DNA of 64,000 bases, from positions 516,347 through 580,346 of the forward strand of contig CAWJAX010000002.1 in assembly GCA_963841015.1 (NCBI GenBank). The letters run 5' to 3'. A program made the translations under genes and the position numbers. A model generated the notes under the pieces. The model worked only from the letters and a program-made list of their open reading frames with translations. It was not told the DNA's origin and did no database searches. Below are positions 1 to 64,000 of the stretch, piece by piece (positions within the stretch are counted from its first letter, which is position 1; each line of letters opens with the position of its first letter). This DNA comes from an uncultured Methanoregulaceae archaeon (GTDB lineage: Archaea; Halobacteriota; Methanomicrobia; Methanomicrobiales; Methanospirillaceae).

Positions 1-309
1 GCCCCCAATTTCCGAGAGTTCAAGGACACCTTTGGGCAGTTCCTGCTTCAGTTTCTCAAGGTGTGCAAGCCTTCCGGTTTCCAGTATTTCCCGGATTTTA
101 CCGGCAAGGTTACTGCCAACACCCGGTATCTCCTCAAGTTTTCCGCGCTCGGAGATTTTTGAAATATCTTCTCCCAGTGTCTCGATTTCATGGGCAGCCC
201 TCCGGTACGCAGCCGGTTTGAACTTCACGCTTTTAAGGTCAAGGATATCGGCGACTTCATAGAACAGAGCTGCGATCTGCTTATTGCTTATCCGGGATGT
301 CGGGTCCAT
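1..309 (-). CDS. polX: DNA polymerase X family / PHP-PolX, N-terminal part (runs off the window)
   Basis: Manual translation from ATG at 309: MDPTSRISNKQIAALFYEVADILDLKSVKFKPAAYRRAAHEIETL...LEEIPGVGSNLAGKIREILETG, the PolX 8-kDa/HhH domain. Confidence 0.9.
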   Translation of the reverse strand, partial: MDPTSRISNKQIAALFYEVADILDLKSVKFKPAAYRRAAHEIETLGEDISKISERGKLEEIPGVGSNLAGKIREILETGRLAHLEKLKQELPKGVLELSEIGG

Positions 310-409
310 ACACTCACTCCGGAAATGTTACCGATAAGATGATGTTACTGTTTTATGCATAGTTTTTTCCCTGACACAGGAGCAAAAAAAGTAAAGGAAA
401 TTTACCGCT

Positions 410-790
410 CCCTTATGCGCTACCAGTCCCCCTAAGGGTGACGGGGACCGTGTGATAATCCAAAAGTGATAGCAGGTACTACAGGTCATCGTCATGGGGA
501 TGCTCCCGTGGCGGGGACAAAACCCCCGGGAACGTGAGAAATTTCGAATTGATTTCTTACGAAAAATGAACTATTCAGCAATAATACAAGATTTTTTTTA
601 CCATTCCTCAAATGTACGATAATTGCCGCCGCCCCCGAAGGGTCGCCCCTGCGGCGGATTAGAAACAAACAATAAAAAAAATTTCTGCCCGCCCTGCCTC
701 GGAGGCCCTGAGGCGGGATTCCATCGTATACATTACGATTTTCATGGTTCGGGAGTGAACCCTATAGATTTATGTCTGTTTCTCCAGCAC
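410..790 (-). mobile_element. Modular MITE copy (degenerate B/C-like module plus module A)
   Basis: A hairpin GCCGCCGCCCCCGAAGGGTCGCCCCTGCGGCGG at about 625-657, GATTTTCATGG junction, and TIR-like end GTTTCTCCAGCAC at 790. Reverse complement of the 60425 copy. Confidence 0.7.
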
Positions 791-813
791 AAAAAAAATT
801 AAAAAAAATCCCA

Positions 814-2106
814 TCACCGGGGTTTGTAATGTCCCCACTTCTCAAGAGCCTTGGCGAGCTCAGGTGCCTTCTTTGCTTTTTCTTCAAGGGTGATTTTTTC
901 CTGCCACGCTTCGATTGCCTGCATGGTTGCCTGTGCTCCGGCACGTGTCCCTTCCGGGTGACCGTGAATACCCCCACTGACCAGCAGCACCAGCTCGGTA
1001 CCATAAATGTTCAGCACATCGGGAACGAGCCCGGGGTGAAGTCCGCCGGATGAGACCGGGAATGCAGATTTGATCCTTCCCCAGTCCTGCTCAAGGAGCA
1101 TGCCTTCCACGGCAGGGGTCTTTTTCTCCCGCAGCACATCGGCAAGGGCTATGGACTCCTTTTTTGATCCGGTCAGCTTGCCAACGGCAGTCCCCGTATG
1201 GATCTGGGAGACACCGATAAGCCGCATGATCTTTGCGAGGAACTGCATGGTGATGCCATGCTTTTTATTCCTGTCAAAGGCGGCATGCATAGCCCGGTGT
1301 GCATGGATTGCCAGACCAAGATCGGAACAATAGTCCCGCATCGTCATAACACCTGCGGTCCCGGCGACTACGACATCTATCATGGCGTAGTTCCACCCGT
1401 ATTCAGCCAGCATATCTGCCCTTTTTTTCATGGTTTCAGTATCAGCGGATATATTGAGGAACGCAGATTTTTTCCCGCCGGTCTCTTTCTCTGCCTTATC
1501 CCGCAGCTTTGAGAGTTTTTTTACCCGTTCCTCAAAACGGTTGAACGGGGTCGAAGTCAGGTTTTCGTCGTCCTTGACGAAATCAAATCCCCCCATCCAG
1601 GTTTCATAGCCAATCTCTGCATGTTCCTGTGCAGAAAAGCCAATCTTGGGCTTGGGAACAGCGCCGGTCAGGGGCCGTTTGCTGACCTTCATCATCTTCC
1701 GGATCCCATCGTTGCCAAAATGCGGGCCTTTGAAATGGGAAATGTAGGCAGGGGGTAGTGCAACATCGATCAGCCGAAGGTTTCTCACGGCTTTCATGCC
1801 AAAGATGTTTCCCGCAATCCCGCTCAGCAGCTGGACCGCGTTCCCCTCTTCCCAAAGTGCCAGAGGATACGCGATTTTTACTACGTTTCCTTCGATATCA
1901 AACGCTTTTGCCTCAAGTTTTTTCATGCGGGGTGGCAGGGTGAAGAGAGTGGTCCATGTTCCTGTCGAGCTTTCTGATGCTATCCTTCCGGCTGCCTCTT
2001 TGCTGCGGATCCCGGCAGCAGGTTCAAAATAAAACATGCAGATGAGATCATCAGGTGACGGCGTGTAGTTCAGGTCAACAAATTCTTTGTACCAGTCAAT
2101 CGTCAT
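814..2106 (-). CDS. rbcL: Form III ribulose-1,5-bisphosphate carboxylase (RuBisCO) large subunit
   Basis: Motifs ASESSTGTWT, KPKIG, GGFDFVKDDENL, IHAHRAMH, HTGTAVGKL, SSGGLHP, GGIHGHP. Confidence 0.96.
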   Translation of the reverse strand: MTIDWYKEFVDLNYTPSPDDLICMFYFEPAAGIRSKEAAGRIASESSTGTWTTLFTLPPRMKKLEAKAFDIEGNVVKIAYPLALWEEGNAVQLLSGIAGNIFGMKAVRNLRLIDVALPPAYISHFKGPHFGNDGIRKMMKVSKRPLTGAVPKPKIGFSAQEHAEIGYETWMGGFDFVKDDENLTSTPFNRFEERVKKLSKLRDKAEKETGGKKSAFLNISADTETMKKRADMLAEYGWNYAMIDVVVAGTAGVMTMRDYCSDLGLAIHAHRAMHAAFDRNKKHGITMQFLAKIMRLIGVSQIHTGTAVGKLTGSKKESIALADVLREKKTPAVEGMLLEQDWGRIKSAFPVSSGGLHPGLVPDVLNIYGTELVLLVSGGIHGHPEGTRAGAQATMQAIEAWQEKITLEEKAKKAPELAKALEKWGHYKPR

Positions 2107-2855
2107 AGTAGTTCTCAGTAGTATCAAAGGAACGGTAAGTAAAAAACATTCCCGGTGTATTAAAAAAAGTTATGAGTTTTGGCATCGCTCTTTGGAATAG
2201 TCAATAAAAAGAATAAATTCTAAAAGTTGCATGCCTATGATCCATGCGGCTCGTTACAACGGGCAGGAAATGAGATTGAGAAGGGGGGCAGTGCCTGACT
2301 GCTGACCTCTCTGGATATTCAAAGAGCGTTTTTTTAAAAAACCAGCACAGTTGACAGTGAAAATTTCAAAAAGTATGCGATTGATAACGCCTGTCCTCTC
2401 TCCTCCACTTCGGGAGGGTTCGGACAGGAAAACAATCGAACAAAAAATAATGTATACATTTGCCCTGGTCGTAGGTCCCGCTCTGGAGCACGTCCTCCCA
2501 TCAGGGAGGTAATCCTGCAACGCTCCCGTCTCCAGCTCTCAAGCGGGGGAATGGTGAGCGCAACGCGGGGGCATCATCATAACTCTAGAATGTCTATAGA
2601 AGGCTCTTAGAGCGTTCTCTGGGCGATTCGGGTAGAACTGTAGCCTGGCAGCGCGGAGTGCTGCCCTTCAGACTTGACATCTATGTCGCATTTGGAATCT
2701 CAATGACGTATAATTTTTTTCAATATTTTCGGGACTAGCCTATTTTCACAAAAATCCACAGTAGACAGTGTGTTATTTTAAAAAAAAATTCCGGAATAAC
2801 ACCAGAAAACCGGTGAGGGTTATTGCTCTTTTTCAAATACCAGACAACATGACGA

Positions 2856-3785
2856 TTATACCAGCCGTATGAGATTTTCCCGCCCTTTTTTGACCTTCAG
2901 GATGACCCCGCGCTGGTGGAGGTCGTTGAGTGTAGCACTCACCGTTGATTTGGGCAGTCCCAGGGTTTTAACGATCTCTGACTGGTACTGTTCCCCGCCA
3001 CTGGTTTTCAGCAGCTGGATTATCCTGTCTTCAAGACTTAAAAGTTCCGTTTCGGATAAGGTAACCGGCGGATCTTCAGCCTCAACGGTTTCAGGAACCC
3101 GTCTTTTTGACAGAACCACATACAAACCTCCCAGTATGAGCACGCAAAGCAAACCCCCCAGCAGGAGCGGCAGCCAGGGAAAGCCGGTTTTTTCAAAGAC
3201 CATCCGTGGTTCACCTGCCCCGAATGAACGCTGGCCGTACCAGATAAGCCCGTCCCGCACCTGATCAGGAGCAGGTTCTGCACCACTGACTGAATAACCG
3301 GAGGGATACCTGATCACAAGCGTATTGTCTTTAGCCAGGTACAACCCCCCAGCGAATGCATCCCCAATGGCAAGATCCGGCACGGTTTTTGCAAAATTTT
3401 TCCAGTTGAACGAAAAATACACAACCCCGTACCTGCCCGTGGGAGTTGTCTGGATAACCGCATCACCTGCAAAATCAGTTATTTCCATAGGTCGGGACGT
3501 GGCCGCTGCTGCCTGGGCAGCAGAACGCTGCATCAGATCCTGGAACTGGGGGAGATAGTTAGAGGATACATTTTTTGTATAGGAATCAAACGCCTCCAGA
3601 TCCTCCTCGGATGCAAGAAGCGTCCGGTATTCCACGTGCCAGTTCGCCGTACCTTCTTCACTGAGCGCAATCGTGTAGGTAATTGACGCGTCAGGAGGAA
3701 CCGTTGCCGCACCTGCAATAACTGGTATACCTATCAGGAGTATCACGGACAGGGCAACAATGCTAAACCGGGTCGTATACTCCAT
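2856..3785 (-). CDS. Membrane-anchored protein: signal peptide, extracellular domain, TM helix, C-terminal winged HTH (putative transcription regulator)
   Basis: Hydrophobic N-terminus, TM segment WLPLLLGGLLCVLILGGLYVVL, C-terminal QSEIVKTLGLPKSTVSATLNDL...GRENLIRL. Confidence 0.8.
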   Translation of the reverse strand: MEYTTRFSIVALSVILLIGIPVIAGAATVPPDASITYTIALSEEGTANWHVEYRTLLASEEDLEAFDSYTKNVSSNYLPQFQDLMQRSAAQAAAATSRPMEITDFAGDAVIQTTPTGRYGVVYFSFNWKNFAKTVPDLAIGDAFAGGLYLAKDNTLVIRYPSGYSVSGAEPAPDQVRDGLIWYGQRSFGAGEPRMVFEKTGFPWLPLLLGGLLCVLILGGLYVVLSKRRVPETVEAEDPPVTLSETELLSLEDRIIQLLKTSGGEQYQSEIVKTLGLPKSTVSATLNDLHQRGVILKVKKGRENLIRLV

Positions 3786-3905
3786 GATTACCTTTTGATT
3801 ATTTTTATGCAAGAGTATAAAAATTAGGCAGAGTTTTTTTTATTCATTCCCAGTCACCGTTGCGGATGGGTACAGGTCCTGTATTCACTGTTGTGTGACT
3901 GTTGA

Positions 3906-4730
3906 TTATTCGCGCCCGTTTTTTCCTTTATTGCCTGAGGATCCGTTCTCACCCTGCGTATTTTTCATAATTTTTGGCGTGTCATTTCTGGCCCCGGTTT
4001 GCAGGGTGTTTGTCCTGTTACCCTCAATCAGATCCTTTTGATCTTTTATCTTTTCCCAGATCTTTTCTCTTTCCGGTTCCATGGTTCCGCTCATCGTGGT
4101 GTTATTATCCTTCTGACGGTCCTGTTTCCTGATCTCCAGTCTTACTGCTTTAAGGACGGTCTTATTGTTCTTTTCAATAAACCGGGCAAATCGCATTTCA
4201 GTCTTCTCACCAAATTTCTCTTCAAGGAAAAGACTATTGTTGTAAGCCCGGGCAAGTCCCGTAGTATTCGGGTACTGGATTGCCAGTCTGGCAAGGACAG
4301 CCTGGTGCCGGGTAATCATCTCCTGGGCATGCAGAAGGTCAGTGGCGTTGGATCCAAAGGGGGTTAATGACCCTTCTGTCAGGTTGAGTTTCTGCCGGTA
4401 AAGCTCAAGCGCCCGTTCTGCTGTATCGGTCCGGTTATGACTCAGCTCGCGCTTCACTTCGGCAATACGGAGTCGTGCATGATCTATCCGCTTTTCCACC
4501 CGCTGGGTATCGTTGAAGGTAAACGTCTCATCGAGATCTTCCATGGCGATCTTCAACCCGTACACTGGACTGTCAGCACTGATGGTGCCATTATAGGGCA
4601 TAATATCGTCTGATATATCCCCCGTGCCTTGTTCACCTGCCGGATTATTGTCAAGTGCTGCAACGGGTCCAATACCCATCAGCAGGGCAATCATGAGAAT
4701 TCCTCCAAGAATTATCTGCGTATTTTTCAT
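3906..4730 (-). CDS. Secreted helical protein (DUF5667-like)
   Basis: Signal peptide followed by ADSPVYGLKIAMEDLDETFTF...ARLRIAEV, and a charged tail. Confidence 0.7.
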   Translation of the reverse strand: MKNTQIILGGILMIALLMGIGPVAALDNNPAGEQGTGDISDDIMPYNGTISADSPVYGLKIAMEDLDETFTFNDTQRVEKRIDHARLRIAEVKRELSHNRTDTAERALELYRQKLNLTEGSLTPFGSNATDLLHAQEMITRHQAVLARLAIQYPNTTGLARAYNNSLFLEEKFGEKTEMRFARFIEKNNKTVLKAVRLEIRKQDRQKDNNTTMSGTMEPEREKIWEKIKDQKDLIEGNRTNTLQTGARNDTPKIMKNTQGENGSSGNKGKNGRE

Positions 4731-5315
4731 ATTTCCTCCTCTTATCACATGGTCATTGATCACAGGTATCTTTTTTTGGAAGTTTAAGGGTGGTTACGGT
4801 TCATTAAAAAACAGGATAGTCTGACATTCCCTCAATTTCAAAAGAACCGTTCTGGATAGTTCAGAATGTAAAATGAAGCGATAATCACACGATCCGATTC
4901 TGGAAGAACCAATAAAGAATCAGGACAAAAATCAGGGCAGGGTAACGTACGACGCGCGGGGAACATGGGACAAATTTTTCTAACCATTCCGGAAGGTATG
5001 CACGACCGACCAAATTTTTTGTAGGAGTGTATTTCAGCCACTTCAATGCCGGATATGAAGGGAACTATAGGCAAATGAAACCGTAAAATGTACATTCCGT
5101 GAAATGTAGTGATCGTTGGTGAGTTCCTGAATTAGGGATGAAAAATTGCTGGGTTGCTGATTGGACTTAAAAATCCGGTATTCTTCAATAAATAATTAAA
5201 GCAGAACGTCTACCTACTTGTTGTTAGTAACGGCATAATCTTTCGCAAAATCAAGATGTAAGGCTGATAATGCATAGAACCCAGGATCCTGAATCTCTGC
5301 GTTAAAAGAGTACTC

Positions 5316-7197
5316 ATGACAGCAAAGAAACCCCCGGTTCCAAAAAAGAAGAAAGTTCCGCTCCCTGGGCCGGGTGCTCCTGAAAAATTCTACCGCACCA
5401 TTTTTGAACAATCCGGATTACCCACGATAATTATTGAAAAAGATTCGGCAATTTCCCTGGTCAACAACGCTTTTTTGGACCTGAGTGGTTTTCGCAGGCA
5501 GGAGATCGTGGGAAAGAAAAAATGGATGGAGTTTGTTGCGCCGGAAGATTTGGAGAAACTGACGAATTTTCTCTCGGGAAACACAAAAAAGAACCGGCTT
5601 GCAGCTGAACCGTATTCTTTTGGATTTGTCGACAAGAAAAAAAAGAATCACGACGTCATACTTACTGCCGGGGTAATTTCGGGGACGCAGCAAATCATCT
5701 TTTCCCTGATGGAAGTTACCGATGGGGAACGGTTTGAAGATTCGTTCGGGTACAATCACCAGCAGATGTCAGGAGTCATCTATAATATTCCCGAGGCTAC
5801 GTTTGCTGTCGACCGGCACGGGAGGGTTATTGCCTGGAACCGGGCAATTGAAGAGCTGACGGGGAGCCTGGGTTCTGATCTCCTTTTAAAGGGCAATCAT
5901 GAATATGCCCTCCCCTTTTTTGGGAGTCGCCGGCCGATGATTATTGACCTGATTTTTTCATCTGATACTGAAATTGAGGATCAGGGCTATTCCGGAATAC
6001 AATGGACGGGAAATACCCTGTCTGCGGAAACTACCGTAATGATAACGGAAGGACAAACAAGGGTAATCCGGGAAATTGCCTCACCGATTTTTAACAAGTC
6101 CGGCAAACTTGCCGGTGCAATAGAATCGATAACAGATATCACGGGGCTGAGAGAGCAGGAGCTCGCACTGCTGGTTTCAGAGTCCCGGTACCGGACCATC
6201 CTTGAAAATACTGCATCGGCAATTGCAATTATCGATGAGAATGGAACCCTCTCTTACATTAATCCGGAATTTGAGAAGGTTATCGGTTATGTCAGGGACG
6301 AAATCGAAGGGAAGAAAAATCTGAACGATTTTGTTGCTCCAAAGGACCTGGAGCGGCTCCAGAAGTACGAGCGTGGATGCCGGGTCAATCCGCATATAAG
6401 AATGGTAAACCATGAATTCCAGTTTATCCGCTTCGATGGGTATGTCCGCACAGGGTTCCTTACCATCACCCCCATTCCTGATACCAAAAAGATGGTGGTA
6501 TCGCTCCTGGATATTACCAATAAAATCCGTGAAGAAGATGCACTCCAGAGGGCTAATACGAAACTGAATTCCTTTAACTCTATCACCCGCCACGAAATTC
6601 TCAACCATTTAACCGTCGTCAAGGGTTATATTGAACTCTCCAGAGAGGGAATCCACGACCCCCCCTTCCTGCTTACCTCCCTGGATAAGGAGTCTGGCTG
6701 CGGCAAATGCCATCCAGAACCTGATCATGTTCACCCGGGATTACCAGAATATCGGGATCCTGCCCCCGGCATGGTACAATCTCAGCAAAACGATCAAAAC
6801 TGCGGCTGCCAGCGTGCATATGGGATCGATCGATCTGTCGGTAGATATTGAAGGTGTAGAGATCTATGCGGATCACGTGTTTGAGAAGGTGTTTTTTTAC
6901 CTGATTGATGATGCCGTCAGGTTTGGTAAGATCAGGAAAATCCGGTTCTTCTGTAAAGAATCATTTGAAGAACTCCTGGTGATCTGCGAGGATGACGGGA
7001 CCGGGATTCCCCCTGATAAAAAAGAGAGAATATTCAATCGCAAGCTGTTTCAGGATTCCGGGCTTGACATGTACCTGTCCCGGGAGATTTTGTCCATAAC
7101 CGGCATCTCCATCCACGAGAGCGGAACCTATGGAAAGGGTGCACGTTTTGAAATCCGGGTACCTGAGGGGGCATACCGCTTTACCAGCCCCCAGTAA
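5316..7197 (+). CDS. Multi-PAS sensor histidine kinase, split by a +1 frameshift near 6690
   Basis: Three PAS repeats and H-box ITRHEILNHL in ORF 5316-6851; HATPase motifs CEDDGTGIP and GKGARFEI in overlapping ORF 6631-7197. Confidence 0.88.
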
Positions 7198-7238
7198 AAC
7201 AAAATAAATCAGTCGACTCCGGTCATGGCGAATCGCGG

Positions 7239-7433
7239 TTATTTTTTAACAATCAGCTTGTGGCCGGCCGCATCAACCTTGTATGATTTTGGGCGCTCAA
7301 GCAAGTCCAGTGCATTGATCTTCATATCAATCAATTCTGAATAGTTGAAGGATTCATACTTCTTCTCTTCTTTTTCCATCCAGAAGACCACAATACCGTT
7401 CTCCATCTTTTTGCTGCCAATAATGTCGTTCAT
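7239..7433 (-). CDS. Small hypothetical protein (64 aa)
   Basis: Clean ORF with protein-like composition between two larger genes. Confidence 0.7.
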   Translation of the reverse strand: MNDIIGSKKMENGIVVFWMEKEEKKYESFNYSELIDMKINALDLLERPKSYKVDAAGHKLIVKK

Positions 7434-7621
7434 ACTGTTCGATCAGTAACACCGGAATATGAAGGTATCGAACCGGAGGAAAAAACAAAATGAGGAGATC
7501 CGGTTTTAAAAGCAGGTTGAGATCCAAAAAATGAAAGAAAGGATACCGGGCAATTATTTTTCCTCCCAATTATTATTCTCTCACTTCCCAGTATAGAACA
7601 CATACCTGAGAGGACAGAAGA

Positions 7622-8278
7622 GTGGCAGCCGATGAATTCAAGGAACCGGAAAAAGGAACGGAAATCCCCGGACAGGGATCACCGGAAAAAAAGAACCTGA
7701 TGATAGCCGGTGTCCTGGTTGTGATGCTCATCATTGCGGTTATTGCAGTGATTGTTATTGACCAGTCACCATCTGGAAAGGGAACCCCCCAACCTGCAGT
7801 CATAACAAATTCCACCCCCCTGGTAAAGGGAGTATCTTTCCAGCAGACCCACATTGTCCAGGATACCGTCAGTCAGACCGGTGCCCAGACTATCAGACAA
7901 ACAATGACCCTGCAACAAACCCCGGCACTCCCGGTCGATTTTCTCCTCCAGTCAGGAGACCCGGGGAGCTGCGGACTGACCTGCCGCCAGTTGGATGCAT
8001 CCATCACCAATACCGGGTATGAGACAGCCCACAATGTCTGTATTACTGTCGGCCTTCATAACAGCAGGAATGAAATCATCTACCTGAATGGCGAATCTTC
8101 AATAAACCGGTGTATCGGTGACATATCCGGAGGACAAAAGAAAACCGAATCCATTTCGATAAATGCCGATTGTGGTGCGTTTGCAACAAAATGTATCGGG
8201 GAGACGCTGACATTACAAACCCGGGTAACCTCCGTTGAAAAAACGATCCGGTTTCCGGATCAGGTGATAGCAGTCTGA
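7622..8278 (+). CDS. Membrane-anchored hypothetical protein with a Cys-containing Ig-like C-terminal domain
   Basis: GTG start, TM helix, Thr/Gln-rich linker, CGLTCR...ITNTG...CGAFATKC. Confidence 0.75.
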   Translation: MAADEFKEPEKGTEIPGQGSPEKKNLMIAGVLVVMLIIAVIAVIVIDQSPSGKGTPQPAVITNSTPLVKGVSFQQTHIVQDTVSQTGAQTIRQTMTLQQTPALPVDFLLQSGDPGSCGLTCRQLDASITNTGYETAHNVCITVGLHNSRNEIIYLNGESSINRCIGDISGGQKKTESISINADCGAFATKCIGETLTLQTRVTSVEKTIRFPDQVIAV

Positions 8279-8305
8279 AGTATTGGGAGACCATATTGAT
8301 TTTTC

Positions 8306-8516
8306 GGCTCTGGAGAATTCCTTTTCTTTGATATGAAATACAAAGTACTGGTTTGATGATGGAGTTTACAGTGCCTGTCTCCCCTGTCTCCCCCCTGCGC
8401 TGAGCGATTATTATGTATTACCTGTTCTGGGTTTATCGCATTCGGGGGAGCCACAGCAGTCTGGGGTAGAAATCTCTTCCCGTATTTATATTGTAACTGA
8501 GCATTTGTCCGGGGCC
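8306..8516 (-). mobile_element. Modular MITE copy (B only, 211 bp)
   Basis: Left TIR GGCTCTGGAGAATTCC, B core CCCCTGCGCTGAGCGAT...ATCGCATTCGGGGGAGCCACAGC, right end GCATTTGTCCGGGGCC. Confidence 0.8.
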
Positions 8517-8677
8517 TTTTTCCACCAAACCAGGGAAGCAGATTCGGATACCAAATCCCGCACAGTATCTCTCCGCATCTCTTCAGGGAATTCGATGACA
8601 GTTTATATAATTTCAGAAATAACCGAAAAATCAAAAACGTTGTCATTCAAAAAAAATAAGATTGGTTTATGGCCGGA

Positions 8678-9891
8678 CTATTCATTCTTTTTTCCGTTCG
8701 ACTTCCCTGGGAACTCATCTTCCTCCTTGTCTGATCCTTTATTTATCTTATCAGATCTTTCCCCGGCTTTTTTCTCTCTGATTTTATTCTCCCCCTTGTT
8801 TTTTGTGTTTTTCTCTTTTCCGGCACGGGTTTGATCAGAAACTGCAGTTTCATTCCCTGCTTCTGTTATCTGTTCATTATCTTTGATTTTAAGCATCTTT
8901 TTTGCCTGACCGGGATTTTTGAAATTATCAGGATTCAGAGATAACGTCACCGTAATATTCCCGTCTTCACTTTCAGTGATTTTCACATCATCTTTTTCAA
9001 TGCCAAGGAATTTCCACAGCTGTGACAAGGCTTTATTCAGTCCTTTCTTTTCACCGATAACACTGATTGTATCATTGCCTTCAACAGGGATTAGCATACC
9101 ATTCACTGCAAGAGTACCGGAACAATTTATTTTCACCCCATTACCTGATGTGACATTCTCAAGGTCTGCCTTGTGGAACTTTGCAATAAGCGTTCCCCCG
9201 TCCTTGCCGGATGCTGATGCCCTGACCAGTTCAGCCCCGCTGCAGGTCAGGGAGCTGTTGGTATAATCAATACGCAGTTTTTTGCGCTCATCACCAGCAG
9301 GATTCTGACCGGTGCCGGTAAGGGATACAGGTACCGTGAAAATCCCCCTGCTTTTCAGATTCAGGGTTGTTGGCTTAATAACAAGGTTTGCCGATACCCG
9401 GGAATCCGGTGTAATGGTACCCGATGCATTGAACCGGACGGTTGCTTCTGCATGGTTGTTATTCAGGATCAGGATCCGTCTCATTGAGAGCAGTGACAGC
9501 GACCTTATTTATTTTATTTCCTGGTGTACTGAAGGTGGTTTTGAGCGTGAGAGTCGTGTACGATGCATTCTTCAGTTCATCGATCTTCCAGATATTTGTT
9601 GTAGTATTGTATGTCCCGAGACCTGCCACAGCGGTAATGTTTTTCAGCCCGGGAAGGTGAGAAATATCTTCAGCTATTGAAATGTTCGTCGCATTTGCTG
9701 GTCCATTATTCCAGACCGTTACAACCCACGTTACTTCATCATTAATTTCATAGGGTCCCGTTGATCTCACCACTTTTGTAACATTGAGATCAGTCTGCGG
9801 TTCTTCTGCCATCCGCTGCACATACAATTCCGATATTAAAAAGAAGTGCAAGCAGAATCGCTCCAATAAATATTCTAAAGATTCTGGTCAT
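8678..9891 (-). CDS. Secreted DUF11 (Ig-like) domain protein, broken by two frameshifts (about 9815 and 9470)
   Basis: Signal peptide MTRIFRIFIGAILLALL from ATG at 9891, DUF11-like TDLNVTK...VTVWNNGPANATN...ETDPD, continuing as LNNNHAEA in ORF 8678-9484. Confidence 0.7.
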
Positions 9892-10270
9892 AGTTATTTC
9901 ACCAAGCCGGAGCATTCCGGTAATTTTTTTTTTGAGCCAATCTGAATTAAGAGGTACGAAAGTTTATTAAAAACTCTACTGTTCTCAATACTTTCAATTA
10001 TTCGAAAATCGTTCTCTATCGTTCAGAATTAAAAAAGAAGCCAGAATATTCAAAAAAAGATTCTGAAAAAAATCCGTTTCAAAATGATGTCTGAACAACT
10101 CCGGATTTCCTGAACGCGCCAAAAACCTCCCAAGAGTAATCTCATTTTGCCATAGGCCCTCACAATCATCCTTATGTCCACGTCCTGCATCACCTGAAAG
10201 AAGGTATGAATCCTGTTCTGACCAATCAAAATGATGCTATTTATAATAAATAACAACTATTTCCTGATGA

Positions 10271-11158
10271 ATGGTTTCGATCAGGCCGGGCCCGGTAACA
10301 TTCGGTGGTGTAGTACTCGACAACCACCTGCTTCTTGCTGCCGGGATTCTCGGGACCACGGGATCGTCGCTTTCACGGATGCTCTCCTCGGGTGCCGGAG
10401 GTGTGGTAACCAAGTCGATCGGGCCTCATCCCAAAGATGGTCATGCCGGGCCCTGCCTTATCGTGCTTGAAGACGGGCTCCTGAATGCCATGGGACTCCC
10501 AAATCCTTCAAAAGAGTTTGTGGATGAGATCGCATCCCTGCAAAAAAAACCGGTTATCGCAAGTATATTTGGCGGGAATCCGGCCGAGTTTGCTCTGGTA
10601 GCAGGCTGGTTTGAGGGCAGGGTCGCCGGCTTTGAACTGAACCTTTCCTGCCCGCATGCAGAGGGTTATGGTGCAGCGATCGGGACCGACCCGGCTCTTG
10701 TGGAAGCATGTACCCGGGCGGTCAGCGTGACGGGTATTCCCACCTGGGTAAAGCTCACCCCGAATGTGACTGACATTACGGTGATCGGTAAAGCTGCGGA
10801 ACGGGGAGGAGCCAGCGCTATCGTTGCAATCAATACCGTTAAAGCGATGCGGATATCGACCGGGATGCAGCGCCCAATACTGGGGAACCGGTTTGGCGGT
10901 CTCTCGGGAAGTGCAGTTTTTCCCATTGCAGTCCGCTGCGTGTACGAACTCTATGAAGCCTGCACTATACCCATTGTCGGCTGCGGGGGAGTCACCACTG
11001 CAGATAATGTGATCGAGATGATGATGGCCGGGGCAAGCGCAGTTGAGATTGGCAGTGCAGTCTATAATGACGTGAAAATTTTTGAGACAATCAAGACTGA
11101 TCTCTACAAAAAGGATGGATTGACGCCGGAACAGATCATAGGGAGCGCCCATGAGTGA
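10271..11158 (+). CDS. pyrD: Dihydroorotate dehydrogenase, catalytic subunit (class 1B)
   Basis: Motifs VTKSIG, NAMGLPNP, ELNLSCPH, VKLTPN, INT, GGLSG. Confidence 0.95.
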   Translation: MVSIRPGPVTFGGVVLDNHLLLAAGILGTTGSSLSRMLSSGAGGVVTKSIGPHPKDGHAGPCLIVLEDGLLNAMGLPNPSKEFVDEIASLQKKPVIASIFGGNPAEFALVAGWFEGRVAGFELNLSCPHAEGYGAAIGTDPALVEACTRAVSVTGIPTWVKLTPNVTDITVIGKAAERGGASAIVAINTVKAMRISTGMQRPILGNRFGGLSGSAVFPIAVRCVYELYEACTIPIVGCGGVTTADNVIEMMMAGASAVEIGSAVYNDVKIFETIKTDLYKKDGLTPEQIIGSAHE

Positions 11159-11915
11159 CAACCTGTCCCTGCCCGTATCAATCCAGCGGGTAAAAAAAGA
11201 GACCTCACTCATCCGAACATTCCTGTTTGACCACTCGTTTGCGTTCTCCCCGGGACAGTTTGTCATGGTCTGGATACCCGGGGTTGATGAAATCCCGATG
11301 GCGTTGTCATCAGAAAATACAATTACTGTTCAGAAAGCAGGGGATGCAACTACCGCCATGTTCGCCCTGGGTGCCGGAGATAAACTGGGAATTCGCGGGC
11401 CGTTCGGCAACGGGTTTACCAAAGGGGAAAAAGTACTGGGAATCGCCGGGGGTGTGGGGGCCGCCCCCCTCCTCCCGCTTGCCCGGGCTGACTGCGTGAT
11501 GACGCTTCTCTTAGGTGCCCGGACCGAGCATGAGCTCCTGTTTGTTGACCAGCTGGATGAGTGCACGGATGTGCTGATTGCGACTGATGACGGAACGCTG
11601 GGGATGAAAGGGTTCGTGACCGCCCTTATGGACGACCTGAACCTTGGTGCGTATGACCGGATTGCGGTCTGCGGTCCTGAAGGAATGATGCGGGCAGTAC
11701 TTACCAAGGTTGAGGAAAAAGGAATTGCCCACAAAACCGAATTCTCGCTGCACCGGTATATGAAATGCGGTGTTGGTGTCTGTGGTTCGTGCTGCATAGA
11801 CCCGTCAGGACTCCGGGTATGCAGGGATGGCCCGGTCTTCTCCGGGGATATGCTCCTAAAAAGCGAATTCGGCCATTATATGCGGGATGCGAGTGGCAGG
11901 AAGAAGACTTTGTGA
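11151..11915 (+). CDS. pyrK: Dihydroorotate dehydrogenase, electron-transfer subunit
   Basis: PGQFVMVW, RGPFGNGF, GGVGAAP, CGP and MKCGVGVCGSC...VCRDGPVF; overlaps pyrD. Confidence 0.95.
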   Translation: MSDNLSLPVSIQRVKKETSLIRTFLFDHSFAFSPGQFVMVWIPGVDEIPMALSSENTITVQKAGDATTAMFALGAGDKLGIRGPFGNGFTKGEKVLGIAGGVGAAPLLPLARADCVMTLLLGARTEHELLFVDQLDECTDVLIATDDGTLGMKGFVTALMDDLNLGAYDRIAVCGPEGMMRAVLTKVEEKGIAHKTEFSLHRYMKCGVGVCGSCCIDPSGLRVCRDGPVFSGDMLLKSEFGHYMRDASGRKKTL

Positions 11916-12099
11916 CAGGGTACCGGAAAAACCGGATTTTGAGAAATACGCCTGGTCAGGGACCCGGCCAGCCATAACCCGAATCAATTGTATACTGTTT
12001 GATTTTTCCAATCGGTGAGCATGGTTACGTGCATTCATGGTTCTCTCCTGCCAAAAAAACACCTCTTTTACCCGAACAGCTGCCTGTGTTTCAGACCAT

Positions 12100-13545
12100 T
12101 CAGGTATACCGGTATCTGCCTTTGGGCACCCTGATTTCGAATCGTGCCCCCGACCCCGGTTCTCCGGTTTCAACGATCGAGAGTTCCGTCATCCTGAGGA
12201 TCTCTGCAGCATAAAATAGTCCGTACCCGGTAATCTGGTCATATTCGTGTCTGAACAATTCCTCTTTTACCTTGTGAGGGACTCCAACGCCGTCATCCTG
12301 GCAGAAAATTGTCAGACCCTCACCACTTTCCTGTGCTGAGAACCTTACGCGGGTTGTTTTTTGTCCATGGCGTATGGTGTTATCCACAATAGCAAAGAAT
12401 ACCCTTCCAAGTAACAGATCTGCATAGATCTCCAGGTTACCTGCGTCCCTGTCAACGCTGATCCCCTTAAGGTCAAAGCTCGCAATTGCATTTGTGATCG
12501 TACTGTCAACATTCTGCCACTGGGGAGGATGTATTCCAATCTCCTGGTACTCCCTGGCAAACCTGATCTGATTCTGGATTATCTGCGTGCTCTGTTCAAT
12601 TCTGCGGAGATGCTCAAGGAGAGCCGGGTCTTTGACCATCTCTTCTGCACGCGAAACATTCATGATGATGGCGGTAATCTGGTTGAAAATATCCCTGCCG
12701 GTGATCGAAGAGAGTGTATTCAGTTTACGGTTTGCAAGCTGGAGGGTTGCTTCAAACCGCTTACGTTCCAGAATTTCTGCTTTGAGCCCATCATTCGCCC
12801 GCGTAAGCTCTTCTGACCGCTCCCGGACTTTTCTCTCTAGATCGTCCCGTGCTTTCTGGATAACCCGCTCTGCAAGCTTACGATCCGTAATATCAACGGC
12901 AGAACAGACTACCCGGTTACCCGGGGAGAGGGATGCAGAAACGAGAAACTGGCGCACCTGCCCCTCCATTGTATGGAGGAGAAGTTCATTATCGCTGATC
13001 TCTGCATTTTTCTGGATCTGGCCAAGAAACCTGTCCCTTTCTCCAGGATTCTGGAATATGCGGCTGAGTTCCTTATCGATCAGGTCATACCGGTTGTATC
13101 CCAGCATCTGCGCACATTTGCTGTTTATCTCAAGGATGCGCTGAGTCGGGAGGGAAAAAGTGAATATTCCTGCCTGGGAATTTTCGAAGATCTCCTGGTA
13201 TTTCCGCTCTTCAGCTTTAAACCCTTCGGCAAACGAAGACGTAATAAAACCAATCGTCACAAAGATAACGAACCATGCGGTGGATATCGCAATGATGGCC
13301 GGGTTAAAACTACTGAAATAATAGACAAGCAGGAGGAAAATTGTGCTGATGGCCAGCGAGAAGGCAACACCCCTGTTCGGATAGAAATTCACAAAGAGGA
13401 TAATGGGGAGGAAGTAGAGAAACGGAAAGACCTCATAAATGCCACGGGTCAGGCAAAAATACGTGGAGTAGATTGCGATAATGATTGATATGATGATCGT
13501 TGCATTCCAGAAGATCTGGTGCCTGATGCTGACTGGAGCGATCAT
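12100..13545 (-). CDS. 4TM-PAS histidine-kinase-like protein (H-box His absent)
   Basis: Four TM helices, PAS, coiled coil, ITGRDIFNQ, and HATPase motifs DNTIRHG, DDGVG, GYGL. Confidence 0.88.
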   Translation of the reverse strand: MIAPVSIRHQIFWNATIIISIIIAIYSTYFCLTRGIYEVFPFLYFLPIILFVNFYPNRGVAFSLAISTIFLLLVYYFSSFNPAIIAISTAWFVIFVTIGFITSSFAEGFKAEERKYQEIFENSQAGIFTFSLPTQRILEINSKCAQMLGYNRYDLIDKELSRIFQNPGERDRFLGQIQKNAEISDNELLLHTMEGQVRQFLVSASLSPGNRVVCSAVDITDRKLAERVIQKARDDLERKVRERSEELTRANDGLKAEILERKRFEATLQLANRKLNTLSSITGRDIFNQITAIIMNVSRAEEMVKDPALLEHLRRIEQSTQIIQNQIRFAREYQEIGIHPPQWQNVDSTITNAIASFDLKGISVDRDAGNLEIYADLLLGRVFFAIVDNTIRHGQKTTRVRFSAQESGEGLTIFCQDDGVGVPHKVKEELFRHEYDQITGYGLFYAAEILRMTELSIVETGEPGSGARFEIRVPKGRYRYT

Positions 13546-14399
13546 GTATCATCCCTTTTTGGCTGCAGGGGATGCCCGTACAGAACCATGCTCTCAAACC
13601 GCCGGCATTCAAGGATCTCTGCCCGCAGTTTCTCGTTCGTCCGTTCAAGGTCTGCGGTACGCTCTCTGACCTGGTGTTCCAGTTCGTTGAGAGTTTTGAT
13701 GATCTCCTCGTCCACAATTTTACTTCGGGTAATGTCAATAGCAGAACAGAGCACATGTCCCTTTGTTACGAGCATGGGGGAGATGACAAACCTTAAAACT
13801 GAACCATCCTGCGCACGAAAGCGTGCTTCCCGTTCGCCATGTTTCCGTACGTGTTTTAATTCCTGATTTACATCGGCGACGAACTGGTTCTGTTCATCCC
13901 TGTCGGTCCAGATGACTGAGATTTCCTTGCCGATAAGATCCTGTTGATTATACTTCAGCCATTGGGCACATTTCGTGTTGATCTCACGAATCCTCAGGTC
14001 CTTAAGGTCAAAACAGAAAATGCCGTCCTGGGAATTGTCAAGGATTTTCCTCACACGGGTCCGTTCTTCACGCAGCCTTATAGCGTAGGATGATGCCACA
14101 ACGCCGATTGTAATAAAGATTGCAAACCATGCCGTGGCAATAGCGATCAGGGTCGGATCTGAATTGCCTAAAAGGTAAATCAGGCTGATATACATCAGTC
14201 CTAATCCCAATGAGAAGAGAACTCCCCGTTCCGGGTAAAAATAGACAACAAGGATGATCGGCAGGATGAAGTGGAGAGGGAAAACATAAAAAATGCCGTT
14301 CAGGAGAGAAAAAATAGTAGTGAGGACGGCACCTATGGTTGCTGCAATGACAATGAAAAGTCGCAGCACTTCCCTGTTTTCTACCGATAAATGCTCCAC
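13542..14399 (-). CDS. 4TM-PAS sensor protein without a kinase domain (paralogue of the downstream gene's N-terminus)
   Basis: Shares LPIIL..FYP.RGV.FSL, AWF.IF.TIG, NSQ.GIF, EIN.KCAQ and CSA.DIT motifs; ATGA overlap with the next gene. Confidence 0.85.
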   Translation of the reverse strand: MEHLSVENREVLRLFIVIAATIGAVLTTIFSLLNGIFYVFPLHFILPIILVVYFYPERGVLFSLGLGLMYISLIYLLGNSDPTLIAIATAWFAIFITIGVVASSYAIRLREERTRVRKILDNSQDGIFCFDLKDLRIREINTKCAQWLKYNQQDLIGKEISVIWTDRDEQNQFVADVNQELKHVRKHGEREARFRAQDGSVLRFVISPMLVTKGHVLCSAIDITRSKIVDEEIIKTLNELEHQVRERTADLERTNEKLRAEILECRRFESMVLYGHPLQPKRDDT

Positions 14400-14550
14400 T
14401 GACGGTCCCCTGCCGAATTCCCAGCCTGACGAATGGTGGAATCTGGTATAGTAACAGTTATAGATCTCATTCCATATATTTATATAAGCTGTGGTAAGTT
14501 GCTACAAAAGCTCAAAATTGCTTATAAGATTTTTCAAAAAGGATATGATT

Positions 14551-15150
14551 TCATAATTCCGGGTCCCGGGTGTTGATTCGTTCAAGGTCTTCCAGCTTGT
14601 TGATGTTGGTAAATGTTTTGAGAGATGGGTCGAGAATCTTTAACTCATCAACGGAGACGTACCGGGTAGAAAGACTCCTGACCATTGCGCGGAGCGATAG
14701 CGAATCATGACTTTCAAGGTAGGTGAGGAGGGCTGTTCTCCTGTAGACGGCATGCAGGGGTTCGAGCATATCGGGATTCCATCGGGGTATAACCGCATCA
14801 TAGTTGTCAATACTGTCGAACAAGTGCGCGATTACCGCCGGATTTATGCAGGGCATGTCACAGGCAGAGACGAAGATGAACTCTCCCTGTGCTGCAAGGG
14901 AGCCGGCATGAAGTCCCCCGATAGGACCGATGCCCCCGCGGATGTCGGTAATGCATCGTATTCCCTGGATCCTCTGGAACCGTCTGCATTGTTCAGGGTT
15001 CTTTGCAACAAGGATAATTTCATCGACCACTTCTTCGAGAGAATCAACCAGGCGTTCGATAAACGTCCTGCCCTGGTACATGAAAAAATACTTTTCCTGC
15101 CCGTTTGCACGCCGTGCCTCACCCCCAACCAGTACGACTGCCGATCTCAC
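14551..15150 (-). CDS. mobA: Molybdenum cofactor guanylyltransferase
   Basis: VLVGGEARR, GPIGGL, ACDMP, EPLHAVY, FTNIN. Confidence 0.92.
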   Translation of the reverse strand: MRSAVVLVGGEARRANGQEKYFFMYQGRTFIERLVDSLEEVVDEIILVAKNPEQCRRFQRIQGIRCITDIRGGIGPIGGLHAGSLAAQGEFIFVSACDMPCINPAVIAHLFDSIDNYDAVIPRWNPDMLEPLHAVYRRTALLTYLESHDSLSLRAMVRSLSTRYVSVDELKILDPSLKTFTNINKLEDLERINTRDPEL

Positions 15151-15240
15151 TGCTGTGCTCCATTCATACCTATGTCACCAGTACTGCTCCATTGTGGGAA
15201 GGAAAACCCTTGAGAGGTATCGGCCTGTGTGCAGGTTTTG

Positions 15241-15750
15241 TCATTTCTCCACCTTTCTTAATCCTTTCTTTTCCATAGCAAGCAATGCCTCCTTGATATC
15301 GATGGATGGAGAGAATCCTCCGATATCATGAGCTGCCAGGATACGGTGGCAGGGAATGACAAGGGGTGTGGGATTGCGTGCCATTGCCTGCCCGACTACG
15401 CGGGGGGATGTCCCGACCCTTTCTGCAATCTCGCCGTAGGTTGATGTGGACCCATAGGGTACCTGTTGAACCGCGCGGTATATCCTTCCGTAGACAGTAT
15501 CGTCATGTATGGCGATACTGTCAAGCGGTAACAGACTAATAACCTGCCCGGAGCAGTATTGCCGCAGCAGACCAGGCACTTCCCCCGGTACAGCTGTTTT
15601 GGCAAACCTGACCCGGTGAACGGTCGTCCCGCTCCACCATACGTGGACGAACCAAAGCCCGAACCGGCATGCACCTCCTACGATTTCCACCGTAAAATCA
15701 TCTCCCGGAACCGTGCCGCATCGCACGCGATCATCTCTTTCTGGATCCAT
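15241..15750 (-). CDS. ogt: Methylated-DNA-protein-cysteine methyltransferase
   Basis: VPYGSTSTYGEIA, PRVVGQA and the active-site IPCHR motif. Confidence 0.92.
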   Translation of the reverse strand: MDPERDDRVRCGTVPGDDFTVEIVGGACRFGLWFVHVWWSGTTVHRVRFAKTAVPGEVPGLLRQYCSGQVISLLPLDSIAIHDDTVYGRIYRAVQQVPYGSTSTYGEIAERVGTSPRVVGQAMARNPTPLVIPCHRILAAHDIGGFSPSIDIKEALLAMEKKGLRKVEK

Positions 15751-17687
15751 ACAGGGAGTGCATTGTAAATCCGTTTTTCAAGGAACCGTTTCTCTCCCAG
15801 CACAAGTACACCCCGGTCTTCCGGAGTGCGCAGCACTCTCCCCAGTGCCTGGAGTGAACGATTGATCGCAGGCAGCGTGTAACAGAGAAATTCACCTTCC
15901 TCCCCGAACTTGTGCCTGAAATATTCGATCATCATCTTGCGCACACGGTTGAAGGGGGCAAGTGGCAGCCCGATTACCATTGCACCATTCAGCATTTCAC
16001 CCCGATAATCAAGGCCTTCACTCCATTTTCCGCCACAGACTGCAAATAAGACCCCCGACTCACCGTTTGCAGGCAGTGAAAGGAAGGTCGAGAGTGCTGC
16101 CCCTGCATCGGCTGCATCCCGTGGCTCGATAAAGACCTTTCTTCCCCGCATATGGGGGACAGTGAGACCTGCATAAGTATCGAGAATCTGGTAACTTGGA
16201 AAATAAATCGCACGGTTCCCTTTCAGTGAACAGAATGCCTGGATGTAATCCCCGATCCGTGTATTGTTCTCCCTGTTCTGCCGCATTGAAAATGCGGTCG
16301 TTATGTCGTTTGCACAACAGACCAGACGGTTTTCTTTCGGGAACGCGTTGGGCAGGGTCAGTGTTTTTACCCTGGTGTCTCCGAAGTAATAACGGGCGAA
16401 ACTGTCAACGGGTGAAAGAGTACCCGAGATAAGGATGCAGCAGGCATGTGCAGCGCAGATTTCCTGCAGCGGTACAGCTGGATCGATATTGCGCACTTCA
16501 AGAGTGATGCCGTCCGCTTCTTTCCGGTATATTGTGAGAAAGGCAGGATCTGTTGCTGACTGCGAGAGCCGGAATAAAAATTCTGTCAGCCTTTCAATCG
16601 CCGTTTCCCGATACTCCGCCGCTTTCAGGTTCTTTTCCCGTATGGACACCGCAAGCCCTATCAGATCATCAACGATCTCCTCCATGTTCTTATAGAGGGA
16701 TTCCCGTACTACCATGCGGTCAAAGATGGAAGGATCGAACCAGTCCTCGACCTCCCCGGAGTTACCCAGCCCACGGATAAATTCAGTGAGCCTGGGCAGG
16801 ACATGCTGGACCGCATCTGCACCTTTGTGGCGTTTGCGCATACCGGAGAGCTCCCTTGATGCCTGCTCGAGATCGCGTTCTTCCAGTGTCACGCTCTCGA
16901 TACTGGTTATAACGTCACCACAGTTGTGCGCCTCATCAATCAGGAGTAAAATGTCATGGGGTTCCACACCAAGGCTGGCGTAGAGTTGCTCCCGGATGTC
17001 CCGGTTAAAAAGATGGTGATAGTTAAGGATGATAACATCGGTATTCCTGGCGGCGTGCATCATTAACTCGTAGGGGCAGACCTCCCCGCAAAATTCCCGA
17101 AGGTCCCGGGGGCTGACCGGGTGGTCTATCACCCTGTCGGCTTTGGTGCGCAGTGCGGTCGAGGGCACCATCTTGACACCAACGGTATCCCCCTGCACGA
17201 ACATCTTACTGTTGATATAATAGGGACAGATGAGCGGATGGTCCCTGTCCATGCGCCGTATTTGCTGGGTAATGAAGGGATCTTTTGAGGGTATGAGTGC
17301 CCCTCTCTCCGCCCGATCCCGCATGAGCGATGAAGAAAATGCCTTCACTCCCTCGCACCTGCGGTATACATCTCCCTCCCCCCCAAGGGGACACATACTT
17401 GCCTTCCCTATAAGATACACGGTTTTGAGTTTTGGTTGTTTTTTCTTTACCAGTTCAAGCTCGCGGATAAAGGTGGTGAGCTGGCTCACCGTGCGCACTG
17501 CGATTACAACCTTCCTTCCTTTCCGTTCAGCAAGAAGGGAAGCGACAACACTCGACTTTCCACTACCGGTCGGGGCATCGATCAGGGTGATCCCGCCCCC
17601 CCGGGCACACTGTGCCGCTACCTCAAGCATGTGGCGCTGGCCCGGGCGATAGTCCGCATACGGGAAATAGGAGTCGATGGTGTCCAT
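15678..17687 (-). CDS. XPD/Rad3/DinG-family ATP-dependent DNA helicase
   Basis: YRPGQ, APTGSGKS, DEAHN, SGTL, SEGLDY, QALGRVLR and Fe-S-type cysteines. Likely start MDTIDSY at 17687; the ORF extension upstream runs into a repeat. Confidence 0.92.
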   Translation of the reverse strand: MDTIDSYFPYADYRPGQRHMLEVAAQCARGGGITLIDAPTGSGKSSVVASLLAERKGRKVVIAVRTVSQLTTFIRELELVKKKQPKLKTVYLIGKASMCPLGGEGDVYRRCEGVKAFSSSLMRDRAERGALIPSKDPFITQQIRRMDRDHPLICPYYINSKMFVQGDTVGVKMVPSTALRTKADRVIDHPVSPRDLREFCGEVCPYELMMHAARNTDVIILNYHHLFNRDIREQLYASLGVEPHDILLLIDEAHNCGDVITSIESVTLEERDLEQASRELSGMRKRHKGADAVQHVLPRLTEFIRGLGNSGEVEDWFDPSIFDRMVVRESLYKNMEEIVDDLIGLAVSIREKNLKAAEYRETAIERLTEFLFRLSQSATDPAFLTIYRKEADGITLEVRNIDPAVPLQEICAAHACCILISGTLSPVDSFARYYFGDTRVKTLTLPNAFPKENRLVCCANDITTAFSMRQNRENNTRIGDYIQAFCSLKGNRAIYFPSYQILDTYAGLTVPHMRGRKVFIEPRDAADAGAALSTFLSLPANGESGVLFAVCGGKWSEGLDYRGEMLNGAMVIGLPLAPFNRVRKMMIEYFRHKFGEEGEFLCYTLPAINRSLQALGRVLRTPEDRGVLVLGEKRFLEKRIYNALPVWIQKEMIACDAARFREMILRWKS

Positions 17688-17744
17688 TGACCTATGGTTG
17701 GTGCTGAAGGGTTTTATGGGCGTCGGAAGAGTTGCGTCATGTTT

Positions 17745-18169
17745 GGCTTTTTTAGAATTTCTTGTGCTATGATACGATATACGAAGCACCGGTACGTTGC
17801 CGTAGGGGACAGTACCAGTCCCCCCATATCGCTCCTGCGCTTATCGATGATAATGTATTATCTGGTGGAGTAAATCGCATGTGAGGGGAGTCCCCTCGGC
17901 GGAAAAAAGCCGTTAGCGTTCAGATAGTGATTGAGTCATGAAAATTGAATTATTCAATAATCGAGATTTTTTTTTCATACTCCTCCATGCACGACGTTCG
18001 CCGCCGCCCCGCAAACGGTCGTCCCCGCGGCGGATCTGGAACAAACAATTCAAAAAAATCCTGCCCGCCATGCCTCGGAGAGGCCCTGAATCTGGGTTCC
18101 ACTGTATACATTACGATTTTCATGGTTCTGGAGTGAACCACATAGATTCATGTCTGTTTCAACAGTGAC
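17745..18169 (-). mobile_element. Modular MITE copy (B plus A)
   Basis: Ends GGCTTTTTTAGAATTTC and GTTTCAACAGTGAC; flanks TCATGTTT and TCATCCTT (6/8 TSD match); contains the GCCTC-GGA-GAGGC hairpin. Confidence 0.8.
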
Positions 18170-18344
18170 TCATCCTTTTAAAAAGTCACATCAGACAGAT
18201 TTTTCAGGGTACCGCCTCTCAGTAAAAAATTTCAGGAGGATTCAGAATTATTCCGAAACATTCAATCGATCCGCAAGCCCAGCAGAGATTACCGAATATG
18301 CACCGCAGTCCATGGGTGCGTATGCGACCAAGGAGATTCAACAT

Positions 18345-18927
18345 ATGATCGACAAGCTGCTCAAGGGAAATGAAACGTTCCGAAACACGACATTTAAGGA
18401 TCACAAGGAGCTGTACAGCGAACTGGTAAAAGGCCAGCAGCCCCCGGTCCTCTGGATCGGATGCTCTGATTCCCGGCTCCAGACCGGGCACATCACCGGT
18501 ACGCAGGCAGGCACCCTGTTCATGCACCGCAACATCGGGAATATGGCTCCGGCAAATGACTGGAGCCTTGCAACGGTCCTCGAGTATGGGATCAAGCACC
18601 TGAAAGTGCAGCATATCGTTATCTGCGGCCATTCCGATTGTGGTGCCATGAAGGCACTTGACAAGGAGCTGGAAGATTTCTATGTTCCCAACTGGCTCAA
18701 TAACGCGATTGAGGCAAAAAAGCGTGTGGACGCCCGGATCAAAAAACCTTCAACTCCGCATGAGCAGAAGGAACGATCACGGATGATCGAGCAGGAGAAT
18801 GTCCGGCTCCAGATAGAACACCTGAGTACCTATCCGATTGTTGCAAAAGCGGAAAAGGAAAAGAAGATTCAGATCCACGGCATGTATTACGATCTTGAGA
18901 ACCGGTGCCCTGACAAAAATTGTGTGA
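18345..18927 (+). CDS. Beta-class carbonic anhydrase (1-nt frameshift near the C-terminus)
   Basis: Zn-ligand motifs GCSDSR, RNIGN, ICGHSDCGAM. Removing one A near 18900 gives YYDLETGALTKIV followed by a stop. Confidence 0.92.
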
Positions 18928-19266
18928 CTATAATTCTTTTTCAATTTCCTTTTTTATCCGGTCCAGTGATATCCGCCCGATTCGGGTAACGCGTCCGTTC
19001 ACAAGGATTATGGGGAGTGGGGGAAAATCGGTTTCAATTATTTTCTGAAGGTAGTCGGGGGCACCATTATCGATGAGAGTGAGTTTTAGTTGAACGCGAT
19101 CACCATATTCCCTGGTGAGGACGTTCTTCAATTCGTCAAATGCTGCAACGAGATTTCCCGTAGGGGAGCATCCCGAGAGCCCGCAGGTGCGGTTCTCATC
19201 ACAGGGAAAGGGACTACATTCAGCGTTTTTCAGGCCGACAATTTCAACCAGTACGATACCTGTCAT
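18928..19266 (-). CDS. Small thioredoxin-fold-like protein with a 4-Cys insertion
   Basis: VEIVG...CSPFPCDENRTCGLSGC...PLPIILVNG...IKKEIEKEL. Confidence 0.7.
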   Translation of the reverse strand: MTGIVLVEIVGLKNAECSPFPCDENRTCGLSGCSPTGNLVAAFDELKNVLTREYGDRVQLKLTLIDNGAPDYLQKIIETDFPPLPIILVNGRVTRIGRISLDRIKKEIEKEL

Positions 19267-19349
19267 GGCTGTACCTGTTGGTTGAAACCGCTATATGAGA
19301 GTTCGTCATTGAGCACTCGATCAGAGCAGGAATAGAGAAATGGATGGCA

Positions 19350-19552
19350 TGAAAATTTTTTTTAAAAAAAACTTGAACACTCACAGGACTTCACCCATGA
19401 CGCTGTGACTTCCCCGAATGAGATAATCCCAGAACAGGTACTACGCCATCATCGCTCAGCGCAGGGGCGTCTGGGGGGACAGGCACTGTCCTCTCCTTCT
19501 TCTTACCCGTTCTTTGTATTTCATATGTCGATGGAAATAATTCTCCAGAGCC
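19350..19552 (+). mobile_element. Modular MITE copy (B)
   Basis: CATCATCGCTCAGCGCAGGGGC, GGGGACAGGCACTGTCC hairpin, right TIR AATTCTCCAGAGCC. Left end degenerate. Confidence 0.75.
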
Positions 19553-19604
19553 CTTATTTTATCTTCTGATAAAAGGAATTCTCCCGAATAAAAATGAACA
19601 TATA

Positions 19605-20120
19605 TCAGATAAAGCGTTCGAACCGCTCTTTTTTGACTTTGCAGATGGGGCAGATTCCCGGAGGCTGTTCGCGGGCGCAGAGATACCCGCAGACAGTACA
19701 ACGCCAGACCGGTATTGACAGGGCTGGAACAGGGCCTGTTGAAAGTGGAGGCACAGCGTTCTTTTTACCGCGGTCGGATCGTGGGGGACGACGCTCAGGA
19801 ACCGGGTCTGCGTGTGTTTTTCCTCCTGAGATATCTTCGTTGACGTAGAGTGCACAGTAACAGGCACCAAAATCATCGATATCAGGATCCCGGTAGTTGC
19901 AGGGGCAGATTATATCAAGGTCTTCTTCCTTTTTTCCCGAGGCGAGACGGCACGGGCAGGCACGGTACCCATAACGCTGCTCATTTTTCAGGAGTCCCCG
20001 TACAAGATTTTTTGTGAAACCAACATCGGGGTTCAGAAAATATCCCCCGCTCTCTGCCTCTTTTTTAATAGTCAGATAAACCCGGTCGACCTCTTTTTCA
20101 TCAGAACCCGGTGCGGTCAT
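19605..20120 (-). CDS. Ferredoxin:thioredoxin reductase catalytic domain fused to a rubredoxin-like domain (FDR-like)
   Basis: CPC, CPC and CYC motifs plus C-terminal WRCTVCGY...CPIC. Confidence 0.92.
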
Positions 20121-20398
20121 ATTTTCAAAGCCTCCCGGATCTCTTCTTCGCGGAATCCAACAATACCAATGGTATCTCTGATTACCAGCGTCGGGAACGA
20201 TCCTTTCGGGTTCCATTTCTCCACCTCATTCATGGCATCATCCTGCTCTTTTCCCTCGAGGAGATCAACAAAGGTATAGTCAAAATCTACTCCCAGTGTC
20301 CGTAACAGTTCTTTTGTCCTGGCACACCACCCGCAGGTACTCAGGGCATACAACATAACTTTACCCATCTTTTTCCCGTTCACATGTTCGACAACCAT
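20117..20398 (-). CDS. Glutaredoxin-like (NrdH-type) redoxin
   Basis: YALSTCGWC and SFPTLVI...VGF; ATGA overlap with the FTR-like gene. Confidence 0.9.
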
Positions 20399-20494
20399 AA
20401 AAAACATCCGCTATTCTGTGCATGGAGATTGCTGTAAATACTATTTAAAAATGGGGTTGCGATACGGAACGGTATCCGGGAGGCAATATTTGTC

Positions 20495-20753
20495 AAAAGA
20501 CCCCAAGAGCGTTAAGTGAGTTTTCTGATAATTTCCCATGAAAATCGCAGTATTCAGTTTTGATGGTGGAACTGTTACCAATCTATTCATCGGATAGGAT
20601 GAATGCCGCGTTCTCTGCGGTGGATCGTGGATGCTTCCAAAACTCACTGTCCCCCGTGCTCTGAGAGGCCCTGAAGCTGGGTCTTTCGTATAAAATGCGA
20701 TTTTCAAGGATCCTCTGCGAACTGAATCAATTCATGACTGTTTCTTCAGATCC
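20495..20753 (-). mobile_element. Degenerate modular MITE copy (B remnant plus A)
   Basis: TTTCCCATGAAAATC junction, GGATGAATGCCGC, GAGAGGCCCTGAAGC...TTCGTATAAAAT, end GTTTCTTCAGATCC; colinear with 28840-29148. Confidence 0.65.
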
Positions 20754-20827
20754 GTATGTTCAGCTTCCAAATGAAATGAAAAAAGACTTAACTGGTATAA
20801 GCACGTGAAAAAGGATGAAGAATCATA

Positions 20828-21325
20828 TCAGCGATTCTTCATCATCACCGTGATATCTTCAAGGAGTGCCTGTAAATCTTCCTCGTGCTCGACTTCCATC
20901 TGGAGAATCCCAAGAATAATGTTATAGGTGACCGGGTCTTTATCACGAGTCTTTTTTAAGAGGCTGTTGTAGCTCTTTATGGCGCATTGTTCGCCTTTGA
21001 TATTCTGTTCGAGCACCTTTATCACATAAGGGTCATCCGGTGCATCGTACCCGCAGTTGGTGAGTTTGTACCAATCCTGCGGTTTTGTGACCGGTGTCCC
21101 GCCCAGCTGGATAATCCGCGTGGTGAGCAGGACTGCATGCCCGAGTTCCTCGGTTGCATGGAGTGTGAGCTCGGCAATGACTGCCTCCTTGTTGGGTCCG
21201 CGGACAATCTTGGATCCAATCCAGTACTGGTAGTACGCGAGCCATTCATCAGAAAATGCCTTGTTGAGGAGCTTTACCAGATCCTCAACATTGGTATCAA
21301 CAATCTTTCTCCCTAATGTTCCCAT
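20828..21325 (-). CDS. Ferritin-like (DPS-like/bacterioferritin-related) protein
   Basis: LNKAFSDEWLAYYQY, HATEELGHA...RIIQLGG, GEQCAI, EVEHEEDL di-iron motifs. Confidence 0.9.
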   Translation of the reverse strand: MGTLGRKIVDTNVEDLVKLLNKAFSDEWLAYYQYWIGSKIVRGPNKEAVIAELTLHATEELGHAVLLTTRIIQLGGTPVTKPQDWYKLTNCGYDAPDDPYVIKVLEQNIKGEQCAIKSYNSLLKKTRDKDPVTYNIILGILQMEVEHEEDLQALLEDITVMMKNR

Positions 21326-21540
21326 GGTTTTCACCCTCAAGTGAGTCTTAGAGACAGTTGAATATCGATAGTTATCCTTTTTATGCATATCCGTCCGGTG
21401 CTTTTTTGGACTCCGTCGCGTACTGCTCCAGGTTCCCGAATCCGTTATGAGAACAGTGGAATGTCCGACAGTCCGTGTACCAAAATAAAAGGCATTGCAC
21501 TATCGTTAAGAACTATTCAGGCACACTATATTGGGAAATC

Positions 21541-22593
21541 ATGAAAGCGGTTCTGGGTCTGGAAGACGGGGATTATGTGATCGGGGAAGGTTTTGGTATT
21601 GAAGGTGAGTGTTCCGGCGAACTCGTCTTTAATACACTTATGAGCGGGTATATGGAAGCGCTCAGCGATCCCAGTTATTATGGTCAGATTTTGATGTTTA
21701 CGTTCCCGCTGATCGGGAATTACGGTGCTGATACGCAGAATATGCAGAGTACCAATGTCAAGGCTTTCGGGGCAGTCTGTCGTGAGATCTGTGAGAAACC
21801 CGATGTAAAACCCACAATACGCACGTATTTTGAACAGAACGGACTTTTGGGCATGTGTGGTGTGGATACCCGGATGCTTACCATCAAAACGAGGGTTAAG
21901 GGTACATTACGGGCGGCTCTTGTTGTCGGAGATGACAATTTCGAATACGCAGTCGAACTTGCAAAAAAGACCGCCCCCATATCAGACTATGATCTTATCC
22001 CCTCCGTTTCCTGCAAAACCCCATACCGCATTCCGGGAACCGGAAAGAAAATTGCCATTATTGATCTTGGCCTCAAGAACAATATGCTCTCAAGTCTTTC
22101 TGCCAGGAATGGTGATCTGTATGTATTCCCCTACAACACACCACCGGAAGATATTTTCCGTGTTGAACCGGATTGTCTTTTCATCACCAATGGTCCCGGG
22201 GATCCAAAGACCGCCCGCCCGACTATTGCTACTGTGAAAAAATGCATAGGTGAACTTCCCATCTTTGGCATATGCATGGGCAACCAGATTACCGCCATTG
22301 CTCTTGGAGGAGATACCTACAAACTCAAATTTGGTCACCGTGGCTCAAACCAGCCGGTCCGGTATAAGGACGGCAGAATTTTTATTACGACCCAGAACCA
22401 TGGCTTTGCCGTCGATGGAGATTCGCTTCCTGAAGGTTCAAAGGTCACGTTCACCAATGCAAATGACAAAACCGTAGAGGGTTTTGAGAGCGAAGATCTG
22501 AATATTTCGTGTGTTCAGTTTCATCCGGAAGCACACGCAGGCCCGCGTGATACGGAATGCCATTATTTTGATGGTCTTTTCAGGAGGCTTTAA
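21541..22593 (+). CDS. carA: Carbamoyl-phosphate synthase small subunit
   Basis: GELVFNT, DPSYYGQ, NGPGDP, GICMG, QNHGF, QFHPEA. Confidence 0.97.
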   Translation: MKAVLGLEDGDYVIGEGFGIEGECSGELVFNTLMSGYMEALSDPSYYGQILMFTFPLIGNYGADTQNMQSTNVKAFGAVCREICEKPDVKPTIRTYFEQNGLLGMCGVDTRMLTIKTRVKGTLRAALVVGDDNFEYAVELAKKTAPISDYDLIPSVSCKTPYRIPGTGKKIAIIDLGLKNNMLSSLSARNGDLYVFPYNTPPEDIFRVEPDCLFITNGPGDPKTARPTIATVKKCIGELPIFGICMGNQITAIALGGDTYKLKFGHRGSNQPVRYKDGRIFITTQNHGFAVDGDSLPEGSKVTFTNANDKTVEGFESEDLNISCVQFHPEAHAGPRDTECHYFDGLFRRL

Positions 22594-22595
22594 AA

Positions 22596-25500
22596 ATGCC
22601 CAAACGGCCAAATATCAAAAAGGTCCTGATCATCGGGTCCGGACCGATCCAGATTGGGCAGGCAGCAGAATTTGACTTTTCGGGAAGCCAGGCATGTCGT
22701 GCCATGCGCGAGGAGGGTGTATCGGTGGTTTTGGTGAATTCCAATCCGGCCACCATCCAGACCGACCCGGATATGGCAGACATCATTTATATCGAGCCCC
22801 TGCGGGCTGATGTTATCGCTAAGATCATCGAAAAAGAGAAGCCCGATGGTGTTCTCTCCGGCATGGGGGGGCAGACCGGGCTCAACCTGACTGCTGAGCT
22901 GGCTGAGATGGGTGCATTGAAAAATGTCGAAATCCTGGGCACACCTCTTGAAGCAATTTACCGTGGGGAGGATCGCGAAAAATTCCGGAATCTCATGATG
23001 CAGATCGGGGAACCGGTTCCAAAAAGTGTGATCCTGACTTCACTGAACCAGGTTGATGAGGCAATTAACACCGTAGGACTGCCTGCAGTTGTGCGTCCGG
23101 CATATACTATGGGAGGGGCCGGTGGTGGTATCGGGAAAACCAAAGAGGAATTGATCCGGATTATTGAACTTGGACTCTCCCGATCACGTATCCACCAGGT
23201 GCTTGTCGAACAGAGCGTATTGGGCTGGAAAGAGATCGAATTTGAAGTCATGCGGGATTCTGCGGACACCTGTATTATCATCTGTGGTATGGAAAACATC
23301 GACCCTATGGGGATCCATACCGGTGAGAGTGTGGTCGTTGCCCCGATCCTTACCCTCCGCGATGATGAGTTCCAGATGATGCGGAGTGCAGCGATTAAGA
23401 TTATCCGTGCCCTTGATGTTCAGGGAGGGTGCAATATCCAGTTTGCCTTTAATAACGGGGACTACCATGTTATTGAGGTAAATCCCCGTGTTTCGCGGTC
23501 ATCGGCACTCGCATCAAAAGCCACAGGGTATCCTATTGCGCGTGTTGCGGCAAAAATTGCGATAGGGCTGCGTCTCGATGAGATTACCAACACCGTGACC
23601 GGTTGCACCCCTGCATCTTTCGAACCCACAATTGATTACATTGTTGCCAAAGTACCCCGCTGGCCGTTTGACAAGTTCAAGGGAGCGGACCGGACGCTTT
23701 CCACCTCCATGAAGAGCACGGGAGAAGTCATGGCAATCGGGCGGACGATTGAAGAAGCTCTCATGAAGGCAAAACGCTCGATTGACACGGATGTCATACC
23801 TCACACGAGCCACAGCGAGATCCGTATGATCCTCTCCCGCCCTACCGATGAGCGTTTCCACTGCCTTTTTGATGCATTCCGTGAGGGTTTCTTGATCGAT
23901 GAGATTGTACAACTCACCTCAATTACCCCGTTCTTTTTGGAGAAGATCAAAAATATTGTCGAGATGGAAAAGCACCTTTTGACGCATCATGAACTCCAGG
24001 ATATTCTCGCGGCAAAACGATACGGGTTTTCAAATGCGGACATAATGAAGATCACCGGGCTTTCCCTTGAACGGGTTGAAGAGATGGCCGGTCTTCCCAC
24101 GTACAAGATGGTGGATACCTGTGCAGCGGAATTTCCCGCAAATACTCCGTATTTCTACTCCACGTTTGAGCAGAGCTGTGAAATTATCCCGACAGATACA
24201 AAGAAAATACTGATCCTTGGTTCCGGTCCGATACGCATCGGTCAGGGTATTGAGTTCGATTACTGCACCGTCCATGCAGTCCAGGCACTGCGGGATGAAG
24301 GTATTGAAGTCCACATCGTCAACAACAATCCTGAAACAGTATCCACCGACTTTGACACCTCAGACAGGCTCTTTTTTGAACCTATGCAGCTTGAGGATGT
24401 TGTCAACATCTTACGGAAAGATTATTATCACGGCGTGATGGTGCAGTTTGGCGGACAAAATGCCGTAAATCTTGCGGTACCTATTGAGGGGGAGATCAAA
24501 CGGCTGGGTCTTAAAACCAGAATTCTTGGCACGAGTCCGGATGCCATGGACATTGCAGAGGATCGTGACCGGTTCAGTGTCCTCCTGCAGAAACTCAACA
24601 TTCCCAGCCCGGCAAACAGTTCAGCGTATTCTGAAGGGGATGCCAGGGCAATAGCAGATAAGATCGGGTATCCGGTGCTTGTCAGGCCATCGTATGTTCT
24701 CGGGGGCAGGGCGATGGAGATTGTTCACGATGAGCGCGAACTCGAAACCTATATGAAAGAGGCGGTCCGTGTCAGTAAGAACCACCCGGTACTCATCGAT
24801 TCCTATCTCCAGAATGCCATCGAACTCGATGTAGATGCAGTCTGCGACGGCCAGGAAGTCCTTATTGGAGGTATAATGGAGCATATAGAACAGGCGGGCA
24901 TTCATTCAGGAGATTCTGCCTGCGTTATACCCACCCAGTCTCTTTCCCCGGCAGTATTGGACACGATACGGGATTATACCCGGAAGATCGCACTCGGGCT
25001 TGGGGTCGTCGGACTGGTCAACCTCCAGCTTGCGGTCAAGGATAATGTGGTCTACGTCCTTGAAGCAAATCCCCGTGCGAGCCGGACCGTGCCGTTTGTC
25101 TCAAAAGCCACTGGGATCCCTGTTGCCAAAATCGCAGCGAAGGTTATGGTCGGAAGGAAATTAAACGATCTTGGCTATAAAGAGCGCGTGCTTGAACACG
25201 TCGCAGTCAAAGAGGTTCTGCTTCCCTTTAATAAGCTCTCCGGTGTCGATACCATGCTCGGTCCCGAAATGAAAAGCACCGGTGAAGTGATGGGGATAGA
25301 CTATGATTTCGGGCTTGCCTTTTACAAAGCATGCATTTCGGCGGATAATGAACTCCCGCTCAAGGGCAATATCTTCATCTCGGTCAATATCGAGCAGAAA
25401 GATGAGGTTATTCCGATAGCACGGCAGCTGCGCGATCTCGGGCTCATATTATACGGTACTGAAGGGACCGTTGATTACCTGTATGAAGCGGGTATTGAAG

Positions 25501-25757
25501 CACACCTGGTGAGAAAATTACAGGAAGGGTCTCCCAATGTTCTCGATATGATGCGACATGGAGAGATCCGCCTCATCATCAACACCCCTCAGGACAGGCA
25601 ATCCCGGCAGGACCATTACCAGATCATGCGTGCGGCAGTAGATTTCGGGATCCCGTATATTACGACGCTCCAGGCAGCGCGTGCGGCAGCACTTGCCATT
25701 GATGCCATCAAGCGTGAGAAGGTCACCCTGGAACCGCTTGGACATTATCTGAAGTGA
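22596..25757 (+). CDS. carB: Carbamoyl-phosphate synthase large subunit
   Basis: GSGPIQIGQAAEFDFSG, duplicated ATP-grasp halves and an MGS domain; 1053 aa. Confidence 0.98.
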   Translation: MPKRPNIKKVLIIGSGPIQIGQAAEFDFSGSQACRAMREEGVSVVLVNSNPATIQTDPDMADIIYIEPLRADVIAKIIEKEKPDGVLSGMGGQTGLNLTAELAEMGALKNVEILGTPLEAIYRGEDREKFRNLMMQIGEPVPKSVILTSLNQVDEAINTVGLPAVVRPAYTMGGAGGGIGKTKEELIRIIELGLSRSRIHQVLVEQSVLGWKEIEFEVMRDSADTCIIICGMENIDPMGIHTGESVVVAPILTLRDDEFQMMRSAAIKIIRALDVQGGCNIQFAFNNGDYHVIEVNPRVSRSSALASKATGYPIARVAAKIAIGLRLDEITNTVTGCTPASFEPTIDYIVAKVPRWPFDKFKGADRTLSTSMKSTGEVMAIGRTIEEALMKAKRSIDTDVIPHTSHSEIRMILSRPTDERFHCLFDAFREGFLIDEIVQLTSITPFFLEKIKNIVEMEKHLLTHHELQDILAAKRYGFSNADIMKITGLSLERVEEMAGLPTYKMVDTCAAEFPANTPYFYSTFEQSCEIIPTDTKKILILGSGPIRIGQGIEFDYCTVHAVQALRDEGIEVHIVNNNPETVSTDFDTSDRLFFEPMQLEDVVNILRKDYYHGVMVQFGGQNAVNLAVPIEGEIKRLGLKTRILGTSPDAMDIAEDRDRFSVLLQKLNIPSPANSSAYSEGDARAIADKIGYPVLVRPSYVLGGRAMEIVHDERELETYMKEAVRVSKNHPVLIDSYLQNAIELDVDAVCDGQEVLIGGIMEHIEQAGIHSGDSACVIPTQSLSPAVLDTIRDYTRKIALGLGVVGLVNLQLAVKDNVVYVLEANPRASRTVPFVSKATGIPVAKIAAKVMVGRKLNDLGYKERVLEHVAVKEVLLPFNKLSGVDTMLGPEMKSTGEVMGIDYDFGLAFYKACISADNELPLKGNIFISVNIEQKDEVIPIARQLRDLGLILYGTEGTVDYLYEAGIEAHLVRKLQEGSPNVLDMMRHGEIRLIINTPQDRQSRQDHYQIMRAAVDFGIPYITTLQAARAAALAIDAIKREKVTLEPLGHYLK

Positions 25758-25897
25758 ATGTGCAAAAAATCACCCGCTTTTTTCATTTTTTTGTATACCT
25801 GTTAAACATGGATTCTTACAATACATTCCATGAAAATGCGGTGTATAGTACAAATTAATTGAATATCCTTATATACCGAAATAACAAAAAAAGATGC

Positions 25898-26768
25898 ATG
25901 AAGAAATTATTTGTTGTTCTCGCGATCCTGTTCATCGGGATTCTTCTCGCGGGCTGTACTTCCCAGCCGCCAGCACCTGTAGTAACTCCTACACCGACAC
26001 CGGTCCCAACGACAGACTGCTCCTGAAGTTCGGGGCTGTTATGCTATCGTTGCTGATGATCCACAGTTCTCGGTACTCGGAACCGCACTCAGGGCAGCGA
26101 AACTTGAGACAGCGTTCGATAACGGATCATTTACCATTCTGGCACCCACTGACACAGCATTCGCACAATTACCCAATGGTACGATTGCATCCCTGCTGAA
26201 GGATCCCGAGGGCCAGTTAAAACAGGTTCTTCTGAACCATGTTATCAGCCAGCCGGTAATGGCTGCTGAGGTTGTCAAGCTCGGTGAAGCAAAAACCATG
26301 CAAGGGACTGTCCTGAAGATCAATACGACTGACGGCGTGACCATTGGTGGTGCCAAGGTTACCAAAACCGACATTGTCTGTAAAAACGGGGTAATTCATG
26401 TTATCGATCGTGTTCTCGTACCCCCGGTTCAGGTAAAAACAGCATCCCCGACACCCACCCCGAGCCCGACACCCCAGCCATCAACCACGATCACGTTCAC
26501 CCGGGATTTAACCATACAGCCCAGCACAATGGTGTATATTAAAGTTGGCAGCAAAGTTGTCTGGAAGAACGACGATCCCTTCAAGCCTCATGGTATTGCA
26601 GCACTCGACAATCCGGACCCGAAGAGCTTAAAAATCTTCGGAAATCAATCGGCAGCGAATATACCCTACGGAAAGACGTATGAGGTAACCTTTAATGAAG
26701 CTGGCACGTACGATTACAAGACCGTATTCCAGCCAGAAACTACCGGATGGGTTAAAGTTACCAAGTAA
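25898..26768 (+). CDS. Lipoprotein with a fasciclin (FAS1) domain and a cupredoxin-like domain, frameshifted near 26010-26110
   Basis: MKKLFVVLAILFIGILLAGC lipobox; FAS1 motifs FTILAPTDTAF and NGVIHVIDRVL; Pro/Thr linker; KVGSKVVWKNDD...H...FNEAGTYDY. Confidence 0.8.
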
Positions 26769-26944
26769 CACAACAATAATCGTTCAGGAAAATTCAGCCT
26801 GAACAACCTTTTTTCATGCTCTTCTGAAAAGTCCTGTCAGGTTGCAAGATTATCGTAACATCCGTATCCAATAATTCTGCCCTTTAAAATATATGCTTAC
26901 ACTGCCTATCTGTGTACCATTATCATTCGAGTGGAGTACACATT

Positions 26945-28147
26945 ATGGGAAAAGGTACTATTGTTCTTGCATATTCGGGAGGGCTTGACACCTCTATCTG
27001 CATCCCGCTGTTAAAGGAACGGTATGATTACGATCGTGTTGTTACCGTTGCTGTCCATGTCGGTCAGCGGGATGAAGAGATTGACATAGCAACAAAAAAA
27101 GGGAAAAAACTCGCTGACCGACACTATACTATTGACGCCCGCAAAAAATTTGTAAACGAGCACATCTTCCCGGCAATACGTGCAAATGGATCCTATGAGG
27201 GATATCCGATGGGTATTTCCCTTGCCCGCCCCCTCATTGCTGAAGAAGTTGTGAAGATTGCCCGCAAGGAACGCGCAATAGCAATCGGACATGGTTGCAC
27301 GGGTAAAGGCAATGATCAGCTCAGGTTTGATTTCATTATTCGCGGAGCTGGTCTTGAAGTGGTTGCACCAATACGCGAACTCAACCTGACCCGGGACTGG
27401 GAAATTGAGTATGCACGGCAACACAAGATTCCCGTACCAGTTAAAAAAGATAAGCCCTGGAGCATGGATGAGAACTGCTGGAGCCGGAGTATTGAAGGAG
27501 GAATGCTTGAAGATCCCGCATATCACCCTCCCGAAGAGATCTATTTGTGGACGGTACCTGTACAAAAAGCTCCCGATACACCGGAAAAACTCATCATTGA
27601 ATTCAAAAATGGTATCCCTGTTGCACTGAATAAAAAGATACTCCCTGGCTACGATTTAATCCAGGACCTCAACAAACGAGCCGGGAAACACGGGATCGGC
27701 CGCAATGACATGATCGAGGACCGGATTCTCGGGCTCAAGGCCCGGGAGAATTATGAGCATCCTGCGGCAACGGTGATTCTCATGGCACACCGGGACCTCG
27801 AAGCACTGGTACTTACAAGGCAGGAGCTTGCCTTTAAACGCATGGTGGATGACAAATGGTCAGAACTTGCCTATAAAGGACTTGTCTATGAACCGTTGTA
27901 CACGGCTCTGAATGCATTCATCAACACCACCCAGGAACGGGTAAATGGCAGTGTTGATCTTGAACTGTATAAGGGCTCTGTAAGGGTCCTTGGCAGGAGC
28001 TCACCTGATGCACTCTATTCCAATGATCTTGTTTCGTTTGATAGTTCGTCCATAGACCAGTGCCATGCGATCGGTGTTTCCCACTATTTCGGTCTCCAGG
28101 CACGACTTGCGCATACGCTGAAAAAGCAAAAATCCTCAAAAAAGTAA
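26945..28147 (+). CDS. argG: Argininosuccinate synthase
   Basis: [37 protein letters not shown]. Confidence 0.97.
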
Positions 28148-28155
28148 AGATATCA

Positions 28156-28360
28156 TCTCTCTGGAAATGCTCAATAGTACGCTTAAAGCTCAACGGGGGC
28201 TGCACCTCCACCGCTTTGGCTCCCCCCAAATGCGATAACTCCAAAAAAGGTAATACGTCATTATCATCATTAGTGCAGGTGCAGACAGGGGGGAGGAAAG
28301 GTCCCCTCCGTCATAACCAGGGCTTTGTGTTTCACAGTAAATGCAGGGTATATTCCCGGT
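28156..28360 (+). mobile_element. Degenerate modular MITE copy (B)
   Basis: GGAAATGCTCAAT start, GGCTCCCCCCAAATGCGATAACTCC, GTCCCCTCC. Confidence 0.65.
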
Positions 28361-28444
28361 TTAAACATTAAAATAAAAAATTGATTTAAGATGTGAAAAA
28401 ATGAAAAACATAAGGTACAAAATTTAAAACAGAAAATGTTTTCA

Positions 28445-28585
28445 TTTTTTGACAAATGGATTTTTTGCTCTTATTGGGTTCAGTTCTATCGCATCTTTGT
28501 GGTCGCCACAGCGGCGGGGGCGGAGGCAAAAGCCGAAGCCCAAAGGAGCGTCATCAATGAGTTTTTGATATATCGTGAAGAAATG
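28445..28585 (-). repeat. Module D (variant of the B end), interrupted by the 28586 element
   Basis: GCCACAGCGGCGGGGGCGGAGGCAAAAGCCGAAGCCC...GTGAAGAAATG; matches 52985-53071. Confidence 0.65.
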
Positions 28586-29148
28586 GGCTATCTAGAAACG
28601 CACATGAGTCACGGACTCAGGCAAACACGATGAATAACCGCGGGTTTTTCATGGTAATTCCTTTTCCACTGATATGAAATTCAAGATACGAATGAAGGAG
28701 GGGACAGTGACTGTCCCCCCCATGCCTCCCCTGCGCTGAGCGATGATGACATAGCACCAGTTCGGGAGGTATCGCATCGGGGGGAGCCACAGCGGCAGGG
28801 GTGAAACCCCCTTGAGCGTTTAGCTTGTAATTGAGCATTTCCCATGAAAACGAACACGATGCCTGCGGTCACAGGCACACAGAACGGAAAAGTGATGGTA
28901 TTTCCATATTAAATTGTATTATTCAGATATGATGCGGAAATTATTATCATTCTATCCATCTGGTAGGATGAATGCCGCCACCCCCGACGGGGCGCCCCCG
29001 TGGCGGATCGATGACTAAAAATTTTAAAAAAAAACTCCCTGCCCCGCCGTGCCTCGGAGAGGTCCTGAAGCAGGGGTCCTTCGTATAAAATAAGATTTTC
29101 ATGGTTTGAGTGTGAACCCGATAAGTTCATGCTCGTTTCTACAGAGCA
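28586..29148 (-). mobile_element. Full-length modular MITE (E+B+insert+A, 563 bp) with 8-bp TSD
   Basis: Ends GGCTATCTAGAAAC and GTTTCTACAGAGCA; flanks AAGAAATG and AAGAATTG (7/8); reverse complement of the 39389 copy plus an insert of about 60 bp. Confidence 0.88.
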
Positions 29149-29228
29149 AAGAATTGTTCGTCGTTAGAAGGTGACTATACCAAAAAGTAAAGGGAATTCT
29201 GCAGTGCCAAACTATCTAAAAAAAATAT

Positions 29229-29633
29229 TTATTCTATCTTTTTTCCGGCATTCTGACCCGGGGTGCATTCGAATACTTCCCTGATTGAAAGAACGAGGAG
29301 CCCTTTTGCCGGATAGTGTGCCCCTTTTTCCTTGATCTGTGCTTTAATCTTTTCATACTCAGGACCACTGGTCTTTACCGTGACGGTCCCTTTAATCTGG
29401 AAACAGCGTTTCTTTTCAGGATCCCAGATATAGAGCGCCATGTGAGGATTTTCTTTGACGTTTGCGAGTGTCTTTACCATGTAATTGTCTCCAATCCAGA
29501 TGGTATCGTCCGAAATAAGCTGGACGGTTGCGACCGGCGCGACGTTCGGGATAGCACTCTTTGACGCTGTAGCAGCGGCAAATACTTTTTGTTTGGCAAA
29601 TACTTCTTTCATTTCCGGGCTAAGTCTGACCAT
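29229..29633 (-). CDS. Pyridoxamine 5'-phosphate oxidase-like FMN-binding protein
   Basis: ATASK..PNVAP, KTLANVKENP, FQIKG, CTPG. Confidence 0.85.
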   Translation of the reverse strand: MVRLSPEMKEVFAKQKVFAAATASKSAIPNVAPVATVQLISDDTIWIGDNYMVKTLANVKENPHMALYIWDPEKKRCFQIKGTVTVKTSGPEYEKIKAQIKEKGAHYPAKGLLVLSIREVFECTPGQNAGKKIE

Positions 29634-29839
29634 TTTTCACCTCATTTTACCCTGCAGGCAGATTGTGCCATAAACTCTCATGGATTCTTACTGTGCTTAT
29701 GTTTTGTGTTGCGGGAACGAATCATATCTTTTGAAAAATTCCTTTTTTTAGATAACCGTACTTGATAATAATTCAACCCTTTTCTCCAGATAAAAAAAAT
29801 CGAAACTTATATGGATTGACAATAAAGAAAAGGATACTG

Positions 29840-31339
29840 ATGTGCGCCAGTTTTTTTTCCCGCTTTACAAAACAAAAACCGCATATTGTTGAAAGCCCTC
29901 CTCCCCCGTCAATCACGCATGGAGCGGGTATGAATGTTCCCGAATACAAAAACAAGCCCTATTTTATTGTTGCATCCGTAGAGATGGGGAACACTACAAC
30001 CAAGTGTATCCTGACCGGTGTTAGTCTCGAAACAGGGATGTCCTATGTGATTCACAAGACCGTGAGCATGAGCCGTGATATCCGCCCTCCAAAACCCGGA
30101 GAGACAATTTTTGGCGCAACACTTGACGGGACAGAGCTGACACGGGAAGCAGTCACCGAACTTGTCAGGGATACCCTGCTCCAGTGCCATAATGATGCCC
30201 ATCTCGATGTTATAAAAGACCTTGATTTTGTTGTCCGCAGCACGGGTGTGGTTGCCGAGATGGAGTCACCTGACCAGATCGGGGATTTTGTCATAGCGCT
30301 TGCGAACGGATGCCTGATTGCAGGAGTCCCGCCCCGCAAGATGACGCCACCGATGTCAAAGGAAAACCAGTCGCAAAAACTCCAGCCGTTCAGCTTTGCC
30401 GATAAGGTTGTGTTTGTTGGTGCAGTTGCCGGTGTGATCCCGCCGGTTGGTTCGACAGGAGTTGAAATGGTCGCAAACGAGATGGAAGGAGAGCTTGCGA
30501 TGGCGGGAATCAAGGAAGGGGCAAAATGGACACCGGTTGATTTTCGCAATCCCTGTGTTTCTGTTGATTTTGGCACCACCCTCGACGGTCGTATAACCAG
30601 TGATGTTCCCGATGACAGCCTGAATCCTTTTGCAAAAACTGTGGGGAATTTCTGTGGGCTTGCCGGTGCGATTCCCGATGCACTTGTCAGGGGAACCGGC
30701 CTTGTGCATGAGCGGACTGGAACTGCACTGGATATCTTCGGTGAACACAGCGTAACCGGTGGATTATTCAGCGGAGGAAACCGGAAAGTTATTGACGATT
30801 ACGTACAGCGATGCCACAAGCATATCGACATTCGTATTGTACCCTCGGATCGTGACCGGTTCGGTCGCGTTCCGGTCAATGCACGGCTCGCCAAGGAATC
30901 CGGCATCGCCATGATCGGGTGTGACTGTGGGGTGAACAGCAGTGATCTGCATGAACTGGTTGCTGTTGGAGCGGAAATTCATAAAAAATTCAATCTTGCA
31001 ACCCTTAACGAAGTAGTTGATCGCGTCTGCTCCGGGATGGCATTACGATTGATCGATGTTGCGGTCGAACAGAACATAGTTCCGAGGAATTCTTCGATCG
31101 GGTTTACCGGACGGGCGGCAATATCCGGGAGGAAACCCGATTATATCCTTGAGGGGATTATCGAGCGCAACCTCTTTGATGACCCTGTTGACCATCTTGT
31201 TTTTGTCGATGATGGGCTTGCCCGGGGCGCGGCACTGATGGGACGCTGCATGAACTCACTGGGTAAACCCAAAAATCCAATCGGAGGCGTCCGCGGGGGC
31301 CCATGTATTATGAGCCGGCGGATCAAGATAGGTAAATGA
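29840..31339 (+). CDS. Methanogenesis marker protein 14
   Basis: IVASVEMGNTTTKCIL, FVVRSTGV, NEMEGEL, DFGTTLDGRIT, FVDDGLARGAALMGRCMNSLG (ASKHA-like motifs). Confidence 0.85.
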   Translation: MCASFFSRFTKQKPHIVESPPPPSITHGAGMNVPEYKNKPYFIVASVEMGNTTTKCILTGVSLETGMSYVIHKTVSMSRDIRPPKPGETIFGATLDGTELTREAVTELVRDTLLQCHNDAHLDVIKDLDFVVRSTGVVAEMESPDQIGDFVIALANGCLIAGVPPRKMTPPMSKENQSQKLQPFSFADKVVFVGAVAGVIPPVGSTGVEMVANEMEGELAMAGIKEGAKWTPVDFRNPCVSVDFGTTLDGRITSDVPDDSLNPFAKTVGNFCGLAGAIPDALVRGTGLVHERTGTALDIFGEHSVTGGLFSGGNRKVIDDYVQRCHKHIDIRIVPSDRDRFGRVPVNARLAKESGIAMIGCDCGVNSSDLHELVAVGAEIHKKFNLATLNEVVDRVCSGMALRLIDVAVEQNIVPRNSSIGFTGRAAISGRKPDYILEGIIERNLFDDPVDHLVFVDDGLARGAALMGRCMNSLGKPKNPIGGVRGGPCIMSRRIKIGK

Positions 31340-31354
31340 ACAAGGTGAAAGAAA

Positions 31355-31594
31355 ATGCCAGACGAAGAACAGTTATATGATATCATTATCCCTCCTGGTA
31401 CCCCCCAGAAGCTTATTGTGGACATCTCAAAAAAATTCGATGTAACCGTTGTCGAACGCAAGGAAAAAATCAAGTTCGCTAATATGGAGGGGGACGAGCG
31501 CGAACTTCTGGCATTCCGCGGTAAACTTGAGGTTATGCAAAACGTTGAAACGTATATGCGAGACCAGTTAATCGCATTCGTTGCCGAAAAGTAA
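31355..31594 (+). CDS. Small conserved hypothetical protein, co-oriented with marker 14
   Basis: AGGTGA Shine-Dalgarno-like site upstream; LYDIIIPPGTP...RELLAFRG. Confidence 0.75.
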   Translation: MPDEEQLYDIIIPPGTPQKLIVDISKKFDVTVVERKEKIKFANMEGDERELLAFRGKLEVMQNVETYMRDQLIAFVAEK

Positions 31595-31699
31595 TAAATA
31601 ATGTGTAAAATTTTTTTAGATTATTACTGTTTTTTTGCAGGGAACGTATGCATCAGGAGAATTGGGGGCTTATGCCACTGTACCTGAATACGATGGATT

Positions 31700-32105
31700 T
31701 CGCCGCCCCGCAAACGGACGCCCCCGCGGCGATTTGGGTGCACCCGAACCATGAAAATGGTCCTCTCTACGATGGATCCCCTCCTCAGGGCCTCTACGAG
31801 GCACGGCAGGCAGGAAATTTTTGAATTTTAGTTACCGATCCGCCGAACAAAGAAGCCCTGTTTTGGGGAGGTAGCAGTCATTGTGCTAGAGGTCATAGTG
31901 GTAACAATCCCCGCATCATGTCTGAATGCTACAGTTTTCAAAAGGAAATGCTCAATAACAAGCTAAACGCTCATAAGCGTCTCACTCATGTCGCCGGGAT
32001 TCACCTAACCTACCTCATGAACAGGTAATACAGCACCATTGTGATAAGCGAAGGGGCGGTATAGGGGGACAGGCACTGTCCCCTCCGCCCTCTTGCCACC
32101 AGTGA
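31700..32105 (+). mobile_element. Rearranged modular MITE copy (inverted A hairpin, then A, then B)
   Basis: CGCCGCCCCGCAAACGGACGCCCCCGCGGCG at 31701, CCATGAAAAT, GCCTCTACGAGGC, GGAAATGCTCAATAACAAGCTAAACGCTC, GGGGACAGGCACTGTCCCC. Confidence 0.75.
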
Positions 32106-32115
32106 AACTTTTTTT

Positions 32116-33027
32116 TTAATTTCCAAGAAGCCGTACCAGGAGCGCTTTCTGTGCGTGGAGCCGGTTTTCTGCCTCGTCCCAGACAAGGCTCTGGCCCCCT
32201 TCCATCACTTCATCAGCGATCTCCTGACCACGGTGAGCCGGAAGACAATGGAGCACCCGTGCATCCGGAGAGGCGTGGCGCATGAGCGCCGCATCCACGG
32301 TGTAATGGTGAAATACTTTCAGACGCTCTTCGCGTTCTTCATCATCACCCATCGAGATCCAGGTATCCGTGATGATGACATCCGCGTCCTTCACGGCTTG
32401 TTCCGGTTTCCTGACAAGGGTTACTTTCCCCCCAAGAGAATCAGCCTTCTTCACGATATCCACTGCCGGTTCATACCCTTTCGGTGTTGCCACCGTAACC
32501 TTCATGCCGGTGAGCACGGTCGAGAGAATCAGGGAGTTGCAGACATTGTTCCCATCTCCTACCCAGGCCACGTTCAGGTCATTTGTCGATCCGAAGTGCT
32601 CCCGTATTGTCATAATATCGGCAAGCAGCTGGCAGGGGTGCTCGAGATCGGAAAGGCCGTTAATCACGGGAATAGTGGCATGCCGTGCAAACTCTTCAAT
32701 CGTACTGTGTTTATAGGCACGGATCATCAGGCCAGAGACATACCGCGATGCAGCCCGTGCAGTATCGCGGATCTCCTCGCCCCGCCAGATCTGCATATCG
32801 CGGGCATTTAAAAAAAGGGCATGGCCTCCCAGTTCGTTCATTCCGACTTCAAATGAGATATGGGTCCGGGTTGAGGACTTCTCAAAGATCATGGCAAGGT
32901 TTTTCCCACGCAGCACATCGTGGACTTTCCCCTCTTTTTTCAGGGATTTAAGCTGGTCTGCTTCGCAAAGGATCTGCCCGAGCTCACCTTTGCTGACATC
33001 GAGAATTGACAGGAAATCCTTCTTCAT
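32116..33027 (-). CDS. argF: Ornithine carbamoyltransferase
   Basis: [36 protein letters not shown]. Confidence 0.97.
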
Positions 33028-34316
33028 CGTAACTCCTTCATGTGTGAAATACGGTGCTCGAGCAATGCTCTGGTTCCGATATCGCGCCGGTAGCGGACGT
33101 GGCCTTTGACCGCAGATGCCGACAGTTCCGCACGCTGTTCCGCTTCTTCAAGAGTTGAGCCAATGCCAACAAACGCAAGAGTCCGTGAGCCCAGGGTGGT
33201 GAGTTTCCCCTCCCGGTTCTCAACATTCGCGTAATAGAGGAGTGCGCCCGTCTGCGTTCCTATCGTTATGGGATCCCCCTTTGCGGGAGAATCCGGATAA
33301 CCAGAGGGTACAATATATTTGCAAACCGTTGCCGCCTTTTCAAAACATACGTCTGTTGCAGAAAGTGAACCCGTGGTAATTTTTACCACGATTTCTGAAA
33401 GATCCGAACTGAGCAGGGAAAGTACATTCATTGCCTCAGGATCACCGAAACGGGCATTAAATTCGATGACCTTAGGACCCCTTGCGGTATTCATGAACTG
33501 GCCGTACAGGATCCCCTTGTACGGATTTCCGGTTCTTTCCATGGCAGCAACAGTGGATCGCATAATCGCGAGTGCTTCCTGGTAATCTGTATCTGATACG
33601 AAGGGCAGCATATGGTCTGGCATAGAATACGATCCCATGCCCCCGGTGTTCGGTCCGAGGTCTCCATCGAACGCACGCTTGTGATCCTGGACAAGAGGCA
33701 TTGGGATCAGGTGGGCCCCATCAACAAATGCCTGCAGGGTGAACTCTTCCCCGATAAGACGTTCTTCAAGAACAACGCCCCCGGTCAGTGATTTCACATA
33801 CGCTATCGCTCCTGCCTTATCAACCTGTTCACCCAGAATCCTCACCCCTTTCCCACCGGTGAGCCCTATCGGTTTTATTGCGAGATCCTCGTCGTGATCC
33901 CTTATGAACAAAATCGCTTCTTTGGGGTTTTTAAAGACACGGTATTTGGGGCATCCGTCTATCCTGTGCAGTTCCATCATATCGCGGCAGAATGCCTTAT
34001 CTGTCTCAATTCTTGCCGCTGCACGCGATGGCCCTACACAATCGATACCAACAGATTCCAGCTGATCCACGATCCCAGCTTCAAGCGGTGCTTCGGGACC
34101 AATAAAAGCATATTCAACCCCGGTTTTTTGGGCATAGGATACAATACAGGAAATATCGGTTTCCTTACACAGTTTAACCTCCCTGGCAAGGTCGGAAATC
34201 CCGGGATTCCGGTTTCCCATGACGGAAAAAATTTCAGTTTCGCTGTTGCGGGCCAAAGCACTGACTATTGCGTGCTCCCTTCCTCCCCCGCCCACAACGA
34301 GTATTTTCATATCCAT
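33024..34316 (-). CDS. purD: Phosphoribosylamine-glycine ligase
   Basis: [37 protein letters not shown]. Confidence 0.97.
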
Positions 34317-34344
34317 GTACTCTCACGCTGGCAATAAAAATGAT

Positions 34345-34857
34345 TTACTGTTTTACGATCTCGCTGACTTTTACCAGCGAAAAAAGGCTCACTCCCTGTT
34401 TTTTCAGCAGCTCCTCTGCACCCTGCTCCCGGTCAACGACCGTCACAACACGATCGGCATGTGCTCCTGCATTACGTAGGGCATTGATTCCGTATATAGC
34501 CGATCCCCCGGAAGTTGTGACGTCTTCGACGAGCAGTACATTAATCTCTTTCACCTTGCCTATGATGACGTCTTTTTTCCCATGACTCTTTTCTGCCGCC
34601 CGGATGATTGCATAGGGTTTCTTTGCCACCATTGCGGTTGCAACAGCGATAGGAATTCCTCCAACTGCGACACCTGCCACCACATCGAATGAGTGTTTTT
34701 GTTCAATTACCGATGCAATGGCCAGAAGAAGATCCGGGTTGGTTACCGCGGATTTTACATCGATGTAGTACGGGCTCTTTTTACCGGAGGCGAGGGTGAA
34801 TTCGCCAAATTCGATTGCCTTATGCCTGATAAGCAGGTCTGCAATAGCATTCACCAT
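34345..34857 (-). CDS. pyrE: Orotate phosphoribosyltransferase
   Basis: FTLASGKKSPYYID and LLVEDVTTSGGS; start MVNAIAD overlaps the carS stop. Confidence 0.95.
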   Translation of the reverse strand: MVNAIADLLIRHKAIEFGEFTLASGKKSPYYIDVKSAVTNPDLLLAIASVIEQKHSFDVVAGVAVGGIPIAVATAMVAKKPYAIIRAAEKSHGKKDVIIGKVKEINVLLVEDVTTSGGSAIYGINALRNAGAHADRVVTVVDREQGAEELLKKQGVSLFSLVKVSEIVKQ

Positions 34858-35387
34858 GGAACCTCTTTGACTCTGAAATGATAACCTATGATATTTATTC
34901 CCCGGTGAAGGATGGGGGTGAGGATCAGGATGAGAACGAAGATCAGAAGGGTCATGTTTGCAAAAAGCCACTCAGGATCAAAGATCAGCACCATGAGCAG
35001 GGCACCTGCGACAAGGTCATACATGTCAGCGATCGGCCATTTCGATCCCCGTTCTTTTCCGAGTCTTCTTTTAAAGAAGCTCTTGCACAAATCGCCAAGG
35101 AGCGCTCCGGTTGCAAGTAAGGTAATTGACATAAAAGTCTGTTGTGGCAGATTCTCCCAACCATACGCTCCCGAGACACCTATCTGCACCAGTCCTATCC
35201 CGATCCCGGCAAAAATCCCGATGATCAGGCCGCGGTACGTTTTACCATCGCCAAATATCCTTTTTCCATCGGTAAAATTCCTTCCCAGGTCAATGGGGGT
35301 GCCTCCTCCGACGAGTGCAGCAATCGGGTTCGGGAGATAGGCCGGGAGCATTATCCAGACAGCCGATATCAATGATAGTATAAACAA
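34851..35387 (-). CDS. carS: CDP-archaeol synthase
   Basis: PAYLPN, GGTPID.G...DG.RIFGDGKTYRG, LGDLCKSFFKRR, IADMYD, C-terminal KEVPW. Start uncertain (35351-35387). Confidence 0.92.
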   Translation of the reverse strand: MFILSLISAVWIMLPAYLPNPIAALVGGGTPIDLGRNFTDGKRIFGDGKTYRGLIIGIFAGIGIGLVQIGVSGAYGWENLPQQTFMSITLLATGALLGDLCKSFFKRRLGKERGSKWPIADMYDLVAGALLMVLIFDPEWLFANMTLLIFVLILILTPILHRGINIIGYHFRVKEVPW

Positions 35388-35477
35388 ATCAACACTAATA
35401 ATGCAGCACTCCAATACCTGTAATAAACAGCAGATACAAACATTAAGGTTACTCAAACGAAATATTAGAGAACAATT

Positions 35478-36962
35478 GTGCAACGGGTGATATCAATGCT
35501 GATAAAAAAAACTCATAGTCTTTGTCCCACCTGCAATACCGTCATTGATGCGGACGTTGTGGAAGAAGACAACAGAATAATGCTCCATAGTACCTGCCCT
35601 GTGCATGGAACTTTTAAGAATCTGTATTGGTCAGACCCGGTGATGTATCACCGGTTCGACCGCTTCGGTGAGATAGGAACCGGTATTGAAAATCCCCAGA
35701 CTATTGCTCCTCCGGAAAGCTGCCCGTCTTCCTGTGGGTTGTGCAGCAATCACCATTCGCAGACCCTGCTGGCCAATATCGATCTTACAAACCGTTGCAA
35801 TCTTGACTGTGCATTCTGTTTTGCAAATGCCCGTGCATGCGGATTTGTGTATGAACCGGATTTTGATACAATTGTCCGTATGATGCAGGTCCTCCGTGCC
35901 CAGAAACCCGTTCCGGCTCCCGCCGTGCAGTTCTCAGGTGGTGAACCTACCATGCGCGAGGATTTGGTGGATATTATCAAAACGGCAAAACAGATGGGAT
36001 TCCCCCAGGTTCAGATTGCATCCAACGGTGTCCGGATCGCAAACGAACCTGGCTATGCTCAGCAGCTCAAGGATTCCGGGCTGAGTACTGTCTACCTCCA
36101 CTTTGACGGGGTTACACCGGCAACCAATCCCCTCCACAAAATCAATATGAAGGCAATCGAGAACCTTAAAGCAGTGCGTCTTGGGGTTGTTCTGGTTCCC
36201 ACCGTAATCCATGGAAAGAATGATCACGAACTTGGTGATATTATCCGGTTTGCCGTAGCCAATATTTCAGTAATCCGGGGTATAAACTTCCAGCCAATAG
36301 CGTTTACCGGGGCGGCAACCGATGATGATGTCAAAAAAATGCGCATAACCATTCCCGATCTTCTGAATGAAATTGAGACACAACTGGATGGAGTTCTCAA
36401 AAAGGATGATTTCTATCCCGTTCCCTGTGTTATCCCGTTTTCCGACCTTGTCGAGACCTATACCGGGCGACCTCAGATACGGTTCACTGCCCATCAGCAC
36501 TGCGGTGCAGCTACGTATGTGTTTGTCCAGAATGATGGCTCAATCGTTCCGGTAAACCGTATGGTAAATGTGGATAAGTTTTTTGAATCGATCGAACAGA
36601 TGACTGAAAAACTCAAAAAAGGTGGCACCATCAACAAATATGCTACCCTGTTGGAAGGCCTTAAAAATGTACACGAGTCGGTAAAGAAGGGTGAGCAGGC
36701 GAACACCACGGAGTTCTGGAAGATACTAGGAAAAACCCTCATCGGGCAGAACTTTGAGGCACTCAAAGAATTTCACTGGAATGCGCTTTTTATCGGTACT
36801 ATGCATTTTATGGACCGGTACAACTATGATCTCGACCGTGTCCAGCGGTGCTGCATCCATTATGCAACCCCTGAGGGAAAACTCATCCCCTTCTGCACCT
36901 ACAACAGTGGACCGGTTTATCGGGAACAGGTCTGGAAAAAATATGCACAATCAAAAGAATAA
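35478..36962 (+). CDS. tes: Radical SAM tetraether lipid synthase (Tes / GDGT-MAS family)
   Basis: N-terminal CPTC...CPVHG, CPSSCGLC..H, radical SAM motif CNLDCAFC, FSGGEPT, C-terminal RCCIHY...PFCTYN. Confidence 0.88.
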   Translation: MQRVISMLIKKTHSLCPTCNTVIDADVVEEDNRIMLHSTCPVHGTFKNLYWSDPVMYHRFDRFGEIGTGIENPQTIAPPESCPSSCGLCSNHHSQTLLANIDLTNRCNLDCAFCFANARACGFVYEPDFDTIVRMMQVLRAQKPVPAPAVQFSGGEPTMREDLVDIIKTAKQMGFPQVQIASNGVRIANEPGYAQQLKDSGLSTVYLHFDGVTPATNPLHKINMKAIENLKAVRLGVVLVPTVIHGKNDHELGDIIRFAVANISVIRGINFQPIAFTGAATDDDVKKMRITIPDLLNEIETQLDGVLKKDDFYPVPCVIPFSDLVETYTGRPQIRFTAHQHCGAATYVFVQNDGSIVPVNRMVNVDKFFESIEQMTEKLKKGGTINKYATLLEGLKNVHESVKKGEQANTTEFWKILGKTLIGQNFEALKEFHWNALFIGTMHFMDRYNYDLDRVQRCCIHYATPEGKLIPFCTYNSGPVYREQVWKKYAQSKE

Positions 36963-37072
36963 TCCTTTTTTTAACTCGGTAGCAAATGCAAAAAGCATCA
37001 CCCGGTTCGAAACAGTATCATGAATTATGGTAGTTTTTTATTCGTAATTCTTTTGGAATAATCCTGAAAACC

Positions 37073-37280
37073 TGCTCATAAGAAATGCTCTCCTCAGTAA
37101 AATAAAAAGCATTTTGTTCGACACAGGAGACCATGCCTGTTCCCATTCCCTTCCATCCCTGGGCTTAAACGCGATTGAGACGTAAGTCCTCATAAGTATA
37201 ATCGCATTGGGGGAGCCGAAGAGGCGGGGGGTGAAATCCCCGTGAGCGTTCAAGCTTTTTAAGAACATTTCCGCAGTGCC
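37073..37280 (-). mobile_element. Modular MITE copy (B)
   Basis: ATCGCATTGGGGGAGCC...GGGGTGAAATCCCCGTGAGCGTTCAAGC; end CATTTCCGCAGTGCC, i.e. TIR GGCACTGCGGAAAT. Confidence 0.72.
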
Positions 37281-37404
37281 AGTTTTTCTTCATTTTACCC
37301 GACATTCCCTCCGTAAGGGGATGCAACTGAAAGGGTGCAGGCAAATACAAGCCCTCACGAGCGGCGTAGTGAAAACGAGAGTTTCTTATAGTCTCTTATT
37401 CAGT

Positions 37405-37610
37405 GCAGGATGCAGGAATTGTAATCACTCTATTCGTCAATCACGATAAACGCCGCTGCCCCCGATGGGACGCCCCGCGGCGGATCGGTGAGCAAAACTG
37501 AATTAACCATCTGCCCCGCCATGCCTCGGGGAGGCCTGAGACGGGAATCTCTCATAGGGTAAAGATTTTCATGATTCGGTTAGACCGGATTGATTCAGGC
37601 CGGGTTTTTT
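37405..37610 (-). mobile_element. Modular MITE copy (A)
   Basis: CGCCGCTGCCCCCGATGGGACGCCCCGCGGCGGATC, GCCTCGGGGAGGC, GATTTTCATG. Confidence 0.7.
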
Positions 37611-37798
37611 TTTTAAAAACCTCTTTTTTTCTCACTGCCTTTGGTTCTTTGGTAATCGCATTCTCCTGGGAAAAATTGAGCAGTTTTCCCGCCAGACTTA
37701 CCATTAAGGGACAATTTAAGTAATTTTACAGGAAATATATAATTTATACCTATGATCAGGCATTCCATCATTTGTATGATTCATGGGGGTGCGTTTAC

Positions 37799-39032
37799 GT
37801 GTATTCACCAGATACTACCAAGTACCTTATTCACATCAGCCTCACTGCAGAGGGGGTGGTCGAGAAACCTGACGTAGTCGGTGCCATATTCGGACAGACT
37901 GAAGGGTTGCTCGGCGAAGATTTGGATCTGCGGGATCTCCAGAGAACGGGGCGTGTCGGACGTATTGACGTCCAGATAACCAGCAAAAAGGGCGAGACAA
38001 AAGGGGAGATTTTAATCTCTACCTCTCTTGATCGGGCAGAAACAGTCTATTCTTGCCGCCTCCCTCGAGACGATCGATCGTGTCGGGCCATGCATTGCGC
38101 ATGTAACGGTGGAATCCGTAGAGGATATCCGTGTTGTCAAGCGGAAAAAGATAGTCGAACGTGCAAAGGAGATCCTTCTTGACAGGTTCGAAGACGGAAC
38201 CATTGACAGCGATGAACTGCTGGATGATGTCCGGCAGAGCATGCGGGTTGAAAAAATCGGATCCGTTGGAGAGGAAAAGGTCCCGGCCGGCCCTCATGTC
38301 CTGGACTCGGATGCGATCATTATCGTTGAGGGAAGGGCTGATGTGCTGAACCTTCTTCGCTACGGTATAAAAAATGCCGTTGCGGTTGAAGGAACGCATA
38401 TACCCAAGATCGTAGAGGAGTTGTGCGGCAAGAAGACCGCGACAGCTTTCTTTGACGGGGATCGGGGGGGTGAGCTGATTCTGCGGGAGCTCCTGCAGGT
38501 CGCCGATATCGATTTTGTTGCGTTTTCTCCCAAAGGCAAAAGCGTGGAAGACATGGCCAGAAAGGAGGTCATCAAGACCCTTCGTAATAAAGTACCCGTT
38601 GAGTATATCCGGGACCAGTATTTCGAAAATCCTGAAGACCTTTCCCCGGAGTTCCGATTGGCCCGTGCTCCCGAAGAAGATAAGGAAAAAGGGGAAAAAA
38701 AGGGAAAATATTCTCCTGGTTCAAAGAGGTCACGGGAGGAAAATAAAGGACCACTAACCCTCCGGGATCATATCGATGATGTGAAGGGACACAGCCTTGC
38801 CCGATTCCTCACCGATGACCTGACCATAATCCAGGAACTGAAATCCGATGATGTGGAGAAAGCGGTCGAGACCGTAGACAGTTCAGTGAAAGGGCTTGTC
38901 GTCGACCGGACTATCGATCAGAAACTCCTTGACCGGCTGGTCGGGAAGGGATTCTCCTACGTTGCAGCGAAAGATTTCAAGGGAATAATAAAGCGTCCTT
39001 TGTCGATCCGTCTGATGAAAATGGGATCATAA
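37799..39032 (+). CDS. dnaG: Archaeal DnaG (exosome-associated primase-like protein), with a +1 frameshift near 38047
   Basis: GTG start [30 protein letters not shown], then [15 protein letters not shown] and TOPRIM motifs IIVEGRADV and DGDRGG. Confidence 0.93.
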
Positions 39033-39089
39033 TTTTTTGGCATATGTATTTAAGGTGCGTAAAACTACGTTATTGTCCGGAGTGGTTGT

Positions 39090-39371
39090 ATGCACAAAGA
39101 GGAACTGATCAATCTTCACCAGATGCTCTATGATGTAAAAGTCTATTTTGAATCCTTAAATCCGGAGCTTAAATTTTCCCAATACAACGCTTTAAAGATC
39201 ACACCCTCTCAGCAGCACAAGAGCAAGATGGAGCATAAACATGCGATCTTTGTACTCGGAACGGAAATTGCCAACGCTATGAAAGACGTAGATTACTCAT
39301 CTTCGAGCAGGATCTCGGCACGCATGAAGGAGCTTGCTGATAAAACGCTCAAAGAGATGGAATATCCATAA
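39090..39371 (+). CDS. UPF0058 family protein
   Basis: MHKEELINLHQML...HKSKMEHKHAIFVLG. Confidence 0.85.
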   Translation: MHKEELINLHQMLYDVKVYFESLNPELKFSQYNALKITPSQQHKSKMEHKHAIFVLGTEIANAMKDVDYSSSSRISARMKELADKTLKEMEYP

Positions 39372-39388
39372 AATTTTTTCACTTTTTT

Positions 39389-39889
39389 TGCTCTGGAGAA
39401 ACGGGCATGAACTCATCGGGTTCACTCCCGATCCATGAAAATCTTAATCAATACGATAGACTCCCGCCTCAGGGCCCTGCGAGGCACGGCGGGGCAGAGA
39501 CTTTTTTTTGAATTTTGCTTACCAATCCGCCGCCCCGGTACCCCGTCGGGGGCGGCGGCAATCATCGTGTCTGAGGCAGAGAGTAGCAGCAATCCCCATA
39601 TTATATCTGAATACGTTGATTTTCATGGGAAATGCTCAATTACAATCTAAACGCCCGGAGGGGGTTTCACTCCCGCCGCTGTGGCGACCCCGATGCGATA
39701 CCTCCCGAAGAGGTGCTACGTCATCATCGCTCAGCGCAGGGGCGGCATGGGGGGACAGGCACTGTCCCCTCCTTCATTCGTGCCAGCATCTTGAATTTCA
39801 TATCAAGGGAAAAGGAATTACCATGAAAAATCCACGGTTATTCATCATGATTGCCTGAGTCCGTGACTCATGTGCGTTTTTACAGAGCT
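39389..39889 (+). mobile_element. Full-length modular MITE (A+B+E, 501 bp); used as the reference copy
   Basis: Ends TGCTCTGGAGAAAC and GTTTTTACAGAGCT; flanks ACTTTTTT and ATTTTTTT; junction motifs at 39433, 39618 and 39821. Confidence 0.88.
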
Positions 39890-40162
39890 ATTTTTTTAAA
39901 AAACATTCTCCGGAGCCTCGCCTCCAACCAGCTCATCCCCAAGTGCTAAATAGCAAAAAACAAAAAGAATACTGCCGATACAGCGCATCCATAGGTCCCC
40001 GGGTGATTGATTGACAAGCGTCTGTATATGATCCACGGGACAACCCGGATGCGCGACAGGCAACGCCCGGCAGGGTTTAAACACAGGTGAAGAACGGCAG
40101 CACGCCACTGGTGATCCATGTGCGTTTATGCCGGGCAACATTCCTTTCAGACGGTTGAGTCC

Positions 40163-40483
40163 ATGCCAGATTTTGCTGATGCTCTTTTGGAAGACCGGCA
40201 TGGAACGATTATTGCACTGGAGGTTACTACCGGTGCAAAGAACGATTCCTTTCCTGCAGGCTACAACGTGTGGCGCAGGACAATCGGTTGCCGTGTCACG
40301 GCCATGGCGGTGGAGGGGAAGGCAAACCGTGCAATAATTTCCCTTGTTTCAGAGAGACTCGCTCTACCCGCCACGAGCGTGAGCATTCTATCCGGTATAA
40401 CCTCCTCCCAAAAACGGGTACTGGTGACAGGGATCGATAAAAAAGAACTCCTTGATCGATTAAACGGCACTTCAGGATGGTAA
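40163..40483 (+). CDS. DUF167 / UPF0235 family protein
   Basis: AVEGKANRAII...VSILSGITSSQKRVLV. Confidence 0.85.
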   Translation: MPDFADALLEDRHGTIIALEVTTGAKNDSFPAGYNVWRRTIGCRVTAMAVEGKANRAIISLVSERLALPATSVSILSGITSSQKRVLVTGIDKKELLDRLNGTSGW

Positions 40484-40493
40484 TGTTTTTCCC

Positions 40494-40928
40494 GGTCGTG
40501 GAGAATGGAACATTGAATCGAGTTCGAACGCAGAACCATGAAAACCATACTTTATACGAAAGGTCTCCGCTTCAGGATTTTTTGAGGCATGGCGGGCAAG
40601 AGTTTTTGAATTTATTCGTTCCCGGTCCGCCGCGGGGACGCCTTGTTTTGGGGCGGCGGTATTCATCGTACAGGATGAAGTGAAGAGTTCCAACTCTCGC
40701 ATCATAATTGAATATTATGTTTTTCTCAGGAAATTTTTTTTTACTCTGGTATGAATTTCAAAACACTGCTACAATGACGGAGGGTACAATACCTGTCCAT
40801 CATGGACTGCCCCTATGCCAAGTGTGAGGTGACGAAATACCTGTTTGGGGAATTATTGCATTCTTGGCGCCAAAAAGCGGGAGTGAAACCCCAAGGAGCG
40901 TTCAGATTTTAAAATATTTTTACTAGCC
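40494..40928. mobile_element. Modular MITE copy with module B inverted relative to module A
   Basis: A in the 39389 orientation (40494-40730) followed by B in reverse (GCGGGAGTGAAACCCCAAGGAGCGTTCAG at about 40877-40905); TIR-like ends GGTCGTGGAGAA and TTTTACTAGCC. Confidence 0.68.
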
Positions 40929-40976
40929 TGAAATGTCTCCTCCTGATACAATTTTTTGCTCAATTCCTATTGGTGA

Positions 40977-41912
40977 TCAGGGAAACGGAAGATCAAATGT
41001 TTTTCCGTGTTTCATGGCAATCTTGGCAATCGCGAGATCCTGGATAGCCAGACCCGTGGAATCAAAGAGGGTGATGGTATCCGGGCTTGCCCTTTTTTTT
41101 CTGCCGGTCACTACTTCACCAAGAGTTCCGGCAATGTCTGTTGCACGGTAAATCCCGTTGCTAATCGGTACGTTAATCTCACCTGAATGGATTGCCTGTG
41201 CAGGATCATCAACAAAAACCTGTGCACGTTTGAGAAGGGATGGATCAAGTTCCTCTTTTCCCGGTGCGTCCGCCCCAATGGCATTGATATGGGTTCCTTT
41301 GTGGATCCATTCACTTCTGATAATCGGGCTCGTTGAGGGTGTAGTGGTAACAAGTACATCACAATCGCAGGTATTTTCCAGCGAAGATGCGACACAGGGA
41401 AATTCCATAAACCTGTCAGCAAATTTCCTGACATGTTCAGGATCGCGACTCCAAACCTTGATCTGTCTGATTTTTAGCTCCCGGGAGATAGCCGTAACCT
41501 GTGCCTGCGCCTGCCTGCCGGTACCAATAACCCCGAGCACAATCTCTTTTCTGGCAGACAGGTATTTTGCCGCTATGGCACCTGCTGCCCCGGTTCGCAT
41601 ATCAGTAAGCCGTGTCGCATTGATCACTGCAGTAGGCTGGCCGGTATCAATATCAAGGATCACGGTAAGTGCCATTACGGTAGGAAACCCTTTTGCCGGA
41701 TTACCGGGATGGACATTCACAATTTTCACACCAGCAATAGCCAGAGAGGGGAGGTAGGCCGGCATCGTCCTGAAGTCCCCGTCCGGAAGAGTGATGTACA
41801 CTTTTGGGGGCATTTCGACAAGTCCCTTCCCATGATCAGAAAATGCCGATTCCACAGCCATATTGACCTCCCCGATATCAAGCCCCATATCCGTGTCGGT
41901 AAAATACTGCAT
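40977..41912 (-). CDS. Archaeal alanine dehydrogenase / ornithine cyclodeaminase (mu-crystallin) family
   Basis: MPPKVY, GDFRTMPAY, KIVNVHPGN, LTDMRTGAAG, GTGRQA, FDSTGLAIQD. Confidence 0.88.
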   Translation of the reverse strand: MQYFTDTDMGLDIGEVNMAVESAFSDHGKGLVEMPPKVYITLPDGDFRTMPAYLPSLAIAGVKIVNVHPGNPAKGFPTVMALTVILDIDTGQPTAVINATRLTDMRTGAAGAIAAKYLSARKEIVLGVIGTGRQAQAQVTAISRELKIRQIKVWSRDPEHVRKFADRFMEFPCVASSLENTCDCDVLVTTTPSTSPIIRSEWIHKGTHINAIGADAPGKEELDPSLLKRAQVFVDDPAQAIHSGEINVPISNGIYRATDIAGTLGEVVTGRKKRASPDTITLFDSTGLAIQDLAIAKIAMKHGKTFDLPFP

Positions 41913-42137
41913 GAGCGATTATCGATCGTGATCTGATTTTAACATATCTTCATTCACGGGATTCCTTTGTAGCAGAACAGGATATGAAAAAGCACTGGTA
42001 ATTCTGGGGGTTCTGTTTTGGGGAACCAGTTCGGCAGAGGCAAAACCCCTGCGTGTCTTATCTGGGTATTTGAGTATGACTTCTGAACATTGTACTATTC
42101 AGAAATAATCGGGAAATTTACCCCTCTCTCCTCATAC

Positions 42138-42250
42138 TCGATAATTGCCGCCTCCCCTTATGGCGCACCCTCCTGGAGGAGCGGTGAGGCTATCAGGAGG
42201 GAGGATTCCTGAACCGGATCGATTTTCATGGTTACTACCGTGAACTCCCA
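42138..42250 (-). repeat. Highly degenerate module A remnant
   Basis: CGATAATTGCCGCC...GATTTTCATGGTT...GTGAAC, matching 618-760. Confidence 0.5.
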
Positions 42251-42325
42251 AGGCCCCACCCCGTTTCACCATAACAACAAGACCAGATTGCAAAGAAACA
42301 GCAATGATGAAACACACCTGGCGAC

Positions 42326-43582
42326 TCACCATGACAATCCTTTTCCGGAAAACCAGCGGGGATCTGCCCTGAAAAATTCCCCGTCCTGATACACAACCCT
42401 GCCCCCCATGATAACGGTCATGGGGAAGAGGGCAAAATGGCCCTCAAATGGCGTCCATCCGCATTTACTGTGGAGCATTTCAGCAGTGATCGGGGTGGGA
42501 ATTCTTCCAAAGAGAGCAAAATCCGCACGATCCCCCACGCTGAAACCCGCTCGGGGTATTCCCAGGAGTTCTGCAGGTTTGTAGGATGTCTTTTCGAGAA
42601 CGGACTGCAGGGGGATTTTTCCGTCAATAACCCGTGCAAGAAGAAGCGGCAGGAGGGTTTCAACACCGGGAATACCGGAAGGGGCACGGGAAAAATCCTG
42701 TGCTTTTTCCAAACGGGTATGGGGAGCATGATCAGATGCAATGATATCTATCCTGTCCCAGCGTCCCCAGATGTGTTTTCTCTCCCTCTCTGTCCGGAGT
42801 GGCGGGTTAACCTTCCCGCAGGGATCGTTGTCCTCGAAGTCTTCCAAAGAAAGGAACAGGTGATGGGGTGTTACCTCTACGGTACCTGCAGCAGCATCTA
42901 TGGATCGCTTCGTGCTGAGATGACAGAAGTGAAGCCGGCACCCCGCCTTGTTTAATTGCCGGACTGTTTTTACCGCTTTGAGTTCGCCTTCAGGAGGTCG
43001 ACTATGATGATGCGAGATCATACCCGTGTCGGGAATATCTGAAACCTCTTCGGCATGAATGGTAAGAAGGCCGTCAAACGTATGAATGCATTCCATTGCA
43101 CGGCTCAATGCGGCATCACCGATTGCATCCCCGTAACTGGACGGGGCAAAAAAGGTCTCACCGAATGCCATCGCACCTGCCCGCCACATCTCCCCGAGAT
43201 CAGTCCGGGCGGTCACACTGCTGTTGATAGCAAAATTGCACCAGGAATTAGTCTGTGCATCGCAAACCCGATCGCTAAAGTGTTTTACAGTTGTAATGGG
43301 AGGCACAGTATTGGGCTGGTCTACCACGACCGTCACTCCGCCGGCAAGTGCACTCATACTGCCGCTCTTCCAGTCCTCTTTAGCCGACTGGGTGCCTCCC
43401 CGCATATGTACATGCATGTCGATTGCTGCCGGAAGCACGAGGAGTCCGGTACAATCAAGGCAATCTGCCGTACCTGTGGATGCACCAACGTGAGTAACCC
43501 TGCCATCAGCCAGAGTGATATCCGCAACACGCCCTGAGGGAAGTGTCACATTACGGAGCGTGAGGGATGGAAGGGTATCCAT
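42326..43582 (-). CDS. pyrC: Dihydroorotase
   Basis: IDMHVHMR, DQPNT.P, HAEE, HFCHLS, EVTPHHL, KVNPPLR, ASDHAPH. Confidence 0.93.
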   Translation of the reverse strand: MDTLPSLTLRNVTLPSGRVADITLADGRVTHVGASTGTADCLDCTGLLVLPAAIDMHVHMRGGTQSAKEDWKSGSMSALAGGVTVVVDQPNTVPPITTVKHFSDRVCDAQTNSWCNFAINSSVTARTDLGEMWRAGAMAFGETFFAPSSYGDAIGDAALSRAMECIHTFDGLLTIHAEEVSDIPDTGMISHHHSRPPEGELKAVKTVRQLNKAGCRLHFCHLSTKRSIDAAAGTVEVTPHHLFLSLEDFEDNDPCGKVNPPLRTERERKHIWGRWDRIDIIASDHAPHTRLEKAQDFSRAPSGIPGVETLLPLLLARVIDGKIPLQSVLEKTSYKPAELLGIPRAGFSVGDRADFALFGRIPTPITAEMLHSKCGWTPFEGHFALFPMTVIMGGRVVYQDGEFFRADPRWFSGKGLSW

Positions 43583-43785
43583 AGTACTTGCTTTTTTCTC
43601 GTATAACCATAAAGGCATGGTGATCCATGCTGACCATGAGGTCGTGATACGTGATAACCGCCTTTTTATCGACAGCTATTCAATTACTCACTGTCTATAG
43701 TACTCTGCTAAGGTATACATACTCCCAATGAAAACGCTGGAAAGAGGGGAGCTGCCGTTATAGCCTGAAAAGGAGGATTTATTCT

Positions 43786-44529
43786 ATGGATAAAATAATC
43801 AGAATTTCACTTGGCCTGTTCGTGGTTATTCTTGTTGTTCTGGTATCCGTGGTTTCCTATCAGGTATTTGCGGAAAAGGCATACCTTACCTCGCTGTCCA
43901 GTAACTATTCCTATACTTGTAATATCACCACCGATTCTACGCTTTCCAATGTGACGATCTTTTTACCGGTGCCGGCAGATACATCTGGCAATTCTCCCAT
44001 CGTAGCACAATTCAGCGCTGAGACTATTGAGGGACTTCCCGAAGACTGGGAAGTATCCCTGTATGATACAGGAAAATCTACGCTGGTCAGGATTACCATT
44101 CCTGAAATCATTCCTCCTGCGGGGACCCTTCCTGAAAAACCCTATAGTATCGTACTATCCTCCGACATGAAATCCGGCACGGTAATTGATACCCGGGAGC
44201 CGATAAATAACAGTGCCCTGTTCCGCCCGGTCAGGGATCTCCGGCAGGTTTCCTGCTCTCCTGACAGTTCCCGGGAAAACGGCACCCCCCGATGTTATCA
44301 CTACCTTACTTCATTGTATGCAGATTACCAGGCATCGCCGGATGCCTCGGTTACGATCACGTCGTCTCTTACCGGCAAAAACAGCTGGAAAATATTTGAG
44401 CCCAGGTCAAACGAATACTCCACAGGTATCAGCCTGCTAATGGTGGGTGAGAACCGTGGCTGGAAGACCGTCAATGGATATCTCCAAAGCAGTACCGGTA
44501 CCTACGATGCACCGGATATCTCACCATGA
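43786..44529 (+). CDS. Membrane-anchored hypothetical protein
   Basis: GGAGG upstream, N-terminal TM, LSNVTIFLPVP motif; 247 aa. Confidence 0.75.
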   Translation: MDKIIRISLGLFVVILVVLVSVVSYQVFAEKAYLTSLSSNYSYTCNITTDSTLSNVTIFLPVPADTSGNSPIVAQFSAETIEGLPEDWEVSLYDTGKSTLVRITIPEIIPPAGTLPEKPYSIVLSSDMKSGTVIDTREPINNSALFRPVRDLRQVSCSPDSSRENGTPRCYHYLTSLYADYQASPDASVTITSSLTGKNSWKIFEPRSNEYSTGISLLMVGENRGWKTVNGYLQSSTGTYDAPDISP

Positions 44530-44611
44530 TATATTTATGCAGGTCTCTCCCTTTTATCAACCGGCAGAACCAGGAATTTAAATTCACGTTTAAGACAGGA
44601 AAACCAGGATC

Positions 44612-44851
44612 ATGGAATCACCAGTAAATGGACAGCAACGGGGCTCAATCCGGATTGGCCTTGTCGTAGACATTATCCAAAAAGAAGATCAGCGCAGTGG
44701 AAAAAAGACGCGGGGTATCGTACAGGAGATCCTGACCAACTCGCTTTTCCATCCTCACGGGATTAAAGTCAGACTGAAAGGGGGCAAGGTAGGGAGGGTA
44801 ACAGAGATTATCAGTGCGATATCTCCAGAAGATATTGATAATCTGTGTTGA
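44612..44851 (+). CDS. YwbE (DUF2196) family protein
   Basis: IIQKEDQRSGKKTRGIVQEILTNS..HPHGIKVRL..GKVGRV. Confidence 0.9.
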   Translation: MESPVNGQQRGSIRIGLVVDIIQKEDQRSGKKTRGIVQEILTNSLFHPHGIKVRLKGGKVGRVTEIISAISPEDIDNLC

Positions 44852-45270
44852 TCGGGCTCCCTTTGCAGATTTCCGGAGATCGCAAAATCCCGTAAAGGTG
44901 TTCTTTCATATTGTCGCTAAAAATCCTGTTGAAACGATTCTCTCCGTTTTTGTTAACGATCAGCGCTCTTTTGAGAAATGTTTTAATCTGAATGCATTTG
45001 CAGTATTTTCACCCGCTGTTGTGTGCTTCCCCGCCAATGTATACCTCCTGATAAGATACTACGTCACAATTGCTCCTTGAGCAGGGGTGGGAAGGGTATG
45101 ATCGTCCTGCCTGCGCTGCAAATTTATTATCCTTATAACGGGAATTTAGCCCAGACAGAATAAGAATACCCTGTTTTGTTGAAATGCTTATTATCTGAAA
45201 ACTATAGAAAGGTTATAATTGAACAATCACCTAAAATTCTGATAGATTATATTTTTAGCAGGAAATAACC

Positions 45271-46614
45271 ATGATCACCGTATTACTTGTCGAGGATGAT
45301 CCTGATGTGCTTGAGCTTACCCGGCTTTTTCTGGAACGGGACCTTGAACTCAATATCGATGTTTGTTCCTCGGTTAAAGAAGCACTGCGGAAATTAAACC
45401 ACAAGATCTATAATGTGATTGTTTCCGATTACGTTATGCCTGAAATAAACGGGATCCAGTTGCTGAAAACACTAAAATTCCAGGGAATCGAGACCCCTTT
45501 TATTCTTTTCACCGGAAAGGGAGGAGAAGAGACCGCCATAGAGGCATTAAACTCAGGTGCAACGTTTTATCTCCAGAAGAGTGAAAATCCAAGGTTCCAG
45601 TTTGCAAAATTACGCAAAATGATTCATGAAGCTGCCCAGAAACAGCGGACTGAGGAAATCTATCGTGAAAATAATATCTGCGTTGTAATTCCTGCGTATA
45701 ATGAAGAAAAACTTATCGGACCTACCCTTGCTTCAGTTCCCGATTATATTTTCAGGATTTATGCAGTCGACGACGCATCCACTGACCGGACACCGGAGGT
45801 TATTCGGGAATATGCAGAAAAAGACACGAGGATCATGCATATCCGGCATGAAATAAATCAGGGCGTAGGTGCATCGATCGCAACCGGGTACCGTGAAGCC
45901 TTAAACGAGGGGATGGATATTGCTGTAGTAATGGCTGGAGATAATCAGATGGACCCTGCATATCTTCCAAGGTTTCTCGATCCAATCATTAACCGGCAGG
46001 CAGATTATGCCGTGGGAAATCGCCTCCAGGGCAGGGAATATAGTAAAGGAATGCCCCTTTGGAGATTTTTTGGCAATGCTCTTCTTACCCTGCTTACCAA
46101 GATTGCATCCGGATACTGGCAATTGATGGACCCGCAGAATGGATATACAGCAATCTCCCGAAGGGCTCTTGAACGCCTGGATCCCAATAAAATCTATCCC
46201 CGGTACGGGTATTGCAACGACATCCTTGTAAAATTAAACGCATATGGATTCAAGGCAGTGAACATCAATCATCCGGCGCGGTATAATATCGGCGAAAAAT
46301 CGGGTATCAGGTATCGGACATATATTTTCAGGCTCTCACGCCTTCTCTTCAGAGATTTTTTCTGGCGGTTGAAGGAAAAGTATGTTGTCCTCAATTTTCA
46401 TCCACTCGTTTTCTTTTACGTTTTCGGGTTGATTATTATCTTAATAGGTATCATATTTGGTATCTATACAATCTATCTTAGATGGTTCGTTGAAACAGAA
46501 TTATTTGTAGTCCGGGCAGCCCTTGCACTCATCCTTTTCTTTATGGGTTCGATGTTTCTTCTGTTTGCAATGCTCTTTGATATGGAGCAGGAAAGGAATA
46601 CCGTGTGGCTGTAA
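45271..46614 (+). CDS. Response-regulator receiver domain fused to a GT2 (Dol-P-Man-synthase-like) glycosyltransferase with two C-terminal TM helices
   Basis: REC motifs LLVEDD, VSDYVMP, FTG, LQK; GT2 motifs VVIPAYNEE, VDDAS, MAGDNQMDP; two TM helices. Confidence 0.9.
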   Translation: MITVLLVEDDPDVLELTRLFLERDLELNIDVCSSVKEALRKLNHKIYNVIVSDYVMPEINGIQLLKTLKFQGIETPFILFTGKGGEETAIEALNSGATFYLQKSENPRFQFAKLRKMIHEAAQKQRTEEIYRENNICVVIPAYNEEKLIGPTLASVPDYIFRIYAVDDASTDRTPEVIREYAEKDTRIMHIRHEINQGVGASIATGYREALNEGMDIAVVMAGDNQMDPAYLPRFLDPIINRQADYAVGNRLQGREYSKGMPLWRFFGNALLTLLTKIASGYWQLMDPQNGYTAISRRALERLDPNKIYPRYGYCNDILVKLNAYGFKAVNINHPARYNIGEKSGIRYRTYIFRLSRLLFRDFFWRLKEKYVVLNFHPLVFFYVFGLIIILIGIIFGIYTIYLRWFVETELFVVRAALALILFFMGSMFLLFAMLFDMEQERNTVWL

Positions 46615-46734
46615 TTATTCTTTTTTTCTAAATACACCAATGATTTGCATCAACACAATACATAAAGATAAGGAGTAATAACATCCATTGTTATCTGGTA
46701 ATAGATAACGGATGTATATCAGGTTGGTGAGCTG

Positions 46735-48036
46735 ATGGAAGATCAGGCAGATGAAATTAGCCGGATTCGTGCACTATTAATGGACAATCCGAAAGGATCA
46801 ACGATTGAGGAAATTGCAAAAAAACTGCCATTGAACAGGACTTCTACTGCGAAATATCTCAACACTCTCCTTATCTCCGGTCAGGCTGAAATGCGGACAT
46901 TTGGTCGTGCAAAGGTCTTCACACTCTCCCAGCGTGTTCCTTTCTCGCAAATGCTGAACCTTTCCTCAGATCTTCTTTTGGTCCTGGATCAAAATCTTGT
47001 CATACATCAGGCAAATGAGCCATTCACCAGATTGTTTGGTCTCTCACGGGAGACGCTTATAGGACAACCCATTATGCGGTCTCCGTTTATTGCCTATGTT
47101 TCCGATAATAATTTATCTCTGATCAGGCAGGCAGCACAGGGAACTGAAACCTGTACAATAGATCAGATTGGGATTAATGGTAAGGAATATTTTTTTAAAA
47201 TCAAACTAATACCCCTGGTTTTTGATTCGGGGGGTCAGGGACTTGCCGTCATTCTTGAAGATATTACTGAGCTCAAAAAATACCAGCAGCATCTTGAAAA
47301 ACTTGTCGGGGAACGGACACATGAGTTGAAAATTACCAATGAACAGCTGGTAAAAGAAATTGACGAGCGCCATCAGGTTGAAAAAGCTCTTCACCAGGTC
47401 AATGCAAAACTCAACCTCGTGAGCAGTATTGCACGTCATGATATTCTTAATCGGCTAACCGTTATCTATGGAATAATATCGCTCTTACAGGAAAAGCTGT
47501 CAGATCCCACGTACCATGAATACCTGAAAAAAGCGGAAGAATCTGCGATTGCGATCAAACGTCAGATTGAATTCACTCGTGATTATAAGAATATGGGTTT
47601 AGAGAAGGCTGATTGGCAGAATGTCCGCACTTCACTGCAGCACTCATGCGAGAACGTGGATCTTAAAGGAGTGACCCTGGACGTTTTTACCAATAACCTG
47701 GAGATTTTTGCTGACTCATGGCTGGAAAAAGTCTTTTTTAACCTGATTGATAATACCCTGCGGTATGCAGAGGGAGTTACAAAAATCACGGTTTCTTTTC
47801 TTGAATCCCCCACGGGACTTGAGGTAATATTCGAAGACAATGGTATTGGAATTCCCTTTGATGAAAAAGAGAAGATATTTGAACGGGGATATGGGAAAAA
47901 TATCGGGTATGGTTTGTTTATGGCCCGTGAAATTCTTGCCATAACAGACCTCACTATTCAGGAAACCGGCGAACCTGGTAAGGGAGCCAGGTATGCGATT
48001 CACGTGCCAAAACGGTATTACCGTTTTAATAAATGA
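46735..48036 (+). CDS. Winged-HTH / PAS / histidine kinase
   Basis: N-terminal STIEEIAKKLPLNRTSTAKYL...FGRAKVF, PAS, H-box ARHDILN, HATPase motifs NLIDN, DNGIG, GYGL. Confidence 0.9.
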   Translation: MEDQADEISRIRALLMDNPKGSTIEEIAKKLPLNRTSTAKYLNTLLISGQAEMRTFGRAKVFTLSQRVPFSQMLNLSSDLLLVLDQNLVIHQANEPFTRLFGLSRETLIGQPIMRSPFIAYVSDNNLSLIRQAAQGTETCTIDQIGINGKEYFFKIKLIPLVFDSGGQGLAVILEDITELKKYQQHLEKLVGERTHELKITNEQLVKEIDERHQVEKALHQVNAKLNLVSSIARHDILNRLTVIYGIISLLQEKLSDPTYHEYLKKAEESAIAIKRQIEFTRDYKNMGLEKADWQNVRTSLQHSCENVDLKGVTLDVFTNNLEIFADSWLEKVFFNLIDNTLRYAEGVTKITVSFLESPTGLEVIFEDNGIGIPFDEKEKIFERGYGKNIGYGLFMAREILAITDLTIQETGEPGKGARYAIHVPKRYYRFNK

Positions 48037-48104
48037 TGCTGATAAAAACAACCTCCCCTTTTAATCATATACCTGTGTGGAACGTATACTATCCTTCACC
48101 AGGA

Positions 48105-48300
48105 TATTTTTTGGGTATATTCACATTTCAGCGACTAATTTCTTGTTTTATTCCAACGCCCCCTTGCGCCAGCCCTGCCCCCATTGGGGGCGGGGGCGCA
48201 TGCGATTCCTCTGTATTACCGGTATACCTGATCCCTGGTTACAGAACACCATCGCAACCGGGGCGCCATAAGTGGCGGGGCGAAGCCCCTGGAGCGTCTG
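48105..48300. repeat. Module C repeat, copy 1
   Basis: TCACATTTCAGCGAC...GGGGCGGGGGCGCATGCGATTC...AACCGGGGCG...GGGGCGAAGCCCCT.GAGCGT; also present at 60880-61075. Confidence 0.8.
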
Positions 48301-48431
48301 CGTTTTTGGTCTCTGAACAGGAACACTTTTTCGATCTGAATTTTGGAATACTATTCTGATTATATTTTCCCTCGTTATTTCCTTTACGAGTTGGTAGTTA
48401 AAATGGCACTATACCCTTTTTTTTAAAAACG

Positions 48432-48641
48432 AGCTCTGGAGAACTGTTCACCAGCACCTCATGTGCTAACCAGGGATTTCACCCCTCACGCTCTGGCTCC
48501 CGCAACAAAAATTTCCACAGTTACTGCGTTTTCTTCGCTCCTGGACCGCAGGGGGCGTATCAGGAAAGAGGACTGGTCCACTACGTAATCTTACCGATGC
48601 TTTGTATTTTAAATCAGAGGATAGGAATTCTCCAGAGTTTT
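48432..48641 (+). mobile_element. Degenerate B-type MITE with both TIRs
   Basis: Ends AGCTCTGGAGAA and GGAATTCTCCAGAGTT; flanks TAAAAACG and TAAACACG (7/8, allowing a homopolymer offset). Confidence 0.72.
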
Positions 48642-48837
48642 TAAACACGATCGGTAGTGAAAAGAATACGGAAATGATTGTTCTTTAAAACCTGTCATTT
48701 AAAAATTTTTTTAGGATCTGGAGATATCCGGACAATTTTTATCGGTTGTCACATCCCGTAAAACATGAAAATCAACAGATACCTATTCAAAAAATGCAGA
48801 TTACCCTCTCTGCCGTGGAAATTATTATTTTTTACCC

Positions 48838-49323
48838 TCAGAATACCAGTTCAATTTTATACGTTTCCTCGCCGCACAGTTTACTGTTTTTCTCAATAAT
48901 TTTAAATCCAAATCTTTGATGTACAACCAATGACTGGGGGTTATTTATATTAATGCATCCCTCGACAGAATGGACGTGATTATTTTTTAATTCTTTCAGA
49001 CTTTCATTAATAACCGTCAAAACAGTTCCTTTCCCCCGCATGGAGGGATCGATACAGAGTGAATACGCTGTTGCCTTGTGAATTCGTTTGAAACCAACGA
49101 ACTTTATGTGGAGATAGAACCCCATAAATGCAACAATCCTGCCATTCACTTCATGAACGTAACATATATTTCTGAAAAGGTGAGGATATTTCATTATTTG
49201 AAACCTGTTTCTGTTTCCAAAGCAGGTGGAATGAAGCTCCAGAATTCTTTCAAAATCATCATCTTTACATCTCCTGATGATTTTTGATGTGTGGGAATAA
49301 TTTCTCACCGACCGACTTCCCAT
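48838..49323 (-). CDS. GNAT-family N-acetyltransferase
   Basis: IIRRCKDDDFERILEL, SLCIDPSMRGKG, NPQSLVVHQRFGF. Confidence 0.8.
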   Translation of the reverse strand: MGSRSVRNYSHTSKIIRRCKDDDFERILELHSTCFGNRNRFQIMKYPHLFRNICYVHEVNGRIVAFMGFYLHIKFVGFKRIHKATAYSLCIDPSMRGKGTVLTVINESLKELKNNHVHSVEGCININNPQSLVVHQRFGFKIIEKNSKLCGEETYKIELVF

Positions 49324-49513
49324 ATAGTCTAAAAGAGAACGATAAAAAAGGAGACATTTTTCTTTGGGGTACGACAGTATTTTCTTTGGTAATCCAGTCA
49401 TATCAATCCCTATATGATCTTTTCAGTAAAAAATTAAAGCATCCGGTGAAATCAGGTTACTATACCTTTTTAATTATCATTATACAAAATGATAAGAGTA
49501 ACAAGGTCTTTTA

Positions 49514-51023
49514 ATGAGTTCACAATCTGAATCGGAGGGTCCAGAAAAAAAAATAACGGTAATGAGCTCATTCATAACAAATACTCTTATTGTAATGGGA
49601 GGTTCGTCAATTGCAGCCCTTATTACAATTATTTCCACTCCCATCCTTACGCATTATTTCACTCCGGATGCTTTTGGTATATTTGCAGTCTTCTCCTCGA
49701 TTACTGGTATCATCAGCATTATTGCCTGCATGAGATATGAACTGGCGATCATGCTCCCGAAATCTGATGATGAGGCAATTAATATTTTTGCTTTATGTTT
49801 ACTCATTGCCTTTTTCATAAGTGTTTTCCTGCTGCCAATTTTCTGGTTCTTCCAATCCGAAATAATTTCCCTGTTCAATTTACCTGATCTTGGGTCGTAT
49901 ATTCTCCTTATCCCATTCATGATCTTAGTGAACGGTTTTTTCACCGCTCTCTATAACTGGCATACCAGGACACAGAATTTTAAGCTACTTGCAGGTGCCC
50001 GGGTCACAAACGCAGTAATGACCAACGGTTCTCGAGCTGGCAAGTGCATTCATGGGTTTTTTAACTGCCGGAGGATTGATTATCGGCACTATCCTTGGTA
50101 CGTTTTCATCCACCCTGGTTCTCTTCGTACAGATGTGGAGAACGGATAAAGACTGCATTAAAGAGACTCAGTCAGGTGGAATGCAATAATCTTAGGCCTC
50201 ACACGCTATCGCAATTTTCCAATCTACGATAGTTTCTCAGCATTCATCAATAACCTTTCGTGGCAGCTTCCGGTATTAATGCTTGCTGCGTTTTTCTCAC
50301 CGGCAATTGTCGGTTTTTATTCCTTGGGGTTAATGGTCCTTTTTTTCCCGATGAATCTTATAGGTGGTGCGCTCTCTCAGAATTTCCTCCAGAAAGCAGC
50401 TGAAGTAAAGGACCAGGGCACTCTCGGGCATCTCGTTGAGCAGGTATTTGAAATCCTGGTTATTGTTGGACTATACCCGATATTTGTGCTGACGCTTGTG
50501 GGTGCAAATATCGTCATGGTAATTTTCGGACCAAATTGGGGCGAAGCTGGTGTCTATCTCCAGATTCCTCAGTATCTGGGCATTTGTCTGGTTTGTATCG
50601 TCTCCTTTGGGAGTAGTCTTCGCCGTCTTAGAAAAACAGGCATACTTTTTAAAACTGAATATTGTAATTTTTTGCACCCGGTTTGGCTCTCTTCTTATAG
50701 GAGGACTTCTGGGTGATCCCCTTATCGCATTGGGCCTCTTTGCTGTCACGGGTATAGTAATTTATGGATATATGAACTGGAGTGTCATGCGAATTTCAGG
50801 AGTGTCACAGAAATTTGTGAAAATGACATTACTACACAATTGTATCTTATTCATACCCGCCTTTTTACTGCTCGGTTTATTAAAATTTTTGAATGCAAGT
50901 AATCTTATTATAACCTGTGCATCTGTCGTAGTTCTCGCCGGATACTATGTATACCTCATGAAAACGAATGATAAAGTCAAGGAGATATTCAATCAGGTAG
51001 CAGGCCGGTTTATCCGTATCTGA
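49514..51023 (+). CDS. Oligosaccharide flippase (Wzx / polysaccharide biosynthesis protein), multiply frameshifted
   Basis: PILTHYFTPDAFG, MRYELAIMLP, YRNFP, VGFYSL, FGPNWGEAG.YL across three or more frames, with many TM helices. Confidence 0.8.
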
Positions 51024-51141
51024 TCCGTTCTTTGGATTCGGATTCTATCACCTTATCTCTCCGGTCTGCTGAAGATCTCAGGCTCTTCTGGCTTCCCAGC
51101 TTTCCGTATCTGGATGTACTTCCCACCCATCCGCTTGAGGA

Positions 51142-51351
51142 ACATATAGAAGAATCTTTTTCATTGATATGAAATTCAAGATGCTGGTACGAATGAAGGA
51201 GGGGACATGAGCCTGTCCCCCATGCCGCCCCTGCGCTGAGCGATGATGACGTAGCACCTGTTCGGGAGTTATCGCATCGGGGGAGCCACAGCGGCGGGGG
51301 GTGAAACCCCCTCCGAGCGTTCAGCGTGTAATTGAGCATTTCTCCAGAGCA
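51142..51351 (-). mobile_element. Modular MITE copy (B, well conserved)
   Basis: TGATATGAAATTCAAGATGCTGG...GGGGGTGAAACCCCC...GAGCATTTCTCCAGAGCA. Confidence 0.82.
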
Positions 51352-51652
51352 AGATAAACACAATCTTTTTGGGAAATGCTGGTTCGTCTGCAATCGTATC
51401 AATCAATGGTGATGTGCTGATCTCCAAACCCGTGCCGGACGTCACAATTATTTCGGACAGCTGATGGATTAACTCCTTGTGTCGTATGAGAGTAATTCCA
51501 ATCCTGTTACCTGGTATCTCCTCCTTCCCCCATAATGGACACTCTCGCATAGGGTATCCCGGGCATTGTAAGGGACACAGGTTCGTGTCTCCTCTTTCAC
51601 CGTACCGTTTATTTTCAAATCCTTATCAAAAAATTCTGCAGATCCGATAGTA

Positions 51653-52648
51653 TCAGAACTTTTGAATAAACCGGGCAAAGGGCGATTCCCAGATCATTGA
51701 ATAAAAAGGCATAATCTCCGCATTGAATTGACTTTTAAACGGAAAAAGGGTCAGATCCGATGCCCCGATAATCTCATAGGTCTTAAAATTGTTATTACAT
51801 GCCCACCGCATTGCTTCCCAGTTGACAAGGTAATTCGGGCTTGCCCCGTTTATCATAGTTCGGGGCGTCCCTATCCAGCCATTTACTTTTTCCTTATAGG
51901 TGAATGTGATGTTTCCGGTGAGAGGAATGTCATCTTTTTTTGCTATGAAAAATTTGATATTTTCCGAAAAATTCTCATAAATTTCAAGGACAAATTCTTT
52001 TGGTGCTTCAATTCTTTGATGTCCGAGCATTAAATTATATAAAAAATCCACATCTTCTTTTGAACCCATTGCCAGGGAAACGCCATTTTTTTCCAGTTTT
52101 TTTACCGTTCTTCTGACGGTCGGACTGAAGTTTTCCCAAACGGTCTTTTCCCCTCCTGAAACATCAATCGTTGAGGTGAATTCCGGTGTGACCTGGTAGC
52201 CTGACCAGATAAATGGACGCGGGTCAGCCGTGCCCGGAGAGGAACGTATTCTTATGTAGTTTGCTTGTAATGTGTTTTTGAGAAAATCATCTGCCGCTTT
52301 CTGGAATTCAAAAAACTGGTGCTGTTTTTTATGAGTTTTGGTTTCATCATATTTTTTTATAACAGGCCCGAGGTAACACGTTTCAAGAGAGAATGGTGGA
52401 GAACTTGCAATTTTCAACCATCGGGTGTCATAGAAAAAAACCGGTAATAATCCAATAATTTCACTCCCGTCCCGAATAATCAGGGGGAAAAGGGTGCCCC
52501 TGTAGTGACGGGAAAAAATTTTTTTCCAATTATACTTTTCCATAATTTTCAGCCAGTTCCAGGAATGGAAAAGAGTTCCGTCAATCGACGAAAATACAAT
52601 GTCATCCCAGAGCTGACGATCCTTATCGGATGCAACGGAAACATCCAT
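51653..52648 (-). CDS. FemAB-like double-GNAT protein (glycan-modifying acyl/aminoacyl transferase)
   Basis: WDDIV...GTLFHSWNW, YLGP, DPRPF.W.GY, NYLVNWEAMRWA, FKSQFN. Confidence 0.82.
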   Translation of the reverse strand: MDVSVASDKDRQLWDDIVFSSIDGTLFHSWNWLKIMEKYNWKKIFSRHYRGTLFPLIIRDGSEIIGLLPVFFYDTRWLKIASSPPFSLETCYLGPVIKKYDETKTHKKQHQFFEFQKAADDFLKNTLQANYIRIRSSPGTADPRPFIWSGYQVTPEFTSTIDVSGGEKTVWENFSPTVRRTVKKLEKNGVSLAMGSKEDVDFLYNLMLGHQRIEAPKEFVLEIYENFSENIKFFIAKKDDIPLTGNITFTYKEKVNGWIGTPRTMINGASPNYLVNWEAMRWACNNNFKTYEIIGASDLTLFPFKSQFNAEIMPFYSMIWESPFARFIQKF

Positions 52649-52842
52649 AAGGGATCTTTCTGTTTTTTGAATTATATAATTATAGTATTTTTTAGTATCC
52701 CCCTGATTCCTGTTTTACTATCCCCAAACAAGGAATCTGACCTATACATAAGCACAAAGGATGCGGTCCTGAACAATTACCTGTGCACATACGGCAGAAA
52801 AATCCGTCGAATTACCTCATCCCTGTCAAACCAGGAGAAATG

Positions 52843-53075
52843 TGCTCTGGAGAATCCTTTTAAAGAAATGAAATTCAAGATGCTGGTACGCATGAAGGAG
52901 CGGACATGATCCGTCCCCCCATGCCGCCCATGCGCTGAGCGATGATGACGTGGCACCTCTTCAGGAGTTATCGCATCGGGGGAGCCGCAGCGGCGGGGGC
53001 GAAGGCAAAAACCGAAGCTGACCTTAAAAAGTGTCATCATTGAGTTTTTTTTGCTATAATGTGAAGAAATGTCAT
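52843..53075 (-). mobile_element. Modular MITE copy (B with D-type end)
   Basis: TGCTCTGGAGAATCC TIR, B core, then GGGGGCGAAGGCAAAAACCGAAGC...GTGAAGAAATG. Confidence 0.78.
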
Positions 53076-53383
53076 ATTATTTGACGATACTCCAGATTAT
53101 CTGATAGTATCAAAGAGAACCCGCGTCTTTTGATTTGACAGGGAAGAAATCGGAAGACGCGTGCGAGATTGTATGCAGCCGTAACCCGTATTCATGAAAA
53201 AGAATTCCCCGGAGCCGGTAGTTACTGTATATAAATAAATTAACAACCAATGACTACTGATTATCTGTCTGGAAACAGGAAATAAAATTATTGAGAAGGG
53301 AAGAAACTGAAAATTCTGTATTATATCCATATAAATTTAAGTTTCTTATTGAGTAATTGAAATTACAGAAGTATGGAAGGATA

Positions 53384-54365
53384 ATGTCCAGATTTGATAC
53401 TGCCGAACTTTCCCGAGCCGATCTCCCACAATGGGACGCACTCATTGATCAATCGGCACACGGGACTATTTTCCATAAAAGCGGCTGGCTGGATGCGTGT
53501 GCACAGTCGCTTGGGAAAAAGGTAAAAATTTTCGGGTGTTTCCAGGACGGTCAGTCGATTGGAGGCAGCTCTCTTTTCCTCCAGAAGAAGCTGGGTGTCG
53601 TTACAACGGCCAATTCCACCTGTCTGACGACTCCCTATGGTGGTTGTGGCACTTTCTTCATCCCCAAGCCCGAGTGTTCACAAAAAGGAATCGTTTTTTC
53701 GGGAAATTATTGAATCCCTGCTCAGCGAAATCCGGAAAAGAACATTTCTTTTCTGTCAGCATCCAGAATTCCCCGGAATTTCCCGATATCAGGCCATTTA
53801 CCTTGAATGGCTGGAGATCGAGTGTCTATTATACCTATTATATCAATCTCAATAATAATTTCGAATCCAATTTCGATTCCTCCTTAAAAAGGAATATCCG
53901 GAAAGCAGAAAAAACCGGATTATTATCGAACCTTTTTCTGATGTGTCCCGCTATTATGCTCTCTATTGTGAGACATTTACCCGGAAGAACCTGGTTCCTC
54001 CGGCTCCAAAGCGTCTTTTTACCGAGTTGTATTCATTTATCAAAAATCAGGGATGCGGTGAAATGCTGGCTGCAAAGACCCCGGATGATGAGATTGCCTG
54101 TGCAGAAATAGTTATCTGGGATACCAGACTGGCTTACAGCTGGACAGCAGTCTCTGATTACCGTTCCTGAATTCAGGGTGGATCATCCCTCATCATGAGT
54201 GACTATCTGAAAAGATTGAAGGACCGTAACATCCCGAAGATAGACATCATGATGGCAAATATTCCTCAGTTATCGAGCTTTGCAACGTCTTTCAATCCGC
54301 TTCTCGTCCCTTACTATTATCTCAAACTCGGATGGGATCAATACTATCCTGGCATAGCACCGTAA
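53384..54365 (+). CDS. Second FemAB-like GNAT protein, frameshifted
   Basis: WDALIDQSAHGTIFHKSGW, TPYGG, DIRPF...GW...YTY, FATSFNPLLVPYY across several frames. Confidence 0.75.
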
Positions 54366-54543
54366 TCATCTGTCTCCTCAAGAAAGTGCCGAAAATCTGG
54401 AGTATGGCGGCAGGGATACGGGTTTATCATATCCTTTGTTGCGAAAGGGACGTTAAAAAGTGCAGGACATTTTTGAAATTGATTTTTTGATGCTCGACAA
54501 ATGGCTATGAGCTTATTGGGTCACCCCGGAACGTTGAAAATCG

Positions 54544-54752
54544 AGATCGGGAGAATTCCTTTTCCATGGATATGAAATTCACGATGCACGTACGATGAAT
54601 GAGGTGACACGAGCGTGTCCTCCCATATCGCCCCTGCTATGAGCGATGATGATGGTGCACCTTTTCGGGGTTTATCGCATCGGGGGAGCCAGAGCGGCGG
54701 GAGTGAAACCCCCTTGAGCGTTTAGTCTGCAATTAAGCATTTCTACAGAACA
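54544..54752 (-). mobile_element. Modular MITE copy (B, 209 bp) with a perfect 8-bp TSD
   Basis: GAAAATCG at 54536-54543 and again at 54753-54760; ends AGATCGGGAGAATTCC and GCATTTCTACAGAACA. Confidence 0.88.
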
Positions 54753-54809
54753 GAAAATCGAATATCTGGTTTTTTTGCTATCAATGATTGATTTAACTTT
54801 ATTGATTTT

Positions 54810-55005
54810 GATGGGAAACTGCTCAATTAAAAGGAGATGTGGTCATGGTGATTTCACCACCCCGCTCCAAATGGCTCTCCCCAATGCAAGAGATTCCGAG
54901 TCGGTAATACGTCATAATTGCTGGAGCGCAGGAGGGTATGAGGAGATAGGCACTGTCCCCTCCTTCATTATACCCGTTCTCCGAATTTTATATTGCAAGG
55001 AAATC
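54810..55005 (+). mobile_element. Degenerate B copy, opposite in orientation to the preceding copy
   Basis: GATTTTGATGGGAAACTGCTCAATTA...GAGCGCAGG...AGGCACTGTCCCCTCCTTCATT. Confidence 0.68.
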
Positions 55006-55120
55006 TGAAAAGCGGTGTGTTCAACATTATAAATACGATTAACTACAATGTTTTTTTAAGAATTATCCAGTCATCGTAAGTGGTAATTATTGATAAAAAA
55101 CAGGGAAAACCCGTTGTATC

Positions 55121-56183
55121 ATGAAAATTATATCCGTTGTTGGCGCCCGGCCCAATTCATTAAATGTGCTCCGGTTCTTAGTGAGTTGCGAAAGGAGCAC
55201 GAAGAGATACTCATTCATACCGGTCAGCATTATGATCCGGAGATGTCTGCAGTTTTTTTTGAAGATCTCCATATACCCCAACCGGACTATCATCTTGAGG
55301 TTGGATCAGGATCACACGGAAAACAAACAGCTGGAATCCTGGAAAGGATAGAGACTGGACCCATGCAGGAAATGCCGAGTTTTGTCCTCGTCTATGGTGA
55401 CACGAATTCAACCCTTGGAGGTGCACTGGCTGCTGCAAAACTCCATATCTCCGGTTGCCCATATTGAGGCGGGACTCCGGCTTTCGATTGCACTATGCCA
55501 GGAGTCGAACTGGCGTGGTAACCGATCATATATCAAATCTGCTTTTCTGCCCAACACAGACTGCAACTGATAACCTGAAAAAAGACAGGTATCTCCGACG
55601 GCGTTTACCTGGTCGGGGATGTCATGGTGGATGCCCTGAAACATAATGCGGAAATTGCCAGGAAAAAATCTCAAATTATTAAAAACCTTGGATTAAAAAA
55701 AGGGGATTATTATGTTGCAACTATCCACCGCCCGGGCAACACTGATGACTCAAAGAACCTTACTGCAATTATTGAGGCATTCAGTGAATCAGGGAAAACT
55801 ATTGTCTTTCCAATCCATCCCCGCACAAAAAAATATCTCTGCTTATATGGATTATGGGATTCCTTATCTGAAAATATCCGGTGCATTTATTCCTCTCGGT
55901 TATCTCGATATGCTTCACCTTATGAACTACGCAAAAAAAATCCTTACCGATTCCGGTGGAATTGAGAGGAAGGGCGTATGACTGGGTGTGCCGTGTATCA
56001 CCATGCGGGAGAATACTGAGTGGATTGAAACACTGACAGGGGGATGGAATATCCTCGTTGGTGCGGATAAGAAAAAGATTCCTCTCTGCGGTCGCAGTGG
56101 ATGTCAGGACGAATTCTGATAATACTGTATTTGGGAAGGGAGATGCGGCAGAGAAGATTGTGAGGATTATTTCAAGCCAATGA
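55121..56183 (+). CDS. wecB: UDP-N-acetylglucosamine 2-epimerase (non-hydrolysing), multiply frameshifted
   Basis: [60 protein letters not shown]. Confidence 0.88.
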
Positions 56184-56263
56184 AAGAATTCGCTCAACAG
56201 GCATTGAAAGAGACCTCGTTAAGAAAGAGATTAAATTATCAGAATATCCACGTCTTATTACCA

Positions 56264-57650
56264 ATGCAAAAGGGAGAAAAGAGCCTGGATTATAAAATTT
56301 TTTTAGTAATTGCCACTATTATAATAATTATATTTATTGGGGGCTTTTTAATTTTACCACGGTGTACCCGCAAGTATCTGATATTACAACCCCAGGACCT
56401 GACCTGTTTTTCACCTTATACTTGTAGCTCGATTACGGCATCAAAGCTGGATGGTTCCGATGAAACCGTCAGACTCCAGAGTGCACTGAACTATGCAAAA
56501 TCCAATGGATATACTGCTGTATCTTTTCCCAATGAAGGAAAGACCGTAGGTATTTCCTATTCGGATTTACATCCCCGCAAATATGGAAATCATAGGAAAT
56601 GAATGCACAATAAAACTACTTGCCATGTCCGGGATAGGTCACTGGGGTTGGACTGTTATACTGCCCGCTGCGTCTATATCCACGACCTGAAAATAAAACG
56701 GGAATAAAGATAATCAGGAGGCACAGTCTGACCCGGATTATTATTTCCGAAAGTCTCCCAATGACGGGATGGCTTCGTGACGGGGCACGGTTCTGAGAAC
56801 AATGAAGTGTATAATTTTGGAGGGTACTCGGTTGGAGCAGTCAGAGGAGACGATATTACTATAAGCAATAATAGAATTCATGACAGTGGCAGTACGGAAT
56901 ATCAACTTCGGGTGAGGGTGATGATTATGGTAAAAATATCACTATCACAAAAAATACCTTCTCTAACTGCGGTCAGGTAGGAATAAAATCGAGGTGTCGT
57001 GCATACTGTCTGGTATCCGAAAATTCGATTCCCTTCCGGATCCGATGAGCGATCCCGACAGGAATCCGTTTATATAGTCTTGATGAACCCAACCTGCACA
57101 TTGCAATTACAAATAATACCATAACCGGTTCAGGTTCCGGGAAACTGACATAGCTATTGATTCCAATAACCGAAAATAATTCAGATATTGCTATTACCGG
57201 GAATCAGATAAAGACCGTGCATACCGGGAGAAGAATACGTTTTGATGATGCCAAGGTGATTGATAATACGATAAAGGATTCCCGTTTTACGGGTATTTTG
57301 TTACATGGCAGCAGCGGGACGATTGGGACTGCAACACCCTGAACAATGCCGGGATAATTATTGCCGGGGATAACTCCAGCGGCAATCCCTCCCATAATCT
57401 CATTCAGGATAATATGATAACCGTAAGGCAACGAGTATTGGCGAGCCAAAGGAACTGGAATCTATTTATGGTATACAACAAAGGGAAACATCATTGACGG
57501 GAGCTTAAATCAATGTTGATAATAACGCCATAAGGATAACGAATGATTACGGTGATTCCAGCGGTACTGTTAGAAAAAACAATATTCTTTATTCAAAAAC
57601 AGATTGGATATACAATAAGGGGAAATCTACAGAAATTATGAATAATACCC
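56264..57650 (+). CDS. Membrane-anchored right-handed beta-helix protein, heavily frameshifted
   Basis: N-terminal TM, DGSDET..LQSALNYA pectate-lyase-like start, and repeated I.NN.I / GI.L..S motifs. End approximate. Confidence 0.6.
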
Positions 57651-57978
57651 TGTTATTACCTCCAGGTATGTTTACACAATTCTGGAATTTTTTCAGCCCT
57701 TCTCCAGGGGATTTTCGGACTCTTGAATTAATCGCATCCGTATCCGGACAGGTGGATGGCATACGTCAGATCCACTTCGCTTATTCTCAAAGGCATCCCA
57801 GGAGAAGTGCACAGGCAATGAGTTAACGTAGAGCTCTTTTCCCCAACATTTTTAGATAAATAATCAAATCAATTGGGAGTAACGTATAACCAGCAGGTTT
57901 GATCCTTAGACGAGCACGGGTTTGCGAATTTATATGGTGTGCTAAACCATCTATGACCTATGCAGTCAAAGATATACT

Positions 57979-60086
57979 ATGCCAAATCACGAACAATCAG
58001 TTTGTTCATCGGGACTCATTATTGCAACGATACTAATAACCAATAGCGTTTCAGCAATACTGACTCCTGACCTGACATTTGTTTTTGGGAAAGGCAGGTG
58101 ACACGCCGGTCTGCGGTGACTGGGAATGGTGATGGTAAAGACACTGCTGGCGTGTATAACAGCAATGTATTCTCTCTAAGGAACAGCAACACTGCGGGAA
58201 AATCAGATATAACCTTCTCCTATGGCCTCAGTCCGGGGATATTCCTGTAGTTGGTGACTGGAATGGCGATGGCAAAGATACCGCCGGCGTGTTCGGAAGG
58301 GGGCGTTCCATCTGAGGAACAGCAACACCCGGAAAATGGTGAAATAATCTTTCCCTACGGTCAGTCCGGGGATATTCCTGGAGTTGGTGACTGGAATGGC
58401 GATGGAAAAGATACCGCCGGTGTGTTCGGAAGGGGGCGTTCCATTTAAGGAACAGCAACACTGCGGGAAAATCAGAGATAATCTTCTCCTGATGGCCAGT
58501 CCGGGGATATTCCTGTAGTTGGTGACTGGAATGGCGATGGCAAAGACACGCTGGGAGTATACCGCAATGGAAAATTCTATCTCAGGGTAACAGCAATACT
58601 GCTGGTAACGCCGACCTGATAGTATCAGTGAAATTCCTCGGGAATAAACCAATAGCCGGTGACTGGAACGGGAATGGAAAGACACCACGGGTATCATCAA
58701 AGGCAACACCTGGTATATGGATGTGAACGGAGATGGAACCTTCACCGTATCATCTCCCTATTGCAATAACATCGGTCCCGACAATTACGGTGGCAAATCC
58801 CCATGGGGGGAATCATGGGTCCGGGGAATCGACCCCCACGCTCACCTGGACGAGCTCGGGGGACGTAGGATCCTATGTCAATATTGAATTGCTGAAAGCA
58901 GGAACTGTGGTCCAGACCATATCGTTCTTGGACTCTTAACGACGGTTCCTTCGCCAGTGGACGGTTCCTGACCGGCATAACTACAGGTACTGACTACCGG
59001 ATTCGGATAACGAGTGCAACCAATGCCGCGATTACGGATACAAGCAGCACCTTCACTATCACTTCCGTATTATCAATCAGTGTGGTAACACCTGTCCCGA
59101 CGTCTGGTAAACTGCTACATCAAAAACGTTGTATTTGACTGATTACGGCATTAAAGCCGATGGTTCGGATGAAACCTGCCAGACTCCAGAGTGCGCTGAA
59201 CTATGCAAAATCCAATGGATACACAGCGGTTCTTTCTCTCCCCCCGGGCGCAAAGACGATAGGTATATCCGATCCGATTTACATCCCGGGAAAAGATGGA
59301 GATCATTGGAAATGAATGCACAATAAAACTCCTTGCCATGTCCGGGATAGGTGACGGGTCTGGACAATCGATACCGGTCCCGGGGTTGACATCCATAACC
59401 TGAAAATAAACGGGAATAAGGATAATCAACAGGCAAGTTCTGACCCGGACGATTATTTCCCAAAAACTCCCAATGACGGGATCGCGCTTCGTGACGGGGC
59501 ACGGTTCGAGAACAATGAAGTGTATAATTTCGGCGGGTATATGATCGAATCGGTAAAGGGGGACAATGTGGTAATAAAAAATAATATCATCCATGATGGG
59601 CTGGCAGTATGGGATATTATCTGCCGGGTCGGATTCAGATTACAGTAACAACCTGCTTGGTCCAACAATAAAATATACCGTATGGGTCAGGTCGGTATAA
59701 AGATCCAGCATACCTCCAACAGCCGGTTTGAGGGAAATACCATCACCCTGCCTGCACGGTATGACCTGTTCAGTGTTCCCGGTATCGGGTCTCCTGAACG
59801 AACAGGAATACGACTGTATTCCTATGATGGCCCAAACAATCACCTGACCATTACCGGAAATACCATTATCGGCACTGGCGGAAATAACGAGGTTGCAATC
59901 GAATCTGACACTTCAGCGAATAATTACATCACCATAACAAATAATCAGATAAAGAATGCCTACACAGGAATAAATGTAAAGTTTAACAACGGTATTATCA
60001 CGGGGAATACGATAGACTACGTCCGCACCTGCATCGCAAACGGTGGGAGTGGCAACACCATCAGCGGTAATTCCTGCATTGCGTAA
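57979..60086 (+). CDS. Large secreted protein: FG-GAP-like repeats, Ser/Thr-rich Ig-like domain and beta-helix; heavily frameshifted
   Basis: GDIPVVGDWNGDGKDT repeats; ITVANP.GG...LTWTS.G..VNIELLK...DYRIRITS; C-terminal ITGNTI repeats ending SGNSCIA and a stop. Confidence 0.65.
58060..58740 (+). repeat. Intragenic tandem repeat, about 5 units of about 133 bp
   Basis: CAGTCCGGGGATATTCCTG recurs at 58229, 58362 and 58497, with weaker units on both sides. Confidence 0.85.
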
Positions 60087-60424
60087 AAGTGAAAAGGCAC
60101 TCGCCGGACTGGTTGTGAGGAACGATGACTCCTCAACCCATGGAAAATGAACACTAACTTTTTTTATCCTGTTTTAACTCAACTCCTTCCTGATAGAATT
60201 CTTTGGATAGAGATGAATCCCCTTTTCTCCACAGATTGCTACCAGACTTGAGGCATAGTGTTAGTTCAGGATCAAAATCTTACTCCTTATCGATCTGGAT
60301 GCATTTTTCTTGGTTCATCAGATATGTTTCCACAATTTCTGGTTTGACGGAATTTTAACAAGAGTTGGATGTAAAGAACGGCATAATAGTGTTATATATA
60401 AAAATGTCCGATGGAATATTTCCC

Positions 60425-60864
60425 TGCTCTGGAGAAACAGGCATGAATCTGTAGGATCCACTTCAGAACCAAGAAAATCGTAATGCACATGATAAAACCC
60501 CGCCTCAGGGCCTCTCCGAGGCACGGCGGGCAAAGGTTTTTTTGAATTGTTTGTTCCAGATCCGCCGCGGGGCGATCCTTCGGGGGCTCGTGGCAATCAT
60601 CGTACATGGAAGAGTATGAAAAAAAATATCGTATCATAGCTGAATAGTTCAATTTTCTTGGGAAATGCTCAATTACAAGTGAAACGCTCGGAGGGGGTTT
60701 CAATCCCGCCGCTGTGGCTCCCCCGATGCGATAACTCCCGAACAGGTGCTGCGTCATCACCGCTCAGTGCAGGGGCGGTATGGGGAGCAGGGACTCATGT
60801 CCCCTCCTTCATTCATACCAGCATATTGAATTTCATATCAATTGAAAAGGAATTCAACAGAGCC
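60425..60864 (+). mobile_element. Modular MITE (A+B, 440 bp) with a perfect TSD
   Basis: TATTTCCC at 60417-60424 and 60865-60872; ends TGCTCTGGAGAAAC and AATTCAACAGAGCC. Confidence 0.9.
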
Positions 60865-60879
60865 TATTTCCCTCTTCGT

Positions 60880-61075
60880 GATATTTCGGGTATCGTCACA
60901 TTTCAGCGACGAATTTCTTGTTTTATTGAATGCCCCCCTCTACTCGAACCCTGCCTCCTTTAGGGGCGGGGGCGCATGCGATTCATCTGAATTACCGGAT
61001 AACTGATCCATGGTTAAACAACACCATCACAACCGGGGCGTCATAGTGGTGGGGCGAAGCCCCTTGAGCGTCTTG
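60880..61075. repeat. Module C repeat, copy 2
   Basis: Colinear with 48105-48300; ends GGGGCGAAGCCCCTTGAGCGT. Confidence 0.8.
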
Positions 61076-61116
61076 AGAACGATTTTAAATACCGTGCTGG
61101 TATTCCAGAATTTCCG

Positions 61117-62053
61117 TCATTGTGAAAGATTTTTATGAGTTCCTGATTTTTGATGCCGGAACCACGAAATTGTTTCTGCAAGTCCCTTTTCAAGGGAATA
61201 GGATGTCTGGATCTGAAAATCTTTTTCGCAGCAGTGATATCAAAAACGGAATTGCGGATATCCCCGGATCTGATATATCGGGGGGATCCTGACGTGCATG
61301 ATCTCTCCGATGGTATTTGCAAGCGTGTTGAGATTGATACTTTTCCCGTTTCCAATATTAAACGTGCCCGTTACGGAGGCGCTCTGCATAGCAAGCAGAT
61401 CTGCCCGCACAACATCTTTTACATACACAAAATCCCGTGACTGCAGTCCGTCACCGAAAATTATCGGGGGCTTTGTATCAAGAAACCGGGTAATAAATTT
61501 CGGGATTACTGCTGCATATTCCGAATTGGGATCCTGGCGTGGACCAAAAACATTAAAATAGCGCAAAGAGACGGTCTTCACATCGAAGTACTTGAAGACT
61601 GCTAAATAGTACCGCCAGTTTGGAAACTGCATACGGTGAGAGGGGGACTGGAGGCATATCTTCACGCTTCGGGAGTGTAGGCTACTGCCATAGATTGCTG
61701 ACGATGAAGCAAAAACGACTTTTCTCACTCCGCAATCCCGTGCAGCAAGAATTACGTTTAAGGTGCCGGAAAGGTTGGTCTCATGAGTGGCAGCAGGATC
61801 ACTCACCGACCGTGCCACAGAAGCAATTGCACCGAGGTGAAAAATCCCCTCCGCCCCTTGGAATGCATCCTTCAGTAAAGGGAGATTGGTAATACTTCCC
61901 TTGATAGCGGTGATACTGTCGCCAAACATATTCAGGTTTTCCCGTTTCCCACTGAAAAATTATCGATAACAACGACTTCATGCGATCCGGCAATCGCTTC
62001 AATCATATGGGATCCGATGAAGTCGCTGGCCCCCCGGTGACAATATACTTCAT
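61117..62053 (-). CDS. NAD-dependent epimerase/dehydratase (GalE/WbpP-like SDR), frameshifted
   Basis: MKYIVTGG...FIGSH start, FHLGAIASVARS, FASSSAIYG, LRYFNVFGPRQDPNSEYAAVIP, GDG.QSRDFVYV. End approximate. Confidence 0.85.
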
Positions 62054-62430
62054 GACAGTACCCTAATGAAATTATGCATATAAAAAGCACAAAGTTATCT
62101 GGATTTTGTTTGATGTATGAAATCTTAAATTATCGGTAATTACGGTGACAATCAGTATTTAAAAGGGATTTTTAAATTTCAGGACCGTTCAAAAGAAATC
62201 TTATAATCTCGATATTAATCCGGCACGTTTCTTCATAAAGTCCTTGGTTGGAAGGGGACATCTAACCAAACGGTTATATCCGATATCTTTTTTGTTCTCA
62301 CCTTGGACTCGCAACGGGATCTCAATTTATAAAATATCAATGAGAAGCATTTATGTAATCCATTGATGTATTGTATTAATACTGATATATAATATAATTC
62401 ATCTTCGAAGTTTACAAGGAGGTAAAAGTC

Positions 62431-64000
62431 GTGGAATATGGTATATCCCATCCTTCAGGGTCAAGATCAGATACTGCGGAGTTGGAATCTGCACACTCAA
62501 GTATCATTGGCGTGCTCCTGCTCATTACGCTGGTTATGGTTATGGGAGGTATTGTCAGTCTGATGTTTCTTCACAACCTGTACCCTGACAAGGTTCCTAT
62601 TGCTATCGTAGTGTTTTCAAAAACCAACGACAGGGTTGAACTCATGAACAAAGCCGGAGACACACTCACAAGCAGTTCTGTTGCAATAGTTGTTGATGGA
62701 ATAGACAGGACTAAAGAATTCAGGGCACCAGAAAATACCCCGGATTGGAAGACATTAACTCCTCCGGTGAACACATTTACTTCATAGTCCCTCAGGAACC
62801 AAAATCTGTCCAGGTCGTATATGTCAGCAATTCCGGGAAATACCTCCTTGCTTCTTTGGGACCTGCATCTGGCACGTCAATGACACCAATAACGACCGTG
62901 ACTTCTCCCTTGCCGGTTCCACAATTCCTGTTGCAGCCTTCCCGACGGTAACGCATATAACCCCGACTTCGGATACAATGGCACAAATATTACCACCATA
63001 ACCATGACCGGACTCTGTTTCTCATGGAGCCACGGTTATGCTGAACGGAACGGGGATTTGCAGATATTTCCGCGATAAATGTGACCATTGTCAGCCCGGT
63101 ACAGATCATGCTCGTTCAACCTCACGGGTGTACCAGAGGGTTTCCGTAATGTTGTGGTCACGAATAGTGACGGTAACCAGGGAGTGCTTTTTGGAGGGTT
63201 CAGAGTTGATGGAGCAGAATCCCGTCCCGTTGTTAATTTTGTAGCAACCCCAGGAATGGGAACTGCCCCGCTTTTTGTCCAGTTTAACGATTCTTCAAAG
63301 GGCTCAACGTCATCATGGGGATGGTCGTTTCGTGATGGGGAGACTTCGGATAGTCAGAACACTTCGCACCGCTATGTCCGTCCAGGAAACTACAGTGTAA
63401 ACTTCACAGCGATCCCTGTCAATGGGATTGGGACTTGAGGGAAATCAAAACCCAATATATTATTGTTAAACCCCCAAAACCCGTAGCGAACTTTACCAGT
63501 AATGTTACGCAGATACCCGTGAATGGATTTGTTCAATTCTCCGATACCAGCACGAATACCCCGACAAGTGGAATGGGACATTTGGTGATGATCTGTTTAT
63601 GATACGCATCAGCATCCTGTTCATCAATATATAAATCCGGGTATTTTCACCGTACATCTGACCGTGACGAATGCCGAGGGGAGTGACAGCATAATCAAAA
63701 CAAACTATATTCAGGTTATGAATGTCAATCACGCTCCCGTTCTTGCTCAAATCACCAATAAGACAACAACCATTGGTATACCCCTCACCTTTATCGTAAC
63801 TGCATCGGACCTGGATAATAGCCGTCTTACCTTTTCAGCAATGGGACTTCCCACGTTGCCACAACCTTTGATCCTGCAACCAGAACATTTACCTGGACTC
63901 CCGTGGATGGTATTAGGTAATTATCCGGTCACTTTCACTGTGTCTGACGGAACACTCAATGACAGTGAAACCTGTTGGATCAAAGTGAATGCACTACCCA
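62431..64000 (+). CDS. Archaeal type IV pilin-like N-terminus followed by IPT/TIG, PKD and Ig-like domains; frameshifted and running off the window
   Basis: AHSSIIGVLLLITLVMVMGGIV pilin-like N-terminus; NVVVTNSDG; GTAPLFVQFNDSS...WGWSF.DG...HRY..PGNYSV (PKD); NHAPVL...TASDLD. Confidence 0.7.

Follow-up and report, generated by a model that had tools for sequence, protein, structure and literature searches.

Modules A, B and C make up the non-coding interior of modular MITEs found in a Methanoregula genome, and on balance we favour reading them as conserved structured modules, probably of RNA origin, that these MITEs carry. The genome holds 124 matches to module B, 63 to module A and 7 to module C, and 29 of these lie within the window, i.e. 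the whole 64,000-nucleotide stretch of DNA that was analysed. Element ends and module junctions were read from 65 full B and 31 full A copies. The ends are inverted (GGCTCTGKAGAA...), and 8-bp flanks with at most two mismatches were found for 38 of 97 end-bounded elements, compared to 1 of 97 in an offset control. One composite element with modules D-B-A lies at 28586..29148 (+ strand, 563 bp), bounded by GGCT.TCTAGAAAC... and ...TTTCTACAGAGC, with 8-bp flanks AAGAAATG/AAGAATTG. Another is in reverse orientation (A-B-D read on the + strand) at 39389..39889 (− strand, 501 bp), with flanks ACTTTTTT/ATTTTTTT, and a third (A-B read on the + strand) at 60425..60864 (− strand, 440 bp) has the perfect 8-bp duplication TATTTCCC.

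The autonomous partner is a 1005-bp IS, present in three copies with perfect 8-bp duplications and the same ends as the MITEs. The encoded protein is matched by NF033579 (IS5 family) with 211.9 bits, where the cut-off is 140, and by PF01609 with 78.3 bits, and the only three PF01609 matches in the genome are these three copies. As the ends are common to the MITEs and the IS5-family element, this indicates that a DDE transposase moves the MITEs as double-stranded DNA. The ‘DDE-type MITE’ of the original prediction is therefore borne out by inverted ends, 8-bp target duplications and an IS5-family partner. The closest IS5 group is presumably the ISH1-like subgroup, with its name and 8-bp duplication as given by ISfinder. 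Like archaeal IS5-family IS and their MITEs, the elements have inverted ends, an 8-bp duplication, a short non-coding body, many copies and an autonomous partner that shares their ends and encodes an IS5-type DDE transposase. They differ in that their interiors are modular (junctions TTTTCATGG and CCATGAAAA), are conserved genus-wide, and show no relation to the internal sequence of the IS, which lacks the core common to B and C. Mosaic structured intergenic repeats are known from bacteria, namely BOX (boxA-B-C) and RUP of pneumococci, the Correia elements of Neisseria, ERIC and BIMEs/RIMEs, and some of them affect transcript ends. The modular build, strong local hairpins, intergenic position and mobilisation in trans are shared with such repeats, but the host here is an archaeon and, unlike in BOX, RUP or Correia-type repeats, one module has a 5S-rRNA-like core, which is found again in repeat families whose ends differ and in two families of the order.

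Within the window, the module B copy at 28656..28843 (+, nhmmer 190.5 bits) carries the hairpin GGGGACAG-TGA-CTGTCCCC (28700) and a 5S-like core with GGGGT-GAA-ACCCC (28798). Other B copies lie at 39627..39819 (−, 200.8 bits; GCA loop read on + at 39751), 51156..51344 (+, 196.7 bits; GAA hairpin at 51298), 60660..60854 (−, 185.2 bits), 54554..54745 (+, 173.0 bits), 8318..8509 (+, 139.9 bits), 19363..19536 (−, 132.8 bits), 28163..28340 (−, 123.1 bits), 17756..17935 (+, 110.0 bits; joined to module A at 17939), 31944..32128 (−, 109.3 bits; GCA loop read on + at 32065), 54814..55001 (−, 108.1 bits) and 40735..40912 (+, 97.4 bits). The copy at 52855..53003 (+, 126.5 bits) is truncated, those at 48438..48627 (−) and 37100..37272 (+), both at 84.9 bits, are decayed, and that at 44973..45146 (−, 51.6 bits) is strongly decayed. 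Module A is found at 28911..29146 (+, 223.5 bits; imperfect GGA hairpin at 29051), 60427..60657 (−, 214.7 bits; hairpin at 60510), 561..787 (+, 208.5 bits), 17939..18165 (+, 200.6 bits; GCCTC-GGA-GAGGC at 18072), 39392..39625 (−, 198.8 bits; imperfect hairpin at 39474), 40514..40725 (−, 151.9 bits), 31736..31940 (−, 150.3 bits; hairpin at 31790), 37395..37608 (+, 142.5 bits; GGG loop at 37523) and 20539..20750 (+, 132.9 bits), with fragments at 42084..42187 (+, 36.0 bits) and 31666..31741 (+, 29.8 bits). There are two copies of module C, at 48108..48299 (+, 208.0 bits), where the core GCCATAGTGGCGGGG is followed by GGGGC-GAA-GCCCC (48277) and GGAGCGT, and at 60884..61073 (+, 202.5 bits; GAA hairpin at 61051). 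A family E copy at 28440..28590 (+) has a long form of the B/C core, GCCACAGCGGCGGGGG-C-GGA-GGC-AAAA-GCC-GAA-G-CCC..GGAGCGT.

What is kept between repeat families and species is TATCGC..GGGGG..GCCACAGCGGCGGGGG, a variable hairpin, and CCCCC..GAGCGT. At least four repeat families share this core, including two whose ends are unrelated (GGCTCTG... and AGGGTAAWGT...), as do most species of the genus; in other species the core stays while flanks and ends differ. It varies by compensatory changes, by insertion of a whole extra helix, and by mismatches that are more often G-U than A-C. Among 55 cores from about 45 genomes, both-side changes were seen in 23 cells, compared to 5.7 ± 1.8 in shuffles (none of 500 reached 23) and 0–9 in slid controls; the compensated pairs comprise G-C to A-U (four times), C-G to U-A (three times) and G-C to C-G (11 times). 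The GGGGT-GAA-ACCCC and GGGGC-GAA-GCCCC hairpins, singled out earlier as a compensatory pair, fit this wider pattern. In longer forms of the core, GGA/GAA opposite GAA/GUA makes a purine-rich 3×3 internal loop below the extra helix, and a few extended forms have GCAA or GUAA tetraloops. These data show that the core retains an extended stem, both by compensatory changes and by gaining or losing an entire inner helix, and that the GAA ‘triloop’ represents this stem at its shortest. Because such changes and insertions run across families and species, at least the B/C hairpin appears to be selected above the level of the single copy, which upholds the predicted selection of the interior for folding to that extent, but not as a signature of single-stranded DNA. 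Core helices across families have 15 G-U and 6 A-C mismatches, a ratio that is not significant alone, and among own-genome copies G.T outnumbers A.C by 45 to 19 in the first hairpin of B (p=0.0016) and by 48 to 32 in the GAA hairpin. The excess of G-U holds on the strand that reads GCCACAGC; this, the tetraloops and the resemblance of the core to 5S rRNA are why we lean towards RNA.

It is conceivable, though rather unlikely, that the modules are neutral relics, in which case the hairpins would be functionless accidents of master sequences, selection would act on the ends only, and presence across species would reflect old, still-active families or transfer between related methanogens. Within the genome, single copies do decay close to neutrally after insertion. 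Divergence is near-uniform among own-genome copies (stem/loop/other 0.179/0.127/0.196 for B and 0.172/0.243/0.220 for A), double changes at paired columns are at about the level expected from independence (18 vs 16.2, 19 vs 13.2 and 3 vs 1.6), and RNAalifold found no consensus for A or B over all own-genome copies. Orientation towards genes is unbiased (B 27 same, 25 opposite), and covariation in module A (14 cells) does not exceed that in the slid controls (5–17). Against this reading stand the persistence of the core in species with other flanks and ends, its presence in families with unrelated ends, the compensatory changes and helix insertions in excess of both controls, and the GAA loop and a 16-mer being among the best-kept columns. 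The comparisons show that the hairpins are features of source copies, kept at the family level.

The core includes a 15-mer that, with at most one mismatch, is present in 86 of 107 other Methanoregula genomes, in up to 131 copies per genome, compared to 0–2 copies of a reversed-pattern control. Other genera of the family, and a second family of this order, also carry it in multiple copies. Of 21 exact matches fetched from outside these two families, 17 lie at the 5′ end of 5S rRNA genes (9 genomes, 5 families), and two such genes scored 105 and 87 bits with Rfam RF00001. In the 5S rRNA of these five other families, all 15 bases correspond, spanning the end of helix I, loop A and the 5′ strand of helix II. 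The likeness continues as a stem with an internal loop, a second helix and a terminal loop, then GC-GU as at the base of helix II, 3′ strand. Pairing between the GC of CAGC and that of GAGCGU is possible, as it is in 5S rRNA (first pair 50 G-C, 3 G-U, 2 other; second pair 53 C-G, 2 U-A); GCC and GGC could instead form a small local hairpin. The resemblance is local only. The core differs from 5S rRNA in lacking helices IV and V, loop E and the 3′ strand of helix I, and the Rfam 5S model did not reach an E of 10 on any core. A covariance model of the core gave 11–16 bits on 5S genes, no better than on four chance 15-mers in G+C-rich coding DNA, and a 5S profile matched the modules only over positions 5–32, with at most 6.6 bits. 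After motif masking, 22 of 124 B copies gave 5S-profile matches, compared to 57 unmasked. The 5S rRNA of the host genome itself has 12 of the 15 bases and differs at three. Mobile non-autonomous elements that resemble the 5′ part of 5S rRNA also exist in eukaryotes, as 5S-derived SINEs (SINE3 and relatives), which are retroposons and rely on the pol III promoter inside the 5S sequence. The elements described here differ from these in having a DNA transposon as carrier and in that the likeness covers only some 25–30 bases plus topology; to our knowledge, archaea lack a 5S-type internal pol III promoter.

We propose that the core represents a domain of the folded-RNA type, read on strand GCCACAGCGGCGGGGG, which may be derived from, or mimic, the 5′ part of 5S rRNA (helix I end, loop A and helix II/III arm). 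It would act, if at all, in read-through transcripts of the element, e.g. as a stable structured end or, alternatively, as a putative binding site for a 5S-binding ribosomal protein. Module A most likely halts transcription from both sides, which would make insertions harmless. Its layout is two G+C-rich hairpins flanking an A/T tract, with a T8 run on either strand of the full module, and BLAST matches to it exist in 100 of the 107 other Methanoregula genomes. Both A (22 of 61) and B (36 of 108) are over-represented between convergent genes, compared to a background of 19–23%. A terminator scan did not flag module A, and no promoter was found. Metatranscriptome contigs cover the modules, but a DNA run shows the same pile-up. 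Folding z-scores are modest (−0.5 to −3.2) and similar whether calculated for RNA or DNA and for either strand.

A role as duplex sites seems improbable. Here the 16-mer, GAGCGT and the CCGTG and CCCTGA of module A would serve as binding sites for the transposase or for a chromatin or regulatory protein of the host, with the palindromes as by-products or dimer sites. The unpaired stretches of module A are indeed as conserved as its stems (48 sequences), a pattern equally compatible with a protein site or with recent spread, and the invariant P2 bases and the random orientation relative to genes also agree with duplex binding. However, the halves of the B/C palindrome are spaced by 3 to more than 20 bases with pairing maintained, and this argues against a duplex dimer site, which would not tolerate such variation. 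In addition, G-U is tolerated while A-C is not, and the core is absent from the autonomous IS.

Turning to the individual hairpins, 11 of the 13 sites originally cited are exact and lie within one base of the place given, but those at 29051, where the sequence is GCCTCGGAGAGGT, and 39474, where one base is absent from the stem, are imperfect. Exact GCCTC-NNN-GAGGC occurs at 18072 (GGA), 31790, 37523 (GGG) and 60510 (4 vs 0.03 expected), and exact GGGGYGAARCCCC at 28798, 48277, 51298 and 61051 (4 vs 0.00 expected). The arms GGGGACAG-NNN-CTGTCCCC enclose GCA at 32065 and 39751, and TGA in a third copy at 28700. Loop conservation was assessed on the 85 B and 40 A copies that are covered to 80% or more. 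Per-base divergence is 0.05/0.05/0.08 in the GAA loop of B/C, 0.33/0.28/0.05 in the GGA loop of module A (G retained in 27 of 40 copies) and 0.18/0.20/0.10 in the TGC loop of B, which is GCA on the other strand; unpaired columns average 0.17 (B) and 0.23 (A). The predicted conservation of GNA with a variable middle base holds only in part: the GAA loop is well kept, but its middle base is as fixed as its ends. In the other two of the three loops, the G (module A) and the A (GCA) are no better kept among own-genome copies than other unpaired bases. The homologue of the first hairpin in related families has loops TTT, AAT, GTT or AAC.

These loops were originally taken as a signature of single-stranded DNA or of HUH nucleases, whereby the hairpins would fold as single strands or cruciforms, stabilised by d(GNA) loops, and be recognised by a RAYT- or TnpA-like HUH nuclease or another single-strand-specific protein. 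Short G+C-rich hairpins repeated between genes are indeed what REP/RAYT and IS200/IS605 (HUH Y1) systems have, DNA folding z-scores go down to −3.2, and purine-rich internal loops are stable in DNA too. However, no match to Y1/HUH (PF01797), no TnpB (PF07282), no reverse transcriptase and no IS110 was found in the genome, which is 94% complete, and module orientation shows no strand bias along contigs or towards genes. We know of no HUH elements with inverted ends and 8-bp duplications, both of which are present here. Given these ends and duplications, the absence of such genes and the lack of strand bias, we regard this explanation as very improbable. The two GNA loops of module B also lie on opposite strands, and G.T exceeds A.C on one strand only. 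According to PMC3201870 and PMC13037366, d(C-GNA-G) mini-hairpins are of a very stable type, which the C-GAA-G of module C and the C-GGA-G of module A match in loop and closing pair, as in d(GCGAAGC). Closing pairs elsewhere differ, being T:A for the GAA loop of B and G:C for the GCA loop, the latter the less stable kind for d(GCA) according to PMC3201870. The fixed middle base of GAA is a further difference from d(GNA) mini-hairpins, and these bases belong to an internal loop, rather than a triloop, in the longer relatives.

The genome that holds the window comprises 2.28 Mb in 5 contigs, with 47-50% G+C, and is 94% complete. Genes in the window include methanogenesis marker 14, tetraether lipid synthase and a type III RuBisCO, and a search of the whole window against Rfam 15 gave no match to a known RNA family at gathering score. 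Profile searches for the repeat units returned 124 matches to module B (193 positions), 63 to module A (234 positions) and 7 to module C (193 positions) genome-wide, of which 16, 11 and 2, respectively, are in the window. For modules A and B this amounts to a high density, as the window makes up 2.8% of the genome length.

The modules are the interiors of MITEs that are mobilised in trans by an IS5-family DDE transposase, because their elements share ends with an IS encoding an IS5-type protein and are flanked by 8-bp duplications. Both B-only and composite elements bear terminal inverted repeats (GGCTCTGKAGAA... and ...TTCTMCAGAGCC). A full B copy runs from GGCTCTGKAGAATTCC... to ...GCATTTCTMCAGAGC(C), while composite elements link B with A and with a third module, D, through TTTTCATGG / CCATGAAAA junctions, and the right end is again ...GTTTCTCCAGAGC. 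These junctions occur 56 and 61 times in the genome. Module D, a left arm of ~70 bp beginning GCTCTGTAAAAACGCACATGAGTCACGGACTCAGG..., is seen in the window at 28587-28655 and 39820-39889, and its end resembles an inverted form of the module A right end. The elements are short, encode no transposase themselves and fall into size classes near 200 and 425 bp, and 8-bp flanking repeats with at most 2 mismatches were found for 38 of 97 end-bounded elements (15 of them perfect), compared to 1 of 97 in an offset control. The autonomous-type partner is a 1005-bp IS present in 3 copies with perfect 8-bp duplications; its ends (GGCTYTGTAGAATTCCT... and ...TTAGCATTTCTACARAGCC) are those of the modules' elements, and its interior is unrelated to the modules. 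The IS protein scores 211.9 bits on NF033579, the NCBIfam IS5 model, which is above the curated family cut-off of 140, and 78.3 bits on PF01609 (cut-off 23); the only PF01609 genes in the whole genome are those of the 3 IS copies. The DDE-type MITE setting assumed in the original prediction is thus confirmed. An ISL3 partner, as suggested by the GGCTCT ends, was discarded, since PF01610 is absent from the genome and the partner is of IS5 type. At one locus (L007 22-999; genome G000, contig C2:353265-354242) the transposase frame crosses the IS end into the flank, giving 325 aa compared to ~300 aa inside the IS.

The original prediction drew attention to GNA-triloop hairpins within these interiors, and this observation was largely right. 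The cited hairpins are in place to within 1 base, with imperfect pairing at 29051 and 39474, two of the six module A sites, and exact matches to the three hairpin patterns number 4, 4 and 3, against expectations of 0.03, 0.00 and 0.00. Among the copies in this genome, stems are hardly better kept than the remaining sequence (divergence of 0.179 vs 0.196 over 85 B copies, and of 0.172 vs 0.220 over 40 A copies). Double changes in paired columns are in line with both the independence expectation and the slid (offset) controls, and RNAalifold over all copies in the genome returned empty structures for A and for B. The proposed rule that the loop G and A are fixed while the middle base is free does not hold: the GAA loop of B and C is fixed at all three bases (divergence 0.05 / 0.05 / 0.08), the GGA loop of A loses its G (0.33 / 0.28 / 0.05; retained in 27 of 40 copies), and the TGC loop of B, which is GCA on the other strand, loses its T (0.18 / 0.20 / 0.10; retained in 67 of 82). 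By these divergence values, two of the three loops show the lack of special G and A conservation that the prediction itself had named as counting against it. Candidate d(GNA) loops are closed by C:G in modules C and A, by T:A in B, and by G:C for GCA, and PMC3201870 reports d(GCA) with a G:C closing pair to be ~3 kcal/mol weaker than with C:G. On the module forward strand, G.T exceeds A.C in the first hairpin of B (45:19, p=0.0016, a value that overstates significance because the copies are related) and weakly so in the GAA hairpin (48:32), with no such excess in module A.

The interpretation placed on these hairpins, namely selection for folded single-stranded DNA recognised by an HUH nuclease, is not supported by gene content or by strand and end structure, and the GCA loop of B is on the strand opposite to the GAA loop. 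The suggested search for Y1 HUH/RAYT genes was run genome-wide and found none: in this 94% complete genome there were 0 matches to PF01797 (Y1 HUH transposase) and 0 to PF07282 (TnpB), with matches obtained for positive controls, and reverse transcriptase and IS110 genes are likewise missing from the 94% complete sequence. REP/RAYT and IS200/IS605 systems encode a Y1 HUH transposase or TnpB, whereas the genome carrying the Methanoregula modules has neither. HUH-type elements would have no inverted ends, no duplications and a strand bias; here inverted ends and duplications are present, and orientations are mixed, alternating along the contigs. Relative to flanking tandem genes, B is in the same orientation 27 times and opposed 25 times, and A 11 and 21 times (p=0.11). 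Both modules are enriched in the space between convergent genes (B, 36 of 108 copies; A, 22 of 61), a setting that makes up 19% of intergenic regions when these are counted and 23% of their length; these gene-context counts are based on crude calls (ORFs of at least 110 aa) and omit 15 B and 2 A copies within such ORFs, as well as 1 B copy at the edge of a contig.

Comparison across families and species reveals a shared core. B-like elements were found in 14 of 24 sampled congeners, and in some of these the shared part is the middle of B only. Read on the GCCACAGC strand, the core common to the loci consists of (C)TATCGC, 3-6 bases, GGGGG, 1-2 bases, GCCACAGCGGCGGGGG, a variable hairpin, CCCCC, 2-3 bases and GAGCGT. 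Beyond B, its carriers in this genome are module C and two further repeat families, E and F. One family E copy, with the core in long form, lies at 28440-28590 in the window, directly left of the composite MITE at 28586, and three others are at C2:466916, C3:309184 and C2:457957. Family F is a ~300-bp repeat found outside the window (C2:505391, C2:126269, C3:546756, C3:438046 and C5:319513), with inverted ends AGGGTAAWGT...ACACTTTACCCT that differ from those of the B elements; the core is the same.

The hairpin that follows the G-run occurs in short forms such as T-GAA-A, C-GAA-G, C-GGA-G and C-GAT-G, and in long forms such as C-GGA-[GGCA..TGCC]-GUA-G, U-CGA-[GCC AAA GGC]-GAG-A and C-AGA-[GC GCAA GC]-GGA-G. 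The short form accounts for 16 of 55 aligned cores, 12 of them with a GNA loop. In the other form, seen in 39 of the 55, an inner helix is flanked by purine-rich triplets, those on the 3' side being GAA (14), GUA (13), GGA (3), GCA (1) and other or missing (8). The long forms carry purine triplets around an inner helix, and the 'triloop' is therefore a 3x3 internal loop in collapsed form. The 55-core alignment contains 23 covariation cells in which both sides have changed, compared to 5.7 +/- 1.8 in shuffles and 0-9 in slid controls. A 15-mer from the core (at most 1 mismatch) was found in 87 of 108 Methanoregula genomes, including this one, with a maximum of 131 copies and 0-2 for a reversed-pattern control. 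Across the order, multiple copies were seen in further genera of this family and in one second family, with counts otherwise at control level. In that second family the core again lies ~110 bases inside elements starting GGGCTCTTGGGGGAC. At two loci of a genome from the neighbouring family (L206 and L208 in G177), the short hairpin after the 15-mer and G-run is replaced by at least 90 bases of other sequence, which is similar between the two loci.

This 15-mer is the basis of the likeness to 5S rRNA. In a 401-genome phylum sample there are few exact matches per genome outside the two families. Of 21 instances retrieved, 17 are situated at the 5' end of a 5S rRNA gene, spread over 9 genomes from 5 families, and two of these were verified as 5S with Rfam (105 and 87 bits); the remaining 4 instances are in G+C-rich non-5S sequence. 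The RF00001 alignment places the 15-mer across the final bases of helix I, loop A and the helix II 5' strand. The order of parts in the core is also that of 5S: after a stem come an internal loop, another helix and a terminal loop, and the strand that returns from there is followed by GC-GU. Pairing is possible between the GC of CAGC and the GC of GAGCGU, equivalent to the base of helix II (first pair 50 G-C, 3 G-U and 2 other; second pair 53 C-G and 2 U-A). By our rough estimate, chance alone would produce an exact 15-mer match to one of the small set of universal structured RNAs far less than once in 100 trials. Against descent, the 5S rRNA of this genome (93.1 bits) matches only 12 of the 15 bases, RF00001 gives no match to the modules at E 10 or better and passes gathering score across the whole genome only at the true 5S, a covariance model of the core (R1) scores 5S genes no higher than chance occurrences of the 15-mer, and a 5S profile matches core positions 5-32 only, with most matches lost on masking the motif. 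We accordingly regard the 5S link as a lead whose support is real but local. The genome's own rRNA operon (L229; C5:34999-38120) has a tRNA between its 23S and 5S genes.

It is possible, though we consider it rather doubtful, that the domain shared by B, C, E and F descends from the 5' portion of 5S rRNA (end of helix I, loop A and the helix II/III arm), and that at least two unrelated MITE families acquired it and distributed it among Methanoregulaceae and members of a neighbouring family, with as many as ~130 copies in a genome. Element transcripts would then display a mimic of the binding site for the 5S-binding ribosomal proteins uL18/uL5, which could stabilise the transcripts or link the elements to ribosome assembly. 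Such a core would be an archaeal counterpart of the eukaryotic 5S-derived SINEs, which are also mobile with a 5S-derived core, the carrier here being a DNA transposon. Should the likeness reflect descent or mimicry, the 5S-binding ribosomal proteins are a concrete and testable partner, and this would be, to our knowledge, the first prokaryotic MITE with a core derived from rRNA. The 5S-like core merits further study.

Several other readings were rejected. Homology of the whole of module B to 5S was suggested by a pairwise alignment with the genome's own 5S (score 29), but the 5S profile finds nothing outside the motif. A K-loop or C/D-box reading of CTGAGCGATGATGA in module B is not retained in the families of other species, and a bulge-helix-bulge splice motif is disfavoured by two 3-base stretches that are opposite each other and unstaggered. 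A small ORF in B is at odds with variable insert lengths that are not multiples of three; a hammerhead, twister or other ribozyme finds no Rfam match, even at E 10; and a 13.3-bit 5S candidate at C3:515549-515664 is ordinary non-repeat sequence.

Folding z-scores, of -0.5 to -2.3 as RNA and -0.8 to -3.2 as DNA, do not discriminate between the two kinds of structure. Internal loops of the kind seen in the core are common in RNA, and GNRA tetraloops occur in a few of its long forms. Together with G-U tolerance on one strand and the 5S likeness, these features lead us to lean towards an RNA-type structure ahead of single-stranded DNA. Three metatranscriptome runs with contigs over the modules gave summed depths of 186, 87 and 93, compared to 0-33 in the argG bins upstream. 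Since a DNA run piles up likewise (279 vs ~8) and the metatranscriptome coverage is in proportion to this, the depth of these strandless contigs reflects copy number, not expression.

Module A has a different core, in which two hairpins surround an A/T tract, and it has matches in 100 of 107 other Methanoregula genomes. Its sequence is very conserved, including the unpaired CCGTG and CCCTGA, and of 40 loci in other genomes, 30 have the GGA loop. Compensatory changes were seen from U-A to C-G (5 times), C-G to U-A (2 times) and G-C to A-U (4 times), and total covariation is not in excess over slid controls. The full module carries T8 runs, one per strand. Its T8 run starts 5 bases past the stem, and a scan of 17500-37499 for bacterial-type terminators (T-rich run at most 2 bases after the stem) did not flag module A. 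The T8 on each strand, taken with the excess at convergent gene ends, suggests that module A may act as a two-way transcription stop. As for a sequence source of module A, its 16-mer could not be traced to any conserved single-copy locus elsewhere in the phylum sample.

MITEs are usually regarded as featureless apart from their ends, and the present objects are ordinary in kind, as MITEs, and unusual in content. More than 100 species-level genomes of Methanoregula, an environmentally important methanogen genus, share two conserved internal modules, and one of these recurs in families with putatively different transposases. Because the modules are kept across the genus and one recurs in different MITE families, the comparisons point to selection on the cargo of the elements and not only on their movement. 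For annotation, such modules, at ~200 per genome, account for the majority of long intergenic regions and for the assembly breaks seen in these MAGs. Our literature search, which covered Methanoregula MITEs or repeats, the structure of archaeal MITEs and MITEs derived from 5S, turned up no account of these elements. According to PMC13343696, a Methanoregula genome has the highest IS content in its phylum; sections of the main text of a prokaryotic MITE census (PMC11602168) do not name Methanoregula, and its supplements may list these elements.

Two further sets of repeats occur in the window. At 58228-58596, a ~101-base unit unrelated to the modules (family D3) is present in three tandem copies with a spacing of 133-135 bases. 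Three collinear direct repeats (D12, D16 and D17), 72-83% alike and 2712-2713 bases apart, link 56522-56883 with 59235-59596, and these are probably two paralogous coding stretches.
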